Source of the DNA: a virus
DNA: 64,000 bases
IMG/VR virus record: IMGVR_UViG_3300037423_001503
Direction: 5' to 3' (one strand)
In this document: positions 1 through 64,000 of the stretch, one piece after another
Position numbering within the stretch: the first letter of the stretch is position 1
How the letters are laid out: each line of letters starts with the position of its first letter
Notes under the pieces: generated by a model
What the model was told of the DNA's origin: nothing
The model's database searches: none
What the model saw: only the letters and a program-made list of their open reading frames with translations
Made by a program: the position numbers and the translations under genes

Positions 1-47
1 ACTCTCGGGTAACAACCGAGCACGTTCTCCGTTTACGCCACAGCGGA
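1..47 (-). tRNA. trnN: tRNA-Asn(GTT), 3' part truncated by window edge
   Basis: Minus strand reads TCCGCTG TGGCGTAAACGGAGAACGTG CTCGG-TTGTTAC-CCGAG; anticodon arm with GTT. Confidence 0.8.
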
Positions 48-52
48 TCGTA

Positions 53-125
53 TTGCAGGCCTAGGATTCGAACCCAGACTTCACGGCTTCAGAGGCCGGC
101 GGGCTGCCAGTTACACCAGCCTGCA
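53..125 (-). tRNA. trnQ: tRNA-Gln(CTG)
   Basis: Acceptor TGCAGGC/GCCTGCA (U1:A72), anticodon loop CTCTGAA, T-loop GGTTCGAATCC; no CCA. Confidence 0.92.
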
Positions 126-131
126 TTAGGA

Positions 132-203
132 ATGCGGGACTCGGGTTCGAACCGAGCCGATGAGCTTCAAAGGCTCACGTGCTGCCAGCTACACCATCCC
201 GCA
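132..203 (-). tRNA. trnQ: tRNA-Gln(TTG)
   Basis: Acceptor TGCGGGA/TCCCGCA, anticodon arm TGAGC-CTTTGAA-GCTCA, T-loop GGTTCGAACCC. Confidence 0.92.
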
Positions 204-218
204 GAGGAAGGAAGAGGA

Positions 219-240
219 ACTCTAGCACACTCTCGTGACA
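219..240 (-). promoter_or_regulatory. Promoter of tRNA cluster 1 (TGTCA-N11-TAGAGT)
   Basis: Same motif precedes the other two tRNA clusters (5742-5763, 11941-11962). Confidence 0.7.
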
Positions 241-243
241 GAC

Positions 244-666
244 GTGGCCGGGCGACTAACCTGCTGCCGCCCGGCCACTGACCGGAGAACCATGACCTAA
301 CCTACTCACCCTCGCCAACTGACCAACGTCGGCAAGCTTGGAGAGCCAGGAGGCGCGCAGGTCAAGCGCATCAACTCCTGGCTCGTTAGAAGCCCTTTCG
401 GGGAGAGGCGAGATTCCACTCGCAACATCACGATCCAGCGTGGGCAGCCTTTCGGCATTAGGAAACCACCTGAATCGCTCCGAGCCCATCGACGGTCTGC
501 CAGGACCAACGCATCGCTGACTCGGAGTGGCTGCTCCTGTCCACCGCTACGACTCCCAGGCTGATGACCCTGTCGTGCAGCTTTTCCCAACGCTTCGATG
601 ACACCTTAGCCCCATGCTGCTAGGGCTTGTTCGGTCACTCTCTGCCGCACTGGCCGGTGCGGCGTT
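244..666 (-). ncRNA. Large ornate structured ncRNA (~420 nt), class unknown
   Basis: No credible ORF; upstream TTGACA...TGCTACAGT promoter (673-703); more than 10 helices, two GAAA tetraloops, long-range helices and possible pseudoknots. Confidence 0.75.
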
Positions 667-699
667 GAAGGAACTGTAGCACACATCACGGGGTACGTG

Positions 700-915
700 T
701 CAAGAAGAAATCTCCGGCCTGCTCTTCTCGGCCAACGTGGGAGCCGAGTCGACCTCTGCTTCCCCACGAAGAAACGCCGTTGCGCCGTAACTCTCGACGC
801 CGTTGTCCCAGCGCACGTAGCACCATCCCTCGTCCGGCTGAAGGTTTCCGGTGTACGGCAGCACAACGCCGCCCCATCCGGTGCTCAGGCTGCGAACGCG
901 CGTCCCAGGCTTCAC
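700..915 (-). CDS. hypothetical protein (small beta-barrel-like)
   Basis: C-terminal part of ORF 700..1233; GTG start overlapping the stop of 912..1115. Confidence 0.45.
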   Translation of the reverse strand: MKPGTRVRSLSTGWGGVVLPYTGNLQPDEGWCYVRWDNGVESYGATAFLRGEAEVDSAPTLAEKSRPEISS

Positions 916-1115
916 GACGACTCCTGTGTCTGGCCCAACGTGTCGATCGGGCGTGCCTCGGCGCGGCGGTCTGCCTGCACCACTTCGATCATCGCCCGGC
1001 AGACCTCGCCGGCCTCCACGATGAGGTCGAGCGCCGTGTACCACAGCGCGCCGTCGAGTTTCTCCATCGCCTGTTCGAGCCGCCACCGAATGTCCGCGAT
1101 GCTCGCGGTCCTCAA
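912..1115 (-). CDS. hypothetical protein
   Basis: ORF with phage-like composition, coupled to the downstream ORF; start uncertain. Confidence 0.45.
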   Translation of the reverse strand: MRTASIADIRWRLEQAMEKLDGALWYTALDLIVEAGEVCRAMIEVVQADRRAEARPIDTLGQTQESS

Positions 1116-1242
1116 TCGGACGGACGCGGCCGTCGCACTGAACGCACGACCACCACTCGGGATCGCCGCGCCACATGAACAGGCCGCGCAACGCGTTCTC
1201 GCACAGACGCCTACTTTGTTCTGAATCTGTCATACCGCAAGC

Positions 1243-2730
1243 ATGGCAGATTTAGACGTTGTCGACAAGGCGGCGGCCTGGTACGCTTCCTCCATGACCA
1301 ACGTACGCGCGGCGGACGCTCTGATGGCGAAGATCTTCGGCGAGGACGCTTGGCGCGTCGGTGGCAGCGTACGCGACGAAGTGCTGGGCCGGACGCCCAA
1401 AGACGGCGACTACGTCGTTCGCTCCCACACGCTCATCGAGATCAAGAACAAGCTGCGCCACGGACTGAACCCTGTCGGGCGTGTCGGCCACGATTTGGCG
1501 ATCACCAAGCTCGAACTCCGCACCGGCCAGCACGCCGGGTGGCGGGTCGGCGCGCCGTGGAATATCGAGATCATGATGCCGCGCGGCGAGCAGAAGGTCG
1601 CGAGCGACGAGGGCAACGAGCGGCACAAGTTCATCATCACGCTCGACCCCGACATGCCTCTGGAGGTCGACGCCCTGCGGCGCGACTTCACCATGAACGC
1701 CCTGTATCGGAACGTCGTCACCGGAGAGATTCACGACCCTCTGGGCGGTGTCGCAGCGATCGAGGACCGCGAGATCACGACGACCCATCCGTCGTCGTTC
1801 CGCGACGACCCTCTGCGTACACTGCGCGCTCTGCGCTTCGTGTCGCAGCTTGGCTTCGATCTCGACGATGACACGTACGGGCAGATGTTCGTGCACGCCA
1901 AGGCCGTCAATGGCGGGCTCACCGACAAGGGCGTCTCTGGGACCGCGTTCGATGAACTCTGCAAGATCCTTATGGGCCGGCATGTCGCGAAGGCGCTGCG
2001 GCTGGCGAGGGACTCGCGAGTTCTGGAGTCGCTGCTGCCGGAGCTTGCCCCCATGCTGGGTCACGATCCGCAGAACTCACACCACGCGTTCTCAACCGAC
2101 GAGCACACGTTCGTCGCGCTCGACGCGGCGGCCGGTTTTGGGCTGCCTCTGCGTGTACGGCTCGCGCTGCTCTTCCACGACGCCGGTAAGCCGCTCGTCG
2201 AATGGGTCGGAAAGGACGGTATGAAGCACTACTTCGAGTCCAAGGATCAGCCAGGATCGATCGATCACCAGGAAGCGTCGGCGGGGTTGTGGCTTGCCGT
2301 CGCGGAGCGCCTGAACGTACCGCGTTCACTGCGGCGCGATGTCGAGACGCTGATCCGCCGCCACATGGTGCCGCTGACGCTGCGCCTGAAGCCGGCGAAG
2401 GTGCGCAAGTGGCGATGCGAGCTTGGCGACGACCTGCTCGCAGATCTGCTGCGGCACCGGCTCTGCGACGTCATGGCCAAGGGCGTCATCGACTACGAGG
2501 CCATGCGTGCCGTCAACCGCATGGAGGGGATTCGCGAGGACGCCGTCCGCGATGGGGTGCCTGTGACGGTGCGCGACCTCCCCGTCTCGGGCGGTGACAT
2601 CGCAGCCATGGGGGTCAGCGGTCCTCGGATCGGTGAGATTCAGCGGCAGCTTCTTCACGAGGCGGTGTCACAGCCATCGAACAACACACGTGAGCGGCTG
2701 TATATGCGCGCACTGAAGCTGGCGGCTTGA
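1243..2730 (+). CDS. cca: CCA-adding enzyme / tRNA nucleotidyltransferase with HD domain
   Basis: VGGSVRD...KDGDY nucleotidyltransferase motif, DALRRDFTMNAL, DDPLRTLRALRF, LLFHDAGKP (HD). Confidence 0.93.
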   Translation: MADLDVVDKAAAWYASSMTNVRAADALMAKIFGEDAWRVGGSVRDEVLGRTPKDGDYVVRSHTLIEIKNKLRHGLNPVGRVGHDLAITKLELRTGQHAGWRVGAPWNIEIMMPRGEQKVASDEGNERHKFIITLDPDMPLEVDALRRDFTMNALYRNVVTGEIHDPLGGVAAIEDREITTTHPSSFRDDPLRTLRALRFVSQLGFDLDDDTYGQMFVHAKAVNGGLTDKGVSGTAFDELCKILMGRHVAKALRLARDSRVLESLLPELAPMLGHDPQNSHHAFSTDEHTFVALDAAAGFGLPLRVRLALLFHDAGKPLVEWVGKDGMKHYFESKDQPGSIDHQEASAGLWLAVAERLNVPRSLRRDVETLIRRHMVPLTLRLKPAKVRKWRCELGDDLLADLLRHRLCDVMAKGVIDYEAMRAVNRMEGIREDAVRDGVPVTVRDLPVSGGDIAAMGVSGPRIGEIQRQLLHEAVSQPSNNTRERLYMRALKLAA

Positions 2731-3104
2731 CGCCGGCCGGCGGCTTCGGTAGTGTTCCCGACATGGCCACCAAGCAGATCCTTATCGCCGCCCGCGCGCT
2801 GCTCGTGGCGCGCGGACGACATGCCAAGCGTACGTACTTCGACCACAAGACCGGCTGTTTTTGCTCAACCGGAGCAATTGGGCGCGCCGCCGGGCTCGAC
2901 TTCTCTGAGTTGTTTTCGGACATGATCCTTAGGCGCGGCGCAGACGCCCTGACCGCGTTGTGGTCCGCGCTGCCGGACGAGTACAAGCGGAAGAACGATA
3001 CTCCGTCCGATTGGTTCAGGTGGGAGGACATCATCTACTTCAACGATCACAACGACTTCGACGTCGTCATCACGGCATTCGACCGCGCCATCGAGAGCTT
3101 CTAA
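2727..3104 (+). CDS. hypothetical phage protein (probable start ATG 2763)
   Basis: CFCSTGAI...YFNDH pattern typical of small actinophage proteins. Confidence 0.7.
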   Translation: MTPAGGFGSVPDMATKQILIAARALLVARGRHAKRTYFDHKTGCFCSTGAIGRAAGLDFSELFSDMILRRGADALTALWSALPDEYKRKNDTPSDWFRWEDIIYFNDHNDFDVVITAFDRAIESF

Positions 3105-3140
3105 GCCTTCGACATCATCGTCTATACGAAAGGTTATCCA

Positions 3141-3812
3141 CTGCCTGCTACGTATACCGGCCTTGTCTACGGACAACGGCCCATCAACTTCGGTGTCTGG
3201 CCGCTGCCCTGGACAGAGTACATGCACTACCTGTACCTGCCGGTCGTGATGCCTGGGCATCGCGGCGTGCGCCTGCCTGATCGGTTGCAGTTTCTGCGCC
3301 CGATTGTCGACCTGGTGTGCGCGCAGGAAGACATCGCTGTTGGGCAGCCTGACTGCCATGTCTACGTGACCGCGAGGCGGGGCTGGGCGTCTCCCGACAA
3401 TCCGCTCAACCGACCCGGTTGGCACTCAGACGGCTTCGGAACCAACGACGTCAACTACATCTGGACCGATTGCTTTCCGACACGCTTCGCGATCCAAGAG
3501 TTCGTCGGCATCAGCGACAACCACGTCGACTCTCTGCGCCAGTTCGAGGAGCAGATCGACGAGGACTCGATCGTCGTATACCCAGATTGCTCGTTGCTGC
3601 GTCTCGATCCCGAGGTCATCCACGCCACGCCGGTGGTTCCGCCGCCAGGAGGCGAGCGCAGCTTCTTCAAGATCAGCGTCTCATCAGAGCGCTACAACTT
3701 GGCCGGCAACAGCCATAACTACCTCTTCGACTACGAGTGGCGGATGTGGTCGCGATCTGAGATTCGCAATGACCCCAACTACGCTGACGGCTACGCCGGC
3801 CCGCAGTCATGA
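3141..3812 (+). CDS. putative 2OG-Fe(II)/cupin-type oxygenase-like phage protein
   Basis: RPGWHSDGFG (HxD) plus distal H (VIHAT) and R (ERSF); probable CTG start at 3141 (track start 3222). Confidence 0.6.
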   Translation: MPATYTGLVYGQRPINFGVWPLPWTEYMHYLYLPVVMPGHRGVRLPDRLQFLRPIVDLVCAQEDIAVGQPDCHVYVTARRGWASPDNPLNRPGWHSDGFGTNDVNYIWTDCFPTRFAIQEFVGISDNHVDSLRQFEEQIDEDSIVVYPDCSLLRLDPEVIHATPVVPPPGGERSFFKISVSSERYNLAGNSHNYLFDYEWRMWSRSEIRNDPNYADGYAGPQS

Positions 3813-3988
3813 TCGACGCAGACTTTGAGGGCGAGCGACTTCTCATCGATCTTCTCGAACGCTACGAGTCCGACGCCGACCGTCAGTTGCTGGAAGAGGA
3901 CTACGAGAGCGTCATCATGGCGTGCGCATTCGAGGCCGCCAGTCTCGTCGAGAGCGTCTACAGCGAACTAGCAAAGCTTCCCACATGA
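3809..3988 (+). CDS. small acidic hypothetical protein
   Basis: ATGA overlaps at both ends; MIDADFEGERLL... Confidence 0.55.
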   Translation: MIDADFEGERLLIDLLERYESDADRQLLEEDYESVIMACAFEAASLVESVYSELAKLPT

Positions 3989-4173
3989 GCGACGACCTAA
4001 GGAAGTTCGTCGAGGTCATGGGAGGCGTCCGTTGTATCTGCGGGCACCTACGGAGGCGGCACCGCAGGCCCGACCCGAACTTCAAGATCGGCGCACTGGT
4101 CGAGAAGTGCGGCGAGTGTTGGGACTGCGAATGCAAGGGCGAGGTAGGACTTCCCGACGGAGGCGAGGTATGA
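3985..4173 (+). CDS. small Cys-rich hypothetical protein
   Basis: CICGH...CGECWDCEC; ATGA coupling. Confidence 0.55.
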   Translation: MSDDLRKFVEVMGGVRCICGHLRRRHRRPDPNFKIGALVEKCGECWDCECKGEVGLPDGGEV

Positions 4174-4454
4174 CGGCCTGGGAGTTCTGGACCTGCGATT
4201 GGTGCAACCAGGATCACCATAGCCGTGAGCCACTCTACGAGGATCTAGCAGACGATGAGGGCTGGATTCAAGTTGATAAACACGTGATGAAGGACAACGG
4301 CAGCGGAGCGCTCTGGTCTTCTCATGTTGATGAGCACTTTTGCGGAGAATGTCTCACCGATCCGGAACTGCTCGAATATATCTACCGCGAGCAATTTAGG
4401 CCTGTCTATGGACGGGACGAAGATCGCCTCAACGCGGCGAGGGCGGCGCTGTGA
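4170..4454 (+). CDS. hypothetical Zn-binding protein
   Basis: TCDWC...HFCGEC; ATGA coupling. Confidence 0.6.
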   Translation: MTAWEFWTCDWCNQDHHSREPLYEDLADDEGWIQVDKHVMKDNGSGALWSSHVDEHFCGECLTDPELLEYIYREQFRPVYGRDEDRLNAARAAL

Positions 4455-4732
4455 GTGTCGGCGACAACCTCGCCCGCTGGAAGGCGTTGCCGACCGGCGC
4501 GACGTGGCGCGTCTTCAGTGAGCGCTGGGGAACTGTGGACTCGGTCCATGTAGACCATCGCGACGCTCAGAGGCGCGCCGACGAACTCAATCAAGAGGAG
4601 GCGCTGAAGCAAGCTCACGGGGAACTGTGATAGGCTTCCGCGCTCAATCCACAACAAAGGAGGTCATCCACCGGCCTAGGCCGGACCGCTGAGGAAGCGT
4701 AAGGGTCCGGAGAGTAGGCCGAGGGAGATGTT

Positions 4733-5131
4733 ATGCGGAGTACGATCTTGGGGCTCTTGGCCGCCCTCTCACTGGGAGGCCACTCGGCCTCTGCTCAGGA
4801 CAACAAGTCCTGCCACACCAAGTCTTGTAGGCTGCGTGTGGAGATGAAGTTCTATAAGAAGCACCCGATGCCGTGGTGCACGTGGGGACCTGAAAGTCCC
4901 GGACATCCTGAGTGGTCGCCGGCCAGGTACAGGGTTTGGAACACTGGAAGCTCGTCACCTGATAGAGCGAGCGGTAAGTTCCAGATCACAGGGCCAACGT
5001 GGCGCGCCTACGGAGGTCAGCGTATCTCAGGTCGCCGACACGCGGCGGAAGCTGCTCCGGTCTATCAGGAGCGAATCGCGCGCCGCATCGCACGAGCGCG
5101 ACCATCGCTCACAGACTGGGTAAATTGCTAG
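4733..5131 (+). CDS. secreted Rpf-like / lysozyme-fold transglycosylase
   Basis: Signal peptide; ES catalytic motif, SGKFQI..TWRAYGG, Q.RIARR, W..C ending as in the resuscitation-promoting-factor domain. Confidence 0.75.
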   Translation: MRSTILGLLAALSLGGHSASAQDNKSCHTKSCRLRVEMKFYKKHPMPWCTWGPESPGHPEWSPARYRVWNTGSSSPDRASGKFQITGPTWRAYGGQRISGRRHAAEAAPVYQERIARRIARARPSLTDWVNC

Positions 5132-5167
5132 AACGACGAAAGGCCGCCCGAGGGCGGCCTTCGTTGT
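5132..5167. terminator. bidirectional intrinsic terminator
   Basis: AAGGCCGCCC-GA-GGGCGGCCTT hairpin between convergent units. Confidence 0.8.
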
Positions 5168-5168
5168 A

Positions 5169-5253
5169 CGGAGAGACGGAGATTCGAACTCCGGTAGGTT
5201 TTACCCTTACGCGCTTTCCAGGCGCGCCCATTAGACCACTCTGGCACCTCTCC
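5169..5253 (-). tRNA. trnS: tRNA-Ser(GGA)
   Basis: CGCGC-CTGGAAA-GCGCG, long variable arm, G discriminator. Confidence 0.93.
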
Positions 5254-5258
5254 TCGGA

Positions 5259-5329
5259 AGTCTCGGAGCGGAATCGAACCGCTGTGTGCGGGGTTGCAGC
5301 CCGCCGCCTAGCCACTCGGCCACCGAGAC
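5259..5329 (-). tRNA. trnC: tRNA-Cys(GCA)
   Basis: Anticodon loop CTGCAAC, U discriminator. Confidence 0.92.
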
Positions 5330-5334
5330 GTGAG

Positions 5335-5420
5335 CGGAGAGACAGGGATTCGAACCCTGGAGGCTTGACACCTACTCGGCTAGCAACCGAGCGCATTCAA
5401 CCGGACTCTGCCACCTCTCC
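5335..5420 (-). tRNA. trnS: tRNA-Ser(GCT)
   Basis: CTCGG-TTGCTAG-CCGAG, long variable arm. Confidence 0.93.
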
Positions 5421-5425
5421 TGGAG

Positions 5426-5508
5426 CGGAAGCAGAGGGATTCGAACCCCCGACGGTTTTACCCGCAGCCGCTTTCAAGGCGGTGTCCTCGACCAACCGGA
5501 CTACTTCC
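5426..5508 (-). tRNA. trnS: tRNA-Ser(TGA)
   Basis: CCGC-CTTGAAA-GCGG, long variable arm. Confidence 0.92.
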
Positions 5509-5513
5509 GTGAG

Positions 5514-5600
5514 CGGATGGTAGAGGATTCGAACCTCTGAGGGTGTTACCCCTACTCGCTTTCGAGGCGAGCGCATTCAACCGGGCTCTGCCAACCATCC
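5514..5600 (-). tRNA. trnS: tRNA-Ser(CGA)
   Basis: CTCGC-CTCGAAA-GCGAG, long variable arm. Confidence 0.93.
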
Positions 5601-5605
5601 GAGAG

Positions 5606-5691
5606 TGCAGGGAGAGGGATTCGAACCCCCGTAGGCAATCAATACCGCCTGGTTTACAGCCAGGTACCTTTGTCCGCTCAGTCACCCCTGC
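5606..5691 (-). tRNA. trnY: tRNA-Tyr(GTA)
   Basis: CCTGG-CTGTAAA-CCAGG, long variable arm. Confidence 0.92.
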
Positions 5692-5741
5692 GTGTCGGGA
5701 CATAGCCGCGCCGTCTCAGCCGCGGTCAGCCCCGTCCGAGA

Positions 5742-5763
5742 ACTCTAGCAGATCTACGCGACA
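5742..5763 (-). promoter_or_regulatory. Promoter of tRNA cluster 2 (TGTCG-N11-TAGAGT)
   Basis: Shares AGATCTGCTAGAGTT with the cluster 3 promoter. Confidence 0.7.
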
Positions 5764-6284
5764 AGCGCGCAGACAACGGCTTCTGGCTCGATGACCTCGG
5801 CCTCGTGGGTGACCAGATGCGGTGTAGCACGAGCCTCGGCCTCCTCACGGGCGACGCGCTCCGCCATCTGGGCCGGCGTCTCCGGAATCGGCCAGTTGCC
5901 GTCCTTGTCCTTGTACGCTGAGAGATCTTCACCTAGCTGCTCAAGCATGAAGAACAGTAGCGGCGTGTGAGCCTTCTTCTGGTTGCAGTCGAAGCATGCC
6001 CCGGCGCGGTTCGTCCATGATCCCTTTGAGCCACCTAGCGCCTTTGGCTGGACGTGATCGACAGTCGTTCCGCGCAAGCATTCGCAGTACGCGCATGGAT
6101 CACGTCTGATGATGTGGTCCCATACTGCGCGCGACGCGTGAGGACGCTTGGGTAGTCCCCCGAGGCGCGCGCCGGCTGGAACGCGGGCGTGGATTAGCTC
6201 ATCACCGCAGGCAGGGCAGGACTTACCGCGAAGTTCGGCGGTGAAGTAGACCCGGCATGAAGCGCAGTAGATGGCTTGTGCCAC
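5754..6284 (-). CDS. HNH endonuclease with N-terminal Zn ribbon
   Basis: CAYC...TTVDHVQPKALGG...N...CFDCNQKK. Confidence 0.88.
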   Translation of the reverse strand: MAQAIYCASCRVYFTAELRGKSCPACGDELIHARVPAGARLGGLPKRPHASRAVWDHIIRRDPCAYCECLRGTTVDHVQPKALGGSKGSWTNRAGACFDCNQKKAHTPLLFFMLEQLGEDLSAYKDKDGNWPIPETPAQMAERVAREEAEARATPHLVTHEAEVIEPEAVVCALVA

Positions 6285-6296
6285 CTACGCAGTCTA

Positions 6297-6638
6297 TCAG
6301 CCCAGGTCGTCTACTACCTTGACCGTCAGATAGCTGTCCGCTGGGAAGGTCTGCCGCTTGCCCGACGTCCACGTGACCTCGATCTCGACGTTGTAGGTTC
6401 CGGAGAGGTTGGTGTCTCCAGAAATCCACGAGTACGAGACGATTCCATTCGGACCGTCATCAACGGTTGCCGCGGAGGCGACCTTAGCCGTAGTGGCCGC
6501 GTTAGCAGACATCAAGAACTTGACACTCGTGATGGTCGACAGATCGACCGGCGTCGTAGTGTTGGTCTCGGGGTCAGTCTGAAGAAGCTGAGCGCGATAA
6601 ACCGGAAGGAGGTCGTTTCTCTTGATGATGAAGGCCAT
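6297..6638 (-). CDS. BppU N-terminal-like virion/baseplate protein
   Basis: FIIKRNDLLP...GIVSYSW..GDT..G.Y..EIEVTW..G..QTFP. Confidence 0.7.
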   Translation of the reverse strand: MAFIIKRNDLLPVYRAQLLQTDPETNTTTPVDLSTITSVKFLMSANAATTAKVASAATVDDGPNGIVSYSWISGDTNLSGTYNVEIEVTWTSGKRQTFPADSYLTVKVVDDLG

Positions 6639-6851
6639 TTAGTAGTGCTCCTTCGCGGTGTAAATCAGGCGGCCGTATTCTGCGGCACCGTAGTGCTTTT
6701 GCGTAAACTCGACCGCGGTCGGATTGATTGTTGGGCTATTTTGAGCCTCAACGAAGTTGATGTACTGAACAGCCGTAGGAGACAAGACAGGATTCAGAAT
6801 CGCGTCGATAGGATCGACGTACTCAATGGCCTGATCGAGAGGCGCTCCCAT
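6639..6851 (-). CDS. hypothetical protein (virion module)
   Basis: Abuts both neighbours. Confidence 0.6.
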   Translation of the reverse strand: MGAPLDQAIEYVDPIDAILNPVLSPTAVQYINFVEAQNSPTINPTAVEFTQKHYGAAEYGRLIYTAKEHY

Positions 6852-7189
6852 TAGGCGAGATCACTCACGATCTTGCACTTGAAGAATCCAACCGACGGGA
6901 ATGTCTGCGGTTCGCCGCTCCAAGAGATTTCGATCTCAACGTAGTAGTCGCCTGCCGTGTCTGTGTCGCCGGCAGACCAGTGGTACTCAACTACACCGTT
7001 GGCGCGATCAACGAAGTCGCCCGACGAGTCAACCTTCGGCGTCGTGGCCTTGGTTCCAGTCATGATGAAGCGCACCGACGTTGCGTCGGTAAGATCGACT
7101 GGAACCTGGACTCCGGTCGACGCCTCACTCGACGTCAACTGGACGCGGTATCGCGGCCGAAGATCGTGCCTCTTGATCACGAATGCCAT
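6851..7189 (-). CDS. BppU N-terminal-like virion protein (paralog of 6297..6638)
   Basis: MAFVIKRHDLRP...GVVEYHWSAGDTDTAGDY..EIEISW..QTFP. Confidence 0.7.
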   Translation of the reverse strand: MAFVIKRHDLRPRYRVQLTSSEASTGVQVPVDLTDATSVRFIMTGTKATTPKVDSSGDFVDRANGVVEYHWSAGDTDTAGDYYVEIEISWSGEPQTFPSVGFFKCKIVSDLA

Positions 7190-7219
7190 TGAGTGAAGTG
7201 TACTGGTTGCTCCGAACCG

Positions 7220-8044
7220 CTAAGCGTCGAAAACGATTCCACTCGACAGCGAGTCGAGAATCTTGCCGGATAGCGGTGGCTCAAGATGGACATAAACCTG
7301 TACAGCGCCGCCGGAGACGACCATCGAGATCGCCGCCTCTGTCTCGATCGCTCGTGAGATGGTCTTCACTCGCGGATGCAGAGCGGCTGCGGCGGAATCT
7401 AGCTCCGAGGCCTGAGAGATCGTCCTGCTATGCAGGACAATGACCTGGCCTGCGGTGTCAAGCTCCTGCGCCGTCTGAACAGCGAACGACCCGCCGTGCA
7501 GAATCAACGTGCCGGTGTCGATTTCAGTCGCCGTGGAGACACCTAGGCGCTTGAAATGGCTGACGATTTGGGCGATCTCGCTCTCTGAGGGCTGTCCCAT
7601 CAGGCGCAGCTTTACCGCCCGATCGACGAGGGAAGAGTCAGACTCCGTGGTCTGCAACAAGGCACGAACCTTGGTTCGTCCAAGAACAGACGCGGTGTCT
7701 GACTCGGAGGCCTGAGAGAGTGACACGCGCTTAGTGTGCGTGATCGCCGTCGCGGTGTCTGTCTCGACGGCCTGCCCGGCGACCTTACCAAGTAGCGGAG
7801 TGAGCGCCTGGCCTGAATCGGTCTCAGCGGTCTGACCAATCGAGCGCACCTTGACATGCGCGGCGGTGGTTGCTGTGTCGGTCTCGACGGACTGACCGAG
7901 AGCGCGCGCCCGCGTGTGCGCAACGATCGTCGCTGTGTCGGTTTCGACGGCCTGCCCGACGGACAGGATCTTGATCGATGTTGTAAGAGGTAGTGGGCGG
8001 CGGCGCGTCGGTAGCCGACGTGGGCGGCCTCTAAGAGCGCTCAT
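7220..8044 (-). CDS. repeat-rich virion protein
   Basis: About 10 imperfect ~20-aa repeats of R.LGQ..ETD.A. Confidence 0.7.
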   Translation of the reverse strand: MSALRGRPRRLPTRRRPLPLTTSIKILSVGQAVETDTATIVAHTRARALGQSVETDTATTAAHVKVRSIGQTAETDSGQALTPLLGKVAGQAVETDTATAITHTKRVSLSQASESDTASVLGRTKVRALLQTTESDSSLVDRAVKLRLMGQPSESEIAQIVSHFKRLGVSTATEIDTGTLILHGGSFAVQTAQELDTAGQVIVLHSRTISQASELDSAAAALHPRVKTISRAIETEAAISMVVSGGAVQVYVHLEPPLSGKILDSLSSGIVFDA

Positions 8045-8706
8045 CTGGCCCGCCTACGCATGATCAGACCGCGCGAACGCCGGGCTGCCGGACCAAACGC
8101 AGGGTCAGACGGCGTCGAAGCCGCCGCACCATCAGCCGAAAGCGAAGTCATCTTCGCCTGGTTGTTAGTCGCGTAGACACCGTAGATTCCGGCGCGTCCA
8201 GCGGCGGTGATCGCGTTATCCGACGACGTTCCCTTTGTCGTTCCGCCGAGCTTCAACACCTTCGAGGCGTCGGTGATGCTGAGCACCAAGTCTGTGGCTA
8301 CAGAGTTGTTGCCGAACGTGTTGACAAGGTTCGTGACCGTGCCGGCGACGACCTTGTCGAGATTCAACGTAGCGAAAGTGCCAGTGCTGTCGGCTGTGTA
8401 GGCGCGGTAGTAGGTGTTCGCTGCTGTGTCGATGCGACCGGCGACCCCGAGACAATCGCCGCTACCCAGGGTGGTGACCGCGTTGATGGAACCGGTGACG
8501 TCGTAGGCCGCGCCACTGGGCACGCCGCTGGCGTAGTAGATGCCGTTGCTGATGCCGTTGTTGACCAGGAGGTTGCCCGAGCCATCGAGATTGAAGGCCG
8601 CCGCTGACGAAGAAGAGTGCGCAGTCCACGTAGCGCCCGTCTCGCCCGTGTGGCTAGTTAGGACTACGCCGCTGCCTGTGAAGGTGTCGTTGACGAAGAT
8701 GGCCAT
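8041..8706 (-). CDS. virion protein with lectin-like beta-sandwich
   Basis: Gly/Thr/Ser-rich; ITAAGRAGIYG motif. Confidence 0.65.
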   Translation of the reverse strand: MAIFVNDTFTGSGVVLTSHTGETGATWTAHSSSSAAAFNLDGSGNLLVNNGISNGIYYASGVPSGAAYDVTGSINAVTTLGSGDCLGVAGRIDTAANTYYRAYTADSTGTFATLNLDKVVAGTVTNLVNTFGNNSVATDLVLSITDASKVLKLGGTTKGTSSDNAITAAGRAGIYGVYATNNQAKMTSLSADGAAASTPSDPAFGPAARRSRGLIMRRRAR

Positions 8707-8707
8707 C

Positions 8708-9118
8708 TCATCCGCCGGTTAGCTGGTCGATCTCGAAGCCTGCACCATCCAGTAGCGTCTTGCCCAGCGCTGTGAGCACGTCACCAACGGTGTCGCCTGG
8801 CTCTGGAATCAGTGTCCTGCCGAAGCAATCAGAGAACGCCGACTGCCAGTACTGCTGAGCGACCGAGGCGAGATCCTCCCATCTGATCTCAACATCCGGA
8901 AGCACGTAGTGGTCTACGTCATCGCGCAGGGCGGCCACGTCGGGCGCAGAGACCAACGCCCATGCGTGCAGCGGGTGGCCCAGCCGGTCAGATGGGATCG
9001 ACGACGAGACGCTACCCTCGATGAGGGCGGCGCGCATCAAGTCCGCTGTCTTGGGACGGTAGGGGTTGTTTGGGCTGCCGTCCCCTAGGATCGGCGCCAG
9101 GTAGTAGCGCCAGGTCAT
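8708..9118 (-). CDS. hypothetical protein (virion module)
   Basis: GDG...NPYRP motif, operonic. Confidence 0.65.
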   Translation of the reverse strand: MTWRYYLAPILGDGSPNNPYRPKTADLMRAALIEGSVSSSIPSDRLGHPLHAWALVSAPDVAALRDDVDHYVLPDVEIRWEDLASVAQQYWQSAFSDCFGRTLIPEPGDTVGDVLTALGKTLLDGAGFEIDQLTGG

Positions 9119-9125
9119 TTGAGCC

Positions 9126-9596
9126 TTAGAGTTCGCGGCAGTACAGAGTCCCCGACATGGTCAGGGAGTCCGCAGGAGTCGTAGCAAGGCGGACAACAAG
9201 CGTCGTCTGCGCCTGGTTGACCTTCCACTCGCAGCCCTCAGGGAGCCAAAGCTGATAGCCGGCTCGAACGTTGAAGGCGTCGTTGTGGAGGTCGACTGTA
9301 GTGCCGGTGTTGGCGACGGTGGTGTTGTTGATCTCAGCGGCAAAGCCAGCCGCAGTATCGGCAGGCGACAGCGCCGTTGGGGTCGCGGCCGATCCGCCAG
9401 ATCCGGAGGCGGTGAATCCTCGAATAACACGCAGCGCAAGCTGCTCGTCCTGAGCGTCACCCGCGTCCGAGGACTGAGCCAGCATCAAGCCGAGAACCTC
9501 GACCGGCTTATCGTCGGCCGGCGAGATCTCGAAGAAATCCTGCTGGGCCGTTACCGCAACAGAATTGAACGCAACTGTGTAGTAACGAGCAGCCAT
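9126..9596 (-). CDS. virion structural protein
   Basis: Operonic, structural-type composition. Confidence 0.65.
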   Translation of the reverse strand: MAARYYTVAFNSVAVTAQQDFFEISPADDKPVEVLGLMLAQSSDAGDAQDEQLALRVIRGFTASGSGGSAATPTALSPADTAAGFAAEINNTTVANTGTTVDLHNDAFNVRAGYQLWLPEGCEWKVNQAQTTLVVRLATTPADSLTMSGTLYCREL

Positions 9597-9599
9597 GGA

Positions 9600-10064
9600 C
9601 TAGGCGGCGCGAGCGAAGCCGGCGGCGGCGATCTGCGCGGTTACGTCAGAGCCGTCCGTCGTGACGACGAAGTCATGAGCCGTGAGAGGAACGAGGTTGG
9701 CGTCCGTGCCGCCAGTGGTGTCATCGTCGTAGCAGACGAGAAGCTTGGCAGTGGTGTTGTTGGTCGCACCGCCTAGACCGGTCCACGTGATGTCGTTCAT
9801 GTCGATATCGAGACGGTCGTTCGTGTTGTCGACTGTCACGGTGATGCCGGAGGCGGTCTTGCGGACGTAGTTGGTTGCGTTGGACTCGACGTTAGCGGTA
9901 CCGCCACCGGCGGCGAGTAGCGCCGATAGGGTCGTGTAGTCCTTGAGGGTTGCGTCGGTCTCGGCGGTCTTCAAGAGGACGACGATCAGTGCGTCGTTCG
10001 CAGCAGGAAGCTCGGCGTAGTACTTGATCTTGCCCTTAGCGACGTTGAAGACGAAATCAGCCAT
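9600..10064 (-). CDS. phage virion/tail-associated structural protein
   Basis: MADFVFNVAKG...VTTDGSDVTAQI pattern common in actinophage virion proteins. Confidence 0.7.
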   Translation of the reverse strand: MADFVFNVAKGKIKYYAELPAANDALIVVLLKTAETDATLKDYTTLSALLAAGGGTANVESNATNYVRKTASGITVTVDNTNDRLDIDMNDITWTGLGGATNNTTAKLLVCYDDDTTGGTDANLVPLTAHDFVVTTDGSDVTAQIAAAGFARAA

Positions 10065-10133
10065 GAGACAAGTCTACGGGCGCGTCTGACATGCGACCTC
10101 GACTTCGGCGCGCAGGCATGGTAGGCTTCGCTG

Positions 10134-10619
10134 ATGCGTCCAGTCATGTACATCGTCGCCAACGAGGGTCTCGGCATGTCGCCAGGCAAGCTCGCCGCCC
10201 AGACCGCTCATGCCGCCGTCGAGGCCTACCGACTCTCATGTATCGAAGCTCCCGTAGACAAGTTCGGGGTTACATTCCGAGGCGAAGCACGCCTTGTCAA
10301 GGAGTGGTACAAGGGCGGCCACTACACGAAGATCGTTCTCGGCGCTCGCGATTCTCAGCATCTGCTGACGCTAGAGCGCTACATCAAGGAGCGCGGCTTC
10401 AAGACCGCGTTGATCATCGACGAGGGTCGGACAGAGATCGAGCCACACTCGCCGACAGCGATCGGCGTCGAGATCGTCGACAAGGACGACGAGCACACCT
10501 GGGCGACGTTTGGGTCGATCAAGCTCTTCGGGCAGGCCAGCCGTCCGCCCAAGCGAGTCGACTACGACACCGCGACTGTGAGCCGCTACGGAAAGTTCTT
10601 CAACGCGCTCAAGAGTTAG
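10134..10619 (+). CDS. pth2: peptidyl-tRNA hydrolase, Pth2 family
   Basis: MYIVAN..LGMSPGKLAAQTAHA, KIVL, IIDEGRTEI..SPTAIG; TCGACT-17-TAGGCT leaderless promoter. Confidence 0.9.
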   Translation: MRPVMYIVANEGLGMSPGKLAAQTAHAAVEAYRLSCIEAPVDKFGVTFRGEARLVKEWYKGGHYTKIVLGARDSQHLLTLERYIKERGFKTALIIDEGRTEIEPHSPTAIGVEIVDKDDEHTWATFGSIKLFGQASRPPKRVDYDTATVSRYGKFFNALKS

Positions 10620-10751
10620 TCGTGCGTAGTCCGCTCTGGGCCGTTTACAGTCTCGTTGTGACCAGCGCAGTGGCCGTGTACGGGGTGCTCACGATTCGCC
10701 TGTTGCGTGAGTTCAGATCAGAGTACGAGGAGTACAAGGACTTGCTGTAGA

Positions 10752-10783
10752 ACGACGAAAGGCCTCCCTAGGGAGGCCTTTCT
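10752..10783. terminator. bidirectional intrinsic terminator
   Basis: GAAAGGCCTCCC-TA-GGGAGGCCTTTC. Confidence 0.8.
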
Positions 10784-10787
10784 GATA

Positions 10788-10861
10788 TGGAGCCGGTCGG
10801 ATTCGAACCGACGGCCCTCCGCGTTTCAAACGGATGCTCTACCTGACTGAGCTACAACTCC
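10788..10861 (-). tRNA. trnF: tRNA-Phe(GAA)
   Basis: TCCGT-TTGAAAC-GCGGA; canonical D and T arms. Confidence 0.9.
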
Positions 10862-10930
10862 GAGCCCCGGGCTCACACCGGGAACCGTCATGCCCAACAT
10901 GACCCTTACGGACGCCCTTGGCGTCGGTGC
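10862..10930 (-). pseudogene. degenerate tRNA-like element (Pro-TGG-like anticodon arm)
   Basis: Three hairpins; GTCAT-GTTGGGC-ATGAC and CCCGG-TGTGAGC-CCGGG; acceptor stem incomplete. Confidence 0.4.
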
Positions 10931-10936
10931 ATTGAG

Positions 10937-11008
10937 AGCAGATGACCGGACTCGAACCGGCTCTTGAGGCTTGGAAGGCCGCCGTGCAACCAGTAACACT
11001 TCATCTGC
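10937..11008 (-). tRNA. trnG: tRNA-Gly(TCC)
   Basis: Anticodon loop CTTCCAA, U discriminator; A at position 8. Confidence 0.88.
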
Positions 11009-11012
11009 TTGA

Positions 11013-11084
11013 AGCTCCCGCAGAGACTTGAACTCTGCCCTCTCGGGTACGAACCGAGCACAACGCCATCTTTGCTTCAGGAGC
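11013..11084 (-). tRNA. trnT: tRNA-Thr(CGT)
   Basis: CTCGG-TTCGTAC-CCGAG; A at position 8. Confidence 0.88.
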
Positions 11085-11088
11085 GAAC

Positions 11089-11222
11089 TGGCCGGCGCTC
11101 TACCAATTGAGCTACAAGCGGGCGAAGAACCATCGAGGAGCGACCTCAAAAGTAATCCGACTCGACGTGCACATCGAGAAGGGTTGCCGCCAGGGCGGAC
11201 TCGAACCACCAACCTCCGGCCA
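11089..11222 (-). ncRNA. circularly permuted tRNA-like RNA (YrlA-like topology)
   Basis: T-arm half (11186-11222) precedes D-arm half (11089-11121), separated by a 64-nt structured insert; ends pair as TGGCCGG/CCGGCCA. Confidence 0.8.
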
Positions 11223-11224
11223 TA

Positions 11225-11298
11225 AGCCGACTGTGGGACTCGAACCCACGACATTCGTCTTACAAGGACGACGCTCTAGCCATCTGAGCTAAGTCGGC
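11225..11298 (-). tRNA. trnT: tRNA-Thr(TGT)
   Basis: TCGTC-CTTGTAA-GACGA. Confidence 0.93.
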
Positions 11299-11301
11299 GT
11301 A

Positions 11302-11373
11302 AGCTGCGACCGGGAATTGAACCCGGGACTCGACCGTACCAAGGTCGCGTGTTGCCACTAGCACTATCGCAGC
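11302..11373 (-). tRNA. trnT: tRNA-Thr(GGT)
   Basis: CGACC-TTGGTAC-GGTCG. Confidence 0.92.
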
Positions 11374-11376
11374 GTA

Positions 11377-11451
11377 TGCCCCTGGCAGGAATCGAACCTG
11401 CGTGCCGGTGGGTAAGAGCCACCTTCTAAAGCCAACTTTTGTTACAGAGGC
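11377..11451 (-). tRNA. trnK: tRNA-Lys(CTT), atypical D arm
   Basis: GGTGG-CTCTTAC-CCACC, T-loop GGTTCGATTCC; poorly paired D stem. Confidence 0.8.
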
Positions 11452-11454
11452 GGA

Positions 11455-11527
11455 AGTGGAAGACGGGACTCGAACCCGCGGCCTTCTCCATGGCAAGGAG
11501 ACGCTCTACCAACTGAGCTACATCCAC
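11455..11527 (-). tRNA. trnG: tRNA-Gly(GCC)
   Basis: TCTCC-TTGCCAT-GGAGA. Confidence 0.93.
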
Positions 11528-11532
11528 GTGAG

Positions 11533-11606
11533 TAGGTCCTCTGGGACTCGAACCCAGGACCTCCCGCGTATCAGACGGACGCTCTAACCAACTGAGCTAA
11601 GGACCT
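11533..11606 (-). tRNA. trnI: tRNA-Ile(GAT)
   Basis: Anticodon loop CTGATAC. Confidence 0.93.
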
Positions 11607-11612
11607 ATGAAG

Positions 11613-11685
11613 TGCTCGATGTAGGACTCGAACCTACGACCCCACGCTTGTAAGGCGCGTGCTCTCCCAACTGAGCTAATCGAGC
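11613..11685 (-). tRNA. trnV: tRNA-Val(TAC)
   Basis: Anticodon loop CTTACAA. Confidence 0.93.
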
Positions 11686-11689
11686 GGAG

Positions 11690-11762
11690 TGGAGGATACG
11701 GGACTCGAACCCGTGGCTTCCAGCATGCCATGCTGGCGCTCTCCCAACTGAGCTAATCCCCC
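11690..11762 (-). tRNA. trnA: tRNA-Ala(GGC)
   Basis: CCAGC-ATGGCAT-GCTGG; G3:U70. Confidence 0.93.
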
Positions 11763-11827
11763 GCAGCTAGTTGATAACGGTGCTAGCTCACCGAGTCCGG
11801 AGTTAGGGCCTCCGGACTAGGAACCCA

Positions 11828-11901
11828 TGGACCTAGAGGGATTCGAACCCTCAACCCTCTGCGTGCAAAGCAGGCGCTCTACCAATTGGAGCTACAGGCC
11901 C
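11828..11901 (-). tRNA. trnA: tRNA-Ala(TGC)
   Basis: Anticodon loop TTTGCAC; G3:U70. Confidence 0.93.
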
Positions 11902-11940
11902 GTGGTGCCCCGGCGCGGGGCCGGAGCGGGTGAGAGAGGA

Positions 11941-11962
11941 ACTCTAGCAGATCTTGGTGACA
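11941..11962 (-). promoter_or_regulatory. Promoter of tRNA cluster 3 (TGTCA-N11-TAGAGT)
   Basis: Conserved with 219-240 and 5742-5763. Confidence 0.7.
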
Positions 11963-11973
11963 GATGTCGAGCG

Positions 11974-12213
11974 CTAGGCTCGGACCGCTGTCACGCCGAT
12001 CTCGTCAGCCGCCGCGAAGCCGTCGGACTCGGCCTGCGCCTCACTGTCCGCCCAGCCCTGCACGGTCTCGTCGCGCCACTGAATCTCAGGCTCGCCGGTC
12101 TCAGCGTTGTGGCGAGCCACGAACGGCATCATCCCCTGTAGCGACCAGTAGAACGCAGGGTGGTCGTCGTCCGGCTCAGGGAACACGTATAGCTTGACTG
12201 GATCGTAGTCCAT
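11974..12213 (-). CDS. hypothetical protein
   Basis: AGGAG RBS before ATG 12213; acidic. Confidence 0.65.
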   Translation of the reverse strand: MDYDPVKLYVFPEPDDDHPAFYWSLQGMMPFVARHNAETGEPEIQWRDETVQGWADSEAQAESDGFAAADEIGVTAVRA

Positions 12214-12224
12214 TGTTTGATCTC

Positions 12225-14933
12225 CTAGGCGACCGAGTCGAACGGCGTCATCGTGCAGATGCGGTCCCACGGGCCGGCGTAGCCGTCAGCGTAGCCCAGG
12301 ATCGACGGGTGACTTGAGTTCGGGTCGCGCTTCTGGTAGGTGCCTGACGCGCCGGCCGCGGTGACGGCAGCGCTGCTGCGTCCCCAGTAGTCGGCAGAAT
12401 CGTGGAACGCAACGTGCGCGTTGTCGATTGCGACCTGGCGAGCAAGCTTAGCATACGTGCGCAGCGGATCGTTCGGAGACGCGGTCTCAGATCCCGACTG
12501 GCACGGCATGTTGATAACCACGCACCATCCGTCCGAGGTGACCTGCTGGACGATCGTCGTCAACGCTGACTGGAACAGCGCAGGGGTGACGCCGCAGTCG
12601 ATTCCGGTCGCCAACAACTCCTTGGTCTGCTCGTTGGTGGCGAAGTTGATGATCATCAGGCCTGAGGTTCCTGCCCAGCGGTAGTGAGCCCTGAGGCTCG
12701 CTGTGCGCTGTGACGACGACAGGATGTTCGTGCCGTCTGGCGTCCATAGGGTTCCGTTGTAGACACCGCCGCCCATGTTGGGCAGCGTGTAGCCCATCTG
12801 ACCGATGCGGTGTACGGGAGCACCTGTCGTGTAGCCAGCCTGAGTGAGCAGTACGAAGCCGATGACGGTGCACTGACCGGACGACGGGCCGGTCACTACG
12901 TAGGTGTCGGTGTCGAGCGCGCCCAGCCCCGAGGTCGTCGAGTTCGCCGCCGCGGAATCCATCCAGCGGATCGACGGAATGTCGGTTCCGTCAGGGGTCA
13001 GTGCGAGCGCGCCGCTTCCGCGCACCGTGTAGGTGATGCCAGTGTCGCCGGAGCGGTTGGACAGAATGATGCCGACGGCCTTGATGTTCTGTCCGGCCCA
13101 GTTGGACATCGCCAGCGTGATCGTGTGCGTGTTGGCGGTGAAGCGTCGGTTGTGGCGCAGCGCCGCCGGTCCGGTCGAAAGGCCGGTACCGATGCCGCCG
13201 CCTAGCGTCAGGCGTGAGTCATCAGGGAAGATGAAGCCCTCGCCAGGGGTGATTCCGAGGCGTGCCGCGAGCTTGGTGCGCAGGCGTGTTGCGGGGCTGT
13301 ACGGTAGGCAGGTCGCGTTTGCCGTCTGGAGTGTAGAGCCGTCCCAGTACTCGCCGTGGACGTGACTGTCGCCGACAACGACGATCGGGAACTTGGTGAC
13401 GTCGGCGTTGGCGAGACCGGCACGCAGACGCTCAAGGTGATCAGGCGCGGTGACGCGCGGCTGTACATCGCCGGTTCGATTGCGTCGGCGCGACTTGTGC
13501 TCGCCGTTCTGGATCTCCTTTGGCACCGTCATGAGGAGGTTGTCGTCGCGAAGCACGACGGCGTCCTCTGGGTGCGTGTCGGTGGAGTTCAGGACTCGCG
13601 TCGAAACAGCGGTCCAGGTCAGCGACGGCTGGTAGCTGCCAGTGACGACAATGGCGGCGTTCGGCGCACGATAAGTGTTACCGGTTGGGTCGGCGACAAG
13701 ATCCTTCTCGGCAGAGATGTGATCAAGCCCATCAACATGAACGCTGCATGTGCAGGCGTCGATGATGATGCAGTCGCGCTGCTTTCCGACTTCTGCCCAC
13801 TCGTGTACGCCGGCCTGCTGCAAAAGGCTGTTCTGCTCGCTCTTGATGTTGCGGAGCGTGACGACGCCACTGTTGGTGGGGTGGCGGATGTTGTGTAGGT
13901 AGACGAGCCCGAGGCCGTTACCGTCGCCTGAGAAGTTAGAGACGCTCAGCGTCTGAACGAGTCCGGTGACCGGGTCGTCTTCGACGCGTAGTCCGTAGTC
14001 ACGGTTGTAGAAGGCGCGGCAGCCTGAGAGATCCTGAATCGGAACGCAGCCCGTTGGGAAGTGGAACGCCGAGCCGGCGAAGCCGATTACGTGCGTGTCC
14101 CTGATGTTGAAGCCGTCCTGTGGGCGCGCGGCGGTTCCGTCAGCGAGCCCGCAGTAGATGCCGGATCCAGACGAGCCCGAGTCGATCGGACCCTGAAGTG
14201 TTCCTAGCTCGATGTCGAGCGGTCCGATGAACGGAACCGATGAGGTGAACTGAGGAGTAAAGACAACTGCGTGCTTCGCGCCGACGCCCTCAAGCTGCTG
14301 AAGCAGCGTGCCGGCGAGGTGGCCGTTCTTGAGACCGTAGAAGACGCCGAAGTGGTCGCCCCAGCCCGAGGTTCGGACCTTGACGCCCGACGGGATCACA
14401 AGCTGCGTGAAGCGTGTCCAACCGGACGGAATGAAGCCGTAGCGCTGGTTGCCGTCGGCGGCGAGGGCGGCGAAGAAGTTGTTGAGGGCCGTCGTGTCGT
14501 CGGTACCCCAGGCGGCGGCTGCGGTGGAGACAGTCGTCGAGGCGTTGAGGGCCGTCGTGAAGCCTGAGTTGCTGTACAGGATCGCCTTACCGGCCGTGAT
14601 ACCGCCAATCCATCCGTAGAGCACTACGCCTGCCGCGCCAGCGCCCTTGACGACGACGCGCTTGCCGACATCGGCGGTTGTGAAGGTGTAGCTAGAGACG
14701 GTTAGCTGGTTCGAGCCCGACGTCATGGACGCCGCGTTCGTCGTCGGTGACTGCCAGTCTAGCTTGACGCCGTAGTCGCGCGCGTCAATATGAGGAAGAA
14801 CACCGAGCAGTGACGGCCGATACGGAGTACCATCAGGATTCTGACCCGAGTCAAGACGCGACAGCTTGTCGCGGACCTCGTAGGCGGTGCCGTAGAAGGT
14901 CGACTTGGATGCTAGGTACTTATCGGCGGCCAT
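12225..14933 (-). CDS. tail spike / depolymerase: beta-helix plus C-terminal SGNH hydrolase
   Basis: DARDYG...GTDDTTAL..F pectate-lyase-like N-term; VVVGDSH, FATNE, SSHPSILGY SGNH blocks. Confidence 0.8.
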   Translation of the reverse strand: MAADKYLASKSTFYGTAYEVRDKLSRLDSGQNPDGTPYRPSLLGVLPHIDARDYGVKLDWQSPTTNAASMTSGSNQLTVSSYTFTTADVGKRVVVKGAGAAGVVLYGWIGGITAGKAILYSNSGFTTALNASTTVSTAAAAWGTDDTTALNNFFAALAADGNQRYGFIPSGWTRFTQLVIPSGVKVRTSGWGDHFGVFYGLKNGHLAGTLLQQLEGVGAKHAVVFTPQFTSSVPFIGPLDIELGTLQGPIDSGSSGSGIYCGLADGTAARPQDGFNIRDTHVIGFAGSAFHFPTGCVPIQDLSGCRAFYNRDYGLRVEDDPVTGLVQTLSVSNFSGDGNGLGLVYLHNIRHPTNSGVVTLRNIKSEQNSLLQQAGVHEWAEVGKQRDCIIIDACTCSVHVDGLDHISAEKDLVADPTGNTYRAPNAAIVVTGSYQPSLTWTAVSTRVLNSTDTHPEDAVVLRDDNLLMTVPKEIQNGEHKSRRRNRTGDVQPRVTAPDHLERLRAGLANADVTKFPIVVVGDSHVHGEYWDGSTLQTANATCLPYSPATRLRTKLAARLGITPGEGFIFPDDSRLTLGGGIGTGLSTGPAALRHNRRFTANTHTITLAMSNWAGQNIKAVGIILSNRSGDTGITYTVRGSGALALTPDGTDIPSIRWMDSAAANSTTSGLGALDTDTYVVTGPSSGQCTVIGFVLLTQAGYTTGAPVHRIGQMGYTLPNMGGGVYNGTLWTPDGTNILSSSQRTASLRAHYRWAGTSGLMIINFATNEQTKELLATGIDCGVTPALFQSALTTIVQQVTSDGWCVVINMPCQSGSETASPNDPLRTYAKLARQVAIDNAHVAFHDSADYWGRSSAAVTAAGASGTYQKRDPNSSHPSILGYADGYAGPWDRICTMTPFDSVA

Positions 14934-14964
14934 TGATTCAATCTTAGAGGCCGCCGTGCCTGTT

Positions 14965-15426
14965 CTAGTCCACCCGCTGAGCCCTCTCTGAGTTCTCAGA
15001 GGCAGTCTTCTGTGCGTGGCACTTTGTGCACAGAAGCTGAAGATTCTCTAGTTCGAAGCCACCGCCATCGATGAGCGGAACTACGTGGTCGACTTCGAGC
15101 TTCCCTCCCCAGGGCTCTCCATCGACGAGATCAAACGGATGATGGCGGCGTCGGCGGCAGCGATTTCCGTCTCGCTCGATGAGCATCTTTCTAGCCGTTC
15201 GATGGTCGTAGAAAGCCCGCCAGGAGATGACGCAGTTTGGTTCGTCGCCGCGCCCGTCGTGCCAGTTTCGCTGGCGTCCGGTTGGTCCGTCTTCGACAAC
15301 TTCGCCGCAGAAACGACAGCGGCCAAAGTCTGCATCGTAATGAGGGAGTCGCGCCTTCCGGTGCGACGGACGTCCTCGCGTGCTGTTTGAACTACCAGCC
15401 CGGCGACGTCGTCCAGTCCGGGCCAA
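14965..15426 (-). CDS. HNH endonuclease
   Basis: LEVDHVVPLIDGG...NLQLLCTKCHAQKT. Confidence 0.9.
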   Translation of the reverse strand: MARTGRRRRAGSSNSTRGRPSHRKARLPHYDADFGRCRFCGEVVEDGPTGRQRNWHDGRGDEPNCVISWRAFYDHRTARKMLIERDGNRCRRRRHHPFDLVDGEPWGGKLEVDHVVPLIDGGGFELENLQLLCTKCHAQKTASENSERAQRVD

Positions 15427-15429
15427 TGA

Positions 15430-15726
15430 TCAGCGGCCGGAGACCAGGACGTCAATGTCCTGGGTGCCTGAGGCGACGATTCCATAGATGGACTCGCCGG
15501 GCTCAAGCGTAACTCGAAGCAGGCTGCCAACTCCGACGATCCAACGCGCTCCTGTGGAGGCCGTGACGGCCGAGCCGCCCAACACCACCGTGGCCGGCGT
15601 GGTCGAGGCGTTGATGAGTATTACCTCGACCGCTGCCCAATCCGCGGCTGCCGCGGTGCTGGCTGCGTTCGACGCTAGAAGCGTCGCTGCTGTGGTGACG
15701 GTGCGGCGGAAGGGCGCGATTGCCAT
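15430..15726 (-). CDS. small virion-type protein
   Basis: Beta-rich, LEPGESIYGI motif; leaderless TGACA-10-TACTCT promoter. Confidence 0.65.
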   Translation of the reverse strand: MAIAPFRRTVTTAATLLASNAASTAAAADWAAVEVILINASTTPATVVLGGSAVTASTGARWIVGVGSLLRVTLEPGESIYGIVASGTQDIDVLVSGR

Positions 15727-15761
15727 ACATGAAGAGTACCTCCGCGCCTGTCACGTCACCG

Positions 15762-15989
15762 CTACCAGAGAACGACAACCTGTCGGTACTCGTCTGGTAG
15801 CCAGCCGTCGAGATCATCCTGATCGATGAGGCTTAGCTCGTTGCGGCGCGCCTCATAGGTGTGGGCGGCATTCTCGACGACAGCGATCGACACCGGGTCG
15901 AAGTCGTTGCCCTCGTCATCGGCTGACTTCCAGATCTCTAGATCAGGAGGAAGCGTCTGAAGGCGTTCGATGAGATCACTGACGAGCAT
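15762..15989 (-). CDS. hypothetical phage protein
   Basis: DDEGNDF...VVVLW motif; AGGAGG RBS. Confidence 0.7.
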   Translation of the reverse strand: MLVSDLIERLQTLPPDLEIWKSADDEGNDFDPVSIAVVENAAHTYEARRNELSLIDQDDLDGWLPDEYRQVVVLW

Positions 15990-16152
15990 CAGACCTCCTT
16001 GAGGAGGCTGAGCAGACGCTCCCAGGCCGCATGGCCTTGGACACGTAGCTCATCCTGACGGGCTGCGCGATCACGCGCATCGCGGTTCGTACGCCAGCGG
16101 TCGCGCTTTGCTCGGCGCGCCTTCTGGGCAGCGGTCTTCGCCGTCGGTACGC

Positions 16153-16383
16153 TCACAGTTCGAGCGCGCCTTCGGCGTCCATGCCGTCGCGGGCGTCGTC
16201 CTGCGCCGTGAACTTCAGCGAAAGGAACTTCGCTCCGCCGCTGCGGGGCTCACGTGTCCACGCCGCGATGCGGTAGTCGGTTCCCTCGATGGTGCACTTG
16301 CCGGTGAAGTCGGGTGAGCGGTCGGACTTCTTCTCGCGCGCCCGAAAGAGGACGCCACTTAGCTCGTCGTCGTATTCAGCCAT
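16153..16383 (-). CDS. DUF736-like small ssDNA-binding-type protein
   Basis: GVLF...KKSDRSPDFTG...IAAW...FLSL. Confidence 0.7.
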   Translation of the reverse strand: MAEYDDELSGVLFRAREKKSDRSPDFTGKCTIEGTDYRIAAWTREPRSGGAKFLSLKFTAQDDARDGMDAEGALEL

Positions 16384-16445
16384 GACCTGGAAGTGTACCA
16401 GATCGCGGCTGAGACGGAGCGACTTGCTTCGCTACAACAAGACAT

Positions 16446-16471
16446 AAAAAGAGCCGCCCAAGGGCGGCTCT
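16446..16471 (-). terminator. intrinsic terminator
   Basis: AGAGCCGCCC-TT-GGGCGGCTCT followed by a T run. Confidence 0.8.
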
Positions 16472-16493
16472 AGTGACCTGATCCAGATGCGGT

Positions 16494-16928
16494 TTAGCGA
16501 ACGTCGAGCGAGGTCGACTGAGCCGACCAAGTCGAGCCGTCGAGGCAGCGGAAGACCGTGACGTCGACCTTGTTCGCGCCCGTGGAGAGCGTCGGCGCAG
16601 TACCGGAGGCAAACTTGGCAGATGCCGGCCAAGTAACGAGGCGCGAGCCCGTCGCGTCCTGCTTGGTCGCTACGACCATCTCCGAGCCGGCGGTCGCGGT
16701 CGGGAAGGTGAAGGTGCAGTTCGCGGAAAGCGTGATCAGGTTGTAGGCGTTGTTGACCAGCGTCTGCGCAGCGCCCGAGGTGGCGACGATGTTCGACGGC
16801 CGCACCGGAGCAGCGCCGATAGTGAACTGAGCGCCGGTGGCGTCGGTTCCCGACTGAATCTTCGCGAGCAGATCGCGAATGTAGAGGAAGCTGAGGCGGA
16901 ATCCGGACTTGGCGGCAGAGTAGGTCAT
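16494..16928 (-). CDS. virion/tail fibre-like protein
   Basis: QDATGSRLVTWP...APTLSTGANKVDV motif of tail-fibre C-terminal domains. Confidence 0.7.
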   Translation of the reverse strand: MTYSAAKSGFRLSFLYIRDLLAKIQSGTDATGAQFTIGAAPVRPSNIVATSGAAQTLVNNAYNLITLSANCTFTFPTATAGSEMVVATKQDATGSRLVTWPASAKFASGTAPTLSTGANKVDVTVFRCLDGSTWSAQSTSLDVR

Positions 16929-17075
16929 ATGCCAAGGATACGGACGCCTATGACATCTCGATCAGTCCCACCACAGGCCGTCATCGCAAGTCGTCGGGCC
17001 AGTCAACGGACGGACCATCGGCAACTAAGCCGAGAACCGCCCCAACCACGACAACCACCAAGACGAGCAACGCAA

Positions 17076-17285
17076 TCATGCGCCGTCGGCGTGCTCCTGG
17101 GCGGCCCGCTTGGCATCTCGCCGCCGCCCGTGGATGCCGATCGAGACCACTTCAGGTGTACCGGGCATGAAGAAGGTCTCGTATTCGCGCTCGCGCGGAA
17201 CCCCAGGACCGTGATAGATCGAGCCCACCTGGATCATGTAGCGGCCGTCGGCGGTGTAGTCGCCGTTCCAGCGCAGCTTAGTCAC
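17076..17285 (-). CDS. hypothetical protein
   Basis: Operonic ORF. Confidence 0.55.
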   Translation of the reverse strand: MTKLRWNGDYTADGRYMIQVGSIYHGPGVPREREYETFFMPGTPEVVSIGIHGRRRDAKRAAQEHADGA

Positions 17286-17508
17286 GCCGAAGCTCCTCGA
17301 ACCCCAAGTAGGTCTCGTAGAGCCCTGGCGGCGCTGGAGCCTCGTCGGCCGCCAACAGCGCCTCGTGCACAGGGCAGCGATCGAGGTCGCCGGCCTCGCG
17401 CTCAGCGTCTGTGTGAGCGATGCGAAAGCCGTGCTCTGTCAACCAAACTACGTGTCGGTCGCCGAGGCCGTGTGCGGCTTGGTAGGCGACGAGTTCCTCA
17501 ACAGTCAT
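17278..17508 (-). CDS. hypothetical protein
   Basis: Start at internal ATG; overlaps neighbours. Confidence 0.55.
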   Translation of the reverse strand: MTVEELVAYQAAHGLGDRHVVWLTEHGFRIAHTDAEREAGDLDRCPVHEALLAADEAPAPPGLYETYLGFEELRRD

Positions 17509-17770
17509 CGAGGCGTCCTGCTTCCTTGATCGCACGCGAAATCGAGGCTCGATACTCGGCCTCGGTTGTGCGGCGCGGCTGATAGGTCTCCACATGGTGG
17601 GTCAGCGCGTCCTGAGCGAGCCACCCAGCGCGCCACTGCTCCCATTCGGCGAACCGATCCGGCTCGCGATAGGCGAATTCTTCGACTTCTTGGCCGTCGG
17701 CGTCGAAGGCAAGCCGCTCGTTGGCTTCATCGGCGTCGGCGAAGTAGTTGCGTGGGTCGTTTGTCCTCAT
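17498..17770 (-). CDS. hypothetical protein
   Basis: Leaderless start after TAGGGT -10. Confidence 0.6.
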   Translation of the reverse strand: MRTNDPRNYFADADEANERLAFDADGQEVEEFAYREPDRFAEWEQWRAGWLAQDALTHHVETYQPRRTTEAEYRASISRAIKEAGRLDDC

Positions 17771-17819
17771 AGCGGAACCCTACCACCACAGATAGGCGTC
17801 AATCAACGCCTCACAGAGG

Positions 17820-18020
17820 GTTTTCAAGTGGGTCAGAGCCCTCTTGCACGTATTTTTTGGCTTTCTAGAGCCAAATTTACCCCTATTGTTGAACAATCTG
17901 CCCCTTTCAAGTGGTCCGAAGGTGCCCCCTAGGGCGAAAACAGGAGATATCTTCACGTTGAGAGACTTCTTCGTTTTGCGTCAGAATTTGGCTCTACTAA
18001 GCCAAGAATTTCACATACTC
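17820..18020. repeat. AT-rich non-coding island A (shared with 63050-63250)
   Basis: TTTCAAGTGGTCCGAAGGTGCC exact in both; ATTTGGCTCTA / TAGAGCCAA motifs. Confidence 0.75.
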
Positions 18021-18054
18021 CCGAGTATGCGAACCGTGTGCTAGGCTTAGGCCA

Positions 18055-18250
18055 CGCCCGCCTCGGCCGGGGCGGCGCTCGGCAGAGCGATGCCTGGCTG
18101 GCAGGGTAGGGTCGAAGTGAGTCCTCCTCGAACCATCTCCCAACAGAGACCTCACTCACGACAGACCCGACGATCCTCATGATGAGGACGCGCTCAAGAA
18201 GCACAAGGAGAGCGTTCTACGCGGCGTCTCAAACTGCCCGCCGGCCGCTG
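18055..18250 (+). ncRNA. candidate structured ncRNA
   Basis: Downstream of TGCTAGGCT extended -10; nested helices; no started ORF. Confidence 0.45.
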
Positions 18251-18332
18251 AGTCGCTCTCAGTGTTCGCTTCTCTGTGTCAATGCGCGAACTCGGCCTTG
18301 ACAGCCATGTTGGGGTTGCTAGGGTTGCAGTT

Positions 18333-18510
18333 GTCGCCGGGCGCTTCCTTCCTCGGGAAGCACCGACACGGGTCCGGCGGCGCAGGATGAGGGGCGTTGG
18401 ACGTCATCCCCACGGCGTTCCTCGTCCGGGGAAGAACGGACACCGGGGTGGTGGTGGTTCTGGTTTCCAGGAATCGCCCAGGCGCTAGGCCGCTGCCGCC
18501 CCGGGTCCTC
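18333..18510 (+). ncRNA. candidate structured ncRNA
   Basis: TTGACA-16-TAGGGT promoter (18298-18325); multiple hairpins, long terminal stem. Confidence 0.55.
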
Positions 18511-18544
18511 CTCAGTCGGCTCTCACAGGCACATACCGACGCCG

Positions 18545-18754
18545 TCAGGCATCTGGCCTGCACTTATCGGCCAACGTGGCGATCCCAGCTTCGCGGGCGC
18601 AGTCTCCCTTGCAGACGTCCCACCTCGCGCCTTTGGCGTCCACGGCGCACTCGCCGGGCGTCAACGGCCGGTAGCAGATGCAGCAGTAGAGGCACCGGCC
18701 GCCCTCATGCTCAGACGACCGCTTGCCGTGGATCGCGCAGACCGGGTCGATCAT
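18545..18754 (-). CDS. Cys-rich hypothetical protein
   Basis: CAIHG...CLYCCIC; ATGA coupling. Confidence 0.55.
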   Translation of the reverse strand: MIDPVCAIHGKRSSEHEGGRCLYCCICYRPLTPGECAVDAKGARWDVCKGDCAREAGIATLADKCRPDA

Positions 18755-19035
18755 CGTGGCTCCTGTGTCTGGCCCCGAGCGTCACGCACACACTGCTCGA
18801 TCGCCTTGCGGGCCGAGCGCAGCGTGGACGCCGTGCCGACCAGTCCGAGCGCCCAGTCCTGCCAGTCGGCTAGCCGGGCGCGAAGCCCTGCGTCCGACAC
18901 GATTCCGAGGTGGCGACATGCGAGCGCCTGCGCCTCCTCGGTCGTCAGTCCGGACTCGTCACAGATGACCATCGGGCCGTTCTCGATGACGAGCCGCAGA
19001 CTCCCGTTTCGTTGCCATTGTGGGTGCTGGGTCAT
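18751..19035 (-). CDS. hypothetical protein
   Basis: GGAGG RBS. Confidence 0.55.
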   Translation of the reverse strand: MTQHPQWQRNGSLRLVIENGPMVICDESGLTTEEAQALACRHLGIVSDAGLRARLADWQDWALGLVGTASTLRSARKAIEQCVRDARGQTQEPR

Positions 19036-19256
19036 CGGTACCTCCGATAGAGGTCGTCCATTTTGCGGTTGTGCTCCTCTAGGCGCCGCCGATGGCTTCT
19101 GTCCATCGCCAGCGCCGTGACCGCTACGACGATCACAATGCCGCCCTCGGCCAACGCCCAGGCCATCAGGACGGGACCTCTCGCGGCACGACGAGGCCGA
19201 CGCTATGAGCGCAACCAGTTAGTTGCGTTTCTTCGTGTTCGGGGTAAGATGTAGTC

Positions 19257-19484
19257 ATGATGTCTCCTTCTCCGTACTACTTCACGCCTCAGCCGCGCGA
19301 GCGGGTCCCTCGTGAGCATTCTCCTCGCGCCGGCATTGACGACGATGACTGGCTCCGCCGCGAGGGCCTAGCACGCCCGCAGCGGTCGCTTGCGCGCGAG
19401 CTTAGACTGCTCGTTGTGTTCATCGCTGTCCTGGCTCTCCTCTGCTACCTCGTCGGTATTACGTTGATCGCGCTGTTCGGATAG
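19257..19484 (+). CDS. small membrane protein
   Basis: C-terminal hydrophobic helix. Confidence 0.55.
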   Translation: MMSPSPYYFTPQPRERVPREHSPRAGIDDDDWLRREGLARPQRSLARELRLLVVFIAVLALLCYLVGITLIALFG

Positions 19485-19496
19485 ACAAGACTGTCT

Positions 19497-19706
19497 CTAC
19501 AAGTCTTCTTCGGACGAGCGGTCTTCCTCAGGTAGGCGAGATACGCGCGGCTGTCGGCAGCGCCAGTCGTGTCCTGTGTTCTCTATGTGCCCTTCGCCGT
19601 CGTTGAACCGCTTCAGTGCGTCATCAGCCGAGTCGGCGTAGACGACCGCTTCCATGTCGTTAGCGATCGACCATTTGACCAGGTATGCCTTGCGCGGCTC
19701 AGACAT
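19497..19706 (-). CDS. hypothetical protein
   Basis: Operonic ORF. Confidence 0.6.
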   Translation of the reverse strand: MSEPRKAYLVKWSIANDMEAVVYADSADDALKRFNDGEGHIENTGHDWRCRQPRVSRLPEEDRSSEEDL

Positions 19707-19902
19707 CGCTGGCCTTTACGATTTCGGCAGGTTCGACGCAGTACGCTGAGTAGGCGATCTGCTCAACACGATCGTCGTCGAAGTTCGGCATACCTTTGTG
19801 TCCGGCGAATAGCACAGTCTTGGCCTCTTCGGCGTCGGCGACGCCGCTAACGAGATAGGTTCCTGTAACGTACTCGTTGGTGTCGATGAGAAATGACGCC
19901 AT
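19699..19902 (-). CDS. hypothetical protein
   Basis: Leaderless ATG after TTGACG-17-TAGAGT. Confidence 0.65.
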   Translation of the reverse strand: MASFLIDTNEYVTGTYLVSGVADAEEAKTVLFAGHKGMPNFDDDRVEQIAYSAYCVEPAEIVKASDV

Positions 19903-19985
19903 GTCGTGGACTCTATTTGATCGACGCGTGAACGTCAAGGGCCGAGACCGAAGTCCCGGCCCTGTAGACGTGGAGGCTTCCGTGC

Positions 19986-20507
19986 CTAGCAGTCGCCGCG
20001 CTTCCTTGCGTCGGCGATTGCCACGGTGAGCGTCGGTGCTCTGCGCGGCAAGTCGTGAATTCCGTACGGCAGGGGAACCTTCCTCGACAGCGCGGCCTCG
20101 AAGAAGTTCTCCATTCGGCGGTCGTACTCGGCCTTCAGCCGCCGATAGGTCGCCTTGTAGGCCATCGCCGGATCCTCGACGAACGTCGGCGAGTCGACAT
20201 CACCAGCGGCGTCCTTGGCGTTGCAGGCGTTGGCCGCAGCCTGCCGCATGTCCTCCTGAAGTGCGAGGATCGCGTTCGTCTCTTCCTTGACGTGCGGAAG
20301 CTGCACATTCTTGTGCGCCTCGTGCACGTACTGCCGGCCGTCATGTCCGAGCGTCAAGACGAATGAGAACGCCGCGAACACCAGGATCACTCCGACCGAC
20401 CACAGAACGGGATGGCGGGTGAACGAGTTGCCGGCCTTGGCGGCTCGATCCGCCGCCCGGTCTGCGCGATCTTCCCAGATCTCGCGGTTGGTTCGGTTGT
20501 CGCTCAC
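19986..20507 (-). CDS. membrane-anchored helical protein
   Basis: One TM helix then coiled region. Confidence 0.7.
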   Translation of the reverse strand: MSDNRTNREIWEDRADRAADRAAKAGNSFTRHPVLWSVGVILVFAAFSFVLTLGHDGRQYVHEAHKNVQLPHVKEETNAILALQEDMRQAAANACNAKDAAGDVDSPTFVEDPAMAYKATYRRLKAEYDRRMENFFEAALSRKVPLPYGIHDLPRRAPTLTVAIADARKRGDC

Positions 20508-20692
20508 CAGTTACTCCGCTTCTTGTTGGTTGCTCGGCCGATCACGAGGAGCGCGAACAGCCAGAACAGGAAGTAGACCGCCGCGAGCACCCAGGCCGCG
20601 ACCGCGGCCTCGTGCGTCCCGTTGAACCACTGCGGGTTCTTGTCAACGACCGCGCCGCCAACGACGAGGACCGCCATGATGATGAACTGCAT
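20504..20692 (-). CDS. small two-TM membrane protein
   Basis: Hydrophobic, basic C-terminus. Confidence 0.65.
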   Translation of the reverse strand: MQFIIMAVLVVGGAVVDKNPQWFNGTHEAAVAAWVLAAVYFLFWLFALLVIGRATNKKRSNW

Positions 20693-21316
20693 CTACTGGC
20701 CTCCGATTGCTGCTTCGATGATGCGCTGCGCCTCCGCCGGCCGACCCGCCTTGAGCGCTGCCTGGGCAGCGGCGTCCGCGGCTCCGAGGTCGTGATCGAC
20801 GGTCAGTGACATCTTGGTCTGCTTGCGCTGGAACTCGGTCGGCTTGTTCGAGCAGTACGTCTCCAGGTTGAAGAAGTCCACGTATGCACCGCCGGGCGTG
20901 AAGCCGTAGCGGTAGCCGGGCGGGTTCGGATGGTAGAGACCGTCAACGCTGCGCGACGGAACCACCACCGGCCCCTCGAATCGGTCGTCGATCTGCTCAG
21001 GCGAGAAGAACGTTGTGCTCGACGAGGTCAGCTTGCCCGTCACCGGCACCGTTACCAGGGGCGACGACGGGTTGTTGAAGCTGAACGTACACCAGAGGAT
21101 GTTCGACGGGTCGTCGTACACCTGCTGGGCGCGATTGTAGTTATGGAACTCGACGTCGTGGCTCGGCACGTAGGGCGTTCGCTGATGAGCCTTGTGGACG
21201 ATCGTGTCCTTGGCTCGCTGCTCGGGCGTCCGATGGTCGGTTGTCTCGCCGCCGCATCCGGCGGCAGCGAGGCCGCCCACTGCGAGCACTGACATCATCG
21301 CGAGAAGGCGCTTCAT
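20693..21316 (-). CDS. lipoprotein
   Basis: Lipobox AAGC; paralog of 21813..22457. Confidence 0.75.
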   Translation of the reverse strand: MKRLLAMMSVLAVGGLAAAGCGGETTDHRTPEQRAKDTIVHKAHQRTPYVPSHDVEFHNYNRAQQVYDDPSNILWCTFSFNNPSSPLVTVPVTGKLTSSSTTFFSPEQIDDRFEGPVVVPSRSVDGLYHPNPPGYRYGFTPGGAYVDFFNLETYCSNKPTEFQRKQTKMSLTVDHDLGAADAAAQAALKAGRPAEAQRIIEAAIGGQ

Positions 21317-21567
21317 GTGATCACCAGATCCCGCACGAAGCCGCCATACTCGGACTGCTCGGCCTTACGAACCCTGAACACGCCGACCTCCTGGTGACCG
21401 CCTTCGGCATTGGCGACCACATAGACGCCTCCGTGCTTGATGAGCCCATGGGCGTCGTTGGCCTCGTATCGCCTGAGCGCGTCCTCGGGCGAGTCTCCGT
21501 CTTGGGTGTAGATCCACCCCTCGTAGCGGCCAGTTGCGTTGATGTTCCAGATTTGGTATTCGTTCAT
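21313..21567 (-). CDS. hypothetical protein
   Basis: Paralog of 21567..21812. Confidence 0.7.
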   Translation of the reverse strand: MNEYQIWNINATGRYEGWIYTQDGDSPEDALRRYEANDAHGLIKHGGVYVVANAEGGHQEVGVFRVRKAEQSEYGGFVRDLVIT

Positions 21568-21812
21568 CAGAGATCGATCACCTGTAGGATTGCAGGTTCG
21601 ACATCGGCCTTGGCCTTGCGAATCTTGAAGATCCCGACCCCGTTGTGCTGTCCGTCGTGGTTTGCGACCACGACTACATCTCCGTTGAGGAAGAGGCCTG
21701 GAGACTTGACATTCGCCGCCCGCAGCGCGTCCTTAGGGGTGGTGCCCTCGGCGGTGCCCATCTTCCAGGTAACGGGCTTCGGGTCGACCTTCCAGATGTG
21801 GTAGTTGTTCAT
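21567..21812 (-). CDS. hypothetical protein
   Basis: Paralog of 21313..21567. Confidence 0.7.
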   Translation of the reverse strand: MNNYHIWKVDPKPVTWKMGTAEGTTPKDALRAANVKSPGLFLNGDVVVVANHDGQHNGVGIFKIRKAKADVEPAILQVIDL

Positions 21813-22457
21813 CTACTTACCCGAATCGAGAGCGTTGAGTGCTCGCTGTGCGCCGGCTCGATCGCCTCGTGCGAGCGCCGCCTCGGCGGCCTGGTCGGCG
21901 GCCTTCGCCTGTGCGTCTACCGTGATGGCGACCTTGGTGGTCTGGCGCTGGAAGCTCGTCAACGCGGTCGTGCACAGCGTGGGCATGTTGAAGAAGTCCA
22001 TGTACTGGCCGCCCGGCGTGAAGCCGTAGCGATATGGCGGAGGCGAGCCGTGGTACATGCCGTCGACAGACCGCCGCTCTGGCGTGTACTCGGGGTGAGC
22101 GGCGTTGTGATCGCCTCGCCAGGCACGCGACGACGGGAAAAACGAGACGCTCGACGAGGTCAGCTTGCCGGCGATCGGGATCGTCACCAACGGCGCGCTC
22201 GCGTTGCCCCACGTGGTGGTGCACCAGATGATCGTGTTGGGGTTCGCGTAGAGACGCTGCGCAGCCGTGTAGTTCTTGAACTCCGGCGACGGCCAGGTCG
22301 GTACGAACGGACGCGTCGTGTTCGAGCGGGCGTCGATCTGGGAGAGGATGTCTCCGGCGTTGTCGGCGACCGACACGGCGAGCGTGCCTCCGCAGCCTGC
22401 GGCGAGTACTAGCAGCGCGGCCAACCAGGCCGGGCTGATCTTCTTCAGGATCTTCAA
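21813..22457 (-). CDS. lipoprotein
   Basis: GAAAGGAG RBS, TTG start, lipobox AAGC; TTGACA-17-TAATGT promoter upstream. Confidence 0.75.
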   Translation of the reverse strand: MKILKKISPAWLAALLVLAAGCGGTLAVSVADNAGDILSQIDARSNTTRPFVPTWPSPEFKNYTAAQRLYANPNTIIWCTTTWGNASAPLVTIPIAGKLTSSSVSFFPSSRAWRGDHNAAHPEYTPERRSVDGMYHGSPPPYRYGFTPGGQYMDFFNMPTLCTTALTSFQRQTTKVAITVDAQAKAADQAAEAALARGDRAGAQRALNALDSGK

Positions 22458-22526
22458 GGTTCTCCTTTCAGGAGTGGAGTAGATGTCGCGAACATTAGCC
22501 GGTCCGCGTCGGCGTGTCAAGTCTTT

Positions 22527-22822
22527 GCTAGCCTCGATAGCCGGGGTTCTGTTCCGCCATCGGCGGCGCTGACCATCTATCTACGCCTTGCGGCGTCCGT
22601 CATCTCTCAACGTGACGGTTCTCTCACCATGACCTCCTCCGGATGTCCTCAGGAGGTCGAACTTGAGATCTCATCCAGGCCTCGGCGAACTGCTGGCTTA
22701 TTAGGCTTTGCTCTCGTGGTCCAAGCGGTCAAAGACCTCCCACCGGCCGATTACGCCGAGTTAGCCTCGACGTGGATGCCCCGAACTTCCTCTACGTCTC
22801 CGCAGCGGCCAGCCCGGCTAGC
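22527..22822 (-). ncRNA. rnpB: RNase P RNA (compact, type A-like catalytic domain)
   Basis: P1 GCTAGCC/GGCTAGC; GAGGAAGTTCGGG and ACAGAACCCCGGCTA forming P4 with bulged U; TAGATAGATGG before P2; P3, P5, P15(GGT), P18(GCAA), P19; own promoter TTGAAC-16-TAGAGT. Confidence 0.88.
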
Positions 22823-23024
22823 CCTGTGACTCTAGCAGATATCTGATCTGGTTCAAGGCTCGCATGGCGTCCACTTCGGGCGCTCCGCCGTCAGGAGAGT
22901 CCGCACCGGCGATTCTCATCAACGACAACACCGCGCAGACGAGCGTCGTGTCCTCGAACTTCAGTAGTTCCTTGGACGGCGCGGCCTCGTAGACCTCATC
23001 GACGGAGAAGCGCGTGAACATCAC
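22818..23024 (-). CDS. hypothetical protein
   Basis: Operonic; its 3' end carries the RNase P RNA promoter. Confidence 0.55.
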   Translation of the reverse strand: MMFTRFSVDEVYEAAPSKELLKFEDTTLVCAVLSLMRIAGADSPDGGAPEVDAMRALNQIRYLLESQG

Positions 23025-23227
23025 TCTGATGGGTAGAGAAATTGGAATGCCGCGGGATCAAAGGAGAAGCCGAAGTGGTGGATCTCATCATCTACGCGTT
23101 GGAGCACCAGTGTTCCAAGTCCCGGAATCACGACGTCGATGTCCTGCTCAGTCTTCCCATCTCCGTAGTCTCGTGGCTCGTGGTAGTCGATCTCGGCGTC
23201 GGTCTGTCTCGTATCAACAGGGCGCAC
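23021..23227 (-). CDS. hypothetical protein
   Basis: Operonic overlap. Confidence 0.55.
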   Translation of the reverse strand: MRPVDTRQTDAEIDYHEPRDYGDGKTEQDIDVVIPGLGTLVLQRVDDEIHHFGFSFDPAAFQFLYPSE

Positions 23228-23759
23228 AAAGACGGCTTTCTAGGGCTAGATGCCTCTGTAGAGCGCCGAGCCCGATCAGGAGCTTGGCGTTGTCGGCTAT
23301 GTCGATCATGTCTTCGATATCGCGTAGTTCGACGCCGAACGACCGCACGTCTTCGTCGACATCGTATTCGACGCCTTCTGCTTTCGAAAGCCCGGTCGCC
23401 AAGTAGAGATGCGTGAACTCGTCGGTGATGCCCTCAGAGGTGTAGAAGGCAGCGACGCGCAGCCATCGCTGCGCAGCCAGCCCGAACTCCTCGGCAAGCT
23501 CGCGCTTAGCCGCCGCCATTGGCTGCTCGCCTTCGTCGATCTTGCCCGCGCAGAGCGAGACAACGCGCCGGCCAGTGACCTCGCGTGGCTGCTCGCCGAC
23601 GTAGAAGAACTCGTCATCAAAGGGCAGCACCGCGACAACATCGCCAGGCGTGACCCACTCTCGCTCGACAGTCGACCCGTCTTCGCGCTGGAAGACGCCC
23701 CACTTGACCGTAAACCGCCGGCCCTCGTAATGTGTCTTCTCAAGAAGCTTCTTGATCAT
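23214..23759 (-). CDS. Nudix hydrolase (ADP-ribose pyrophosphatase-like)
   Basis: Nudix box AGKIDEGEQPMAAAKRELAEEFG; YTSEGITDE. Confidence 0.9.
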   Translation of the reverse strand: MIKKLLEKTHYEGRRFTVKWGVFQREDGSTVEREWVTPGDVVAVLPFDDEFFYVGEQPREVTGRRVVSLCAGKIDEGEQPMAAAKRELAEEFGLAAQRWLRVAAFYTSEGITDEFTHLYLATGLSKAEGVEYDVDEDVRSFGVELRDIEDMIDIADNAKLLIGLGALQRHLALESRLCAPC

Positions 23760-24037
23760 CGAGACAACTCCTTCCATCGATTGACGCGGGCAACGAGATC
23801 AGGCCGGCCCCAGAAGTTCGGCGACGTAGCTCGAACTGTGTCGGCAGCGTCTTCGAGCGCGCCCTGCAAGGCCTGCATGAGAGGCGCAAGCTCTTCGTAG
23901 ACGTAGTCGGCGTATCGATCAGCATCGATCGAGGGCATGCGATAGTCGGCAGCGAGGGAGCGCTCAAGCTCTTCGTAGTCGTCCCAGATTCGGTTGGCGG
24001 CGCGATCCAAGGCTGCGTTGATGTCAGTCGCGGACAA
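23756..24037 (-). CDS. hypothetical protein
   Basis: Operonic ORF. Confidence 0.6.
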   Translation of the reverse strand: MSATDINAALDRAANRIWDDYEELERSLAADYRMPSIDADRYADYVYEELAPLMQALQGALEDAADTVRATSPNFWGRPDLVARVNRWKELSR

Positions 24038-24314
24038 CGGTGAACCTCGCAGTTGATGTGTTGGCTTCGATGTAGTCGTGCTCGTCCTGCGCGCTTTCGA
24101 TCTTCAGCCGCAGCGCTTCGATGGCGCGCTCTTCGGTCTTGTGCCCGCGCACCGCGTACGAGCGCGGAAAACGCGCCCGCCGAACACGGCGTCCTTCGTC
24201 ATCGACCGCCGGCTTGATCTCCGTGGCCTCGGCCGACCACACCCACTTACGACCGAACGTGACATGCCGGCGCTCGGGATAGACACGGACCGTGAACTCG
24301 ATCTCAGCCGACAT
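24024..24314 (-). CDS. hypothetical protein
   Basis: Operonic ORF. Confidence 0.6.
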   Translation of the reverse strand: MSAEIEFTVRVYPERRHVTFGRKWVWSAEATEIKPAVDDEGRRVRRARFPRSYAVRGHKTEERAIEALRLKIESAQDEHDYIEANTSTARFTVVRD

Positions 24315-24540
24315 TGCGGACCACCGTAAGTAGCTCACGCGCGACGTCTGTGCCGTGCTTCTCGCTGGCCTCGATGCCGGCCTCGAAACCCTTCAGGTAG
24401 GCCTCGCGTTCGCCGTCTGTGCGTCGAACGATCGTGCTTTCTGCGCTCGTCCCAGACCAGCCGCGGCTGCCAACGTTGTGCGGACAGTCAGGCCAGTGCG
24501 TGCCTGTGTGGGTGCCGCAGGGGCAGGAGTCAGCGCCCAC
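24304..24540 (-). CDS. hypothetical protein
   Basis: CPCG..H..DCP Zn motif. Confidence 0.55.
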   Translation of the reverse strand: MGADSCPCGTHTGTHWPDCPHNVGSRGWSGTSAESTIVRRTDGEREAYLKGFEAGIEASEKHGTDVARELLTVVRNVG

Positions 24541-24648
24541 GGAGATACTCCGTGTACGAACAGCGCGTGCAGTGCATCTCAGTGAAGTCGTGCGTGAAGT
24601 CTGGGTGACCGCAGAATGGCCGCCGAAGCCACCGCAAGATGAAGTCCA

Positions 24649-25041
24649 TCATGTCCTTTCTTCGTGAATGGTCTCGACCTCGATGTCCATCATCTCGGCC
24701 TGCTTGATCGTGTAGTCGGTGCCGTTGGACTTGCCGGGCGATCGGAAGGCAATCAGTACGTGCGGCATGAACGTCAGCAGCATGCGTCGATTGCGATTCA
24801 GGGGAGCCACGTATGGATTTGGTCCGTCTACGCCGGTCGGTCCGCCGCGGATCGGGAACGGTGTCTGTGTGATTCCCAGCGAGAGCGCCGCAAGCTCGAC
24901 GTGCCAATCGGCGCCCTTGCCGGGCGACTTGCCGTGCGCGACCTCAAGCGAGTCTCCGAACTCCTCCTTGAGTTCTGCGAGCCGCGCTCGTACGGCCTCG
25001 TAGTCGGTCCAGTGGCGAGAGCCAGTGAAACAAATCCTCAT
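24649..25041 (-). CDS. SLOG / YspA-like (DUF2493) protein
   Basis: MRICFTGSRHW, VAHG..GAD, RNRRML, SNGT..TI. Confidence 0.85.
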   Translation of the reverse strand: MRICFTGSRHWTDYEAVRARLAELKEEFGDSLEVAHGKSPGKGADWHVELAALSLGITQTPFPIRGGPTGVDGPNPYVAPLNRNRRMLLTFMPHVLIAFRSPGKSNGTDYTIKQAEMMDIEVETIHEERT

Positions 25042-25070
25042 GCGACCAGCCTAGCGCCGCCGAGCACGAT

Positions 25071-25289
25071 CTACCAGTCCTCTAGTCCGCAGCGCGGACA
25101 CGGAGCGTCGAGCATTGCGTAACAGACGACACAATCTGGCGGCTCGTCCTCGCCTGGAATGATGCGGCCCTCAAGAGGCGTCCCGCAGATCGAGATGTCA
25201 GGCCGGCACGGGCAGAAGTAGTGCGAGAACTCGTCATCGGTGTCGCTGGTTGAGATGTCGTCAACGACGTCGTGGTCAAGCAGCGTCAT
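25071..25289 (-). CDS. small Cys-rich protein
   Basis: H..C.C...ICG...DCVVC. Confidence 0.55.
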   Translation of the reverse strand: MTLLDHDVVDDISTSDTDDEFSHYFCPCRPDISICGTPLEGRIIPGEDEPPDCVVCYAMLDAPCPRCGLEDW

Positions 25290-25499
25290 GTGTGACAGTC
25301 ACCAAGGCAGAGAACAACACCGAAGAACTGTCCAATGGTGTCGGCTTGTATTGGACATCGACGCGGCCTCCCAGTGCGGCGGCCTGCTCGTTTGCTGTAT
25401 TGACGACGTCGAGTAGTCGATTGCCGAAGCTAGTGAAGTTGCCGTCCTTGACGGCCCACACAGCGTGGACCAGGACCGGCCGACGCCTGCGCAGCAGTC

Positions 25500-25880
25500 T
25501 CATGCTGCCTCGCCTAGGCCTGCCAGCCGCTCTAGCGACTTGATGTAGTACTCCTCGATCGCCATACCGGTGTTGGGAATCACCTGAATTGCTCGATCGT
25601 CCCAAAGCTCGATCATCTCGTAGTCCTTCTCGTTGGTCACTTCGAGCGCCTGCCCGATGTGCTGAACAGACCATGCACGAATAGCAGACCTCGACTGCTC
25701 ACGCTCGATCCCATCGGGCGTGCTCACGCGCGCGGTGAGGATTCTAACCTCGGCCCCAGCGGCGAGCCACTTCTTGACGCGTTCGACCATCGCCGGTACT
25801 GGCCGTCCGATGTGCCGATGTCCGCGCCATCCGTCGTAGACGGCAAGTGTACCGTCGAGATCAACTCCGATCCAGCCCAT
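25500..25880 (-). CDS. HAD-family phosphatase (phage PNK-phosphatase/nucleotidase-like)
   Basis: IGVDLDGTLA (DxD), ILTAR, K...LWDDRA. Confidence 0.85.
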   Translation of the reverse strand: MGWIGVDLDGTLAVYDGWRGHRHIGRPVPAMVERVKKWLAAGAEVRILTARVSTPDGIEREQSRSAIRAWSVQHIGQALEVTNEKDYEMIELWDDRAIQVIPNTGMAIEEYYIKSLERLAGLGEAA

Positions 25881-26119
25881 CAGCGGCTCAGCTTGTTGTA
25901 GAAGTCGTCGGCTGCGGCGTTCATACGCGCAAGCTCCTCTCGTCCCTCTTCGAGTGCTTCAATCTTGTTCTTCTCTTCCTCTCGCAGGCGTGTGAACTCT
26001 TCCTTGGCCGCCGCGAGCACGGCCTTGATCGCGTCCTGCGATTCAGGCGAGATCTCATCCCACGGTCGTTCGCCGTGGTAGTGCTGGCCGTCGTCGGTAA
26101 TGAAGCACTCTCCTGGCAT
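25880..26119 (-). CDS. hypothetical protein
   Basis: Coiled-coil, TGATG coupling. Confidence 0.6.
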   Translation of the reverse strand: MPGECFITDDGQHYHGERPWDEISPESQDAIKAVLAAAKEEFTRLREEEKNKIEALEEGREELARMNAAADDFYNKLSR

Positions 26120-26336
26120 CAGGTCTGCTTTCCGTTGTTGTCGACCCGGATGTGGCCGTACGAGGTCTCGGCGTAGATGAAGAACTTGACCGGCGTCCCG
26201 CGTAGCTGCCGCCGCAGACGAGCCACAACGCGTTCAGCGCCGGCCCGCGACCACGTGTAGAGGTAGTGGCAGTCTCCGCATGGCGGGATCACCTTTACGC
26301 GGTGACGGGTCAGTCCGAGGAGCCGTCCGAACGCGC

Positions 26337-26777
26337 TCAGCATTCGTAACCAATCTCGTTGAGTAGCCGCCGCGCGATCACTTGTGATCGCTTGTACGTG
26401 TAGTCGCCGAACTCCGGGGTCGGCCATCCGAGAGCGCGGAACTCATCCCACGTGAACTCTCTGATCGGGCATCCGCGAGCCCATGGCGACCACCGCCGCC
26501 GGGCGGTTCGCGCTACATGCGGTCCGTAGATGTCAAGCATTCGCCCGTCAGGCATCTTCACCATTGCATGAATGTTCGGCCTGTCGCCGTCGAGGAACGC
26601 CACCATGGGCCAGCCGGTGATGCGGCTAATCGCCCGCGCCAGGTAGTGACAATCACCCCTGGTGAAGCGCTCTTCGTCTCGCTTGGTGCCGACCGCGCGC
26701 CGCCCCCTAGCCACGAAGCAGGTCCTTGAGCGCGGCCTTGATGATTCCAACCCCCAGGCCGACAAAGATGCATGCAC
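26337..26777 (-). CDS. hypothetical protein
   Basis: FT.GDCH.LA.A....GW...HA...DG..LDI.G motif; start uncertain. Confidence 0.65.
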   Translation of the reverse strand: MHASLSAWGLESSRPRSRTCFVARGRRAVGTKRDEERFTRGDCHYLARAISRITGWPMVAFLDGDRPNIHAMVKMPDGRMLDIYGPHVARTARRRWSPWARGCPIREFTWDEFRALGWPTPEFGDYTYKRSQVIARRLLNEIGYEC

Positions 26778-26822
26778 CGACGAACACGCAGGCGTCGGTG
26801 GCGAAGTCGAGCAGTCCGCGCA

Positions 26823-27152
26823 TCAGCCGTGCACCAGCGGGGTCGACAGGTTAGGCAGTGAGGCGCTGAACCGACCGGTCTGCACGCCGCTCTCGTCGGC
26901 TGCAAAGTCGAGAATCTCGCGGATCAGTTCACCGAAGTCGAGACCGTCGAGGTCGATCCACATTGTGCCGATCCACGTCCTCTGCGCCGCCTCTGGTGTT
27001 AGCCAAACCGTCGCGCCCTTTGTGGCCGGATCGCAGGTGATGTCGGAGTACCAGTACTCCTCTGTCTCCTCGAACTCGACGTTAGAGATGTCAGATACGG
27101 AAATGTCTAGCCGCTGCGCGGCCCACGCTCGAAGCGTGTCTTCAATCGCCAT
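26823..27152 (-). CDS. hypothetical protein
   Basis: Leaderless after TTGACT-17-TAGGCT. Confidence 0.65.
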   Translation of the reverse strand: MAIEDTLRAWAAQRLDISVSDISNVEFEETEEYWYSDITCDPATKGATVWLTPEAAQRTWIGTMWIDLDGLDFGELIREILDFAADESGVQTGRFSASLPNLSTPLVHG

Positions 27153-27229
27153 CCATGGAAGCCTACCAAGGCCGCCATGCTAAGTCAAGCTGTCACGGAT
27201 CTCGCCAGACCTGCTGGCGGTCTACGTGA

Positions 27230-27454
27230 CTAGACCAGCGTGTCGATTCCGTGCCTGTGCGCTTCGCGGTATGCGCGCCGCAGACTTGCGACGGCGGCGA
27301 TGAACGCGCGCGTCGAGTCCTCTTGGTCTCCGAGGTACTCCACCGAGGTCATCCACAGGATTGGCTGACCGTCATCGGTCTGCGCTGGGATCGCTGCGCA
27401 GATGACGCCACTGTCGGCCTGCTGCCGCATGAACTCGTAGGCGTCGAGGATCAC
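27230..27454 (-). CDS. hypothetical protein
   Basis: Operonic ORF. Confidence 0.55.
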   Translation of the reverse strand: MILDAYEFMRQQADSGVICAAIPAQTDDGQPILWMTSVEYLGDQEDSTRAFIAAVASLRRAYREAHRHGIDTLV

Positions 27455-27734
27455 AGCTTGGCCTCGAAGTACTCAATGGGTGTGTCGCGGCCGTCAACAT
27501 CGTGCCCTTCCTCGCCGGCTTCGCGTCCGTCATAGGAGTTGTGAGTCACGACCCAGCCGCCGCGGTTGAAGAGCCCGTCATGGTGTTCGAATCGACGGCT
27601 CGGCAGGCAGAGACAGTAGCGGTCGGCGATGTGAAAGGTCGCGTCCGCGATTGGCACGACGTGAACGTCTCCGGTGCTGACTTGTAGCGCTTCCCACATC
27701 CGACGGCCTCCTGCACCCCTATGAAAGTTCTGGC

Positions 27735-28085
27735 TCAGGCAATGCCCCAGAGCCCTCTGTTGGTCAGCCAGATCAGTTCTCGTCCGCCGTCCGTCCACGT
27801 CGTGAGGGCCTTGTATGCGATGTCCTGCTCAGTGGTCAGTCTCTTGTCGCCAAAGACGAACTTCTTGGCGTCGAGCGGATCGTTGGTGTGGAGGTCAGCC
27901 ACTGCGTGCATGAGCTTGACCAGCCAGTAGTGGATGTTGCGGTGGCAGGTCGGGCAGACCTCTACGACCTTGACCTCGAAGAGCGAGTTGGGATTCACCG
28001 CAGCCTGCCATGCCTGAGGCACGACGTGGTGCCGCTCCGTAGTGAGCGGTCGAGGGCGGTGGAACTTCCTCGCCGTGCAGGCCAT
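27735..28085 (-). CDS. HNH-like protein
   Basis: ERHHVVP...VCPTCHRNIH. Confidence 0.75.
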   Translation of the reverse strand: MACTARKFHRPRPLTTERHHVVPQAWQAAVNPNSLFEVKVVEVCPTCHRNIHYWLVKLMHAVADLHTNDPLDAKKFVFGDKRLTTEQDIAYKALTTWTDGGRELIWLTNRGLWGIA

Positions 28086-29354
28086 GCAGGTAATGCTACG
28101 CCTCGATTCGACTATTCGAGCATTCGTCTAATCGCACAATCGTCAAACCCATCACCCCAACACGATCGACGACGCGTGAGCGCTATTCGTATCAGCATTG
28201 GTTACGGTTCTCGGACGGAACGATACATACCCATCAGAGGCCCCGACGAGGACGTTTCGTTCCGCCGCCACGCGGCCGGCTCCGGTCGATCGCTGCACCC
28301 CTATGAAGGTTCTCGGCCCTCGCGACTTCGAGGTCGTTTTGGCCTACTTTGATGAGGGCTTCGTACCACTTCGAATTTTCCATCTCTGTGTGGCACTACT
28401 ACCGCGTTCCCTGAGCCCCCAAAATCACTGAGAGGGTTTTTCTAGACAGGATCCCCCACAACCCCAACGACCCTAAGCGCCTGAATATTTAGAACGGGCA
28501 GTGAATCTTAGCGTTCCCGACTATGTTGGGGTTCAAGTTGTATGGGTTTACACTTGTGTAAGGGGAAATGAGTGGGGACGCACCGACACGTCCCCAACCT
28601 CCCCCACAACGACAACCGCCCCGCCGATACGACCGACCGCAACCATCGTTCGACCCCGTCGAGACCCCTAGACGATGCCGCGCGGAGACCGCGCCGCAGC
28701 CGTTCCTAGCGGCGTCTGACGCCTCCATAGGTCCGCTCCTACTGCGGACGCCTTCCGCGGTCTCAGCGTGCCTAAGAATGGCTTTCGTATCCGTCGCTGC
28801 TACGGATGGGCGGTCGAATCGGGTACTACGGATGCCCCATAGGGGTATGGGTTGCGGACGCTGCTAGTCCTACATGTTGGTTCTTGAGATCGGATTTGGC
28901 TCAAATGCTTGACCTCGACGCAAACATAGGTTCGGTTCATAGTTCTTATAGGCTCTTATGTTCGCCTCGTGATCGAACAGAACCTAAATGTTCGCTGAGA
29001 ATCGAGCGTTTATGCGCCACATTGGCCGGTCTGAGACCCCTATACCCCTTTGTGCGGAGTCGGTCCTGCAATGCAACCGTCTCCCATCGTGCACAAGATA
29101 TCGCACTAGGCGATGTTGTCGTTGTTGGGATTTGGCTCTATAGAGCCAAATGCGGCCTGAATGCTTGCAATTGCGCAAGCAACGTCTCAGCGGCGCGCAC
29201 GAAACCTGCAACCCTAGGGTTGCAGATGGGCCTGAAATCGACTCCTATGCCTTGCTCTGACAGCCCTTACGGGGCAAGGGATTGCGCCTAGTTAGGGCAC
29301 AAGACCGACTTGTTGATTATGCACAAGGCCTCCCTATGCGCGTGTAATGGGCGG

Positions 29355-29650
29355 CGGCAACCGCTGGTCTGGCAATCTCGGCCGCAGCGGAACCGGGGAG
29401 AGCGATCCCCCGGGGGTTCCATCGGAACCGGCATATGCCAGCCGCGGTCATCCGCCGTCACTCGCCTAGTGCGCCTCCCAGTGACACCGGACCAACAGGG
29501 AGTTAGTCCCCCGGATGCCCCGCGTATCGAAACCCCGTCAGTCGGCACGGACCCTAGGTCCGGTGAACGCAAGCAACGCGTGCCAGTGCGGCGGGGCGCA
29601 CTGCCCCGGTCAAGTAACCAATGCCTATAACTAGGCACGGACCCCGGGAG
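29355..29650 (+). ncRNA. candidate structured ncRNA
   Basis: About 9 consecutive hairpins; possible TGCACA-17-TGTAAT promoter. Confidence 0.45.
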
Positions 29651-29659
29651 CAAAGGTGA

Positions 29660-30380
29660 CTAGTCAATGTCATTGACTTCGAAATCACGTTGTAGCACTA
29701 CGCGTCTCACGCGTACGCGCGTCTCACGGACTGCGCCGACTCACGCCAAAGACCCGACACCCTCGCACGATCAATGACCCCAACAACGGGGATTCACGAT
29801 CAACGCCTAGGGGTCGATCACGGACAAAGAGCGGCGCGCCCAAAGAGCGAACCGGACGCAAAGAGCGAACGTAGGACTATGACAATGAGAGTAGGAGGAT
29901 ACGAACGGACGACTAGTAGAAGTGCCCATCTGCCTCTCACGCGTAGGCCCTAGGCCTAGTGCGATGCGCGTCATGCAGCCGATTGGTGGGCAACAAAGCA
30001 ATGACCATAACAACCGTGTCCTCACTCACCCGACGATGCGACGAAAGCGAACCCCTTCATTCCTGCTCCGCTACGGCGGACGTTAGGCGTAGGGCTACCG
30101 AGTAGTCGATCAACAACGTCGGGCCGGTCACAGTCATTGGCATTGACTACCGAATCTCACGACCGCTGAGCGCGTCTCACGATTCGGTCGCGCGTCTCAC
30201 GGACGCGTCGCACGGTTACACGCGCGTGTAACGGATGGCCGATCCTCTCCGCCGATGGGCGGACCGATCGAACCACCATCCGTTGGGCGCCTGCCGCGCG
30301 ACCCCCAAAGAGCGAACCGACCGACTCAACGAGCGAACCCCGGACAATGACAGTAGGTAGACAATGACATTGACTTGACG
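29660..30380. repeat. two ~250-bp imperfect blocks with palindromic operators and iteron-like repeats
   Basis: AGTCAATG-N-CATTGACT x3, GCGTCTCACG x4, AAAGAGCGAAC x3. Confidence 0.75.
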
Positions 30381-30492
30381 GAAGCCGAGAGCGTCAATTC
30401 GGGATGTCGTCGGGGTAGCGCCCGACCAACGGTAAGTTATAGGTCATGGCCGGTGGTCCGGCCAAACGTTGCTTTGCCTATCACTTGAAAGC

Positions 30493-30526
30493 GCGGACGG
30501 TGGGGTTCGATTCCCCACCGCCCGCA
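30493..30526 (+). ncRNA. tRNA acceptor/T minihelix-like hairpin in early leader
   Basis: 13-bp stem (one mismatch) closing GG-TTCGATT-CC loop. Confidence 0.55.
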
Positions 30527-30557
30527 TTTGGTTGTCCATCATCTAGGAGTCGTGACT

Positions 30558-30824
30558 ATGCATTCCTCTCAGTACATGGCGCTCGCGCAGGCGGCGGACG
30601 CGTTGTCGGCGCGCATTCTCGCCTTCTACCTTCCCGACGATTGGTCGGAGGGGACGCCGCGCGGCGTGACGTTGCTTGCCTTCGATGGTGAGCCGCACTA
30701 CGCGGTCGCAATCTTTCACGGGGACGATCTCCGCTGCGTGCGCCGGTTCGAACACCAGGTGGAAGCGCTGAGCGCTTTCGCGCGGTCCGCCGACGACGCC
30801 TTCCTCACCTCGATCACCTTCTAG
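30558..30824 (+). CDS. hypothetical protein (first rightward gene)
   Basis: AGGAG RBS, ATG 30558. Confidence 0.6.
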   Translation: MHSSQYMALAQAADALSARILAFYLPDDWSEGTPRGVTLLAFDGEPHYAVAIFHGDDLRCVRRFEHQVEALSAFARSADDAFLTSITF

Positions 30825-30998
30825 GAAGGACCCCAACAATGTGTCATCCCACCGCGGACGTCGTCTGCGCGACCGCCGGTCACACAACGGCTAGCCCCGC
30901 CGTGATCGCGGCTGTCGTGTTCGGTCTCGTCTTTGTGATGGCGGTTCTTCCGGCCATCATCTGGTCTATCAAGTCCCCCAACAACTGAAGGGAACAAC

Positions 30999-31418
30999 AT
31001 GTACAACAAGCCCATCATGCGCGCCGCGTGGACCATCTTCGCTGTGACGCTCTCACTGGTTATCGCGTTGTGCGCGGTCGCTGCCACATCCCGCGCGGCC
31101 GAGCAGCAAAGGAACGCCGACGGTGCGTGCTACGGGTACGCCGTTCCGTCCATCGACTGCGTGTCCCCCGATTGGACGGGTGTCGTGCCCCGATGGGGGC
31201 TCCTGCATGTCCCGGCCGCTAAGCGCGGTTCCGACGTTCAGTGCTACTCCGCAATCAACGGGCGCCCGTTCGTTCAGCGAATGGACGATCCGGCCGGGCC
31301 GTACTGGACTGCGTATGCGCATGGCCGAGATGTCACTGTCGCCGCCTACGACCGGGTCAATCACGATTTCATCAACATGACTCACCGGTCAGTGGTCTGC
31401 GCTAGCTGGGCCGACTAG
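30999..31418 (+). CDS. secreted hypothetical protein
   Basis: Signal peptide. Confidence 0.65.
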   Translation: MYNKPIMRAAWTIFAVTLSLVIALCAVAATSRAAEQQRNADGACYGYAVPSIDCVSPDWTGVVPRWGLLHVPAAKRGSDVQCYSAINGRPFVQRMDDPAGPYWTAYAHGRDVTVAAYDRVNHDFINMTHRSVVCASWAD

Positions 31419-31490
31419 CGGCTAGATCAAGGCCTAGGCATACGCCTAGGTCTTCATGTGGTCCTAGTCTCAACATGTAGGAGTCATGTC

Positions 31491-31802
31491 ATGCGTGAAT
31501 TCACCAATACCTACACAGTGGCCGAGCTTGACCGCATGCGCGCGGTCGCGGTCGAAAGGGAACGGCGCGCGGCGGAGGATCGCGCGCGACGCCTGCGCGA
31601 GGAGGCAGAGCGGGAGGCAGCACAGGCAATCAACCTGTATGAGTCGATCGGGCTCACCATTATCGGGGTCGATCGGTCGCGCGCGGGGTGGACACTGAGC
31701 CTCTCCGACGGTTCAACCCTGGTCATGACCTACGACAGCGACGAAGACTCCTTCTGCGCGTGCGATCTACGGCGCGATCCGAGCGGACGTCACGCGCAGT
31801 AA
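31491..31802 (+). CDS. hypothetical protein
   Basis: AGGAG RBS. Confidence 0.6.
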   Translation: MREFTNTYTVAELDRMRAVAVERERRAAEDRARRLREEAEREAAQAINLYESIGLTIIGVDRSRAGWTLSLSDGSTLVMTYDSDEDSFCACDLRRDPSGRHAQ

Positions 31803-31839
31803 CGCCGACCGATCAAACGTCCACACCAAAGGAACGTCT

Positions 31840-32175
31840 ATGCAGGCCTATACGTTGACCCTCCCGCTGGCCGACAACGGCGGGAACCCTCGCGATGACG
31901 TCCACGCGCACGCGTGCGCGGTGTTCGCGCGACAGTTCGGGGGATGGACTGCTACGGACGCCGTAGGCGGCTGGTACGCCCCGGGAGCGGACTACCCGGG
32001 GCAGGAACGGGTACGCGTCTACACGGTCCTTACGGACGCCGTAGGCGCCTCTGACGTCCTGCGCTCGCTAGCCGAGTACGCGGCACAGGCGATGGCGCAG
32101 GACGCGGTTCTGATCACGGGACCCGTCGAAGTGCCCGCGGTGTTCGTCGCCGCCCCGCTACGCGTCGCCGCCTAG
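31840..32175 (+). CDS. hypothetical protein
   Basis: LPLADNGG...FGGWT...GGW...Q.AV phage motif. Confidence 0.7.
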   Translation: MQAYTLTLPLADNGGNPRDDVHAHACAVFARQFGGWTATDAVGGWYAPGADYPGQERVRVYTVLTDAVGASDVLRSLAEYAAQAMAQDAVLITGPVEVPAVFVAAPLRVAA

Positions 32176-32203
32176 TCCAACCCATACGTAGAAAGGCTCA
32201 GCA

Positions 32204-32500
32204 ATGGCGAAGATTTCGGCTCACGGTTCGGTCAAGCTCGCGCAGGCGTCGCGCGCATGGACCGACAGCGATGGGTGGGACCATAAGGTGAGGGTCGCTC
32301 TCCGCTCCGATGGCGCGATCCTGTACGCGCATGACTTACGCTCGCCGGAGCGTCGCGCCTCCTATGGCGCACGCGGCTGGAATCGTGGCGGCTACAAACG
32401 CGTTGCGCGACTCAGCGACGAGCAGCGCGCTACGCCGGTAACGGCGTTGAGCGTCTTTGAGCGCTACGCGGCGGCGCGGTTCGGCGCGACCCTCGACTAG
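32204..32500 (+). CDS. hypothetical protein
   Basis: GAAAGG RBS. Confidence 0.65.
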   Translation: MAKISAHGSVKLAQASRAWTDSDGWDHKVRVALRSDGAILYAHDLRSPERRASYGARGWNRGGYKRVARLSDEQRATPVTALSVFERYAAARFGATLD

Positions 32501-32571
32501 CGGCTAGGTGTAGGGGTCGGACGCCCACCGACCCCTAGACGTAGTCCTAGCACAACCATAAGGACATCATC

Positions 32572-33216
32572 ATGGAGACAAAGACCTACAAGTGGAACCG
32601 CTCTGAGAGCGCGCGCAAAGCAGCGATGCGGCGACGCATCTTGGAGGCATTCGGCGACGCGTCCGCCGACGACCTAGCCGCGGGGGTCGAATGGTACGAC
32701 CGCGCGAACCGCGCAGCCGCATCGATCGCTGAAGGTTCCTCACTGAGCGCCGATACCGTCGCAGGGGTCATCGCTGCTCTGTCCCCGCGTCAGACATGGG
32801 CCGTGAATCTCGCGCAGGCGTCCGCGCTTGTAGACGCCGTCATCCGTGGCGATTCCGAACCGCCCGCCGTGCACACCAGGACGATGCGCGCGCAGGCATG
32901 GCGCATCGCGCAGGGAGAGCGCCCGTTGGACGTCCTCAATGGCCCTAAGGTGCGCGCCTTCTACGCCAACATTACGGGGAACCTCTCAGCGGTCACCGTC
33001 GATACGTGGGCCGCGAGGGTCGCGGAGGGGGATTGGCGTCCGAATCCGATGGCGCATCTCCGCGCGCATGCCCCCTACGCGGCTACCGATGCCCCGCAGG
33101 GACGCCGTTACGCGTTGATCGCAGACGCCTACCGGGAGGCAGCGGCGCTGCTCGGTCACGCGCCGCGCGACGTACAGGCAGCGGTATGGGTGCACGTTCG
33201 GCAGTCCGCGGACTGA
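32572..33216 (+). CDS. DUF7178-like, HhH/DNA-glycosylase-fold phage protein
   Basis: G..WY..A, AALSPR..W..N, GPKV.AFY.NI, VTVD.WA.R, YR.AA, VQAAVW. Confidence 0.7.
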   Translation: METKTYKWNRSESARKAAMRRRILEAFGDASADDLAAGVEWYDRANRAAASIAEGSSLSADTVAGVIAALSPRQTWAVNLAQASALVDAVIRGDSEPPAVHTRTMRAQAWRIAQGERPLDVLNGPKVRAFYANITGNLSAVTVDTWAARVAEGDWRPNPMAHLRAHAPYAATDAPQGRRYALIADAYREAAALLGHAPRDVQAAVWVHVRQSAD

Positions 33217-33242
33217 TCAACCCCAACAACGTAAGGATCATC

Positions 33243-33590
33243 ATGTATGACTTGAACGACGTGATGCAGTTCGATCACGTGATCGAGGTGCGCGAGGACG
33301 GGTCGATCGTTGACCGCGACGACCTGTCCGCTCCGGAGTGCTACGCCGACGGCGTAGGCATCGACTACGCGGGAGCGCGCGGATGGGAGGCGCTGAACGG
33401 CTATAGCGGTCAGTCCGGCTACGCCGGACCCATAATGCACCCGTCGGAGTACATCGGCGGACGTCTCGCCGACGACATCATCGCCACGCCGGGCGTCTAC
33501 GTCGCCGTTGTCGTCAACGACCTGGACGCGCTCGCCGACGACGGGGACGGCGAACCCGCAGGGTGGGCAGTCCTCCGCTACGACGCCTAG
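33243..33590 (+). CDS. hypothetical phage protein
   Basis: GYSGQSGYAGPIMHPSEYIGG motif. Confidence 0.75.
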   Translation: MYDLNDVMQFDHVIEVREDGSIVDRDDLSAPECYADGVGIDYAGARGWEALNGYSGQSGYAGPIMHPSEYIGGRLADDIIATPGVYVAVVVNDLDALADDGDGEPAGWAVLRYDA

Positions 33591-34088
33591 GGGAGCTATC
33601 CATGTCTCAGTCTCACGGCGGTTCGCGTTCGCGCGGCGAGGAATTCGCTGAGTTGGTCTCAGTGATTCTCATCATCGGCGGGATCGCGTTGTGCGTGATC
33701 TTGCCGCTCGTCGAAGTCATCAAGTCCATCATCTAGCTCAGGGAGCTATCCAAGATGTTCAACAAGAGCCTCTTCAACCCCAACATCCCCTATCACGGTC
33801 CCGGCGTGTTCGCACTGCCGCTGAACCGGCGTGTCGCCTACGCGGACGAACGGATCGCCCACATCGTCGGCAACGTCGCCAATCGCGAGCGTCTCGGACC
33901 CGTTGTGGTCGTGGACGGCGAGACCTACACCTTCGACGCCTACGCGGAGCTACTCGCCGCCGCCTACCCGGGGCGGAACACCATCAACAACTAGCGCGTA
34001 GCCGCGCGGGCATCGGGCCAACCGGTGCCCCTGCGAGTGCGAGCTATCCAAGCCGTGCACGACTAGTCCTACAACTACAGGAGCCAAC

Positions 34089-34490
34089 ATGCCCACCCGT
34101 TCCGCTGACCGCGAACGTTTCCTCGCCGACATCATCACCACCGCCGTTGAGGGCGGGATCGGCTACTGGTCTCAGGTGTCGTCCTATCGCTGGTGGTCTG
34201 ACCTGATCGGTGGCAGCGGCGGCGCGACGAAGACGTCCGATACCTCCGCCGACGTCCATCCGCTGCTCGACGATGAGTCCGGCTACCGCGACGAAGGTGT
34301 GCACGTTGGGATCGAAGAGGTTGCGCGAGCGCTGGCAGTGCTCCGCAGCGACGCCGTCATCGCTGTCCATCCGACGACACGCGGGCGCATCCTTGAGGCC
34401 GACCGTGCCAACGACGCCGGAGACCTGGATTCCAACGACGCCGACATTGTCGTTCAGGTCGCCGTTCTGGGCGACGTCATCTACGGATAG
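34089..34490 (+). CDS. hypothetical phage protein
   Basis: TAVEGGIGYW...DAD.VVQ.A.LG.V.YG motif. Confidence 0.75.
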   Translation: MPTRSADRERFLADIITTAVEGGIGYWSQVSSYRWWSDLIGGSGGATKTSDTSADVHPLLDDESGYRDEGVHVGIEEVARALAVLRSDAVIAVHPTTRGRILEADRANDAGDLDSNDADIVVQVAVLGDVIYG

Positions 34491-34522
34491 GGAGCTATCC
34501 AAGTTCTACAACTAGGAGCAAC

Positions 34523-34870
34523 ATGATGCGCTACGCCATCATCTACAACATCACCGCACACACTGCCGAGCGCTACCTGCCCGGCAACTACGCCGTCGTC
34601 TCGATCGGCGACGACGGCAGTGTTCTCATCGCGGGCGAGGACCGCGCGGGCTGGACCCTCGACGACTACGTCCTGCCCCGGCTCGCCTCCGGCCTGTATC
34701 ACGGTCGGGAGGTTCCGCCGCCTCCGCCGTGCTTCGTCCCGAACGCACCCGACGAAATCTGCGACGAGTGCGGCGAGGAACGGCGTGCGCTCATCCATAC
34801 GGACACCACGTTGGACGCGCTCGACGCCGCAGACGGCCTGTACCTGCACCCCTTCAAGTCCTCCAACTAG
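34523..34870 (+). CDS. hypothetical phage protein
   Basis: GED.AGWTLDDYVLPRLASGL motif. Confidence 0.7.
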   Translation: MMRYAIIYNITAHTAERYLPGNYAVVSIGDDGSVLIAGEDRAGWTLDDYVLPRLASGLYHGREVPPPPPCFVPNAPDEICDECGEERRALIHTDTTLDALDAADGLYLHPFKSSN

Positions 34871-36196
34871 GAGCTATCCCCGTGGTCATCCGCATTGTCG
34901 ACAACGCAGACCCGATCGCCGCCGACACCGATGGGCTGCCGATCGACGAGGTGCTCTCGATGGTCGAGAACACCCACGGTGAGGTCATCATCCATGTCCG
35001 CGACGTCGTCGGTCACGTCCACGCGCTGCGCGCCGACCCGGCGCAGCAAGTCCAGGTCTACCACTAGGAGCTATCCATGCTCGGTCAGTTCTTCATCATC
35101 AAGTGCCCGCGCTGTTCGTCCGAGGCTTGCGTCCGTCGCGGACGCACCGGCGTCTGCGGGCGCGGCCATCACGTCCGCGTCAACCGCTAACCAAGGACTA
35201 CATGATGCGTCAGCTTTTCCTTGACCCCTACAACGTCGGGGAGCTTCAGCGCTGGCTGGGCTCGTACGCGCCCGACGAGCGGCTCGCGCAGGATCACGAC
35301 AAGGAACTGGTCATCACGGTTCAGGATGACGGTTCACTGCTCCTCGACGGCCGCGACGGGTTCACCGCGGAGGTCACGACGGCGGGAACGTTCATCGCTC
35401 ACTAAGGGAGGTTGTTGATGGACTTGCATGACTTGTACTCCATGTCGCTGCGTTGGCACGCCATGGGCGTGGTCGTGGACGCCGCCATCTCGTGCGGTGT
35501 TGGCGACGCCTTCGCCCTCGCCCAATGGGGCGGCTACCTGCCGCTCGACTCGCTCGACGGGGACCGCGCGTAGCCGCGTCGGCCGGGGTTCGCTCCGGCC
35601 GCTGCGAGTGCGAGCTATCCCACGCACTTCATGTCCTACAACTACCGGAGGTTCTTGATGTCCAAGTCGCAGTCGTTCTCGTCCCTGTCGGCGGCGATGG
35701 GGTACCTGAAGGCGCAGGCTCGCGCGGAGGCGAACGCTGCCGACGTACGGCGCGCCGCGAACCTGCGGCGGTCCGCGTCGATCGCCCGCAAGGCGCCCGG
35801 TACGGGGCCGCGCGTCGCCGCCTAACGCCATCGCGAAGTAGCCGGTTCGAAGCAGGACCCCGGCGACTAGCCGTCGCGGGCATCGGGTGAGACAATCCGG
35901 TGCCCGGACGAGTAGCCACCGAACCACTGCCGGAGCTATCCAAGTCCTACAACAACCAGGAGCAACGACACCATGTCGGACACGTATCAGTCTCAGGCCG
36001 CGCGCGACGCCCAGTGCGCCAACTACGGCGGTCCCGCGTACTGCGCGTACCTCGACCGGCATGCGCTCGAACTGCGCGACTACTACATGCGCCACGGCGA
36101 CGAGCTGCTCGCCGCCGCCATGCTGACCCGGTCGCTGAGCGAGGCGCTCGCGGGCAACAACGGCGAATAACAAGACCTACAGCTAGGAGCAACCAC

Positions 36197-36577
36197 ATGT
36201 CCTTGATGGTTAGTATCACCGACGAGCGCGGAGTCGTGCAGGTGTTCGAGCACGACGCCTACCTCGCCGACCATCCGAACGCCGACCTCGTCACGTGCGG
36301 TGCGTGTGGTCACACGTGGGATGACGCCATCGCGACCGCATGGACGCCCGCACCGTCCGGCCGGTGCCCGTTCGAGTACGACCACGCGCACGACGAGCCG
36401 CGCGGTGTGCGCGACTCCTACCTGACCTCGGCGCTGCGTGAGCAGCTTCAGCGCGGCCCCCAGCCCGACGAGGGCTTCTTTCGCTTCAAGGTCACCGGCG
36501 AGGGCGAGACCCAGTGGCTGAACGTGTCGCCTGCTCAGCTTGCGTCGATCATCAACACCCTCAACAACGACAACTAG
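36197..36577 (+). CDS. hypothetical protein
   Basis: TCGACG..WDD...TPAPSGRCPFEY. Confidence 0.7.
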   Translation: MSLMVSITDERGVVQVFEHDAYLADHPNADLVTCGACGHTWDDAIATAWTPAPSGRCPFEYDHAHDEPRGVRDSYLTSALREQLQRGPQPDEGFFRFKVTGEGETQWLNVSPAQLASIINTLNNDN

Positions 36578-36889
36578 GAGCTATCCAAGATGTCCATCAA
36601 CTCTGACGGCGAGCGCACCGTCCTCACTGACGACGCCTACAAAGAGGCGTTCGGTTGTGGCCGCGCCGCGGCCCGCGAGCACCTCAACAACCTCGAAGGC
36701 GCCTCGCGCAGCGAGGCCCACTACGACGACGTGCGCGAGTCGGTCCACCCGCGGTCGTTCTCAGAGGCGTTGGACGCTCTTGAGGACTTCGCCGCCCTGC
36801 CGATCAGCGAAGCCGTCGATGATGGCATCAACGAGGCGTGGAACGAATTCATCCACGACGTCGCCAACGACTACATCTAGGACCCCAAC

Positions 36890-37180
36890 ATGCCCAACAC
36901 GGACACCTACAACGGCTGGGCCAACCGCCCGACCTGGAACGTCAACGTCTGGCTTTCCAACGATGAGAGCCTCTACTGGACCGCCCTCGACGTCGTGCGT
37001 GGCTACAAGGAACACACCACCAATTGGTCCGCGAAGGGTGCGGGCCAAGCGTTGCGCGAACTTGTCTTCGCGAACCGCGACGACCGGGGCGGGTTCGGGG
37101 ACCTGAAGCGGACCGAGCTATCCAAGGTCGACTGGACCGCGCTTGGCGCGGCCTGGCTCGAAGACATCATCCACGGATAA
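36890..37180 (+). CDS. DUF7249-like phage protein
   Basis: YNGWAN..TWNVNVWL.NDE.LY...VDW. Confidence 0.75.
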   Translation: MPNTDTYNGWANRPTWNVNVWLSNDESLYWTALDVVRGYKEHTTNWSAKGAGQALRELVFANRDDRGGFGDLKRTELSKVDWTALGAAWLEDIIHG

Positions 37181-37324
37181 ACCATGAGCATCATCGATCT
37201 CATCGCGCTGACCCAGGCCTCTCTACTGGAGAGCGTCTTCGACTTCTACTACGACAACCCAGCGAGCCAGCCAGAGGGCTGGCACCGCGCTATCCGCGCC
37301 CACGTCAAGGCATAGGACGACAAC

Positions 37325-37525
37325 ATGACACGCAAGGACTACGAGTCGATCGCCCTGGTGCTGCGCTCCGAACGAGAGCGCAGCTTTGGCGATCAGACGC
37401 GCGACGCCGCCGCGATCGACGTACTCGACAACATCACCTACGCCTTGGCGGTCGAATTCAAGGCCGACAACCCCCGGTTCGATCGGGACCGGTTCCTCAT
37501 CGCGTCCGGCGCAGACCGCCGCTAG
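37325..37525 (+). CDS. conserved small phage protein
   Basis: MTRKDY..IA...DNPRFDRDRFL.A. Confidence 0.75.
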   Translation: MTRKDYESIALVLRSERERSFGDQTRDAAAIDVLDNITYALAVEFKADNPRFDRDRFLIASGADRR

Positions 37526-37809
37526 CGAGCTATCCAAGTTCTACATCTAGGAGCAACATGAAGGCCTTTGTCGTCTACATCGACAACGACGAAATCTCAG
37601 CCGCCGACCTGCGCGTGGCGACCATCCTGGGCGCTGACTCCGTCACGGACACCGAGCCCGACGTGTTCGTCGAGCGGATCGCCTATGACGGATACGGGCG
37701 CGACGTCCGGACCGGCGACAGCGCGGGCGACGCCTTGCTCGCACGGCGCTACATGGCCCGGCCCCTCAATCACGGCTACGCCGACACCAACGAACCCTTC
37801 TAGGAGTAC

Positions 37810-38343
37810 ATGATGAACAACGACATCCGCACCGCCGAGGTCGAGGTCTCCGAGGCCCCTGGCGGTCGCGGCGGCTATCACATCGTCCGCTCGCACGGCA
37901 TCGCAGGTACGTGGTGGGCGTGCTCGCGCAGTGGCGACGAGGCCATCTCGATGGCTGTCTACGCGTCGCTGTTCGGGGAGTGCCCGCGCTCGCCGTGGGA
38001 GCCGCCGATGGCACCCAGCGAGGTCGACGGCATGGGGTCGCCGATTGCGGTCTCATGGCGCAGCGAGTCCGACGCGCGAGAGGCCTTTGAGCGCATGGAG
38101 CGCGCGTGGTCGGCGGCCCTGCGGGGGACGCTGGTCGAGCTTCAGTCCTACGCTGAGGAGGATGACTCAGTCGTTCTCACCGACGAGGACTTCGAAGTCC
38201 TCAATCGGGGCGGCCACATCAGTCTCCCCGACGGGCGCGTCGTCATCGACGGTCTCGATTGCTGCGCGCATGTCCTGACGCCGGGCACCTACTGGGGCGC
38301 GGACGGCAACTGCTACGAGGTCCCCACCAAGGTCACCAACTAG
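37810..38343 (+). CDS. hypothetical protein
   Basis: AGGAG RBS. Confidence 0.6.
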   Translation: MMNNDIRTAEVEVSEAPGGRGGYHIVRSHGIAGTWWACSRSGDEAISMAVYASLFGECPRSPWEPPMAPSEVDGMGSPIAVSWRSESDAREAFERMERAWSAALRGTLVELQSYAEEDDSVVLTDEDFEVLNRGGHISLPDGRVVIDGLDCCAHVLTPGTYWGADGNCYEVPTKVTN

Positions 38344-39640
38344 ATGTTCTCGCGCCTCATCATCTGGCTTCTCGACCGCTACGTCGTCGGCGACTACGAG
38401 GCCAAGCACTCCGAGTACGAGACGATCCACGATCGACTCGAATCCGACCACACCAACTAGGAGCAACAACCCCATGGACTCGATCAAGTTCCAGGCCATT
38501 TCAACCGAGGTCAGTCGCGCCCTCGCAGCCGATGTGGTGGCGGTGTTCGACCTGCCCAACGAGGACGGCCTCAACCCGGGCGCGATCGTGGCGTGGTCGT
38601 CGCGGGAGCGTCCGACGCACGGAACGCACCTCGCCGTGGTGCCGCCCGACGCGCGCGCCTACGTCATCAACGGCGTCTACGACTTCGCGGAGCCCATCGA
38701 TGCGGTCAGCGACGCCTACCATCGCTGGCTGCGTCGCGTGAGCCCGGACGCCGCCGGATGAGCTATCCAATGCGACGACTGCCCAGCGATGAGCTACTCG
38801 AAGAGGCCCGGCGGCTCGACCGCGAGCACGGCGGGCGTTTCGATCGCGAGCGAGGCGAACTGATCAGCAAGGCCTACAGCTTGAAGGCCGAGGCTCATCG
38901 GCTCGGCCGCTCCGGCGCGTTCGACGACCTGAACGCTGTCGGCTTCTTCCACGTTCGGCCCTAACTACTTCAACAACTAGGAGAACACAAGTGAACACCA
39001 ACAACGGCGGCAAGGACAGGACGTATTTCGCACGCGATCCCTACGGATCGGAGCGCACAGCCTTCGACCCGTCGCGCTCACGTTTCGCCATCTACGTTGT
39101 GGGTCACGAGCCCAACGAAGAGGACGGCTGGCGCTACAAGCTCAGCGTCATCGACTACAAGTACAACGACAGCGACGCCTACCCCATCGATGCCATCGCA
39201 GGCGGCAACTCATGGTCCGAGGCGTTCGCACGGGCGGCCGAGATGGTCGAGCACGCGCTCGCCGCCGACCACTGCATCTTCTAGGACAAGAGAGCACCAT
39301 GCCCAGCATCATTTACTTCACCGACGAGGTGCCCGGTCTCGGCGACCACGTCGTGGTCAGGGAGAGTCCCGCCGACGTGGCGCACCTGCTTCGTGTCGCC
39401 GCCCGCAATGACCGGCCGTCGATCCGCGTCACCATCGGCGGCGAGCCCGCCCACCTGCCGGTCCGCCTCGTCGGACCGGTTCTCACCGTTCAGTAAGAAA
39501 GGAACACCAACCATGGCCCGCAAGACCGGCGCTCTCCGCGCCAACCACATCAACTCGGCCGACGCTCGCGACGCCCAGCGTCAGCGACGCCGCTCTCAGC
39601 GAGAGCGCGACCGCGTCAGTCCGCGACGCCGGAACGCCTG

Positions 39641-40024
39641 ATGCCCGAGTACATCAACATCGCGCCGACCGGCCTCTACAACGCCGCCCTGCGTCGGCAG
39701 GGCATCCGCCTCAAGGCCGTGGAGCGCGACGGCCAGGTCGGCCTTGAGTCCACCGAGGACGGCGAGACCGTCGCGGAGCAGATCCAGGACCTGGTCAACC
39801 GGGTTGTGCTGCTCGACCAGGCGGTCGGCTTCGTCATCGCCTCGAACACTGCTCGGCTCGCAGAGGCGGCGCGCGACCTCCGCAGCGCCTTCGCTGGCGG
39901 CGGCCTGACCCTCGATGACGCATGGGGCGGGGACGACGATCTCGACGACATGATCGCCGTCATCGAGGGCGCGACCAAGAACATCAACAACATCATCCGC
40001 GAGGAGGGGCGCGTCGGACACTGA
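39641..40024 (+). CDS. hypothetical protein
   Basis: Strong phage codon bias. Confidence 0.65.
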   Translation: MPEYINIAPTGLYNAALRRQGIRLKAVERDGQVGLESTEDGETVAEQIQDLVNRVVLLDQAVGFVIASNTARLAEAARDLRSAFAGGGLTLDDAWGGDDDLDDMIAVIEGATKNINNIIREEGRVGH

Positions 40025-40041
40025 CCGGCGAGCTATCCAAG

Positions 40042-40386
40042 ATGAAGGTCTACTCAAACACACTGACCATCAACGACCTCAACGTGGCGGCACACGAGGT
40101 TCGTGACGCTACCGGCGACGCCCTCTACGTGGGCGATGCCATCACGATTCCGCGCGCGCGGGTCCGACGGAACGGGTTCAACGTGCGGCTGACGAACTTC
40201 GACAGCCGTCGCGCCCGCAACACCGGCACCCACGGCGGCGCGAGAGGTGACGATCCGGCCGCGTCGTGGGATGATTACGGCCGATGGATCGCCCGCCTCT
40301 TCGTGCGGGACCCATCGGCACGGATCGCGCACTACGACGGGGCCGCCGATTTCCACGCCAAGACCAACAACAAGTACAACGTTTAG
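40042..40386 (+). CDS. hypothetical phage protein
   Basis: AASWDDYG.W.A.LF..DP.A motif. Confidence 0.7.
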   Translation: MKVYSNTLTINDLNVAAHEVRDATGDALYVGDAITIPRARVRRNGFNVRLTNFDSRRARNTGTHGGARGDDPAASWDDYGRWIARLFVRDPSARIAHYDGAADFHAKTNNKYNV

Positions 40387-40666
40387 GGCACCAACATGCC
40401 GACCACGCAACAACTACAACATGCGCGCGACGACCTGCGGCGGCTAGCGAGAGTCATCAACCACGCGGCCGACGAGTTGCACTTCGCTTCGTTGTCGTCA
40501 CTGACCATCGACCGCAACCCCAACGACGACAACTTGCGAGACGATCAGCGCCGCTCAATCGACCTCCACGTCGCGACCGCGCGCGGCGTCATCGAGATTC
40601 AGCCGCTCCTGTACGCGGAGACGCTATTCACGCTTCTATCCAAGCACGGACTCTAGGACCCCCAAC

Positions 40667-41140
40667 ATGCCCATCGACGCAGAGACCCTCATCGATCGCG
40701 AAGCTCACCGGTCGATCTCGTTGTGGCCGGACAGCCTGCACTGGCTGAGTGAACCCGACCCCGCTGACGTGATCCGCGCCTGCCGCAAGGCCGCCGCCGA
40801 CCACGACGGGCGCGATGTCTACGCCGAGCCTCTCGCCGACGTCGCCTACATCGTCACCGACGACTACAACGGCGTCACCGAGTCCCATGACCGCATCGAG
40901 TGCGTCAAGCAGCGCCTCGCCGCCCTCCGGGGCCGCCGCGAGTTCGTGGGGTTACTGCCCTACTACCCGTCCTGCAAGGGGTGGATCACATGCCGTGTCG
41001 TTGGTTGCCAGCCGCCTGATCCCGTCTACGGAAAGGACGAGAAGTATGCGCTCACCGTCCGCTATGCCAGCGATGGTGCGCTCGCCTGCTACGGCATCCC
41101 TGTCGACCAGACCCAGCCGCCTCGCTGCTACTGGGACTGA
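40667..41140 (+). CDS. hypothetical protein
   Basis: RBS and codon bias. Confidence 0.6.
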   Translation: MPIDAETLIDREAHRSISLWPDSLHWLSEPDPADVIRACRKAAADHDGRDVYAEPLADVAYIVTDDYNGVTESHDRIECVKQRLAALRGRREFVGLLPYYPSCKGWITCRVVGCQPPDPVYGKDEKYALTVRYASDGALACYGIPVDQTQPPRCYWD

Positions 41141-41419
41141 AACATGCCAAACAACTCCATCATCTACGTCAGCGACGCCGACGGCTGGCGCGTCATCCGA
41201 CTCAACCCGCTCGACTTTCAGGTCGAGCGGCATTACGAAGACACCGATCACGTGGACTCGGCCCGGCTCAGCCTCGCCGGAACAGGACGCAACCATGTGC
41301 GGCGCCTCGACATTGTCGCGGGAACGCTTCACGATCAGTACCAAATCCCTGCCGCCGTGTACGAGGCAGTGTGGCACTCGATCACGCACGGCCTCGGCAT
41401 CAAGCTCTAGGAGATCAAC

Positions 41420-41953
41420 ATGTATCGCATGCAACGCCGCTACATCAGCAACCCCAACTACGAGCACGCGCTGGCCGTCTTCGCGGACGGCCTGCTCCGC
41501 AACAACGACTACGACCGTCAGCTATGCGGGGCGGTCCTCCACGGCGGCTCCGATCGGTTCGGCTCGGACGTCTTCGACATCGTCGACCCCAACGCGGTGC
41601 CGGACCAGTTCGTGCTCGGGCCGGTCTTCGTCGGCCTGGGCTCCGACACCGACTGCGACGGCACCACCTATCACGCCGTCAAGATCGTCGCAGACAACCT
41701 GCGCGACGCGCTGATCCAGGCGGACGAGTACCCGCACGTCTACAAGGTCATCACGCTTCGCGAGGCTGACGATGACGACATCTGGGAGGACGGCCGGAAG
41801 CCAGGCTGGGACGAGCGCGCCTACTTCCTCCAGGAGGGCTACGCCTCGTTGGGCGCGGATTGGAACCCGTGGGTCTACGACGACTCGTTGGGCACCGTGC
41901 TCGACCACACCAACGACGATCCCGTCATCCGCGACGACGATCTCGTCTACTGA
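41420..41953 (+). CDS. hypothetical protein
   Basis: AGGAG RBS, acidic. Confidence 0.65.
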   Translation: MYRMQRRYISNPNYEHALAVFADGLLRNNDYDRQLCGAVLHGGSDRFGSDVFDIVDPNAVPDQFVLGPVFVGLGSDTDCDGTTYHAVKIVADNLRDALIQADEYPHVYKVITLREADDDDIWEDGRKPGWDERAYFLQEGYASLGADWNPWVYDDSLGTVLDHTNDDPVIRDDDLVY

Positions 41954-42182
41954 GAGGAGCTATCCAATGGACAACAGGTACATCATCTTCATGGTCAGCA
42001 CGCGACTGACCAACGACCGCAGCGACATCGCGCTCGTCAAAGCGATTGACCGCGAGGAGGCCAAGCGCCTTGCGTTCCCCTATCTGGGGCAGCACGCCGA
42101 CAACTATGAGGTGACGCCGCTGACGCGCCCCAACGACCTCGTCACCGTCGACATCCCCAACAAGATCAACTAGGACATCAAC

Positions 42183-42545
42183 ATGTACAACGCATTCGTC
42201 ATCTACGACGACCGAGTCGAAGAGGTCGAGCTTCCCGAGCGCGGTACCTTGGAGGCGCTTCAGGGCATCGTCGGCGGTCACATCGAGGCCGTGCCGGTCC
42301 CGCCGTTCCTGAACGGCGCGCCGCGCGCTACCTGCTATGTCAACGAAGACGGCAAGTACGCCTGCGCGCCCAACATGGCCGCCACGGACTTCATGGTGCC
42401 CGGCATGGGGCTCTTCATGGGGGACTACATCGCCGGTCCGCTCGTCATCGTCGGCTTCGATCCCGAGACCGGCGAGCACACACCGACGCTGCCCGGCGAC
42501 GTCGTGCGCCGCATCAACGTCATCAACAAGGAGGCGTTCGGATGA
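42183..42545 (+). CDS. DUF3846-like protein
   Basis: LEALQGIVGG.IE...VNEDGK...N..AT...IAGP.VIVG. Confidence 0.8.
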   Translation: MYNAFVIYDDRVEEVELPERGTLEALQGIVGGHIEAVPVPPFLNGAPRATCYVNEDGKYACAPNMAATDFMVPGMGLFMGDYIAGPLVIVGFDPETGEHTPTLPGDVVRRINVINKEAFG

Positions 42546-43513
42546 GCCTCAGTGGGGGCGTCGAGCGGCGAATCACGCTGCTCGACGTGTTGTTCAAGCG
42601 TCACCTGTCCGAGCAGGAGGTGAAGCTGCTGCCGGGATGGTCGCTGCGCGTGACCGTCGGTCCGATCGAGATGTGTCTCGATGACCTCGGTTGGCACAAG
42701 TGGCGCTGGGACATTGGTCCCGGATTCGCGCTTTGGGCGTGTGGCTTCGTCTTCGAAATCGCGCCTTCTGGGGAGACGTTCGAGCGCATCTATGTCGGCG
42801 ACGCGGAAGCTTTGGATCCGAGACGATGAAGACCTACAACTACAGACCTGTCGTCCTCATCTACATCTCAGGCGACGCCTACGGCGGTGAGCCCCATGCA
42901 TGGCCCGGCACCGGCGACCCCATCGTTGTCGTCTATGACGGCGGCCGGTACGACAAGTACAACTCCAACCCAGGCGACAACCCGCTCGACGACTACGCGC
43001 ATGCGCTCCGGCTGCTGCGAGGTCGCGCCGCTGGGCGGATGTTGCGTTCTTGGTGCGAGGGCGACGCAGAGTTCCTGAGCGAACGCTACGAAGAAGAGGA
43101 CTACAGCTATGAACCGTCTTGACCTACTGGCGTTGACGTTCGTCGCGCCGTCGCACCCGTGCGTCGGCCGGATCGTCGTCAGCGACATGAACAACGTTTC
43201 GTTCATCCTGGCCGTCGCGGCCGGGCACTACCACGACACCGAAGGAGAGACCCAGAATGGCCGTTGAGTACGAAGACGATAAGAAGATCCTCCTCGTCGA
43301 GGACACCAAGACGCAACTCATCGATGCGCTGGCCGACCTGATGCTGATCCATGGCGGCGACGGCTCGAAGGTACACGACGAGATTGAGCGTGCCTGGTCG
43401 TCAGCCCATGGTCACTACGAGGCCGAGAAGGACGGCGACTCCGAGGGGTACCAGATCAGGGTTGCCGCCCAGGACGGCAGCCGCTCGGTTCCACTGCGCG
43501 AGTGGGTGACGCG

Positions 43514-43873
43514 ATGACCGGCCGACAGATCGGTACCGTCGAAATCCTGCGCTCCAGGGTCTACAACATCGACCCCAACGACGACCTCTCGCCTGAGGTC
43601 GTGGTCGAGCCTCAGGTGTGTCCGGTCTACGAGGACGGCGACGTCGTCTACTGGACCATGGAGGGCAACCTCAACGAGCGCCTGCCTCCGCAGATCGAGA
43701 CGCTGTGGCCGGGAACGTTCGCCATCAAGGCCGCTGGCGACTCCCCCACCGGCGCCCGTGTAGGGTTTGAGTCGCAGCGGTTCGGACCCGCGGCGTTCCT
43801 GGACCTAATGGCGCATCCGGTGGCGCGCGACGGACATTCCGAGCAGCGCCTGCGCTTCAACATCAACAACTGA
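43514..43873 (+). CDS. hypothetical protein
   Basis: ATGA coupling. Confidence 0.6.
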   Translation: MTGRQIGTVEILRSRVYNIDPNDDLSPEVVVEPQVCPVYEDGDVVYWTMEGNLNERLPPQIETLWPGTFAIKAAGDSPTGARVGFESQRFGPAAFLDLMAHPVARDGHSEQRLRFNINN

Positions 43874-44765
43874 AAGGGCATCAAGATGAGCAGACGAGTG
43901 CGCATCGAGGTCACCGAGTTCTACAACATCGAGATCGGTGACGAAAACGACGGCACCGACGCTGTCCTGGAACTCGACGAGATGGACTCCGACGACCGCG
44001 CCGCGCTCTATCAGGAGCGCACGATCAAGGTCTTCGACGACAGCACTGGCGAAGAGTTGCCGGTCGATCGGACGGTCGTCTGATGGCGACCAAGTACGAT
44101 GCCTACGTAGAGGCCATCAACCGCGCCGACGAGGCCATGCAGGAAGCGCTGCGTGTCCTGCCGCCCGACGCAAGCGAGCTATCCGTGCTGGTCACGAACG
44201 GAACGTTCCGTGACGTCCGCGCGACGCTCACGATGGCCTACGGGCTTCAGAGTGAGGCCCAGGATGGGGCTCGCTGACATCGCCGCCCTCCTGGCGGCGT
44301 ACGAGAACGAGGAACTCAACTACGACGAGGAGGTCGCGTTGTTCCAGCAGTTGCTCGACACAGGTGTGATCACGCACCTCCAGGGCGCCTATCACAGGCG
44401 CATGAATCAGTTGATCGAGGACGGTGAGGTCAGTGTCGCAGGACAGACCTAAGGCCGTCGCGTGGATCGAGACGCCGATCGACAACATCAAGTACACCAT
44501 CAGGGGGATCGACCGCAATGACGGCGCTCCTCTAGGCGGGGTCTACGTCGAGCGCGAGACCGACGGCGGCGTCGACCAGGCGCAGGTCGAGGTAACCCAG
44601 TGGGGACAGACGCTGCGCTTGGACTTCATCCAAGGCTGGCTCAGCGAGAGCATCATCGACGCTGACGACGAACACGACCGGCGATGGAGCCAGCGGCCGG
44701 TTGGTCTGTGGGCGCTGATCTGGCGGACCTGGATGGAATCGCTCATCACACGAAAGGACTAACCA

Positions 44766-45125
44766 ATGATCAACGAGATAATCGAGGTCGAGCGGCTGAG
44801 TCGCTCTGTCCCCTACCGCGGCAACTACCGGGGAGGCATCCTCACGGTGGTCGACCGCGCTCAGTTCCGCCGAACGCCGGACGAGCGCAACTGGGCGGTC
44901 GACTCGCCTGAGTACGAGCAATGGATGAACATGCGCAAGCTGAGGGTGCTCGAACTCTGCCGCGCCGTCTTTGGCGGCTTCGTTCCTGACGAAGAGCGCG
45001 GGGACGACATGGATGGGTTCTACGCGACGCGCCTGTCCGAGTTCGGGCTGCTCTCGATTCGCCGCACCGAACGCGGCGTCGAGGAGCGGTGGCGCTACGA
45101 AACACTCGAACCCTACACGGACTGA
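44766..45125 (+). CDS. hypothetical protein
   Basis: GAAAGGA RBS. Confidence 0.6.
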   Translation: MINEIIEVERLSRSVPYRGNYRGGILTVVDRAQFRRTPDERNWAVDSPEYEQWMNMRKLRVLELCRAVFGGFVPDEERGDDMDGFYATRLSEFGLLSIRRTERGVEERWRYETLEPYTD

Positions 45126-45847
45126 TGCTCGTCATCGTTGGCGTCGTCTGTTCCTTCGTAGCGTTCCTCTCCGGCTTCGCCGCCGCGGCGCTATTCGAGT
45201 CATCGACGAAGTGTGAGGACCGCGCAGGCAGCGCACTGCTGGCCCTTGCGGGCGTGATGGCCGCCGCGACTACGGCGGGGTGGATCTACGCGGCGTCGCT
45301 GTGCTTCTGATCGCTTGACGTAAACCAACGAAAGGAATAAGGTGCTCACCATGTCATCCGTGTCTTGGACCCTCATCTCAGAACTCCCTGACGGCCATCG
45401 CGTGTTCGAGTTCAACCGAACCGGCCGATACGCGATCGTCGACCGCTCGGGCTATTCGCCCGATCAATCCGACGACGGCCGGCTGTGGCTCAACTTCAAC
45501 GAACCGATCCTGCTGGGCGGCCACGAAACGGTCGTGCCGGTCAAGAACAGTGGCGGCTCACCCTATGGTGTGTTCGTCGATCCGCCGACCGCGATCGCCC
45601 TAAGCGAGCGCTTCGATTGGGCGCTCAACGTGCGCGGTATCCCGTTCAAGGTGGTGCGTGACAATGAGCGATAATCACGCCATCAATCAGGTCGCCCTGG
45701 CGCTGCGCGCGGCGTGTCGCGCGCATCCTGATCAGCGGGTGATGCAGGTGTTGGTCAACGCGTGCGGCGTCGATCCGTTCTACCTCGAAGATGACGAAGC
45801 GCGAGCGAGACTGCACGCCTATGCCAAACGATCCTAGGGAGCTATCC

Positions 45848-46264
45848 ATGCTGATGGAGTTCGAGCTTCGTCTGTCCGGCTACTACGGGGACTCGCCCGC
45901 AGAGGGCGGCGGCTTCGAAGGCTACCGCGAGATCAGTTCGGCGCGGTTCGCGGTGCTTCGCTACGACCACGGCAACACTGATGCCTCGGTCTCGGCCGAG
46001 GCCTGGCACACGGAGGTTGAGGCCGTCCGAGCGATCGACGAGTTCATCGCCGACTGGGTCACGGCCGAGCGCTTCGAGTGCTACACCGTCGTGGAGACCG
46101 AGCGGCAGCGATCGTTCTTCCGCTATGAGCTTCTACGCGCGCTCGACGAGGCTGTGCGCGCAGGCCTTGACGCCAAAGATGTGCCGTACGCGTACTCGAT
46201 GACCGATGAGACGGCATTCGTGTACAACCTGCGCCTCTACAACAACACCAACCTGGAGACCTAG
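45848..46264 (+). CDS. hypothetical protein
   Basis: Start directly after GGGAGCTATCC. Confidence 0.6.
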   Translation: MLMEFELRLSGYYGDSPAEGGGFEGYREISSARFAVLRYDHGNTDASVSAEAWHTEVEAVRAIDEFIADWVTAERFECYTVVETERQRSFFRYELLRALDEAVRAGLDAKDVPYAYSMTDETAFVYNLRLYNNTNLET

Positions 46265-46451
46265 ATGCCAACCAACGATCTCACCGCGCTGCGGGAGTGT
46301 GTTCGCGGCGCGCTCAACAAGTACAAGCAGGCGCTGAAGGACGCGTCCGTAACGACCACCGACGACGCCGTGCACCTCAACCTCGAAATCTCGATCGCCC
46401 AGGTGAGCGCCGCCAAGCGCGTGCTCCATATGGACGACTGAAAGGAACACC

Positions 46452-46976
46452 ATGACCAACGACACCATCAACGAGGCCATCAACATCCTCAACAAGATGG
46501 CCATCATCGTACGCAACGACATGCTCACACGGGGCCAGTACGTGTCCACCACGATTGATCTCGAACTGCGCGACAAGGGCGCAATCTGCGGCGGCCACAA
46601 GGCCTGCGCCGTAGGGTCGCTGTATCTCGCAGGCGGCATCAAGCCACACGAGGTCTATCCCGGCAAGAGCTACAACTACTTTGTGCTCCAGGGCGTCGAT
46701 CGTCATGAGCGCGCAGAGTTCCTCGCTGAACGCCCCGCGCTGCGCGCGGCGTACGACGCACTCAACGAGGCCGCCAAGCGTTTCATCGATCGCCACAATC
46801 TCGATCTCTTCGACGGGGAACGGTTCGAGATCGGCGGCCTAACTCAGACGAACGGCTGGATGGAATTGCTGTTCGAGGCCGCCGACATCGATGGTCACGT
46901 ACTCGACGCACAGGTCGAGCTTCCCAAGATCATCAACAACGCGAAGCGTGCGCTTCGCCGATCCATCAGCAAGTAG
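46452..46976 (+). CDS. hypothetical protein
   Basis: GAAAGGA RBS; CGG..ACAVG. Confidence 0.7.
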   Translation: MTNDTINEAINILNKMAIIVRNDMLTRGQYVSTTIDLELRDKGAICGGHKACAVGSLYLAGGIKPHEVYPGKSYNYFVLQGVDRHERAEFLAERPALRAAYDALNEAAKRFIDRHNLDLFDGERFEIGGLTQTNGWMELLFEAADIDGHVLDAQVELPKIINNAKRALRRSISK

Positions 46977-46988
46977 AAAGGAACCCCA

Positions 46989-47309
46989 ATGTCCCAGAAG
47001 ATCAAGAACAACAAGTCGCACCGTCCCGGCCAGCCCAACCCCTACGTGGAGCGCAGCCTCGACATCCTGACCCGCCTGTGCGCGGCCAACACCCCGCAGA
47101 CGCGCGCCGCGCTCGGGCTGTCGCAGTTCCGCGCCGAGGGCATGCTGGAGAACAAGCTCATCAAGCGCGTCGCGGTGCGCTACACGGGCACCGCGGGTCG
47201 GCCGGCGTACCTGTACGAGCCGACGGCGAAGGCCCGCCGGGCGGTTGAGGACCGGCTGCGCTCGGGCCGCATCGTGCGCCGTGGCCGCAGGCTGGTGGTG
47301 GCGAAGTGA
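46989..47309 (+). CDS. basic, possibly winged-helix DNA-binding protein
   Basis: G.AGRPAYLY wing-like motif; Arg-rich. Confidence 0.55.
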   Translation: MSQKIKNNKSHRPGQPNPYVERSLDILTRLCAANTPQTRAALGLSQFRAEGMLENKLIKRVAVRYTGTAGRPAYLYEPTAKARRAVEDRLRSGRIVRRGRRLVVAK

Positions 47310-47489
47310 ACGTCGACTCGGAGTCCGCTCGTCGAATCAGGGCGATCGTCGAGTCCCTGCACGAGATCGCCTATACGTACGAGGAGTGCGGAATGGCGAA
47401 CGAGTGTGATGAGATCAACGCCGCCGCCGATCAGGTCAGGCGCCTGCAAAGCCTGCCCGACACCGACGACGACTGAGGGGAGCTATCCA

Positions 47490-47852
47490 ATGAAGGTCTA
47501 CAACTACAAGGATGGTGTTCGGCGCGCCGTTGTGCGCGTCGAGCACCACATCGATTTCAACTGGCTCGTCTGGACCGCAGCCAACCTCATCGATGGCGTC
47601 GTCGACGCTGGCGACGAGGATGTGGTCGAGCAGGTCGAGGAGGCCGCCGCGGAGTTGACACGCCGTGATGTCGAGCGACGGCTTCGGAGTAACCTCGCCC
47701 TGGACGGCGAGGGATGGATCGACTTCCAGGACGAGCGAATCAGCCTCGCTGCCGAGACCTGGGACGGCCACTTCGACTACAACGAGGAGATCGTGCCACT
47801 ATTGGTGGCGCGCCTCAAGACCCTGTTCCCCGAGTTCAAGGAGCCCACATGA
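47490..47852 (+). CDS. hypothetical protein
   Basis: Start after GAGCTATCC. Confidence 0.6.
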   Translation: MKVYNYKDGVRRAVVRVEHHIDFNWLVWTAANLIDGVVDAGDEDVVEQVEEAAAELTRRDVERRLRSNLALDGEGWIDFQDERISLAAETWDGHFDYNEEIVPLLVARLKTLFPEFKEPT

Positions 47853-48853
47853 GGCATTTGCTGTTGTTGATGCTCTTGCTGGCCGGGATGTGCCCGGAGT
47901 CAGCACGCGCCGACCATCGCGTCGATCCTCGCGCGCCGGGCGCGGCGGCGGCGGTGGATCGCTACGCGCACCAGTTGGCGATCGATGAGACCTCGAACGG
48001 CGTCATCGTCACATACACCGGCGTTCGGCGGTACCCGCATTCGCACTTCGCGCTGAGCTTCGCACAGACGCGGAAGAACCAGGTCAACGACGTCGTAGTG
48101 CCGGTGGTGGCACACCAGTGCCCAGGTCCATACTACGTTGTCCATCTTATCGGTGAGCGCGTTGACTGCATTTGGCGCTTCACCGACGTGATTCCTGCGG
48201 GAACGGAGTGGCCATGAGGCGTTCACTGTTGTGCTTGTTGTTGCTGGTCGGTGCGCTTTTCTGCTTCGGGATGGCGTATGCGATCTACGAGCGCGGCCAG
48301 CGCACCGTGGTCTCTGTCAGCACCGGCGAGCGCGTCACTAGGATCCCGCAGCTTCACAGTGCCGCGTACTGCGACTTCATGTTCAACCCGCGTATGCCTC
48401 CTCAGGTCCACGGCACGATCCGGGCGGGCGTCGGTACGATTCGCACGTTCGCTCAGCAGGTGCTGTGTTTCGAAACGGCCAAGGAGCAGGCGCTGGTGCG
48501 GCCCCAAATGACGCGGATGTGCCGTCAGGAGCACTTGGTGTGCTGGCAGAAAAGGATCCGATGACAGACACGAAGCGGTTCGTCGTAGTGCCTAACCACA
48601 TCTGCGGACCGGCCGTGATCAGACACGGCAACCTCGTCGATACGTGCCCGACGGTTGAATCGGCGCAACGGATCGCCGACGTCCTGAACGCGCTCATCGT
48701 GGATGCCGACGCGTTGACATTCTCATACGCGATTCCTGAGTTGAACAAGCTCAGGGACCAGGAGAAGGATCGCGTCATTCGCTTCATGGGTAAGTACATC
48801 GGAGCGCACTGCCGATAATCGCGGCCCGGTCCTCGCCGACCGGGTCGTTTTTA

Positions 48854-48912
48854 TTTACAGTAATTTTGTCAAGTACTATAACTTGACATCTCTGCGGAGG
48901 GTTTGCTAGGTT
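48854..48912 (+). promoter_or_regulatory. tandem sigma-A-type promoters with overlapping inverted repeat
   Basis: TTTACA-17-TATAAC and TTGACA-18-TAGGTT; TGTCAAGT-N6-ACTTGACA. Confidence 0.7.
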
Positions 48913-48918
48913 CGTGGA

Positions 48919-49170
48919 GAACACGCGGCCGGTCCTTTGGCCCGCTCGGCCGCCGTGGACACCAGCGGCCCGGAGGTTCCGCATAAGGGGATAGGCATGC
49001 GGGGCCTCCGGGTAGTAATTCCAGCCATGCGCCGTGTCATCTTGCTTCTAGCCTTGCGCCCAATGGGCGCCCCTACGTGGGGTCTCGGGGAACGCCACGC
49101 CCACTACGAGACCGCCGAGCGCGCCTACAGGGCGCGCAGGACCCGCCTGCATGCGGGCCGACCTCTGCAC
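48919..49170 (+). ncRNA. candidate structured ncRNA / long leader
   Basis: Six hairpins including a 16-bp stem 48969-49012. Confidence 0.45.
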
Positions 49171-49175
49171 CCACG

Positions 49176-49502
49176 ATGATCACCCTCAGCGAGCTATCCA
49201 GCGCCGCGCGCGCCAACGACCACCTCGCCGCCGCGGGCGTGCCGCTGGACGAGATCCTCATTGACTTGAATCTTGAGCCAAGCTCATTGATCCGCGCTGC
49301 TGAGCAAAGGGCGCTGCGGGTCGCGCTGCTCCACGACGGCTGGTCAGAGCTTGAGATCGACGCCCTTGGCGGGCTGATCCAGCCCCGGACGGTGCGCGTC
49401 GAGGAAGCGACGAACTTCTGGATGCCCACGTTCACCGCGTTGGTCATCGACGGCGCGGCCATGATTCGCCGGGCCGAGCGCGAGTTCTCCTCTCGCGCCT
49501 AA
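49176..49502 (+). CDS. hypothetical protein
   Basis: MITLSELSSAA... Confidence 0.55.
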   Translation: MITLSELSSAARANDHLAAAGVPLDEILIDLNLEPSSLIRAAEQRALRVALLHDGWSELEIDALGGLIQPRTVRVEEATNFWMPTFTALVIDGAAMIRRAEREFSSRA

Positions 49503-49635
49503 ACCTCCCTATTTGCGGCCCTCGCTGCTCCTTAGTTGGCGCGTTCGCGCTCCACTAGCAGCGTCTCCTAGGCCACAAGAATCCCTCTCTGTGCAGGAAC
49601 TTTCTACCCGAATGGGTAGTTCGGGGACGAAGCGT

Positions 49636-49876
49636 TTGACATCCCCAGTTTTGGGGGTATATTTGTCCATGTCAGAACGACCCCCGACGGAAGCCAAGAC
49701 GGCGGAATCGAGGGACATCAGGACCAATCGGACCTAAGTCTCAACCGCGAGCAGTCCGCCCGATCCACAGGGGCACACCAAGAGGTGTCGTTCGGGCGAA
49801 CTGCTCGTGTTTCGCTAGGGGGCGAACCGGGCAGGAAACCTATCATCTATCTACACCAGAAGGAGGTTTCCCCCTT
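49636..49876 (+). promoter_or_regulatory. promoter and structured 5' leader of DGQHR gene
   Basis: TTGACA-16-TATATT; branched hairpin 49747-49808; anti-SD GGAAACCT/AGGTTTCC. Confidence 0.6.
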
Positions 49877-51193
49877 ATGTCCACTCAGACCAACACCGAG
49901 ACGCGTCGCGGACAGGTCACGCTCGTCGCCATGGAGAGCGCGAACATCGACACGACGTGCTACCGGGGATCGGCACCGCTGAGCGCGCTGTCGGCGATCT
50001 CGCAGGCCGACGTGTTCGACCAGGTCAAGAACCCGGGCGGCCTTCAGCGCGACCTGTCGCCCAAGCACGCCGCCGACGCCTACAACTACGCGAGCCGCGA
50101 GCCGAACCCGGAGTTCCCGCGCGCGTTCCCCGAGGTGATGCTCAACGTGCGCGACGAGGACGTCGTGTCCGTCGAGACCATCAACACGGGACGCCAGCGC
50201 CAGGTCAAGGTCATCAAGTTCGACTTCGACCTCAGCGCCATCGACGACGCCGTGAAGGCCGGGAAGATCGCCGTCTCCCGCATGGACGGCAACCACCGTC
50301 TGTGGTTCGGTGACGGCGACGACAAGAACCGGCAGTCCGTCGACACGCTCGTGCCGTTCCAGATCCACGTCGGGCTGACGCCGGAGCAGGAGGCCAACCT
50401 CTTCACCGACGTCAACGCCAACCAGAAGGGCCTCAACTCCAGCCACCTCCACGTCCTGCGCTCGCGCCTGACGCCGGAGGAGCAGGAGCTTCGCGACCAC
50501 CCCGAGCGCGTGTTCGCGATGCGGCTCGCCGACGACGTGGAGTCGCCGTGGCACGAACTCGTCCACATGGGCGGCTCGAAGGCGGGCTCGCGGCAGGCCG
50601 GGCAGGACCGTCCGGTGGCGTTCGTGACGCTGGAGGCGGGGGTCAAGCGGACGCTCAACAAGTCCGTCTACATCCACGACCTGCCGAACCCGAACGCGCA
50701 GTACGTGCTGATCCGCAACTTCTGGAACGCCGTCAAGGCGGTGTTCGAGGAGGAGTGGACCAACCACAAGGACTACCTGCTGCTGCGCAACCTGGGCGTC
50801 CTGGCGTTCTCGATCTTCGGCGGCACGGTCATCGATCGCTCGATGGCGCGCGGCGAGGTCACGGTCGAGGCGATGCAGGCCTACATCGAGCAGGCCAAGG
50901 ACGTCTTCGACTGGGCGAAGTCCGCGACCGGTGAGCGCTCGCTGGCCGGCATGTCGGGCAACCGGGCGGCGCTGATCGTGTCCGGCGAACTCGCCAAGGA
51001 TCTCGTCGACCCGGGCGAGTCGGCGGTCATGAAGTCGATCCAGGAGCGGCTGCTCGCCGACGCGGGCTCGATCCCAGACGAGGTCCCCTCGGAGTGGGAG
51101 CGGCGCCCGGAGGTCTCGGAACTGGTCGCCGCCGGGGTTCGGCCCAGCGTGGGTGACCTTGAGGGCGACGGTCAGTCGCCTGACACCGAGTAG
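49877..51193 (+). CDS. DGQHR-domain protein (DndB-like, ParB/Srx superfamily)
   Basis: GLQRDLS, FPEVML, RMDGNHR, EANLFTDVN.NQK motifs; AGGAGG RBS. Confidence 0.88.
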   Translation: MSTQTNTETRRGQVTLVAMESANIDTTCYRGSAPLSALSAISQADVFDQVKNPGGLQRDLSPKHAADAYNYASREPNPEFPRAFPEVMLNVRDEDVVSVETINTGRQRQVKVIKFDFDLSAIDDAVKAGKIAVSRMDGNHRLWFGDGDDKNRQSVDTLVPFQIHVGLTPEQEANLFTDVNANQKGLNSSHLHVLRSRLTPEEQELRDHPERVFAMRLADDVESPWHELVHMGGSKAGSRQAGQDRPVAFVTLEAGVKRTLNKSVYIHDLPNPNAQYVLIRNFWNAVKAVFEEEWTNHKDYLLLRNLGVLAFSIFGGTVIDRSMARGEVTVEAMQAYIEQAKDVFDWAKSATGERSLAGMSGNRAALIVSGELAKDLVDPGESAVMKSIQERLLADAGSIPDEVPSEWERRPEVSELVAAGVRPSVGDLEGDGQSPDTE

Positions 51194-51235
51194 CCCGGCG
51201 CTGTCAGCGTAGGCGAAAACACGCAAATAGCGAGG

Positions 51236-51262
51236 AAGGGCGGCTTGCGGGCCGCCCTTTCT
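51236..51262 (+). terminator. intrinsic terminator
   Basis: AAGGGCGGCT-TGCG-GGCCGCCCTTTCT. Confidence 0.75.
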
Positions 51263-52000
51263 GTCAGTAAGGTCTCCGGTGTAACCAGATCCCACGGAAA
51301 GGGACCCGTTGTTCACCAAGACCCATGATGCGCTGCTGCCGGGCCTGTCGGCATTGGACCAGCGCTCCATCATGATGGCCGCGTTCCTGGCCCACGAGGG
51401 CCGCCTCGACGAGGCAGAGGCGACGCGATGGGCCGCAAAGTACGACCTCGGTCGTCAGGAGGCCGACCCGAGGTAGCCCGATAGCGGGCAGGGGAGATCA
51501 CCGCTATGTGTCCGCTCAGTGCGGTTGAGCGGACACTAGCGCTCAGAGGTAAGGGGGCCTCAGTGCCGCCCACATGTGTGGCTTACTGGCTGGCAGGTAC
51601 GTTCATGATGGAGTCCAGTGAGGGCTTCGACGACGAGCATGTGCGCGCTCTGCTCGCTGCGGGAGCGCGCGACCTAGAGGTGCGCGTCGAAGACGGCTGG
51701 CAGCCAATTGAAGCCCTTGACATCGCGCGCGCTGTGCAATAGAGTCGTCATCGTTCCAGTCGTTCCCCACTCCAAAGGAGGTCCGGACAATATGTCGCAT
51801 ATCGCAAACCACAGGTACGTCGTGCAGGGTCGTCGCGACTCCGACGGCCGCGTGTGGCCAATCCATGCCACCGACGAGCTTTCCGACGCCCAGCGCGTTC
51901 TCGCTGTCGGACGCGACATCGACGGCCAGCACTGGTCGGGCGCTCGCATCTTCGACCGGCGCGACGCCATCATGCCGCAGCACGGCTGGGGGTCGCTGGC

Positions 52001-52645
52001 ATGAGCCCCTCGTTCCCCAACCACTCTCACTTCGAAGACCCCGGCGCGAAAGACGCGAAGCCGGCTTCGAAGTCCCAGACCCGCGCGATCTTCTTCGCCT
52101 CCGGGCTCGACGCGCGGCCACTTGGCCTGACCTACGCGGAGGCCTCGGACTTCCTCGATCGCCTCAAGGCCTCAGAGGCCGCCGAGGCCGCGATCACCGA
52201 GCTTCAGGAGCGTGGCGCTACCGGCTCTCCCAAGGTCCCGAAGGCGGTCCGCGATGCCCGCCACGCGGCGCTGTTCGAGCGCGCCTGGGCTGCTGGCGTA
52301 GCTGCCGCTCAGGCCCACACACCGGTTCCGATGACAGTGGTCGAATACGCCAACCCACTTGCCGACATCCTGGGCGGCGATCCCGGCGAGGTGGTGCGTC
52401 AGTACGAGCCCGTCGCCGACGGTGCCTGCGGCTTCGCCTGGGTCACCATCCATCCTGGCAACTCTTCGTTCGCCCGATGGCTGACCGCCAACAACCGCGC
52501 GCGCCCGCACTACCGGGGCGGCGTTCAGGTCTGGATCAGCGACTACAACCAGTCCTACGAGCGCAAGTCCGAACACGCACGCGCGATGGCGGCGGCGTTG
52601 CGCGAAGAGGGCGTGCAGGCCTACTCCGGCGGGCGGCTCGACTGA
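52001..52645 (+). CDS. conserved hypothetical phage protein
   Basis: DGACGFAWV...QSYERK..A.A.A..LR..G...RLD. Confidence 0.75.
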   Translation: MSPSFPNHSHFEDPGAKDAKPASKSQTRAIFFASGLDARPLGLTYAEASDFLDRLKASEAAEAAITELQERGATGSPKVPKAVRDARHAALFERAWAAGVAAAQAHTPVPMTVVEYANPLADILGGDPGEVVRQYEPVADGACGFAWVTIHPGNSSFARWLTANNRARPHYRGGVQVWISDYNQSYERKSEHARAMAAALREEGVQAYSGGRLD

Positions 52646-53183
52646 TGCCTCCCATGCTATACAACAAGTCAACCGGCACCTACATCCCGACCGCTGAGTT
52701 CGAACTGTACCTGGATGGCGAACTCATCAAGACCGCCGTAGCGACGTGTCGCCGCGACGCTGGCGAAATCTTCGACCTGGAGGTCGAGGACTACAACACG
52801 CTCCGCGTCGACCCGAGTCGCTACGAGGTCAAGGTCCGTGAGCACAGGTGCTGGCCCGGAGCGATGGCCTACATCTGCTGCTTCTGCCAAGCCAAGATCG
52901 AGAACGACTGATGAGCGTCTACCGCGACACGTTGGCCGCCCTCGTCGCGTTGCCCTCAAACGGCCACGGCATTCGAGCCGTCGATGTGGCCTATCTGGTC
53001 GGTCACCGCAGCGACGAGGCCGCCGTCTTCAGGTATCTCAAGACCCTTGAGATCAATGGCTATGCGCTGCGGACGAGGCACTACGAGACGCTTTGGGAGC
53101 CGGATCTAAATGAGCCCGCCGACTGGTCCTTCGAGCCTACCGTGGCCGGCCGCTACGCGATCCTAGCCGGGAAGGATCTCTGA

Positions 53184-53390
53184 GTGTTCATCATCCGTCT
53201 CAATCTCGGCAACGCAGCCATGCGGACCCCGGGCGACGTCGCCAACGCGCTGCGACGCACCGCCGACAGTCTCGACCGCATGGACCGCTACACGATGGGC
53301 CGACAGACCGACGGCCTCATCAAGGACATCAACGGCAACACCGTCGGTAGCTGGGGCGTTCGCGCCTGGCCCGACGAGGAGGACATGTAG
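53184..53390 (+). CDS. conserved small phage protein
   Basis: NAA...I.DINGNTVGSW. Confidence 0.7.
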   Translation: MFIIRLNLGNAAMRTPGDVANALRRTADSLDRMDRYTMGRQTDGLIKDINGNTVGSWGVRAWPDEEDM

Positions 53391-54468
53391 ATGCCGCTCA
53401 CACTGGCTGACCCGCCGCCGATCGAGGAACTCGATCACATCATCGTCACTGCCAACCGTTCCGTCGCCTACAGCGGCTACGACCCCAACAAGGCCTGGAT
53501 TCTGTTGACCTACATCAACGGAACCGGCTGGGCCATGTGGGGCTCAGAGCCCAACGAGCAGGTGGCGCGGAAGACGGCCTTCGAGCGCACCCGCAGGACC
53601 GGTTACCGGTACGCGGTGATCGCGTACTCGGAGATCGTGGCACGCGATCGTGCGCTGAGGACTCAGGCGAAGCAGAGGAGCGCGAGATGAGGTACAAGAC
53701 GCGCCTGCTTTGGGAGGAGGACGTCTCCTCGGTCCACACGTTCGAGATTCATGACGACTTCGCAACCGACGAACTCGCCGCTGAGGTTGCACACATGATC
53801 TGCATGTACGAGGAGGCCAACAAGGTCGACTATGTGCGGCGCGATGTCGCCTCGGGCAGCGTGTATCCCATCAGTGGCGCGCTTCGCGTGACCTACAACG
53901 GTTCGATCCTGGGAGAACTCTGATGCGCTACATAGCCAAGCTGTACTTCGATGACGGCTCGGATACCGACGTCGAGGTCGACATCGACACCAACGAGACC
54001 GACAACCCGCGCATGCTGGCCCAGTACGCGGCCGAGGCGTACGCGGAGACCATCAAGGCGACTGTCGATCGCGTCTGGCGAGACGAGGCGCACCTCTTCG
54101 TCTCCGGCGGCATGTGGTATGAGCGCGGGGTCAACGGCTACGACGAGAGAGGATCGGTCTGATGGACACCGCGATCAGGGCGTTGCGTCAGATGGGGCGC
54201 CTGGAGATTCACTCCATCGGTCGACCGTCGCCCTACCTGGCCGGTCGATCCGGCACAGGAGTCAAGGTCCACGCTGTGGCCCCCGGGTCGGTTGTCCGTG
54301 ACCCGGAGACGTTCGAGCGCGTCGGCACCTCGCTGTGCAGCGAACGCGTCACGGCGTCGGCGCTCGAACACTTCGACCCGCAGGCCCGCGACGCGTGTCA
54401 GCGCTGCTCAGACAGTGTGCGCCGGCTTCGCGGTCCGGCAGCGTAATCACTCAGAGAAAGGAACCAAT

Positions 54469-54670
54469 CATGAGCTTCAAAGTAGAGGTGATCGCAGACA
54501 ACTCCGGTAAGTGGTACAGCAACTCCGTCCGCTTCGCCACCGCGCCGGAGGCAGAGGCTGCGGGTCACGACTTGGCCGGACGCTGGACGCTCGTCCAGGA
54601 GTGGCGTGTCGCCGAGTCCGACGAGCCCGTCAACTACATTTGGCGGGCCGGCCAGGCGGTGCCGGTCTGA
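54469..54670 (+). CDS. conserved small phage protein
   Basis: SFKVEVIAD.SGKW..N..RFAT..EA. Confidence 0.7.
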
Positions 54671-55493
54671 TGTTCTACGCAAAGACACTCAGAGGCCGCG
54701 CCTGGGCTGACTCGGTTCCGGCACGTACCAAGACGTCAGCGCCTGTCGGTGGCGCGCCCGCACGCGTCTTGATCGGCATCGAGGACGACGGCAGCATCGT
54801 TACGGCGGTGATGGATGTCGCGGAGGCCGTGGATCTCTATCGCGGGCTCGGCGTCGCGATCCGTGACGCAGGTGGCGAGGTGCCGGTCTGATGAGGGAGG
54901 TTCGATACGAGACCGCACAGAGTGATCGATCGGTGACGATCAAACGCATCAAGGTCGGCGAGGTCAATCCGTTCTCCAAGACCGGTGCTTGCTACGCCGA
55001 CATCGTTGATGAGCTTATGCTCGAAGAAGACCCCAGCGGCTCGTTCACCATCTACATGGATCACTCAGCCGGCGATCCCGACAGCAATCGGTGGAGCGAG
55101 ATAACCATTCGACGTGAGGACGCACTCACGATCTTCGAGTGGCTCGGGTCAAAGTAAAAGGAGCACCATCGTGACCGTTCACCACTTCACGTTCCAGCGC
55201 AAGGCCCATGGCGACGACGTCATCGAGATCGGCAAGGTGCTCGATCGCCTCGCCCAAGAAGGCAAAGAGGTCGTGACAGTGTCGCACTCCGTGCGCACTA
55301 TCACCTCCTTCGATCATACCTATACGTATGTGGACGTCGTCGTTGTTACGCGCGAGTCCGGTAGCACGTATGAGCGCGGCCTCATCAACCGCATGGAGGA
55401 CTGGCTCGGCGTCCACGAGGGCTATATCGACGAACATGAGGACGAATATCGCGCGCTTCAGCGAGAGGTGCGCGCCTACCTGAGAGGAGAACA

Positions 55494-55805
55494 ATGAGCC
55501 CGGCCATCACACCCGACGAGGCCTTCTCGAAGGCCGCCGAAGGCCAACACATACCCAACGAAGTCTTCGAAGTCTTCAACGAATTGATCGTCAAGAACCT
55601 CCGAGATGGTAAGGCGCGTATCCAGCAGGATGAGGCGGTCACGATGATTGAGGCGCGTATGACCGTGCAGCGGCAAGACATCTACGGCAACCGGTGGCTC
55701 GACGTAGAGGACGCCTACCGCGCCCAGGGCTGGGCCGTCGATTACGACAAGCCCGCCTACAACGAGACACACTCAGCAACCTTCACCTTCAGGAGATCCA
55801 CGTGA
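55494..55805 (+). CDS. conserved phage protein
   Basis: IP.EVFE.FN.LI...WLDVE..YR..GW.V.YDKPAYNE. Confidence 0.75.
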   Translation: MSPAITPDEAFSKAAEGQHIPNEVFEVFNELIVKNLRDGKARIQQDEAVTMIEARMTVQRQDIYGNRWLDVEDAYRAQGWAVDYDKPAYNETHSATFTFRRST

Positions 55806-56990
55806 CCGACATCCTCGCTGAGCGCGAGCTATCCCTGCGGCGGCATCTGAAGACCATCAATCCGACCTGGGCCGCCTACTACGTCGGTGTCGCCGAGGAG
55901 GCCATCGCCGCCGCCGAGGCCGGCGAGGACGAATTCAAGATTGCCCTGCCGGGCGGTCGGTCGGTCACAGCCGAGAACGTGATCTCCGCGTTCTCGCTCA
56001 GCGGTTTCGTCGGAGGCGATGATGACTAGCACGGTCTACGTCGGCGACCGCGTCTGGGCTGAATACCTAGACATCGGTATGTCACACCGTGAGATCCACG
56101 CAGGCTACGCGACCGTCACGGCGGTTCATCCGACGCCGCGCGTGCTCCCCGACGGGGCGAGCCACGACCTGTCGGTGCCGTGGATCGGTATCAAGCACAA
56201 GGTCGATGGATGACCGGCGTACGAAAGCACTGGATCGCATGGGCACCGATCGGTGTCAGCGATTGGGAATCGCCGGCCCTGATCTTCGACTACGAAGGTG
56301 CGGCCGATCGATATCGCGCACTTGGCTGGACCGTTGAGGGGCCATTCGAGCCCGCGCGGAAGGCCGTCCAACTCAGCGACATCGTCGGCTACATCGCCAC
56401 GCTGAACGACTTCTACAACTGGAACCGGTGGATCATCGACCGCCTTGAGGAGCGCTTCGGTGAGTAACGGGGAAGCTATCCAGATCATCGACGAGATGAT
56501 CGCCGAAGTCCTGGAACGCAAGCGGCGTTTCTCGAAGCCGATCCTCGGTGGCGCTCGGCAAGTGCCGTTCGACGGTGAGGTGCTCGGACTGTTCATTCGA
56601 TACGGAGTCCTCGAAGATGCACGTGCTCGCCTGACCGGCCAGGAACTCGACCACCAGGCTTCAATCGAGCGCTTCCACTCAGGAGCAGCGATCAATGCGT
56701 GATCTGCTGCGGTTCCCGCTTGATCTCTATGTGTGCCCTGAGTGCCAGACGGTCGATCAGGACCAATACTTCACAGGCGGGCACGACTTCGCCGCCAACC
56801 CCAGGTGTCACCGCAACCAGCGGGTCCCGGTCCGTGTCATCGCCTTCGATACCGCTGTGTGGGTGCTGACGACAGCACTCGTCGGCGCTGGCATACCGCG
56901 GCAGCGTGCAGAGGTCACAGCGATCGAGCTACTCAACGACGCTGAGCGCATCGCCGACGTCACAGCCCAACCATATACAGAGGAGGAGCT

Positions 56991-57515
56991 ATGAAGGTCT
57001 ACGCCGCCTATGTCTACAACGATGCAAGCCCGCCGCGCTTCGTGGGCATGTACTCAACCTACGCAAAGGCCTTGCTTGCGTCGAGCCCGCGCATCGACGA
57101 CATGGTCAAGGAGTTCGAGATCGAGCCCGACGATCGCTCATTCCCAGCGATCTCTGGGACCATCACGGCGTGCGAGAACTGCAACGTCGTCCTCGCCCGC
57201 GACGGCGAAGTTGTCGCACAGCGACCCAGCACCGTATGCTCGCATCTCAACGCCGGGACCTACGTCAATCTCAACTCTGTCGTCGATGCTGTCATGGACG
57301 CGCAGGCAGAGTTGCAGACGCCGTTGGGGTTCTACCGCATGTATGACCCTAAGTACGAGCACGCGCTACCAATCGAGTACGACGATCACATCGAGGATCG
57401 CCTAGCGAAGACGCTCGCTCGTCTGCACGCGCTGCTCGCCGCCCTCGGGACGCCGATGTATCGGCCGGCGCAGCACGATGAGGTCGAGGCGATCGACCTA
57501 AAGGCAACGCCGTGA
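56991..57515 (+). CDS. hypothetical protein
   Basis: AGGAGGAG RBS. Confidence 0.6.
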   Translation: MKVYAAYVYNDASPPRFVGMYSTYAKALLASSPRIDDMVKEFEIEPDDRSFPAISGTITACENCNVVLARDGEVVAQRPSTVCSHLNAGTYVNLNSVVDAVMDAQAELQTPLGFYRMYDPKYEHALPIEYDDHIEDRLAKTLARLHALLAALGTPMYRPAQHDEVEAIDLKATP

Positions 57516-57720
57516 AGGTCTACGTGGCCTTCCACAGAGGTGAGTTCTTTTCGGCCACGACGTGCCGCCGGGACCGAGTTCGTTCGTCGGTGTCTACGTG
57601 ACGCGCGAGGAGGCGCTACGACGATGCTGGCCTGAAGGCGACTCGCGCTTCGTCGAGGAGCGCGAGCTTGAGCCTGCTCACGAGGAAGAGCAGTCGTTAC
57701 CGCAATGGAACTTCCCTTGA
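57512..57720 (+). pseudogene. frameshifted small gene related to the N-terminus of 56991..57515
   Basis: MKVYVAF... continues as FVGVYVTREEAL...ELEP in the -1 frame after TTCTTTTC. Confidence 0.5.
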
Positions 57721-57751
57721 CATCAAGCCGCGACTAGGCTAGGTTCATGGC

Positions 57752-57964
57752 ATGACGCCGGAGCGCGCCTTCCATCTGTTCGGAGACGTGCTCTCGAACC
57801 GTGACATCAGGATCTTCTCGCGCAGTGATCTCGCCCACGGACGTGTGTGGTTCGTCCACGCTACCGTCGGCGATGAGACGCGCGAGGTGTTCCAGACCAA
57901 CGATCCCCGCCTGGCGGCGCGCTGGCGCGAAACCTACACACGACTGGAAAGGAACGCTCAGTGA
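57752..57964 (+). CDS. hypothetical protein
   Basis: Leaderless after TTGACA-17-TAGGTT. Confidence 0.65.
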   Translation: MTPERAFHLFGDVLSNRDIRIFSRSDLAHGRVWFVHATVGDETREVFQTNDPRLAARWRETYTRLERNAQ

Positions 57965-58305
57965 AGAAGAGAATCTTCAAATACTCGCTTGAGGTCGAGC
58001 CGCGCCAGATGCTTCATCTTCCGGCAGGCGCAGAGCTTCTCTCGGTGATCGCCGACGCCCTCGGACCGAAGCTGTACGCGCTCGTGGACCCAGAGGCGTC
58101 GGCCGAGCCGCGCATCCTACGCACAGTCGTTGCCGGCGAGGTCGTCGAAGGGGATGCGCTCGGCGCCTACATCGGAACCTACGTGGTCGGTGAGGGGCGC
58201 TTCATCGGCCATCTGTTCGAGCAGGCAGTCGGTGTCGGCGACGAACGCGATCGACGTTGGGACGCCGATATGGCTGACCTGCGGCGGGAGTTGGTGGCCT
58301 CGTGA
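57961..58305 (+). CDS. DUF7352-like phage protein
   Basis: IFKY.L...LP.GAE.LSV...YIGT...HLFE. Confidence 0.75.
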   Translation: MKKRIFKYSLEVEPRQMLHLPAGAELLSVIADALGPKLYALVDPEASAEPRILRTVVAGEVVEGDALGAYIGTYVVGEGRFIGHLFEQAVGVGDERDRRWDADMADLRRELVAS

Positions 58306-58856
58306 GCGGGCTCCCACTCCGGCAACGAAACGCAGGCCGGGTCTGGGACCTGACCGGCGTCCACGGATCACCGACGCGGATGCGTCTCGCCAATGGCCAT
58401 GGTCCGCAGTTGCCGCGGGCAGAGGAGCGGATCACCGTGGTCGAGGTTGGCTCTTGGCGGGCCGTCTGGGTGGCGCTGCGCGCCGTCGTTTCGGGCCAGG
58501 ACAGCCAGGCCGGAGGGCGAGCGATGAAGGTGTTGGCAGGCCGCTTGAGCGACGCGGATCGCAGGATCATCTTCGAATCGAACGAGTCGGGGCGGCCCGT
58601 CCTGATCGCGACGCTCGACGCCACGGTGACCTACGACCAGCGGCGCCCGACGCCGTACGACGTAGCCCCGATGCAGGCAGTCGGCGTGGCGAAGACCTGG
58701 GATCACGGCTACGTCGAGCTTGGCGGCTGGTCGTTCACGACGCGCATCCCATGGACGTCGATCGTTGCCGTGTGGTGGCGGGATGAGGCGCCCAGCGCAC
58801 CGGACGTCGCCGCCCGGATCGCCGAGTTCCAATCGGACACGTTGGCCGAAAAGTGA
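58302..58856 (+). CDS. hypothetical protein
   Basis: GTGA coupling. Confidence 0.55.
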   Translation: MSGLPLRQRNAGRVWDLTGVHGSPTRMRLANGHGPQLPRAEERITVVEVGSWRAVWVALRAVVSGQDSQAGGRAMKVLAGRLSDADRRIIFESNESGRPVLIATLDATVTYDQRRPTPYDVAPMQAVGVAKTWDHGYVELGGWSFTTRIPWTSIVAVWWRDEAPSAPDVAARIAEFQSDTLAEK

Positions 58857-59378
58857 GCGCTACATGATCTGGGTAGCCGTCACGGCGCTGGCGTGCCACA
58901 ACGCCTATCTGCTTAGGAAAATTCACCAATCAAATCTACGGATCGACACAACCTGGGACGCGTGGCGATCCGACATCCCGTTGCTCAGGCGGCGCGTTGC
59001 GCGGCTGATTCGCAAGGAGGGCTAAACCTGTGCATGACAGACGCTGGAATTCCACCACAGTCACTGTGACGCTCTACTGGGACGGCTTCACCGACCACGA
59101 CATTGAGGTACTCGAAGATCTCGACTTCGCGGTCCTCAAGGAGGGCAAGTATTTGGTTCTAGAGCGCACCGTGAACGGAAACTGCGACGCAGTCGCCAAC
59201 GCCGGCATGGTCCTGCGCGACGTCGAAGACGCGCTCGTAGATCTCTATCTCAGCGTCTTTGATGTGTCGGTCGTGTCGAGAAAGGGCGCGTGATGGTCTT
59301 CGTTGCGTTGGTTTTGGTAGTGCTCTTTGTTGCCCTCTTCTGCGGACTGCTTGTCGCGATGATCGATCGGATGTCGTG

Positions 59379-60059
59379 ATGCTTCCCGACGACCTCATCG
59401 AGCGCCTTCGATCCGGCGATGACCCGCTCCACATGGCGAAGAAGCTGCTTCGCGCGGGGCATGATCTCGGGCAGCACACCAAGAGCGTCGCCAACTGCCA
59501 CGTCATCGGTCTCGACTCGATCGTGCTCTTCGATTTCGGCGAACACGGCATGATCCGCTACTACGACTACTCGATGCTCGACGGGTCGCTCAGCAGCCTC
59601 TACAACGAGGACGGTGGCTTCACGATCGGTGTGCACAACCACCGCTACGAGATCGCCAAGATCCCCCTCATCGGTAGCTACGCCAACGTCGTAACTGCGA
59701 TCGACGAGACCGATGGACGCGGCCGGATGCTGCTACACGAGTACGAGTTCTCGTCCGGCATCGGAGGCGAGCTAGGGGTCACGTATCGCGACGCACGCCT
59801 GATGCGGCCCTTCGATGTCGAGGTCATGATGCCCGGCTCGTCGGTAATCATGCAGCCCGAGGATCTCCACACCGTTGTCGTGCCGCGCCGTCAGCGCGCC
59901 GCTTGGATGGTGATCGAGGGCTCGCGACGCGATGACATCACGCCGCTGCTGTACTCGCCGACCCGGGACCTTGTCCTCAACTCAGATCATCTCTACCAAC
60001 CCATTGCCGGGCGCGCCAAGTCGGCGATCGGCAAGCTCATTGAGGAGCTATCCGAGTGA
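59379..60059 (+). CDS. cupin-fold protein
   Basis: GVHNHRY (HxH) and EDLHTV. Confidence 0.65.
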   Translation: MLPDDLIERLRSGDDPLHMAKKLLRAGHDLGQHTKSVANCHVIGLDSIVLFDFGEHGMIRYYDYSMLDGSLSSLYNEDGGFTIGVHNHRYEIAKIPLIGSYANVVTAIDETDGRGRMLLHEYEFSSGIGGELGVTYRDARLMRPFDVEVMMPGSSVIMQPEDLHTVVVPRRQRAAWMVIEGSRRDDITPLLYSPTRDLVLNSDHLYQPIAGRAKSAIGKLIEELSE

Positions 60060-60433
60060 CGCTCAGCGAGCACGTCTACACATTACGGCGCATCGTCTAT
60101 CTGCTCATCCTGCTGCTGCCAACACCGCCGTCAATCATTTGGGGCAATTGGGGTAACGGTGATCTTCTCGTGATGGTAGCGTTGGTTTGCGGGATTATCG
60201 CGTTAGCGCTCTCAGGCCCACTGATCATGGAGACCTGTGATTTCTACGACCACGACCGCGCTCGCGCCATCGCCTCGCGTGGTCGTCGCTACAGTCGCGG
60301 GCGCGTCGTTGCTATCCCTGATCAAGACACCGTCAGGGTTGAACTCATCGAGCCCGATGCGGGGGACAGGACGCGCCTGGTTGTGGCCGCTGTATCTGAA
60401 ACCAGGACACTATACGCCCAACCACAACTATAG
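60056..60433 (+). CDS. membrane protein
   Basis: Two hydrophobic segments. Confidence 0.5.
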   Translation: MTLSEHVYTLRRIVYLLILLLPTPPSIIWGNWGNGDLLVMVALVCGIIALALSGPLIMETCDFYDHDRARAIASRGRRYSRGRVVAIPDQDTVRVELIEPDAGDRTRLVVAAVSETRTLYAQPQL

Positions 60434-60604
60434 GATCTTCCGCACCGACGTCGAAGGTCAGGACGACGCTGCACTTGAGTACGCGACGGAGCTTCGTCAA
60501 CAACTGCTGGCGCGTAACGCGCGGCCGGCACCCGAAGCACGAGCGCTAGCAAAGACCATCAACCGCGGTTGACAGCAACCGACGAATCTGGGACAATACA
60601 CCGA

Positions 60605-60979
60605 ATGACTACAACGAAGACTCCCGTCGATCTCTGGGTCGAAGCCCTTGAGAGCGGCGAGTTCCAGCAAACCACCGGCGTCCTCACCAATAAGGACGAC
60701 AAGGACTGCTGTCTCGGCGTGGCCTGCAAGGTCTACCAGCGCGAAGTTGGCGGCCTCACGCTCTCCAACGACGAATACGGATCAGTGCTCTACGATGGCC
60801 AAATCGGCACACTCCCAGCGGCTGTTCGTGACTGGCTCGGACTCGCGTCCGAGGATGGCGAATACGATGATGCCGGCTACTCACAGACCCTGGCCGGCGA
60901 CAACGACGACCGAGGCCACGATCTCCTTGAGATCGCCGCAACCGTCCGCAGCCGTCCGAAGGGGCTCTTCCGTGACTGA
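60605..60979 (+). CDS. conserved phage protein
   Basis: WVEALESG.F.Q..G.L...CCLGVAC...NDD; leaderless after TTGACA-17-GACAAT. Confidence 0.75.
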   Translation: MTTTKTPVDLWVEALESGEFQQTTGVLTNKDDKDCCLGVACKVYQREVGGLTLSNDEYGSVLYDGQIGTLPAAVRDWLGLASEDGEYDDAGYSQTLAGDNDDRGHDLLEIAATVRSRPKGLFRD

Positions 60980-61577
60980 AGCGCTGCTGGACCTGACGGA
61001 GTTCAACTTCGTTCCGTGGCCGAAGATCGCGCGCCTGAATCGCGAGACCATCATCACGGAGAAGATCGATGGCACGAACGCGGCAATCCAGATTCTCGAT
61101 GATGGCCGCGTTGGTGCGCAATCACGGAAGCGCCTCATCACTCCTGAGTCGGACAACTTCGGCTTCGCCCGCTGGGTGATGGAGCACGCAGACGAGCTTC
61201 GTGACGGCCTCGGTCCGGGCGTGCATTTCGGTGAGTGGTGGGGCTCAGGTATCCAGCGCGGATACGGACTCCAGAGCGGTGAGAAGCGCTTCTCGCTCTT
61301 CAACACCTCGCGGTGGAGCGCCGACAACACACCCAATTGCGTCTCGGTCGTCCCGGTGTTGAAGACGCTCGATCGCCTCGACGCCGTTGCTGTCGATGAT
61401 GTCGTTCAGTTCCTGCGCGTCAACGGATCGGTCGCAGCGCCGGGATTCATGAACCCAGAGGGGGTTGTGGCCTTCCACGTCCCGGGCCGCACGTTCTACA
61501 AGGTGCTACTAGAGAACGACAACATCCCCAAGGGAGCGGACTCGAACACCGACTACTCGACCGAGGTGCCGCAGTGA
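60972..61577 (+). CDS. RNA ligase (Rnl2-like adenylation domain)
   Basis: TEKIDGTN motif I, QSR, DNFGFA.W, FGEWWG.GIQ, PEGVV. Confidence 0.88.
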   Translation: MTEALLDLTEFNFVPWPKIARLNRETIITEKIDGTNAAIQILDDGRVGAQSRKRLITPESDNFGFARWVMEHADELRDGLGPGVHFGEWWGSGIQRGYGLQSGEKRFSLFNTSRWSADNTPNCVSVVPVLKTLDRLDAVAVDDVVQFLRVNGSVAAPGFMNPEGVVAFHVPGRTFYKVLLENDNIPKGADSNTDYSTEVPQ

Positions 61578-62454
61578 GTGACGGTGCGGCGGCGGCAGGG
61601 TTCGTTGTCATCTTCGCGATCATTGCTACCTTGCTGGCGGTGACGAACCTGTGAGCGACAACTCCGACCCTGAGGTCATCCACGCTGCGAAGATCGCCCG
61701 CGCGTGGGTGCGGAGCGAGAACGCACGACGCGAAGTCAACGAGGCCGACGCCGCGCTAGCTGAGTTGTCCACCTGGCTGGACAGAAAGAAGTTCCTCGCG
61801 TACACGGACGGACGGCCCCTGGTCGTGAATCTCGGCGGCGGTCGCTACGTGGCTGTCTCGATCCCCAACGACACCAACAACTTCAAGTTCGAGGAGGTAG
61901 CCGTCGTTGCCTGACGTGTCCGTGGAGGTCATCATCCCCCACGCTGGCCAGGCGCTTGGGGTTGTCTACGACGCCAAGGCCGGCGTGCGGCTTTTGCTTC
62001 AACGCGGCGGCGGCTATTGGCAGGCCGTGGCCGGGCTCAAGAACGCCAGCGACGACATCATGTCGATTCCGGGCGGATTCTCGCTCGACCCGGCGATCGA
62101 GCGGCGTCTCGACGACGCCTTGAACGCCGTTCACGATGAGGTCGAGGTGCGCGGTGCCGGCATCGCGTTGTCGACGACGCGGATGGAGATCGTGACGGCG
62201 TGAGCGCGCGCGCACAACGCTCGCCGGCTTACGAGGCGCGCGTAGCTGAAATGCCCGCCGAGGAGGCGCGCGAAGAGGTTCTGCGCCTTTACGATAAGCT
62301 GCTGCGCTATCGAACGCGGGCCGAGCGCGCCGAGGACCGCTACCTGCGACTCGCGCCGCACGTACACGCGATGGCCTACGCGATCGGCATCACTGACGTT
62401 CCTCAGCGAGACGATGCCATTCAGATCTACCCAGGATCCTACTAAGGAGAATAG

Positions 62455-62853
62455 TTGAGCGACACCGTGACCCTTTTCTGCGAGGAGGGCCAACACAGTT
62501 GGGAGCGCGAACGCAGACGCGGAAAGGCACCCAAGAACTGTCCTGATCACAAGCCGAGCCGCGCGAAGCTTTCGCCGGAGGAGGCGCAGCGCCGTCGCCA
62601 GGAAGGCCGCGCGCGCGCGAAGGCAGAGCGTGACGTCGCAGGCATCGAACGAGTACTCGTGTTCTCCGAGTACCTGAAGCGTGACGCCGAACTCTTCGCC
62701 GCCTTCGAGGGCGGCTTCATCGAACGCCACGAATACATCCGGCGTCGCGGCCCAATGCCGATCATGCCGAGCAGCCCGGACTACGCCGCCGCCCGCGAGG
62801 CCGGCGTCTATCGCGGAGCAGGAGCAGAGGACAATGAACTCATCGCAGCGTAG
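62455..62853 (+). CDS. hypothetical protein
   Basis: AAGGAG RBS, TTG start. Confidence 0.6.
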   Translation: MSDTVTLFCEEGQHSWERERRRGKAPKNCPDHKPSRAKLSPEEAQRRRQEGRARAKAERDVAGIERVLVFSEYLKRDAELFAAFEGGFIERHEYIRRRGPMPIMPSSPDYAAAREAGVYRGAGAEDNELIAA

Positions 62854-63049
62854 CCTAAAGATCAGGCGGCCAACGCGGAGGTTCGACATCCTGCCCTCGA
62901 TGTACGGATTCGAGGTCATCGACAAGGACGGCCGGACGGTCGCCGAAACCGAAACCCGCGAGGCCGCCGAGATCCTATGCTTGGACCTCGACTCGGCTGC
63001 GTTCGTGGGGCGTGAGGCGCTCGCCGATACGATCGCCCGGCTCTAGCGA

Positions 63050-63250
63050 TACCCCCTAGGGGTACCCCAAGCAACTGAGCCAAATCTGAGCGATTCAAGT
63101 GGGTCGCTTCCTCGAAACCCAAGGCGTAGAGCCAAGAATTCGAGGGCGGGGGTATCGAAATCGTCGGATTTGTTTTTCAAGTGGTCCGAAGGTGCCTAAA
63201 AAATTTGGCTCTAGAATGCGGCGATTGGCCACTTGAGTCCTGGGGACCCT
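63050..63250. repeat. AT-rich non-coding island B (shared with 17820-18020)
   Basis: 22-bp exact match 63175-63196 to 17905-17926. Confidence 0.75.
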
Positions 63251-63395
63251 ATAGAGGGGTCCCAGGACGTGGTGAGAGCCGGGCAGCGCGACGCTGTAAT
63301 TCGATTTCACGGCCCGACGCCACATACCCACTCGCGACGCTTCGGATCAATTTAGACGGCCCGTGCGTGGCCGTAGACGACGAGTAAAGGACTAC

Positions 63396-63704
63396 ATGCA
63401 GACCCCGACGTACACGATCCCCCGCGGCGGCGTCGTCGCCATGATCTCCGAGGCCGCACACACGGCCGGCGTTACCGACAAGCAGTACGGCCGCCTGCTA
63501 GAGGTGGCGCAGGCCGGCGAGCGCTTCATGGTCGGCAACTTCCACGACGTCTGCGACTGCCCGTGGCAGCAAGCGTTCGGCCGTGCGAGGGGCGGCGGAG
63601 ACTTCGCCACTGCGTTCGATGGTCTCGCCGACTCCTACATCGTGAGCCGTCTCGGCAGGCCGAGACAGGCGTTTGCGGTCCTCAAGGTGGCCGCCGATGC
63701 CTAA
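63396..63704 (+). CDS. hypothetical protein
   Basis: AAAGGA RBS. Confidence 0.6.
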   Translation: MQTPTYTIPRGGVVAMISEAAHTAGVTDKQYGRLLEVAQAGERFMVGNFHDVCDCPWQQAFGRARGGGDFATAFDGLADSYIVSRLGRPRQAFAVLKVAADA

Positions 63705-64000
63705 GATCCTCGCAACCGCAGATCTACACGGCTCTCTCCCTGAGATCGACGACTGCGACGTTCTCATCATCGCGGGCGACGTCTGTCCCGATCACCCGAT
63801 CGGCAAGAAGGAGCGCTACAACCTCCACGACAATGGCTCGGACTTCCAGCTTGAGTGGCTGGACACGACGTTCCGCAACTGGCTGGTTGGGCTCGTCGAC
63901 CGCGGCATTCGCGTTATCGGCATCGCCGGCAACCATGACTTTGTCTTCGAGCGTATGTCGGCTGCGGTGGATGCGCTGTATCTACCGTGGACGTACCTGA
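63697..64000 (+). CDS. calcineurin-like metallophosphoesterase (3' truncated)
   Basis: Translated by hand from ATG 63697: MPKILATADLHG...IIAGDVCP...IAGNHD. Confidence 0.88.
   Translation, partial: MPKILATADLHGSLPEIDDCDVLIIAGDVCPDHPIGKKERYNLHDNGSDFQLEWLDTTFRNWLVGLVDRGIRVIGIAGNHDFVFERMSAAVDALYLPWTYL

Follow-up and report, generated by a model that had tools for sequence, protein, structure and literature searches.

GOLLD and ROOL, both far larger than 270 nt, are structured non-coding RNAs without an assigned function, and phage tRNA genes are frequently found next to them. The manA motif (RF01745), which was described in 2010 as a riboswitch candidate (Weinberg et al., 2010, PMC2864571), is a smaller RNA of ~190 nt that is found in AT-rich marine cyanophage or Photobacterium sequences, where it lies in the 5' UTR of a protein-coding gene, and it is typed as Cis-reg in Rfam. 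According to a preprint (Ren et al., 2026, bioRxiv 10.64898/2026.07.01.735769), manA RNAs form RNA-only closed oligomers or cages through loop-loop contacts in vitro, and an intermolecular kissing loop, L3-L8', builds the pentamer of manA_pho34_A767. Such assembly is reported in this preprint in vitro only, and from manA RNAs shorter than the one described here.

In this study, we analysed a window of 64,000 nucleotides, which is the first 64 kb of a 139.5-kb IMG/VR phage record (99% complete, 62% GC). The phage has genes for an HK97-type capsid, portal, terminase and family A DNA polymerase; its capsid shares only ~26-29% identity with mycobacteriophage capsids, and the DNA runs bearing the locus are soil and rhizosphere metagenomes. 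About 20 tRNA genes are present in the window. An initial annotation, made from the letters alone, had flagged 666-244 on the minus strand as a large structured phage non-coding RNA with its own promoter beside tRNA genes. This was borne out: the flagged stretch is a real, expressed and intricately folded RNA gene of a soil phage. With a probability of about 0.8, positions 666-393 (minus strand) represent a free-standing stable RNA gene of ~270 nt that belongs to the manA family as an enlarged, GC-rich member. The RNA is an uncatalogued enlarged relative of manA and not a new class. The features of the locus and of the related genes are as follows (window positions unless otherwise stated):

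698-703, minus strand: -35 element TTGACA of the promoter of the RNA
673-683, minus strand: extended -10 element TGTGCTACAGT
393-666, minus strand: conserved body of the manA-type RNA, ~267-274 nt, with the 3' end G393 seen in RNA data
644-663, minus strand: P1, the 5' hairpin GCCGCAC-CGGCCA-GUGCGGC, equivalent to manA model positions 1-16
638-642 (GAGAG) and 403-407 (CUCUC), minus strand: closing helix P2 (the 'pseudoknot' helix of manA), double changes in 5/5 pairs
603-637, minus strand: junction GUGACCGAACAA, P3 hairpin and CUAAGGU, aligned to the most conserved nucleotides of manA
616-620, minus strand: L3 loop GCAGC, 5' half of a covarying loop-loop pairing
486-601, minus strand: P4 multi-helix domain, in which the stem UCAUCG/CGAUGG surrounds P4a, P4b, the extra hairpin P4c (541-519) and P4d
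426-482, minus strand: long arm (manA P8 equivalent) with a CC-GAAA-GG tip and an internal loop
444-448, minus strand: GCUGC, 3' side of the long-arm internal loop and partner of L3
408-423, minus strand: P6 hairpin GCGAG-UGGAAU-CUCGC (manA P9 equivalent), aligned to the last manA hairpin
393-402, minus strand: P7 tetraloop hairpin CCC-GAAA-GGG, the 3' cap, with an invariant stem
343-384, minus strand: P8, a long terminator-like hairpin present in 5/5 loci, with covariation
244-341, minus strand: lineage-specific spacer with two hairpins (336-310 and 278-244), outside the conserved RNA
219-229, minus strand: second copy of the promoter motif, TGTGCTAGAGT, which drives the tRNA-Gln array
132-203 and 53-125, minus strand (same strand as the RNA): two tRNA-Gln genes downstream of the manA-type RNA
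1243-2730, plus strand: CCA-adding enzyme
22521-22824, minus strand: RNase P RNA-like gene, ~300 nt, ORF-free, behind the fifth copy of the stable-RNA promoter
60648-61577, plus strand: RNA ligase
107074-108423 of the genome, minus strand: RtcB

The RNA was identified at five loci, and in each of them it lies between the CCA-enzyme gene and tRNA genes. Besides the window, these comprise a sister phage (L002), which was found via its CCA protein and is 87% identical over the region, as well as L323, L320 and L455, which were reached by a CCA-enzyme search of a large protein collection and then through the contigs. The RNA was recognised by alignment in L323 and L320 and by our covariance model R1 (118 bits) in L455; R1 gave 118-294 bits on the window locus and the four homologues. 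Beside the CCA gene of the related phage contigs L321, L322, L447-L450, L453 and L454 the RNA is absent, and the relatives derived from the capsid protein were fragments without it. A blastn search of the region against 50,697 phage records yielded no match, and no cultured phage matches. Apart from L002/L099, nothing beyond chance matches emerged when viral and genome collections were scanned for exact 14-mers and 19-mers. By gapped-motif scanning of viral contigs we recovered mainly canonical cyanophage manA, and the corresponding scan of metagenomes yielded L261 and other manA-like RNAs but nothing closely related.

At the gathering threshold, the Rfam scan of the window returned tRNAs only. 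When window 1-1300 was scanned with permissive filters at E<=10, the sole further match was manA (RF01745), at 398-662 and over model positions 1-192 (full length), with 40.2 bits and an E-value of 1.3e-8 (3.3e-10 per genome); this score is 15 bits short of the Rfam gathering cut-off of 55.2 bits. The match recurs in L002 (35.9 bits) and L323 (34.7 bits). The same model gave no match on L320, which shows the distance of this group from the seed. On the metagenomic contig L261 (1665-1898), R1 gave 27.9 bits with E about 1e-5, and the RNA found there has the AAGGGAGUGACCGAACAAG junction, CUAAGGUG, the closing helix, the 3' hairpin and the tRNA flanks in common with the RNA of the window. It is normal-sized (234 nt), lacks both the insertions and the 3' cap hairpin, and reaches only 15.5 bits with the Rfam manA model. 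The stretch around it (L261:300-2493) is GC-rich and nearly all tRNA array, with the manA-like RNA wedged between two tRNAs. With default filters, R1 did not match canonical cyanophage manA loci, and reciprocity is therefore incomplete.

Comparison with the manA model revealed the same core helix order and topology in two RNAs that are both of phage origin, and the core helices aligned to Rfam are each independently supported by covariation. As in manA, a 5' hairpin (663-644) stands right before the closing helix, which has 5 bp in both (GGGAG/CUCCC in the model) and here too encloses the whole fold. The manA junction GUGAC(U/C)GAA(U/C)AA, followed by P3 and then UAAGGUG, corresponds to GUGACCGAACAA ... 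CUAAGGUG at 637-602, and the homologues carry the junction variants AUGACGGAACAA, CUAAAGUG and CUAACGUG. After the long arm, manA has a 5-bp 3' hairpin with UG...AAUC, which is represented here by UUG-GCGAG-UGGAAU-CUCGC at 426-408. In manA, a six-bp stem surrounds three hairpins: a small one, one with a GNRA tetraloop and one with an ACCA loop. The stem is present in this RNA together with the small and the last hairpin, the latter with a UGGC/UAGC loop instead of ACCA; a hairpin with a 7-nt loop replaces the GNRA hairpin, and one additional hairpin has been inserted.

Further differences concern size and setting. The RNA has ~270 nt compared with ~190 nt for manA, with insertions of 72 nt in the P4 domain and 42 nt in the long arm relative to the model, and unlike manA it carries an added 3' tetraloop hairpin as a cap. 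In contrast to canonical manA, with its AT-rich marine cyanophage or Photobacterium sequences and its 5' UTR position, it occurs in a soil phage of 62% GC with weak actinobacteriophage similarity, and has its own promoter, a terminator-like hairpin and tRNA neighbours. Among 120 canonical manA loci, no more than 11 showed a tRNA at a distance of up to 500 nt, which indicates that tRNA adjacency is no general trait of the family.

The minimum free energy of 666-244 (minus strand) was modestly low compared with shuffled sequences (z = -2.63), so that folding energy alone proves little and covariation is the proof. In the five-sequence model alignment (window, L002, L323, L320 and L455), 95.9% of the cells of the 73 nested pairs are paired, versus 39-44% when the partners are slid by 1-3 columns, and compensatory double changes occur in 36 of the 73 pairs; none of 500 shuffles reached any of these measures. 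RNAalifold, applied to four sequences, recovered the manA architecture unprompted, with 85 pairs of which 27 have compensatory double changes. The covariation is most evident in the closing helix (GAGAG/CUCUC, GGAUA/UAUCC and AGGAC/GUCCU), and double changes were also observed in the P3 hairpin (4/6 pairs), the P4 stem (5/6), the long arm at 482-426 (7/14) and the P6 hairpin (3/5). P1 has 7 bp in all five loci: it is the same in the window, L002, L323 and L320 except for one G-C to G-U change in L323, and in L455 its sequence differs but still pairs, with two pairs changed on both sides. No credible ORF exists on the minus strand of 666-244, reading frames are not conserved among the homologues and the indels are mainly of 1-2 nt. 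It is base pairs and not frames that have been conserved, in agreement with the original description of a densely structured, ORF-free minus-strand RNA.

Several helices had been proposed for the window before any homologue was available, and their fates differ. AGCCCU/GGGGCU, CGAC/GUCG, CGAUUCAG/CUGGAUCG, GCGAG/CUCGC and GAGCCAGGAG/CUCCUGGCUC all covary. Of the two GAAA hairpins, CC-GAAA-GG varies on one side only, and the stem of CCC-GAAA-GGG never varies, its loop being GAAA in two loci and UUCG in three (the CCC-UUCG-GGG form). Other proposals did not survive the comparison. The helix UCCGAGUC/GGCUCGGA falls to 4/8 pairs in homologues and the long-range pairing CGUUGGGA/UUCUAACG to 1/8, and the loop pseudoknots UUGACCU-AGGUCA and UUGGUCA-UGACCGA are, by reading of the alignment, not kept even in L002, and part of their sequence falls within a segment that is missing from both L323 and L320. 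The suggested swap of P1 and the 3' hairpin into an alternative helix also involves a segment that these two loci lack.

The spacer at 341-244 was found only in the window phage and its closest relative (L002:666-761, minus strand), between which both of its hairpins are kept; it is absent from L323 and L320, where the promoter of the tRNA array directly follows the 384-343 hairpin. Therefore, the conserved gene is 666-343, and the length of ~420 nt given in the initial annotation was an overstatement, the conserved RNA being 666-393 plus the hairpin 384-343. Judging from the position of the -10 element, the RNA would start at A666. The second hairpin of the spacer has a 5' strand (GGCCGGGCGGC) with complementarity to the 5' half of P1. 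An identical copy of 240-291 occurs in one metatranscriptome contig, where it is joined to unrelated sequence.

In an unbiased scan of all non-nested column stacks, pairing of the P3 loop (620-616) with the long-arm internal loop (448-444) took the top rank. The combinations GCAGC/GCUGC (three sequences), GCGGC/GCCGC and GGUAC/GUACC keep this contact 100% paired, with double changes in 3/5 pairs; 2 of 500 shuffles reached this level and slid controls were at most 52% paired. This covariation is equally compatible with an intramolecular pseudoknot and with an intermolecular kissing loop. If helices are counted from 5' to 3' to map them onto the numbering of Ren et al. (2026), the covarying pair would, by helix order, be the equivalent of the L3-L8' kissing loop reported in that preprint, the P3 loop being complementary to the long arm in this RNA likewise. 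On the same count, the GNRA hairpin is the sixth helix of the manA model, which fits the L6-P6' GNRA contact mentioned there. Complementarity between L3 and the long arm was also noticed by eye in canonical manA (GGCA/UGCC) and in the L237 type (GUCA/UGAC). A second loop-loop candidate (GUCA/UGGC versus GCUA/UAGC) has a single covarying column and is a lead only. The GGCC palindrome in the P1 loop was considered as a self-kissing site and rejected, as it is not kept in L455.

The promoter had been correctly predicted: both TTGACA (703-698) and TGTGCTACAGT (683-673) are conserved in homologues. The -35 region is invariant as CTTGACAC in the window, L002, L323 and L320, as is the extended -10 element, and L455 has TTGAC and a near-identical -10. 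A scan of consensus promoters and terminators found nothing; the promoter was missed because of its 19-nt spacer (with TACAGT as the -10). The motif T[GC]TGCTA[GC]AGT(TCC) has exactly five copies in the 139.5 kb of the genome (219-229, 673-683, 5742-5752, 11941-11951 and 22829-22839). Each of them is on the minus strand, and they precede this RNA, three tRNA arrays and the RNase P RNA-like gene. Since the motif is confined to sites before stable-RNA genes, it defines a stable-RNA promoter class. An upstream TGTC(A/G)C box accompanies three of the five copies (219, 5742 and 11941); in the promoter of the manA-type RNA, TTGACA at 19 nt stands in its place.

The RNase P RNA-like stretch (22521-22824) has a folding z of -5.86, and the model for bacterial RNase P RNA class A aligns to it over the full length of the model, but with a low score (28.4 bits, E 3.3e-7). 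The stretch includes GAGGAAGUUCGGGGC and ACAGAACCCCGGCUA, which by eye resemble the P4 signatures of RNase P. It is likely a slimmed RNase P RNA encoded by the phage. The phage also has a tRNA supply-and-repair set, consisting of the CCA-adding enzyme, the RNA ligase, RtcB and more than 20 tRNAs. The neighbourhood of tRNA arrays, CCA enzyme, RtcB, RNA ligase and RNase P RNA suggests that the manA-type RNA may have a role in a tRNA and translation-support programme of the phage.

Transcripts were represented in four rhizosphere metatranscriptomes, by contigs on 393-659 (391-632 in one of them). The contigs share the same 18 substitutions and therefore come from a 93%-identical relative, so that the RNA evidence consists of assembled contigs of a relative, without strand, abundance or exact 5' end; missing contig cover over neighbouring genes was not counted as evidence. 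Among the substitutions, those in P4b and P4d keep the pairs (one A-U to G-C), and two in the weak 3-bp P4a break pairs. The 3' limit of the contigs is 393, right after the tetraloop cap, in three runs and 391 in the remaining run, and the 384-343 hairpin is covered only by low-depth contig ends. In one run, the contig is directly bordered by sequencing adapters both at 659 and at its opposite end; therefore, discrete ends exist. In three runs, the 3' end G393 was joined back to 646, 645 or 643, where the P1 hairpin has its base. It is doubtful that these joints reflect a real circle lacking P1. We favour an artefact of reverse transcription, with the enzyme halted by the GC-rich P1 stem and continuing on a different molecule from its GGG-3' end, and the heterogeneity of 1-3 nt at the joints points in this direction. 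If end-joined RNA species do exist, the tRNA repair set could be relevant to them.

With regard to family, we are strongly inclined to regard the RNA as a stand-alone manA-family RNA. The initial annotation had pointed to GOLLD, ROOL or a new class, and the scan against all of Rfam at E<=10 contained manA only and none of GOLLD, ROOL, raiA and OLE. For GOLLD and ROOL only the context fits, namely a large phage RNA beside tRNAs, and neither the region at E<=10 nor the window at the gathering score matched them; the RNA resembles them in neither sequence nor structure and is much smaller, which leaves a negligible chance of membership. An unrelated new class that matches manA by chance or convergence would be easier to reconcile with a score 15 bits under the gathering cut-off, with the missed L320 and with the failure of R1 on canonical manA. 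Such a coincidence is very improbable in view of an E-value of 1e-8 over the full model and of matches at three independent loci, and it would also have to explain the alignment of the manA nucleotides GUGAC-GAA-AA, UAAGGUG and UG...AAUC and the covariation of each aligned helix.

The function of the RNA is a separate question. Its family is typed Cis-reg and was proposed as a riboswitch candidate (PMC2864571), and the RNA is located upstream of tRNA genes on the same strand, which is what might be expected of a cis-acting leader or riboswitch controlling the tRNA-Gln operon. However, the tRNA array has its own promoter motif (219-229), which in L323 and L320 comes right after the 3' hairpin of the RNA and in L455 is separated from it by ~700 nt; the RNA contigs extend no further than G393 in three runs and 391 in the fourth, and no protein-coding gene lies downstream. 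A leader function is accordingly hard to believe. The working model with the best support is a structural RNA, active in trans, whose copies pair with one another: it would act in trans and not as a riboswitch, and, given the covarying L3/long-arm pairing, would most likely form a homo-oligomer, which is the behaviour of canonical manA RNAs in vitro. That it works as a self-assembled multimer in vivo we rate at slightly under even odds. The main rival, to which we give appreciably less weight, is a monomer in which the L3-arm pairing, as an intramolecular pseudoknot, gives shape to a surface where a protein or tRNA-handling enzymes bind; the CCA enzyme, RNase P, RtcB or host tRNA nucleases, for instance, might have the RNA as their decoy or cofactor. 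The covariation fits pairing in cis equally well, the gene adjoins the CCA gene and tRNA arrays in 5/5 loci and shares its promoter type with the tRNAs and the RNase P RNA-like gene, and the closing helix with the 5-bp hairpin is, by reading only, loosely like an acceptor stem plus T arm. On the other hand, no tRNA model or ARAGORN match was obtained on the RNA, which has no CCA end, and in the one solved homologue, as reported in the preprint, the equivalent loops pair between subunits. The multimer reading can be extended in a more speculative and rather unlikely form, in which the P1-trimmed RNA is ligated, possibly by the phage RtcB or RNA ligase, to a circle of ~250 nt, and circles or linear forms, held together by the L3-arm kissing contact, build a multimer or cage of RNA only, to the benefit of tRNA supply and repair. 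If this were true, the covariation of the assembly interface would be the first evidence of natural selection for manA-type cages.

The manA motif has been an orphan riboswitch candidate since 2010, and the present locus extends the family to GC-rich soil phages, in an enlarged form that is missed by Rfam. In this phage, a manA-type RNA has an independent gene that shares its regulation with tRNAs and a phage RNase P RNA, and it is not a gene switch. Its loop-loop contact, apparently equivalent to the interface by which cages are built, is maintained by compensatory evolution, and the RNA can be detected, with defined ends, among RNA from the environment. Thereby, the in vivo role of manA assemblies becomes experimentally approachable, and the finding argues for re-typing the family in databases.

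Follow-up and report, generated by a model that had tools for sequence, protein, structure and literature searches.

A soil phage of actinobacteria, with a genome of about 140 kb, carries a 296-nt gene whose sequence and predicted fold confirm it as a diverged homolog of the bacterial class A RNase P RNA. We put the probability that this gene encodes a functional, slimmed-down class A-type RNase P RNA acting on the phage's own tRNAs at roughly 70%, its catalysis being predicted. RNase P is the RNA enzyme that removes the 5' leader from new tRNAs, and its RNA is regarded as a housekeeping ribozyme universal to cells; a full-text literature search turned up no description of an RNase P RNA encoded by a phage. 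The stretch of DNA analyzed here, 64,000 nucleotides and called the window below, makes up the first 64 kb of a virus record of 139,534 bp, about 99% complete and with 62% G+C; its few protein matches point to Gordonia phages. An earlier note on this DNA had read the gene as a compact, phage-encoded RNase P RNA with its own promoter, and at the level of sequence that interpretation is supported; its further suggestion, that the RNA might help to mature the phage's tRNA arrays with the host protein RnpA, appears reasonable. The gene lies as follows.

22527-22822, minus strand: RNase P-like RNA gene, 296 nt (RF00010 global match and helix parse; RNA nucleotide n is window position 22823-n)

The RNA is more stable than each of 100 shuffles of its sequence, with a minimum-free-energy z of -4.2. 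With permissive thresholds, the Rfam model of bacterial class A RNase P RNA (RF00010) aligned globally, from model position 1 to 367, to 22521-22824 with 28.4 bits and an E-value of 4.9e-7, and it was the sole Rfam match within 22300-23050. The model matched P1-P3, GAGGAA..., P15-P18, UAGAUnGAUGG and ACAGAAC...CGGCU, and skipped the specificity domain. The proposed covariance-model check therefore came out in part: the alignment is full-length and significant, but 28.4 bits falls short of the gathering cut-off of 100 bits, and at curated thresholds Rfam reports tRNAs only, and no RNase P RNA, in the window. The gap had also been described as free of any credible open reading frame, which agrees with the lack of PHROG family support for the two frames of at least 30 codons, one per strand, that lie within or abut the gene. 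A substring-and-pairing check recovered every element that had been listed, in place and on the minus strand, and the parsed gene reads as follows.

22822-22816 and 22533-22527, minus strand: P1, GCUAGCC/GGCUAGC (pairing check)
22807-22813 and 22568-22574, minus strand: P2, GCUGGCC/GGUCAGC (both sides changed in 7 of 14 compared pairs)
22792-22805, minus strand: P3 hairpin, CUGCG-GAGA-CGUAG (pairing check)
22779-22788, minus strand: 5' strand of P4, AAGUUCGGGG, with bulged U, CR-I region (E. coli register)
22669-22671, minus strand: J5/15, AGA, its middle base being G where E. coli has A248 (comparison with the family)
22622-22668, minus strand: P15, UCUC/GAGA, enclosing the P16/17 hairpin (pairing check)
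22626-22630, minus strand: L15, AUGGU (GGU), RNA nt 193-197, directly 5' of the 3' strand of P15
22597-22618, minus strand: extra hairpin PA, between P15 and P18 (in all clade members)
22583-22596, minus strand: P18, ACGCC-GCAA-GGCGU (pairing check and covariation)
22575-22582, minus strand: J18/2, AGAUAGAU (E. coli AGAUGAAU; RF00010 alignment)
22583-22574, minus strand: linker AGAUAGAUG (from the sequence)
22554-22566, minus strand: P19 hairpin, CCGCC/GGCGG (remodelled yet paired in the related contigs L130 and L141)
22538-22552, minus strand: J2/4 and 3' strand of P4, ACAGAACCCCGGCUA, CR-V region (E. coli register and RF00010)

The catalytic-domain helices P1, P2, P3, P5 (CAUCCA/UGGAUG), P15 and P18 are all there in canonical order, and the core joints are retained, namely GAGGAAG..., ACAGAAC, AGAUAGAUG and the GGU beside the 3' strand of P15. 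The GGU of L15/16 pairs with the 3' RCCA of tRNA; its equivalents in two related viral contigs are AAGGUU (L141) and AAGGUA (L099). An alternative 8-bp P1, AGCCUUGA/UCGAGGCU, was rejected, as it runs into the -35 box and would lie upstream of the likely transcription start. Both P4 strands originally named, GAGGAAGUUCGGGG and ACAGAACCCCGGCUA, are present, and when they are compared ungapped with those of E. coli rnpB (motifs at nt 61 and 347), all eight pairs and the bulged U are kept in the E. coli register, 66-74/353-360. Pair 71-356 has gone from C-G in E. coli to G-C and pair 67-359 from A-U to G-C, which makes two double compensatory changes, and pair 68-358 is U-G. The P4 with a bulged U is thereby upheld. 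A register-shifted P4 was considered and is needless, because either of two adjacent U's can be the bulge and the canonical register holds.

The window RNA belongs to a viral family, found by scanning IMG/VR with each half of its P4. The 5' half, GAGGAAGTTCGGGG, has many chance matches; in eight contigs ACAGAACCCCGGCT follows after 170-420 nt, the canonical CCCGGCTT was never found at that distance in the 5'-half scan, and all nine 5'-half loci with ACAGAA...CGGCU 170-420 nt downstream have the exact 3' variant of the window. The 3' half, ACAGAACCCCGGCTAT, occurs in 25 IMG/VR contigs, about 21 of which also have AAGTTCG... upstream, and both P4 strands of the window are common to about 25 viral contigs. 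The G+C content of these contigs runs from 36% to 62%, and tRNA and tmRNA genes abound in them; the pattern that defines the family, AAGUUCGGGG paired with ACAGAACCCCGGCUA in a tRNA-rich viral contig, is found in the window. Scores against RF00010 descend from 255 bits (L137) and 191 bits (L048), both full class A RNAs, through 67 (L124), 64 (L128) and 51 bits (L126) to 28 bits for the window RNA and 27 for L130, a gradient that places the window RNA at the diverged end of a real viral RNase P RNA lineage. The homology that the earlier note had proposed is thus carried by a full-length match below threshold together with viral homologs graded up to 191-255 bits. In other family members, the RNase P RNA gene lies within or beside tRNA arrays. 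A blastn search of 50,697 GenBank phage records with the window RNA and two family members gave no match, so no cultured carrier was found at blastn sensitivity.

Three relatives bear most directly on the structure: L130, a 139.9-kb virus contig alike in the gene and its flanks, whose RNA is about 97% identical to that of the window; L141, an 80-kb contig with the tRNA-array gene order of the window; and L099, a 90-kb contig with the same RNA architecture. By the substring-and-pairing check, the four RNAs have 12-13 helices in common, in identical order. Directly upstream of the L141 RNase P RNA, at L141:5372-5454 on the minus strand, lies a tmRNA-like match (RF00023, 44.6 bits against a cut-off of 47); nothing comparable was found upstream of the window RNA gene.

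What has been lost is most of the specificity domain.

22678-22772, minus strand: reduced specificity region, 95 nt between the P5 strands (helix parse)

The corresponding length is about 164 nt in E. coli, 135 in L048 and 156 in L137. Within its 95 nt the window RNA has a hairpin at the P5.1 position with a GCUAA loop, a helix Px (GGCC/GGCC), a P7-like helix of 4 bp (GUGG/CCAC) and a 3-bp mini hairpin, as well as a conserved AGUU(C)GCC(G/A)A and a conserved module that runs GUGG, GAG, mini hairpin, CGCUUGGA, CCAC. Where L141 and L099 have a GCAC-capped hairpin, the window RNA has an A-rich stretch of 24 nt. The helix parse found no P8, P9 or P12-P14 in this region, in agreement with the much-reduced specificity domain first described; a canonical T-loop reader and a P8 receptor for L18 are consequently missing, and with the T-loop-reading module (P8-P14, CR-II/III) gone, the usual mode of recognizing the tRNA elbow would be impossible. 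For the P7-like helix, a rival pairing, GGUG/CGCC, was dropped in view of real double changes in the family (GCGG/CCGC, AUCG/CGAU and GUAG/CUAC, the last two read by inspection of the sequences). A P6 pseudoknot between J5/7 and L17 (4 bp, CCGG/CCGG) is possible by eye, overlapping Px and without covariation support. The likeness of GAGAGCAAAG to E. coli J11/12 is read as fortuitous, since at that place L141 and L099 form a GC hairpin. Elsewhere in the family, at L110:11969-12445 on the minus strand, the variable hairpin of the S-region holds a 239-nt insertion.

The phage genome offers such an RNA a set of candidate partners. Its 26 tRNA genes form tight arrays with spacers of 3-6 nt, most of the genes lack an encoded CCA, and a gene for a CCA-adding enzyme accompanies them; no RnpA gene (PF00825) was found in the genome.

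5169-5691, minus strand: tRNA array, spacers of 3-6 nt, CCA almost never encoded
10788-11901, minus strand: tRNA array, spacers of 3-6 nt, CCA almost never encoded
1243-2730, plus strand: tRNA nucleotidyltransferase (CCA-adding enzyme) gene (PF01743, 63.8 bits; phrog_2244, E 1.7e-45)

Two tRNA-Gln genes at window positions 53-203 (minus strand) continue into six tRNAs at genome positions 138917-139406 (minus strand), evidently one array split by the linearization point, so that the record looks circularly permuted or terminally arbitrary. A lone tRNA-Ala(TGC) of 79 nt, with its anticodon at position 29, was called by ARAGORN alone at 30447-30525 on the plus strand, opposite to the arrays; it is absent from the output of the Rfam tRNA model at the gathering threshold and may be spurious or a tRNA-like element.

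The RNA gene stands by itself, about 10 kb from the nearest tRNA array, and is linked to the arrays by the sequence in front of it.

22851-22856, minus strand: -35-like hexamer TTGAAC, kept in L130
22834-22829, minus strand: -10-like TAGAGT, 16 nt after TTGAAC
22829-22840, minus strand: extended -10-like ATCTGCTAGAGT, 6 nt before P1
11941-11952, minus strand: ATCTGCTAGAGT, 39 nt upstream of tRNA array 11901-10788
5742-5753, minus strand: ATCTGCTAGAGT, 50 nt upstream of tRNA array 5691-5169
219-227, minus strand: fourth copy of the shorter TGCTAGAGT, 15 nt upstream of tRNA-Gln (5' end 203)

ATCTGCTAGAGT has three copies in the window, each on the minus strand, and no others elsewhere in the genome; shuffling gives an expectation of 0.23 in the window, and none of 100 shuffles reached three. 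The shorter TGCTAGAGT occurs four times in 139.5 kb, every copy lying directly in front of a tRNA array or the window RNA. In L130 both promoter hexamers are conserved and the spacer has three changes. The elements of the TTGAAC-16-TAGAGT promoter that had been proposed are present, with an extended -10-like element common to the tRNA arrays. A simple promoter and terminator scan called no promoter, TTGAAC/TAGAGT having 8 of 12 matches and falling under its threshold, and the promoter claim hence rests on the repeated 12-mer; the same scan found no intrinsic terminator after the RNA gene, and a TTGACA-17-TAATGT element, for the next gene, starts 7 nt after P1. Transcription would start about 7 nt after TAGAGT, at 22822, which is the first base of P1, or at a base adjacent to it. 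A 229-nt contig from a rhizosphere RNA library, 22568-22796, lies wholly inside the gene and lends weak support to transcription, carried-over DNA being a possible source; RNA-library cover is absent on the flanks of the gene and is uninformative there. Just upstream of the RNA gene lies a NUDIX hydrolase-like gene (23214-23777, minus strand; phrog_1185, E 1e-10), and RNA 5' ends are a possible substrate of NUDIX enzymes.

Taken together, the most economical reading is that the phage makes an extra RNase P RNA along with its tRNAs and would use the host's protein for it. The RNA would have its own promoter, one of the type that drives the tRNA arrays, and would fold into a complete catalytic domain (P1-P5, P15 with its GGU, P18, J18/2, J2/4 and J5/15) beside a specificity domain of 95 nt. 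In the infected cell it would most likely assemble with host RnpA, a compatibility that we assume. The resulting holoenzyme is predicted to act on the roughly 26 tightly packed, CCA-less tRNA precursors, cleaving their 5' leaders and their spacers of 3-6 nt; given such short spacers, cleavage by RNase P would by itself be enough to release the tRNAs from one another, and the phage CCA-adding enzyme could then complete their 3' ends.

One residue hints at a closer fit between this RNA and its presumed substrates. E. coli A248 is a neighbor of the tRNA 5' end, and bacteria, M. tuberculosis among them, conserve it well (PMC10465520). The equivalent position, the middle base of J5/15, is G in the window, L130, L141 and L099 (AGA in the first two, CGA in the last two), whereas all 18 other family members scored have A there (CAA or UAA). 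The nucleotide preceding the mature tRNA, N(-1), differs along the same line, and is C in 14 of the 26 tRNAs of the window phage.

Phages with A at 248, own tRNAs: N(-1) is U in 135 of 181 and C in 25 of 181
G248 clade, own tRNAs: N(-1) is C in 31 of 55 and U in 10 of 55
Host-type actinobacterial genome, tRNAs: N(-1) is C in 8 of 35

The excess of C(-1) in the G248 clade over the A248 phages has a Fisher's exact p of about 1e-9 when tRNAs are treated as independent; as all G248 members fall in one phage clade, the association amounts to about one evolutionary event. The literature disagrees on base pairing between residue 248 and N(-1) (PMC10465520), and in mycobacteria A248 goes together with a rare U(-1) (PMC6582537). 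We treat the association as a lead. It is conceivable, if rather less than an even bet, that the phage ribozyme and its own tRNA precursors co-evolved at the cleavage site, A248 changing to G as U(-1) changed to C(-1). If true, this would amount to evidence from nature that residue 248 and N(-1) make a base-specific contact, a disputed point for bacterial RNase P, and also to evidence of a phage RNase P that prefers phage tRNAs.

Two other functions deserve to be weighed against tRNA processing by the phage's own RNase P RNA. The RNA might be a look-alike that cuts no tRNA and acts as a decoy for host RnpA or pre-tRNAs, retuning or shutting down host RNase P. Such a role would suit an RNA that keeps the protein-contacting core (P2-P4, J18/2 and P15), has largely lost its substrate-reading S-domain, comes from a phage in which no RnpA was found, and appears to be expressed strongly, in the manner of tRNAs; we nevertheless consider it unlikely, since the positions for chemistry and docking (the bulged U of P4, ACAGAA and the GGU of L15) are conserved across a family that includes full class A RNAs, a phage bearing 26 tRNA genes requires additional RNase P activity, not a reduction, and the identity of residue 248 goes along with that of the leaders on the phage's own tRNAs. 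About equally improbable is a repurposed RNase P-derived RNA with another substrate or role, for instance on phage mRNAs, tmRNA-like RNAs or structured transcripts. The remodelled S-domain, with its clade-specific conserved single-stranded segments (AGUUGCCAA and GAG/CGCUUGGA), and the solitary position of the gene would fit such a change of duty, but the promoter is common to the tRNA arrays, the genes of other family members lie inside or beside such arrays, and the CCA-binding GGU is still in place.

A decaying, non-functional remnant of a captured rnpB is less probable than either. The window RNA and L130, at 28 and 27 bits, do stand at the bottom of the family's RF00010 scores, and the A-rich stretch of 24 nt has replaced a hairpin still present in L141 and L099; the pairing record, on the other hand, is that of a maintained structure. 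MAFFT alone misaligns the long-range helices of this family; pairing was assessed by anchored parsing together with tests of cognate against non-cognate pairing. Ten helices (P1, P2, P3, P5, the P5.1-position hairpin, Px, the P7-like helix, P15, PA and P18) are fully paired in all four of the window, L130, L141 and L099, and P16/17 and P19 in three of these RNAs. Eight equal-length helices served to compare the window with L141 and L099 as independent clade members: of 82 pair comparisons, 30 were changed on both sides, 46 unchanged, 6 one-sided and 0 broken. L130 differs from the window in the P5.1-like stem (U-G to U-A and A-U to G-U) with pairing kept and, in the L18 loop, has GCGA for GCAA, so that the GNRA loop is preserved too, and in the wider family P1, P2 and P5 occur with unrelated sequences, P1 in every member, and they covary. 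The covariation in related phages that the earlier note had called for is thus found in eight helices, and P4 has double-sided changes relative to E. coli. Such purifying selection on structure argues against decay, as do the conserved promoter and the recurrence of this DNA across samples: 97% of the words sampled from the stretch occur in each of eight soil or rhizosphere metagenome runs, and 46-88% in a further three.

The assembly graphs of two soil metagenomes are interrupted precisely at the two ends of the RNA gene, leaving a piece of 321 nt (22523-22843) that is deeper than its flanks (118.6 against 98.9 on the covered side in X1; 96.5 against 74-77 in X3); it looks as if several co-occurring phage strains share the RNA gene and differ around it.

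The gene is also phage-borne, as first proposed, and not host DNA. It lies mid-contig in a virus record that is 99% complete, and a near-identical copy lies in a second virus contig of 140 kb. Cellular genomes were searched through one representative for each of 185,579 species. The 17-mer of the 3' half has 101 matches there, of which 94 are without the partner 5' strand and two have it; both paired matches (L186 and L238) are on short phage-like contigs binned in metagenome-assembled genomes of Chitinophagales and Nitrososphaerales, and are probably phage fragments that were mis-binned. The six other matches examined all lie in Bacteroidota and are ends of coding sequences (...KQNPGY-stop), unrelated to RNase P RNA. 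The window P4 variant was not found among the cellular RNase P RNAs examined, and a sample of 401 genomes from the order of a Williamsia metagenome-assembled genome, the host-type stand-in, contained no instance of the paired pattern; control actinobacterial RNase P RNAs have a canonical P4 and score 217-299 bits against RF00010. A misassembly or a recently captured host rnpB, which has in its favor only the general possibility attached to metagenome-derived contigs, is effectively refuted by the independent 139.9-kb contig with the same gene and flanks, the mid-contig position, the canonical P4 and high scores of the actinobacterial RNAs, and the scarcity of the paired variant on cellular contigs.

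Compared with class A RNase P RNA as typified by the E. coli M1 RNA (rnpB, RF00010), the window RNA is alike in P1-P5, the P4 pseudoknot with its bulged U, the GGU loop of P15, P16/17, P18, an optional P19 and the joints J3/4, J5/15, J18/2 and J2/4, all in identical order. It differs in its length (296 nt against 377), in an S-domain of 95 rather than about 164 nt that is without P8, P9 and P12-P14, in a hairpin at the type-B P5.1 position and an extra hairpin between P15 and P18, in three changed P4 pairs, in having G for A248 and in being encoded by a phage. Class B RNAs (RF00011) are marked by the presence of P5.1, P10.1 and P15.1 and the absence of P6, P13, P14, P16 and P17; the window RNA has the hairpin at the P5.1 position, but its P15-P16/17 arm is of class A type, it has nothing like P10.1 or P15.1, and Rfam reported class A only. 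Nearer in spirit are the additional RPR homologs with altered specificity domains in Mycobacterium austroafricanum and M. sp. YC-RL4 (Behra et al., 2022; PMC9569102), which have an adjacent endonuclease gene and occur along with a phage-like extra tmRNA, and for which the authors suspected horizontal transfer and left the function open. Those RNAs were reported on bacterial chromosomes (PMC9569102), the window RNA lies in a phage.

If the window RNA is active, phages equipped with many tRNAs would bring along the catalyst that processes them as well, and here RNase P RNA, tRNAs and CCA-adding enzyme would together form a portable tRNA-maturation kit. The match between G248 enzyme and C(-1) substrates would then be a natural experiment on active-site recognition, and the natural, repeatedly trimmed S-domains would show how little RNA suffices in vivo. 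Current annotation pipelines miss such genes, as 28 bits against a threshold of 100 makes plain. Minimal RNase P RNAs are familiar from the type T of Thermoproteaceae, from Mycoplasma fermentans and from the Mini-M1 construct, in which the S-domain is reduced or absent and the catalytic domain kept, and which are still active, usually with protein or at high salt (see Lai et al., 2010). Those RNAs are cellular (archaeal or bacterial) or man-made, whereas the window RNA is viral, retains a different remnant of the S-domain and bears a P4 signature of its own.

Follow-up and report, generated by a model that had tools for sequence, protein, structure and literature searches.

The 9-mer GAGCTATCC is, as judged by comparison between genomes, a selected, sense-strand-specific cis element of the early block of its phage, and the phages that bear it form a family of uncultured large actinobacterial phages. 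Its one-strandedness, together with its letter-perfect conservation in distant relatives, indicates a real control signal, and we tentatively favour the reading that it is a DNA-level operator or roadblock site for one regulator. A first-pass annotation had reported 20 plus-strand copies in the window, the whole 64-kb stretch of DNA analysed; each of these exact copies was recovered at precisely its position, and the minus strand held none. Shuffling of the window gave an expected count of 0.37 and a maximum of 2, in line with the earlier estimate of well under one by chance. Both strands of the whole 139,534-bp genome contained no copy beyond these 20, so that the word is confined to 33.6–60.1 kb and is missing, as had been noted, from the left 33 kb; the count of twelve copies within 33.6–38.8 kb was also reproduced. 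One-mismatch variants were rarer than expected by chance (4 found vs approximately 13 expected), and the word thus behaves as all-or-none. Its extended form in this genome is [G/C]GAGCTATCC-A[A/T]G. The phage itself is uncultured, comes from soil and has a genome of approximately 140 kb, the record of which has no defined genome ends.

The identical 9-mer was found in the relatives G001 (21 copies), G003, G006, G007, G013, G014, G015, L006 and L008, in which it is likewise one-stranded and restricted to the early region, with PolA identity of 39–75% and GC content of 54–68%. Counting on both strands, which gave 20:0 in the full genome, yielded 103 co-oriented copies and 2 reversed copies across the family, and genes on the opposite strand contained no copy. 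Compared with G001 (70–90% nucleotide identity), the exact word was present at 14 of 14 alignable sites, and its motif columns were identical at 131 of 135 positions, vs 84% in the ±30-nt flanks (Fisher p = 1e-5). In G007, a relative whose genome is 100% complete and has 12 copies, the cluster starts approximately 950 bp from a terminal-repeat end, a position that fits the earlier idea of a link to first-injected DNA.

Placement of the copies relative to genes

The copies were placed by means of our own codon-likelihood gene calls, and they lie, together with the hairpin cassettes and the terminator of the block, as follows.

33593..33601, plus strand: copy 0 nt before ATG 33602; the preceding G gives GGAG
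33743..33751, plus strand: copy 3 nt (AAG) before ATG 33755; exact orthologue in G001
33993..34049, plus strand: hairpin cassette 1, with conserved 5' flank AGCGCGTAGCC, covarying stem-loop, GAGTGC and copy 34041–34049; 39 nt before ATG 34089
34492..34500, plus strand: copy in 5' leader, 22 nt before ATG 34523; separate Shine–Dalgarno sequence (SD), TAGGAGC, at this start
34871..34879, plus strand: copy right behind TAG stop, 2 nt before GTG 34882
35068..35076, plus strand: copy right behind TAG stop, 0 nt before ATG 35077
35566..35620, plus strand: hairpin cassette 2, with the same flanks, a different stem and copy 35612–35620; 37 nt before ATG 35658
35933..35941, plus strand: copy in 5' leader, 31 nt before ATG 35973; related hairpin upstream
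36578..36586, plus strand: copy right behind TAG stop, 3 nt before ATG 36590
37115..37123, plus strand: intragenic copy, Glu-Leu-Ser of ORF 36890–37180; no start codon nearby
37527..37535, plus strand: copy in 5' leader, 22 nt before ATG 37558
38760..38768, plus strand: copy sharing bases with the preceding stop, 1 nt before ATG 38770
40030..40038, plus strand: copy 3 nt before ATG 40042; preceding C, no GGAG
41957..41965, plus strand: copy 1 nt before ATG 41967
44176..44184, plus strand: intragenic copy, Glu-Leu-Ser of ORF 44083–44277; in-frame GTG directly after
45839..45847, plus strand: copy 0 nt before ATG 45848
47480..47488, plus strand: copy 1 nt before ATG 47490
48821..48848, plus strand: strong intrinsic terminator closing the motif-rich block
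49191..49199, plus strand: intragenic copy, codons 6–8 of ORF 49176–49502
55826..55834, plus strand: intragenic copy, codons 9–11 of ORF 55802–56029
60045..60053, plus strand: copy at the 3' end of ORF 59379–60059, 2 nt before GTG 60056

Non-coding DNA, approximately 10% of the sequence, holds 16 of the 20 copies, and 17 copies lie upstream of the terminator. Eleven copies are located 0–3 nt upstream of a start codon, eight of them forming GGAG, and five lie 22–39 nt ahead of start codons served by a separate SD. Across the family, 31 of 103 copies lie within 0–5 nt of a start codon and 46% lie near none; the other copies occur within genes, in 5' leaders, immediately downstream of −10 boxes and at the base of covarying hairpins. 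The proposal that the word is not merely a ribosome-binding site (RBS) is thus borne out, since a start codon adjoins no more than 11 of the 20 copies here and 31 of the 103 in the family. Furthermore, the arrangement varies between orthologues: the G001 counterpart of the gene at 33602 has the word 27 nt upstream instead of 0 nt, and the G001 orthologue of the 47490 gene (95% identical) has AGGAGGAGGAG, a plain strong SD, in its place, suggesting that an RBS role is probably not the primary one. A co-occurring strain variant lacks gene 36197–36577 and retains the word of copy 36578 at the joint.

The first-pass annotation had five copies inside coding sequences, read as Glu-Leu-Ser. The frame GAG-CTA-TCC on the plus strand was right for all five, and two of them need qualifying: copy 60045 doubles as start-adjacent, 2 nt before the GTG of ORF 60056–60433, the orthologue of which is a called 125-aa gene in a relative, and copy 44176 has an in-frame GTG right behind it. 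ORF 49176–49502 encodes a 108-aa protein and neighbours the DGQHR gene; in its L008 homologue the word lies 32 nt upstream, in the leader. Some intragenic copies were kept in homologues, copy 55826 being exact in G001 although the region is only 74.5% identical, and some being shared by G013 and G014 at 68–83% regional identity. Across the family 39 of 103 copies are intragenic, and 26 of the 39 are in the Glu-Leu-Ser frame; this bias may reflect codon cost alone, as a reading in either of the other frames would require xGA+GCT or TAT.

These data bear on the reading that the word has no function of its own and is a stereotyped RBS plus spacer multiplied by duplication. The 11 start-adjacent copies do work as SD plus spacer, and gene junctions in the early block are generally stereotyped as TAG-GAGC-nnAAC-ATG. 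However, the word is exact within divergent flanks and down to 39% PolA identity, near-miss variants are depleted, many copies are intragenic or far from starts, and the G at −1 that completes GGAG is found mostly in start-adjacent copies (25 of 31 vs 14 of 72 others in the family). We judge that the conservation data already refute this reading, which is scarcely credible.

Possible action on DNA, on RNA or on the transcription machinery

Under the DNA-level reading that we tentatively favour, one sequence-specific factor would dock on the word in DNA. A copy overlapping the −10/+1 region of a host-type promoter would serve as an operator, and a copy between cistrons, or occasionally inside one, would serve as a polar roadblock, both together gating or shutting off the early block as a unit. 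The RBS overlap would be secondary: in gaps of 10–15 nt the site would fill the whole gap, and a G placed before it would let its GAG serve also as GGAG.

A TANNNT box was present 0–8 nt upstream of 12 of the 103 family copies, vs 2.9 expected (4-fold), with a TG extension in 6 of the 12, and overlaps with promoters, which are predictions only, were found in G003, G006, G007, G013, G014, L006 and L008. The usual distance from −10 to +1 is 6 nt, and the gap between the −10 box and the word is 0–2 nt in five copies, so that the predicted transcription start would fall inside the word. In G013 and G014, a palindrome plus an extended −10 accompanies copies. The sole reversed intergenic copy, G003 10287, lies within the spacer of a TTGACG-N16-TAGACT leaderless promoter, and L006 14505 retains the family orientation at a junction of minus-strand genes and is antisense to the local genes; each wrong-strand case was seen only once and would arise by chance with a probability of approximately 0.01–0.02. 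The enrichment of −10 boxes, the predicted starts inside the word and the two wrong-strand cases are pointers to action at the DNA level. Against a DNA operator, repressor/operator pairs usually drift, whereas the word is letter-perfect at 39% PolA identity, and such conservation is more typical of promoter words or targets of host machinery. Moreover, no binder was found, and no recognisable promoter overlaps a copy in this genome. Because the internal promoters all lie in co-oriented operons, read-through RNA keeps the full word, and promoter overlap therefore leaves an RNA-level reader possible. Hairpins covarying beside five copies also suggest RNA structure; conserved-flank cassettes accompany 2 of the 20 copies here, and the stems have seven pairs with compensatory changes across the five copies in this genome (G000) and G001.

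Ranking close behind the DNA-level operator is the possibility of an mRNA-level operator, in which a protein, RNase or RNA reads the word in early transcripts. Acting at the 5' border of translation units, this reader would boost, block or cleave, so that the early genes would share one switch for translation or decay, as with the targets of T4 RegA/RegB. The sense-strand orientation (103 to 2, and none inside an opposite-strand gene), the abundance of copies directly before starts with GGAG made in eight, and the covarying hairpins directly upstream of five copies are consistent with it. The orthologue that exchanges the word for a strong SD indicates that the word can stand in for an RBS, and in many relatives it heads a short A/C-rich leader followed by AAGGAGG and the start. 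The phage is also rich in RNA and translation functions, encoding tRNAs, a CCA-adding enzyme, an RNA ligase and RtcB, and the literature on start-associated sequences (SAS) leans towards translation, an mRNA-level operator being how SAS are currently interpreted. On the other side, nearly half of the family copies are near no start codon, −10 boxes 0–2 nt upstream would begin the RNA within the word, none of the four one-mismatch variants is wobble-compatible, and L006 14505 is antisense to its local genes. Pairing with the 16S 3' tail was unremarkable (−8.4 kcal/mol, rank 1376 of 4096 GGAG+6-mers), no other segment of 16S rRNA was complementary to the word, and no antisense RNA partner in the phage exceeded chance. 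An extended Shine–Dalgarno sequence or rRNA-complementary enhancer was rejected, its 16S complementarity being no better than that of alternative sequences.

It is unlikely that the word is a signal to the transcription machinery, either as a minimal promoter specific to the phage or as a site of loading or pausing where a factor modifying host RNA polymerase reads the non-template strand, as with T4 middle/late words and ops/RfaH. The 30–45 kb block is without TTGACA-type promoters, which are plentiful elsewhere, promoter words typically stay letter-perfect throughout a deep family, and copies lie at unit starts and, in relatives, occupy promoter positions −6 to +9, where the non-template strand is exposed; furthermore, the motif-less relative L010 has a strong leaderless promoter before many early genes. 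However, the spacer to the start codon varies from 0 to 5 nt, so that exact leaderless starts would not result, a −10-like box at a fixed distance downstream was not enriched (8 seen vs approximately 10 expected), and an autonomous promoter would not need upstream host −10 boxes. Twenty loading sites in 26 kb far exceed known ops/nut systems, and no sigma factor or single-subunit (T7-type) RNA polymerase was detected by Pfam, in a search in which the RNA polymerase control itself was silent. No RNA run was found to contain the phage. The word is also unlike the actinobacterial rrn boxA TGTTCTTTGAGAA, and a boxA/nut antitermination site was rejected, as neither TGTTCTTTGAGAA nor TTGTTTGAGAA, both present in the rrn leader and spacer of Nocardia, resembles it.

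Quite improbable is a genome-polar DNA signal apart from expression, such as strand-specific nicks (T5-like), a modification target or a 'linker' for cassette exchange. Of the boundaries of homology blocks between G000 and G001, at least six lie within 10 nt of a copy. Class II leaders, which read motif-AAG-TCC-TAC-AAC-TAG, resemble decapitated gene starts (motif-AAG-ATG-TCC-TAC-AAC), L006 14505 follows the orientation of the genome and not of the genes, and the cluster in the complete G007 begins at a physical end. Nevertheless, nine bases are too short for homologous exchange, mosaic boundaries coincide with gene starts anyway, nicks or modification need no link to gene starts, leaders or promoters, which is strong here, and purifying selection on single sites argues for a direct function. 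Nicks and modified bases leave no trace in assembled contigs.

Candidate readers and comparison with known systems

The DGQHR protein (49877–51193) and the 46989 protein had been put forward as binders. Neither has a homologue in G007, with its 12 copies, both are also absent from the motif-bearing G003, G006, G013 and G014 (two methods agreeing), and the DGQHR-bearing early regions of L009 and L010 contain no copy; neither candidate is supported, and the factor of the favoured DNA-level reading would be neither of them. No early protein common to all motif-bearing lineages was found, and the best-conserved small HTH protein (94368–94616) was not detected in G013/G014.

Stoperators and SAS were the analogues named at first pass, and they are the right ones. 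In kind, the word stands between the SAS of Cluster K and the stoperators of Cluster A. SAS have been studied in Cluster K mycobacteriophages and are still unexplained, with the literature favouring translation (PMC3203893; Adephagia study 2024, PMC11373665), and Cluster EF Microbacterium phages have the SAS GGGAAAGGACCCC (PMC7302621). Like SAS, GAGCTATCC is a short asymmetric word with 10–20 near-identical copies in one orientation, rare reversed copies and a limitation to the non-structural/early part of the genome; it shares bases with the SD and, in many cases, with the preceding stop codon, contains the SD core with conservation exceeding what 16S pairing explains, is conserved across sub-groups ahead of unrelated genes, and is preceded at a subset of copies by a predicted promoter and/or inverted-repeat element. 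In contrast, the sequence is unrelated, the conserved bases follow the SD core on its 3' side instead of surrounding it, some intragenic copies are conserved, and the word is invariant over a much deeper divergence (GC 54–68%). Virtually every Cluster K copy is 3–9 bp upstream of a start codon, and approximately half have an upstream extended element consisting of a SigA-like promoter plus inverted repeat (PMC3203893), whereas start-adjacent copies make up 55% here and 30% in the family, and the hairpin cassettes of 2 of 20 copies and the −10 boxes or palindrome of relatives do not take the Cluster K form. SAS phages are 60-kb temperate siphoviruses, whereas the phages here are approximately 80–140 kb, with no integrase detected.

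L5-type stoperators are asymmetric sites that occupy short intergenic gaps in one orientation to transcription, one of them being a true operator (PMC3203893). With these Cluster A stoperators (L5 gp71 sites, GGTGGMTGTCAAG), GAGCTATCC has in common that numerous asymmetric copies follow the direction of transcription in short intergenic gaps and that some copies overlap predicted promoters, here only in relatives. The L5 properties, the one true operator included, were reportedly described by Brown et al. in 1997. In contrast to stoperators, GAGCTATCC occupies one block instead of both arms, has no degenerate copies, stays constant between lineages, unlike immunity specificities, which diverge, and is accompanied by no detected gp71-like repressor or integrase. 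In mode of action, though not in membership, the word resembles T4 RegB/RegA targets, which overlap SDs or start sites in numerous early genes and so allow joint shut-off, some of them lying within genes; however, RegB reads 4 nt (GGAG) and RegA a loose AU-rich site, whereas GAGCTATCC is an exact 9-mer, and no RegA or RegB homologue was evident.

A further, doubtful idea is that the word is a family-wide 'early-gene tag', frozen over a long span of evolution by an unchanging sense-strand reader, be it a conserved host machine or a new kind of single-strand or strand-specific reader, or else a strand-specific nick or mark on first-entering DNA. If the tag existed, its reader would act alike at promoters, leaders, ribosome sites and inside genes, adding a layer of control distinct from both classic operators and RBSs.

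Occurrence of the word in the early block

The 20 copies of the 9-mer GAGCTATCC (the word) that the first-pass annotation had reported in the window, all on the plus strand, were recovered position for position, against 0.37 copies expected from dinucleotide-preserving shuffles. A count on both strands of the whole 139,534-bp genome of the phage under study (G000), a single genome whose first 64 kb form the window, yielded no further copy on either strand. Sites with one mismatch numbered four against approximately 13 expected; GAGCTATCC is therefore either exact or absent. Copies were placed with our own codon-likelihood gene calls, and the genes referred to here are thus predictions. Sixteen of the 20 copies lie in non-coding DNA, which makes up approximately 10% of the region; 11 lie 0–3 nt 5' of a start codon, five lie 22–39 nt 5' of a start with its own Shine–Dalgarno (SD) sequence, and the other copies are intragenic. 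The five copies previously described as intragenic do all read Glu-Leu-Ser, though two of them need qualification: copy 60045 is at the same time only 2 nt ahead of the GTG start of ORF 60056–60433, called as a gene in a relative, and copy 44176 has a GTG directly 3' of it.

The genome has a GC content of 62% and encodes tRNA arrays, a CCA-adding enzyme and an RNA ligase; an AEP-type primase is probably also encoded, judging from homologous genes in the relatives L006 and L009. Small plus-strand ORFs, nearly all without a family match, occupy approximately 30–64 kb, and the replication module comes after this block. No close cultured phage was found, as megablast of 12 kb returned zero matches, and with GenBank phages the tail protein and PolA share no more than 30% identity. 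Six-frame Pfam searches revealed no sigma factor, T7-type polymerase, integrase or WYL domain. The DNA contigs show strain variants side by side and cassette joints, with 576 variant positions. Predicted host-type promoters (TTGACA-N17-TAGGNT) are frequent in the genome, several of them leaderless, and none was found on the plus strand at 30–45 kb. The spacing of the promoters listed below suggests that many genes outside the motif block are leaderless.

Features of the phage genome
Window 29700–30400: GCGTCTCACG, at least five copies
Window 29700–30400: CAAAGAGCGAAC, four to five copies
Window 29700–30400: GACAATGACA, repeated
Window 48821–48848: strong terminator, ending the stretch with 17 of the 20 word copies
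Window 45315–45351 and 57717–57754, genome 67179, 68123 and 71993: predicted host-type promoters TTGAC(A/G)-N17-TA(A/G)G(G/T)T, with ATG 6–7 nt later
Window 49176–49502: 108-aa protein, fold unassigned, just 5' of the DGQHR gene; conserved in the relatives G001, L006 and L008
Past the window: RtcB, SNF2 helicase, DnaB-like helicase, family A polymerase, terminase, portal and capsid genes

The short words recurring in 29700–30400 lie at the divergent junction that precedes the plus-strand early block, which could be an origin or control region. At 30447–30525 (plus strand), directly 5' of the first plus-strand early ORF at 30558, ARAGORN predicts an unusual tRNA-Ala(tgc) whose anticodon is at position 29. 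In 48854–49175, 3' of the terminator, a predicted TTGACA-N18-TGCTAGGTT promoter is separated from ORF 49176 by a GC-rich, apparently non-coding leader of approximately 250 nt, which may be a structured RNA.

Conservation across relatives

The IMG/VR relative G001 (139.9 kb, 70–90% nucleotide identity, numerous cassette replacements) carries 21 copies over 26 kb, all on the homologous strand. The word is exact at all 14 G000 sites alignable to G001, and 131 of 135 motif columns are identical versus 84% in the 30-nt flanks on each side. The remaining G000 sites lie in unaligned cassettes, so copies come and go along with genes. The pattern is alike between the relatives G013 and G014, where the word is exact at five aligned sites and has been lost at four others through 2–5 substitutions each. 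In further relatives, found via the neighbours of the DGQHR gene and PolA alignment, the identical 9-mer is one-stranded and clustered 5' of the replication module.

Copies of the word in further relatives (same-way/reversed)
L006: 5/0; found through the DGQHR gene
L007: 3/0; shorter contig of the same phage as L006
L008: 4/0; found through the DGQHR gene
G003: 6/1; PolA identity 75%
G006: 6/1; PolA identity 60%; GC 54%
G007: 12/0; PolA identity 61%; complete, with terminal repeats; GC 68%
G013: 16/0; PolA identity 40%
G014: 10/0; PolA identity 39%
G015: 3/0; PolA identity 41%

The G007 cluster begins approximately 950 bp from the right end. Including G000 and G001, 103 copies are co-oriented and two reversed, so the strand bias noted in the window holds across the family; the 103-copy set comprises G000, G001, G003, G006, G007, G013, G014, G015, L006 and L008. 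The DGQHR-bearing early regions of two other relatives, L009 and L010, contain zero copies. In motif-less L010 (6309–20380), at least seven copies of a predicted promoter, (C)TTGACA-N17-TTGCTAAACT-N7-ATG, suggest that many early genes have their own strong leaderless promoter. It is certain that GAGCTATCC is a cis signal of the early block, under selection and specific to the sense strand.

Placement at gene starts, promoters and hairpins

Among the 103 copies, 31 lie 0–5 nt from a start codon, 25 lie in a leader 8–50 nt 5' of the SD sequence and start, and 47 occupy neither position. The earlier claim that the word is not merely a ribosome-binding site is borne out by the 72 copies that are not start-adjacent and by shifts or replacement between orthologues. 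The word lies 0 nt 5' of gene 33602 in G000 and 27 nt 5' of it in G001; gene 47490, 95% identical between the two, has the word in G000 and plain AGGAGGAGGAG in G001; and in the gene at 49176–49502 it occupies codons 6–8 in G000 and G001 and the 5' leader in L008. A G preceding the word, giving GGAG, is found at 25 of the 31 start-adjacent copies versus 14 of the 72 others, which makes GAGCTATCC the core and SD function an add-on. Inside same-strand genes there are 39 copies and inside opposite-strand genes none; 26 of these 39 read Glu-Leu-Ser, a frame bias not counted as signal since the other two frames need rarer codons. Pairing with 16S rRNA was rejected as an explanation, because the bipartite GGAG...AUCC duplex that could form with the 3' tail is ordinary and no second 16S site is complementary. 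In 23S rRNA, two wobble complements, buried in domain V, are at chance level.

In relatives, a TANNNT hexamer ends 0–8 nt 5' of the word at 12 copies, against 2.9 expected, and six of the 12 have a TG extension. A gap of 0–2 nt (five sites) would place the predicted usual start point inside the word, and a gap of 4–6 nt at its first bases. In G013 and G014, predicted word-abutting promoters are accompanied by a palindrome, which resembles a classic dimeric operator placed next to the asymmetric word.

Palindrome GTGTGAC-N4-GTCACAC, approximately 20–25 nt 5' of the extended −10 abutting the motif
L047 1740–2340 (G013)
L049 1560–2130 (G014)

The only reversed intergenic copy (G003 10287) is in the spacer of a predicted TTGACG-N16-TAGACT-N7-ATG promoter, and at L006 14505 the family orientation is kept at a minus-strand gene junction; each is a single case. 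These two off-strand cases, the promoter overlaps and the large number of copies distant from starts lead us to favour, tentatively, a DNA-level site, which would have an operator role at promoters and form a polar roadblock between cistrons. That the word is instead a promoter or polymerase-loading word is unlikely. As a −35-like box the motif was rejected, there being no −10 enrichment downstream.

A translational or decay operator acting at the mRNA level is a possible reading, nearly as likely as the DNA-level site. All internal promoters lie within co-oriented operons, and read-through RNA would thus contain the full word; in addition, covarying hairpins adjoin some copies. Five copies in G000 and G001 terminate a cassette of approximately 57 nt, ordered as conserved 5' flank, stem-loop, GAGTGC and word, in which the stem-loop sequence varies between copies while pairing is retained (seven compensatory pairs). 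Motif copies are slightly more unpaired than random positions (0.45 versus 0.39), with no general local RNA structure. No Rfam family was detected in 29–64 kb, and the search for an antisense RNA partner in the phage found the wobble-tolerant complement GGRTRGYTY seven times against approximately 17 expected. The word often lies at homology-block boundaries, and leaders of 22–39 nt resemble decapitated gene starts, as a recombination linker would have it; such a linker, or a genome-polar mark, is nevertheless improbable.

A calcineurin-type metallophosphoesterase, recognized by its DxH...GNHD...GH motifs, extends from window 63697–64000 on to 64434; its G003 orthologue has a predicted TGATACTCT promoter and the word in front and a second, in-frame word inside the gene.

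Candidate readers and known analogues

The ParB-like DGQHR protein and the wHTH-like 46989 protein, previously put forward as binders, are both absent from the complete G007 and from G003, G006, G013 and G014, and L009 and L010 have DGQHR and no copy of the word, indicating that both proteins are uncoupled from it. No early G000 protein is common to all motif-bearing lineages; the shared set comprises replication and structural genes only. Absences carry little weight in several of the relatives, which are fragments.

Conserved protein considered as reader
Genome 94368–94616 (L012 10368–10616): 82-aa helix–turn–helix protein, just 5' of the terminase genes

This protein, 59–84% identical in G003, G006, G007 and the relative G008, is conserved like DNA polymerase or more; it was not found in G013 or G014. 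Set aside were a conserved 166-aa core protein (92723–93223), whose invariant D-E-H-D pattern makes it look like a RuvC-type resolvase; a conserved 149-aa protein before the terminase, with a weak PHROG match to 'DNA binding protein', which is probably the small terminase; and WYL proteins, which sit behind motif-bearing promoters in L006 and L008, G000 being without a WYL domain. Mimicry of boxA was rejected, the word being unlike rrn boxA, and a host regulon was rejected because five actinobacterial genomes showed no enrichment of the word. DnaA-box and Chi-like readings were dropped, since the word lacks the CACA half found in DnaA boxes and its close tie to gene starts does not fit a Chi-like site.

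In Nocardioides sp. URHA0020 (L196 7740–8440; G021:C7, approximately 139.7–140.4 kb), two ordinary, convergent genes flank 11 tandem 62-bp units, each made up of a GC hairpin and then TGAGCTATCCACC. The units are near-identical and without unique spacers, and a CRISPR repeat was rejected. The array may be chance amplification, or the word may be genuinely used in this genus, a possible host.

Among described elements, the word is nearest to the Cluster A stoperators and to the start-associated sequences (SAS) and ESAS known from Cluster K and EF phages, and the analogy drawn earlier with stoperators and SAS stands at the level of nearest described kinds. The SAS class has been without explanation since 2011 (PMC3203893), and its function was still given as not known in 2024 (PMC11373665). 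Few regulatory features recur in actinobacteriophages, and SAS and stoperators are two of them. The present word extends the class of oriented gene-boundary words to a deep uncultured family of 80–140-kb phages, being letter-perfect across lineages that otherwise share just replication and structural genes and occurring in promoters, leaders, ribosome sites and coding sequence. This breadth of lineages and sites speaks for a reader that either belongs to the host or is itself very conserved. The word offers a clean 9-nt bait for pull-down and a one-line marker to find and orient the early region of such phages in metagenomes.
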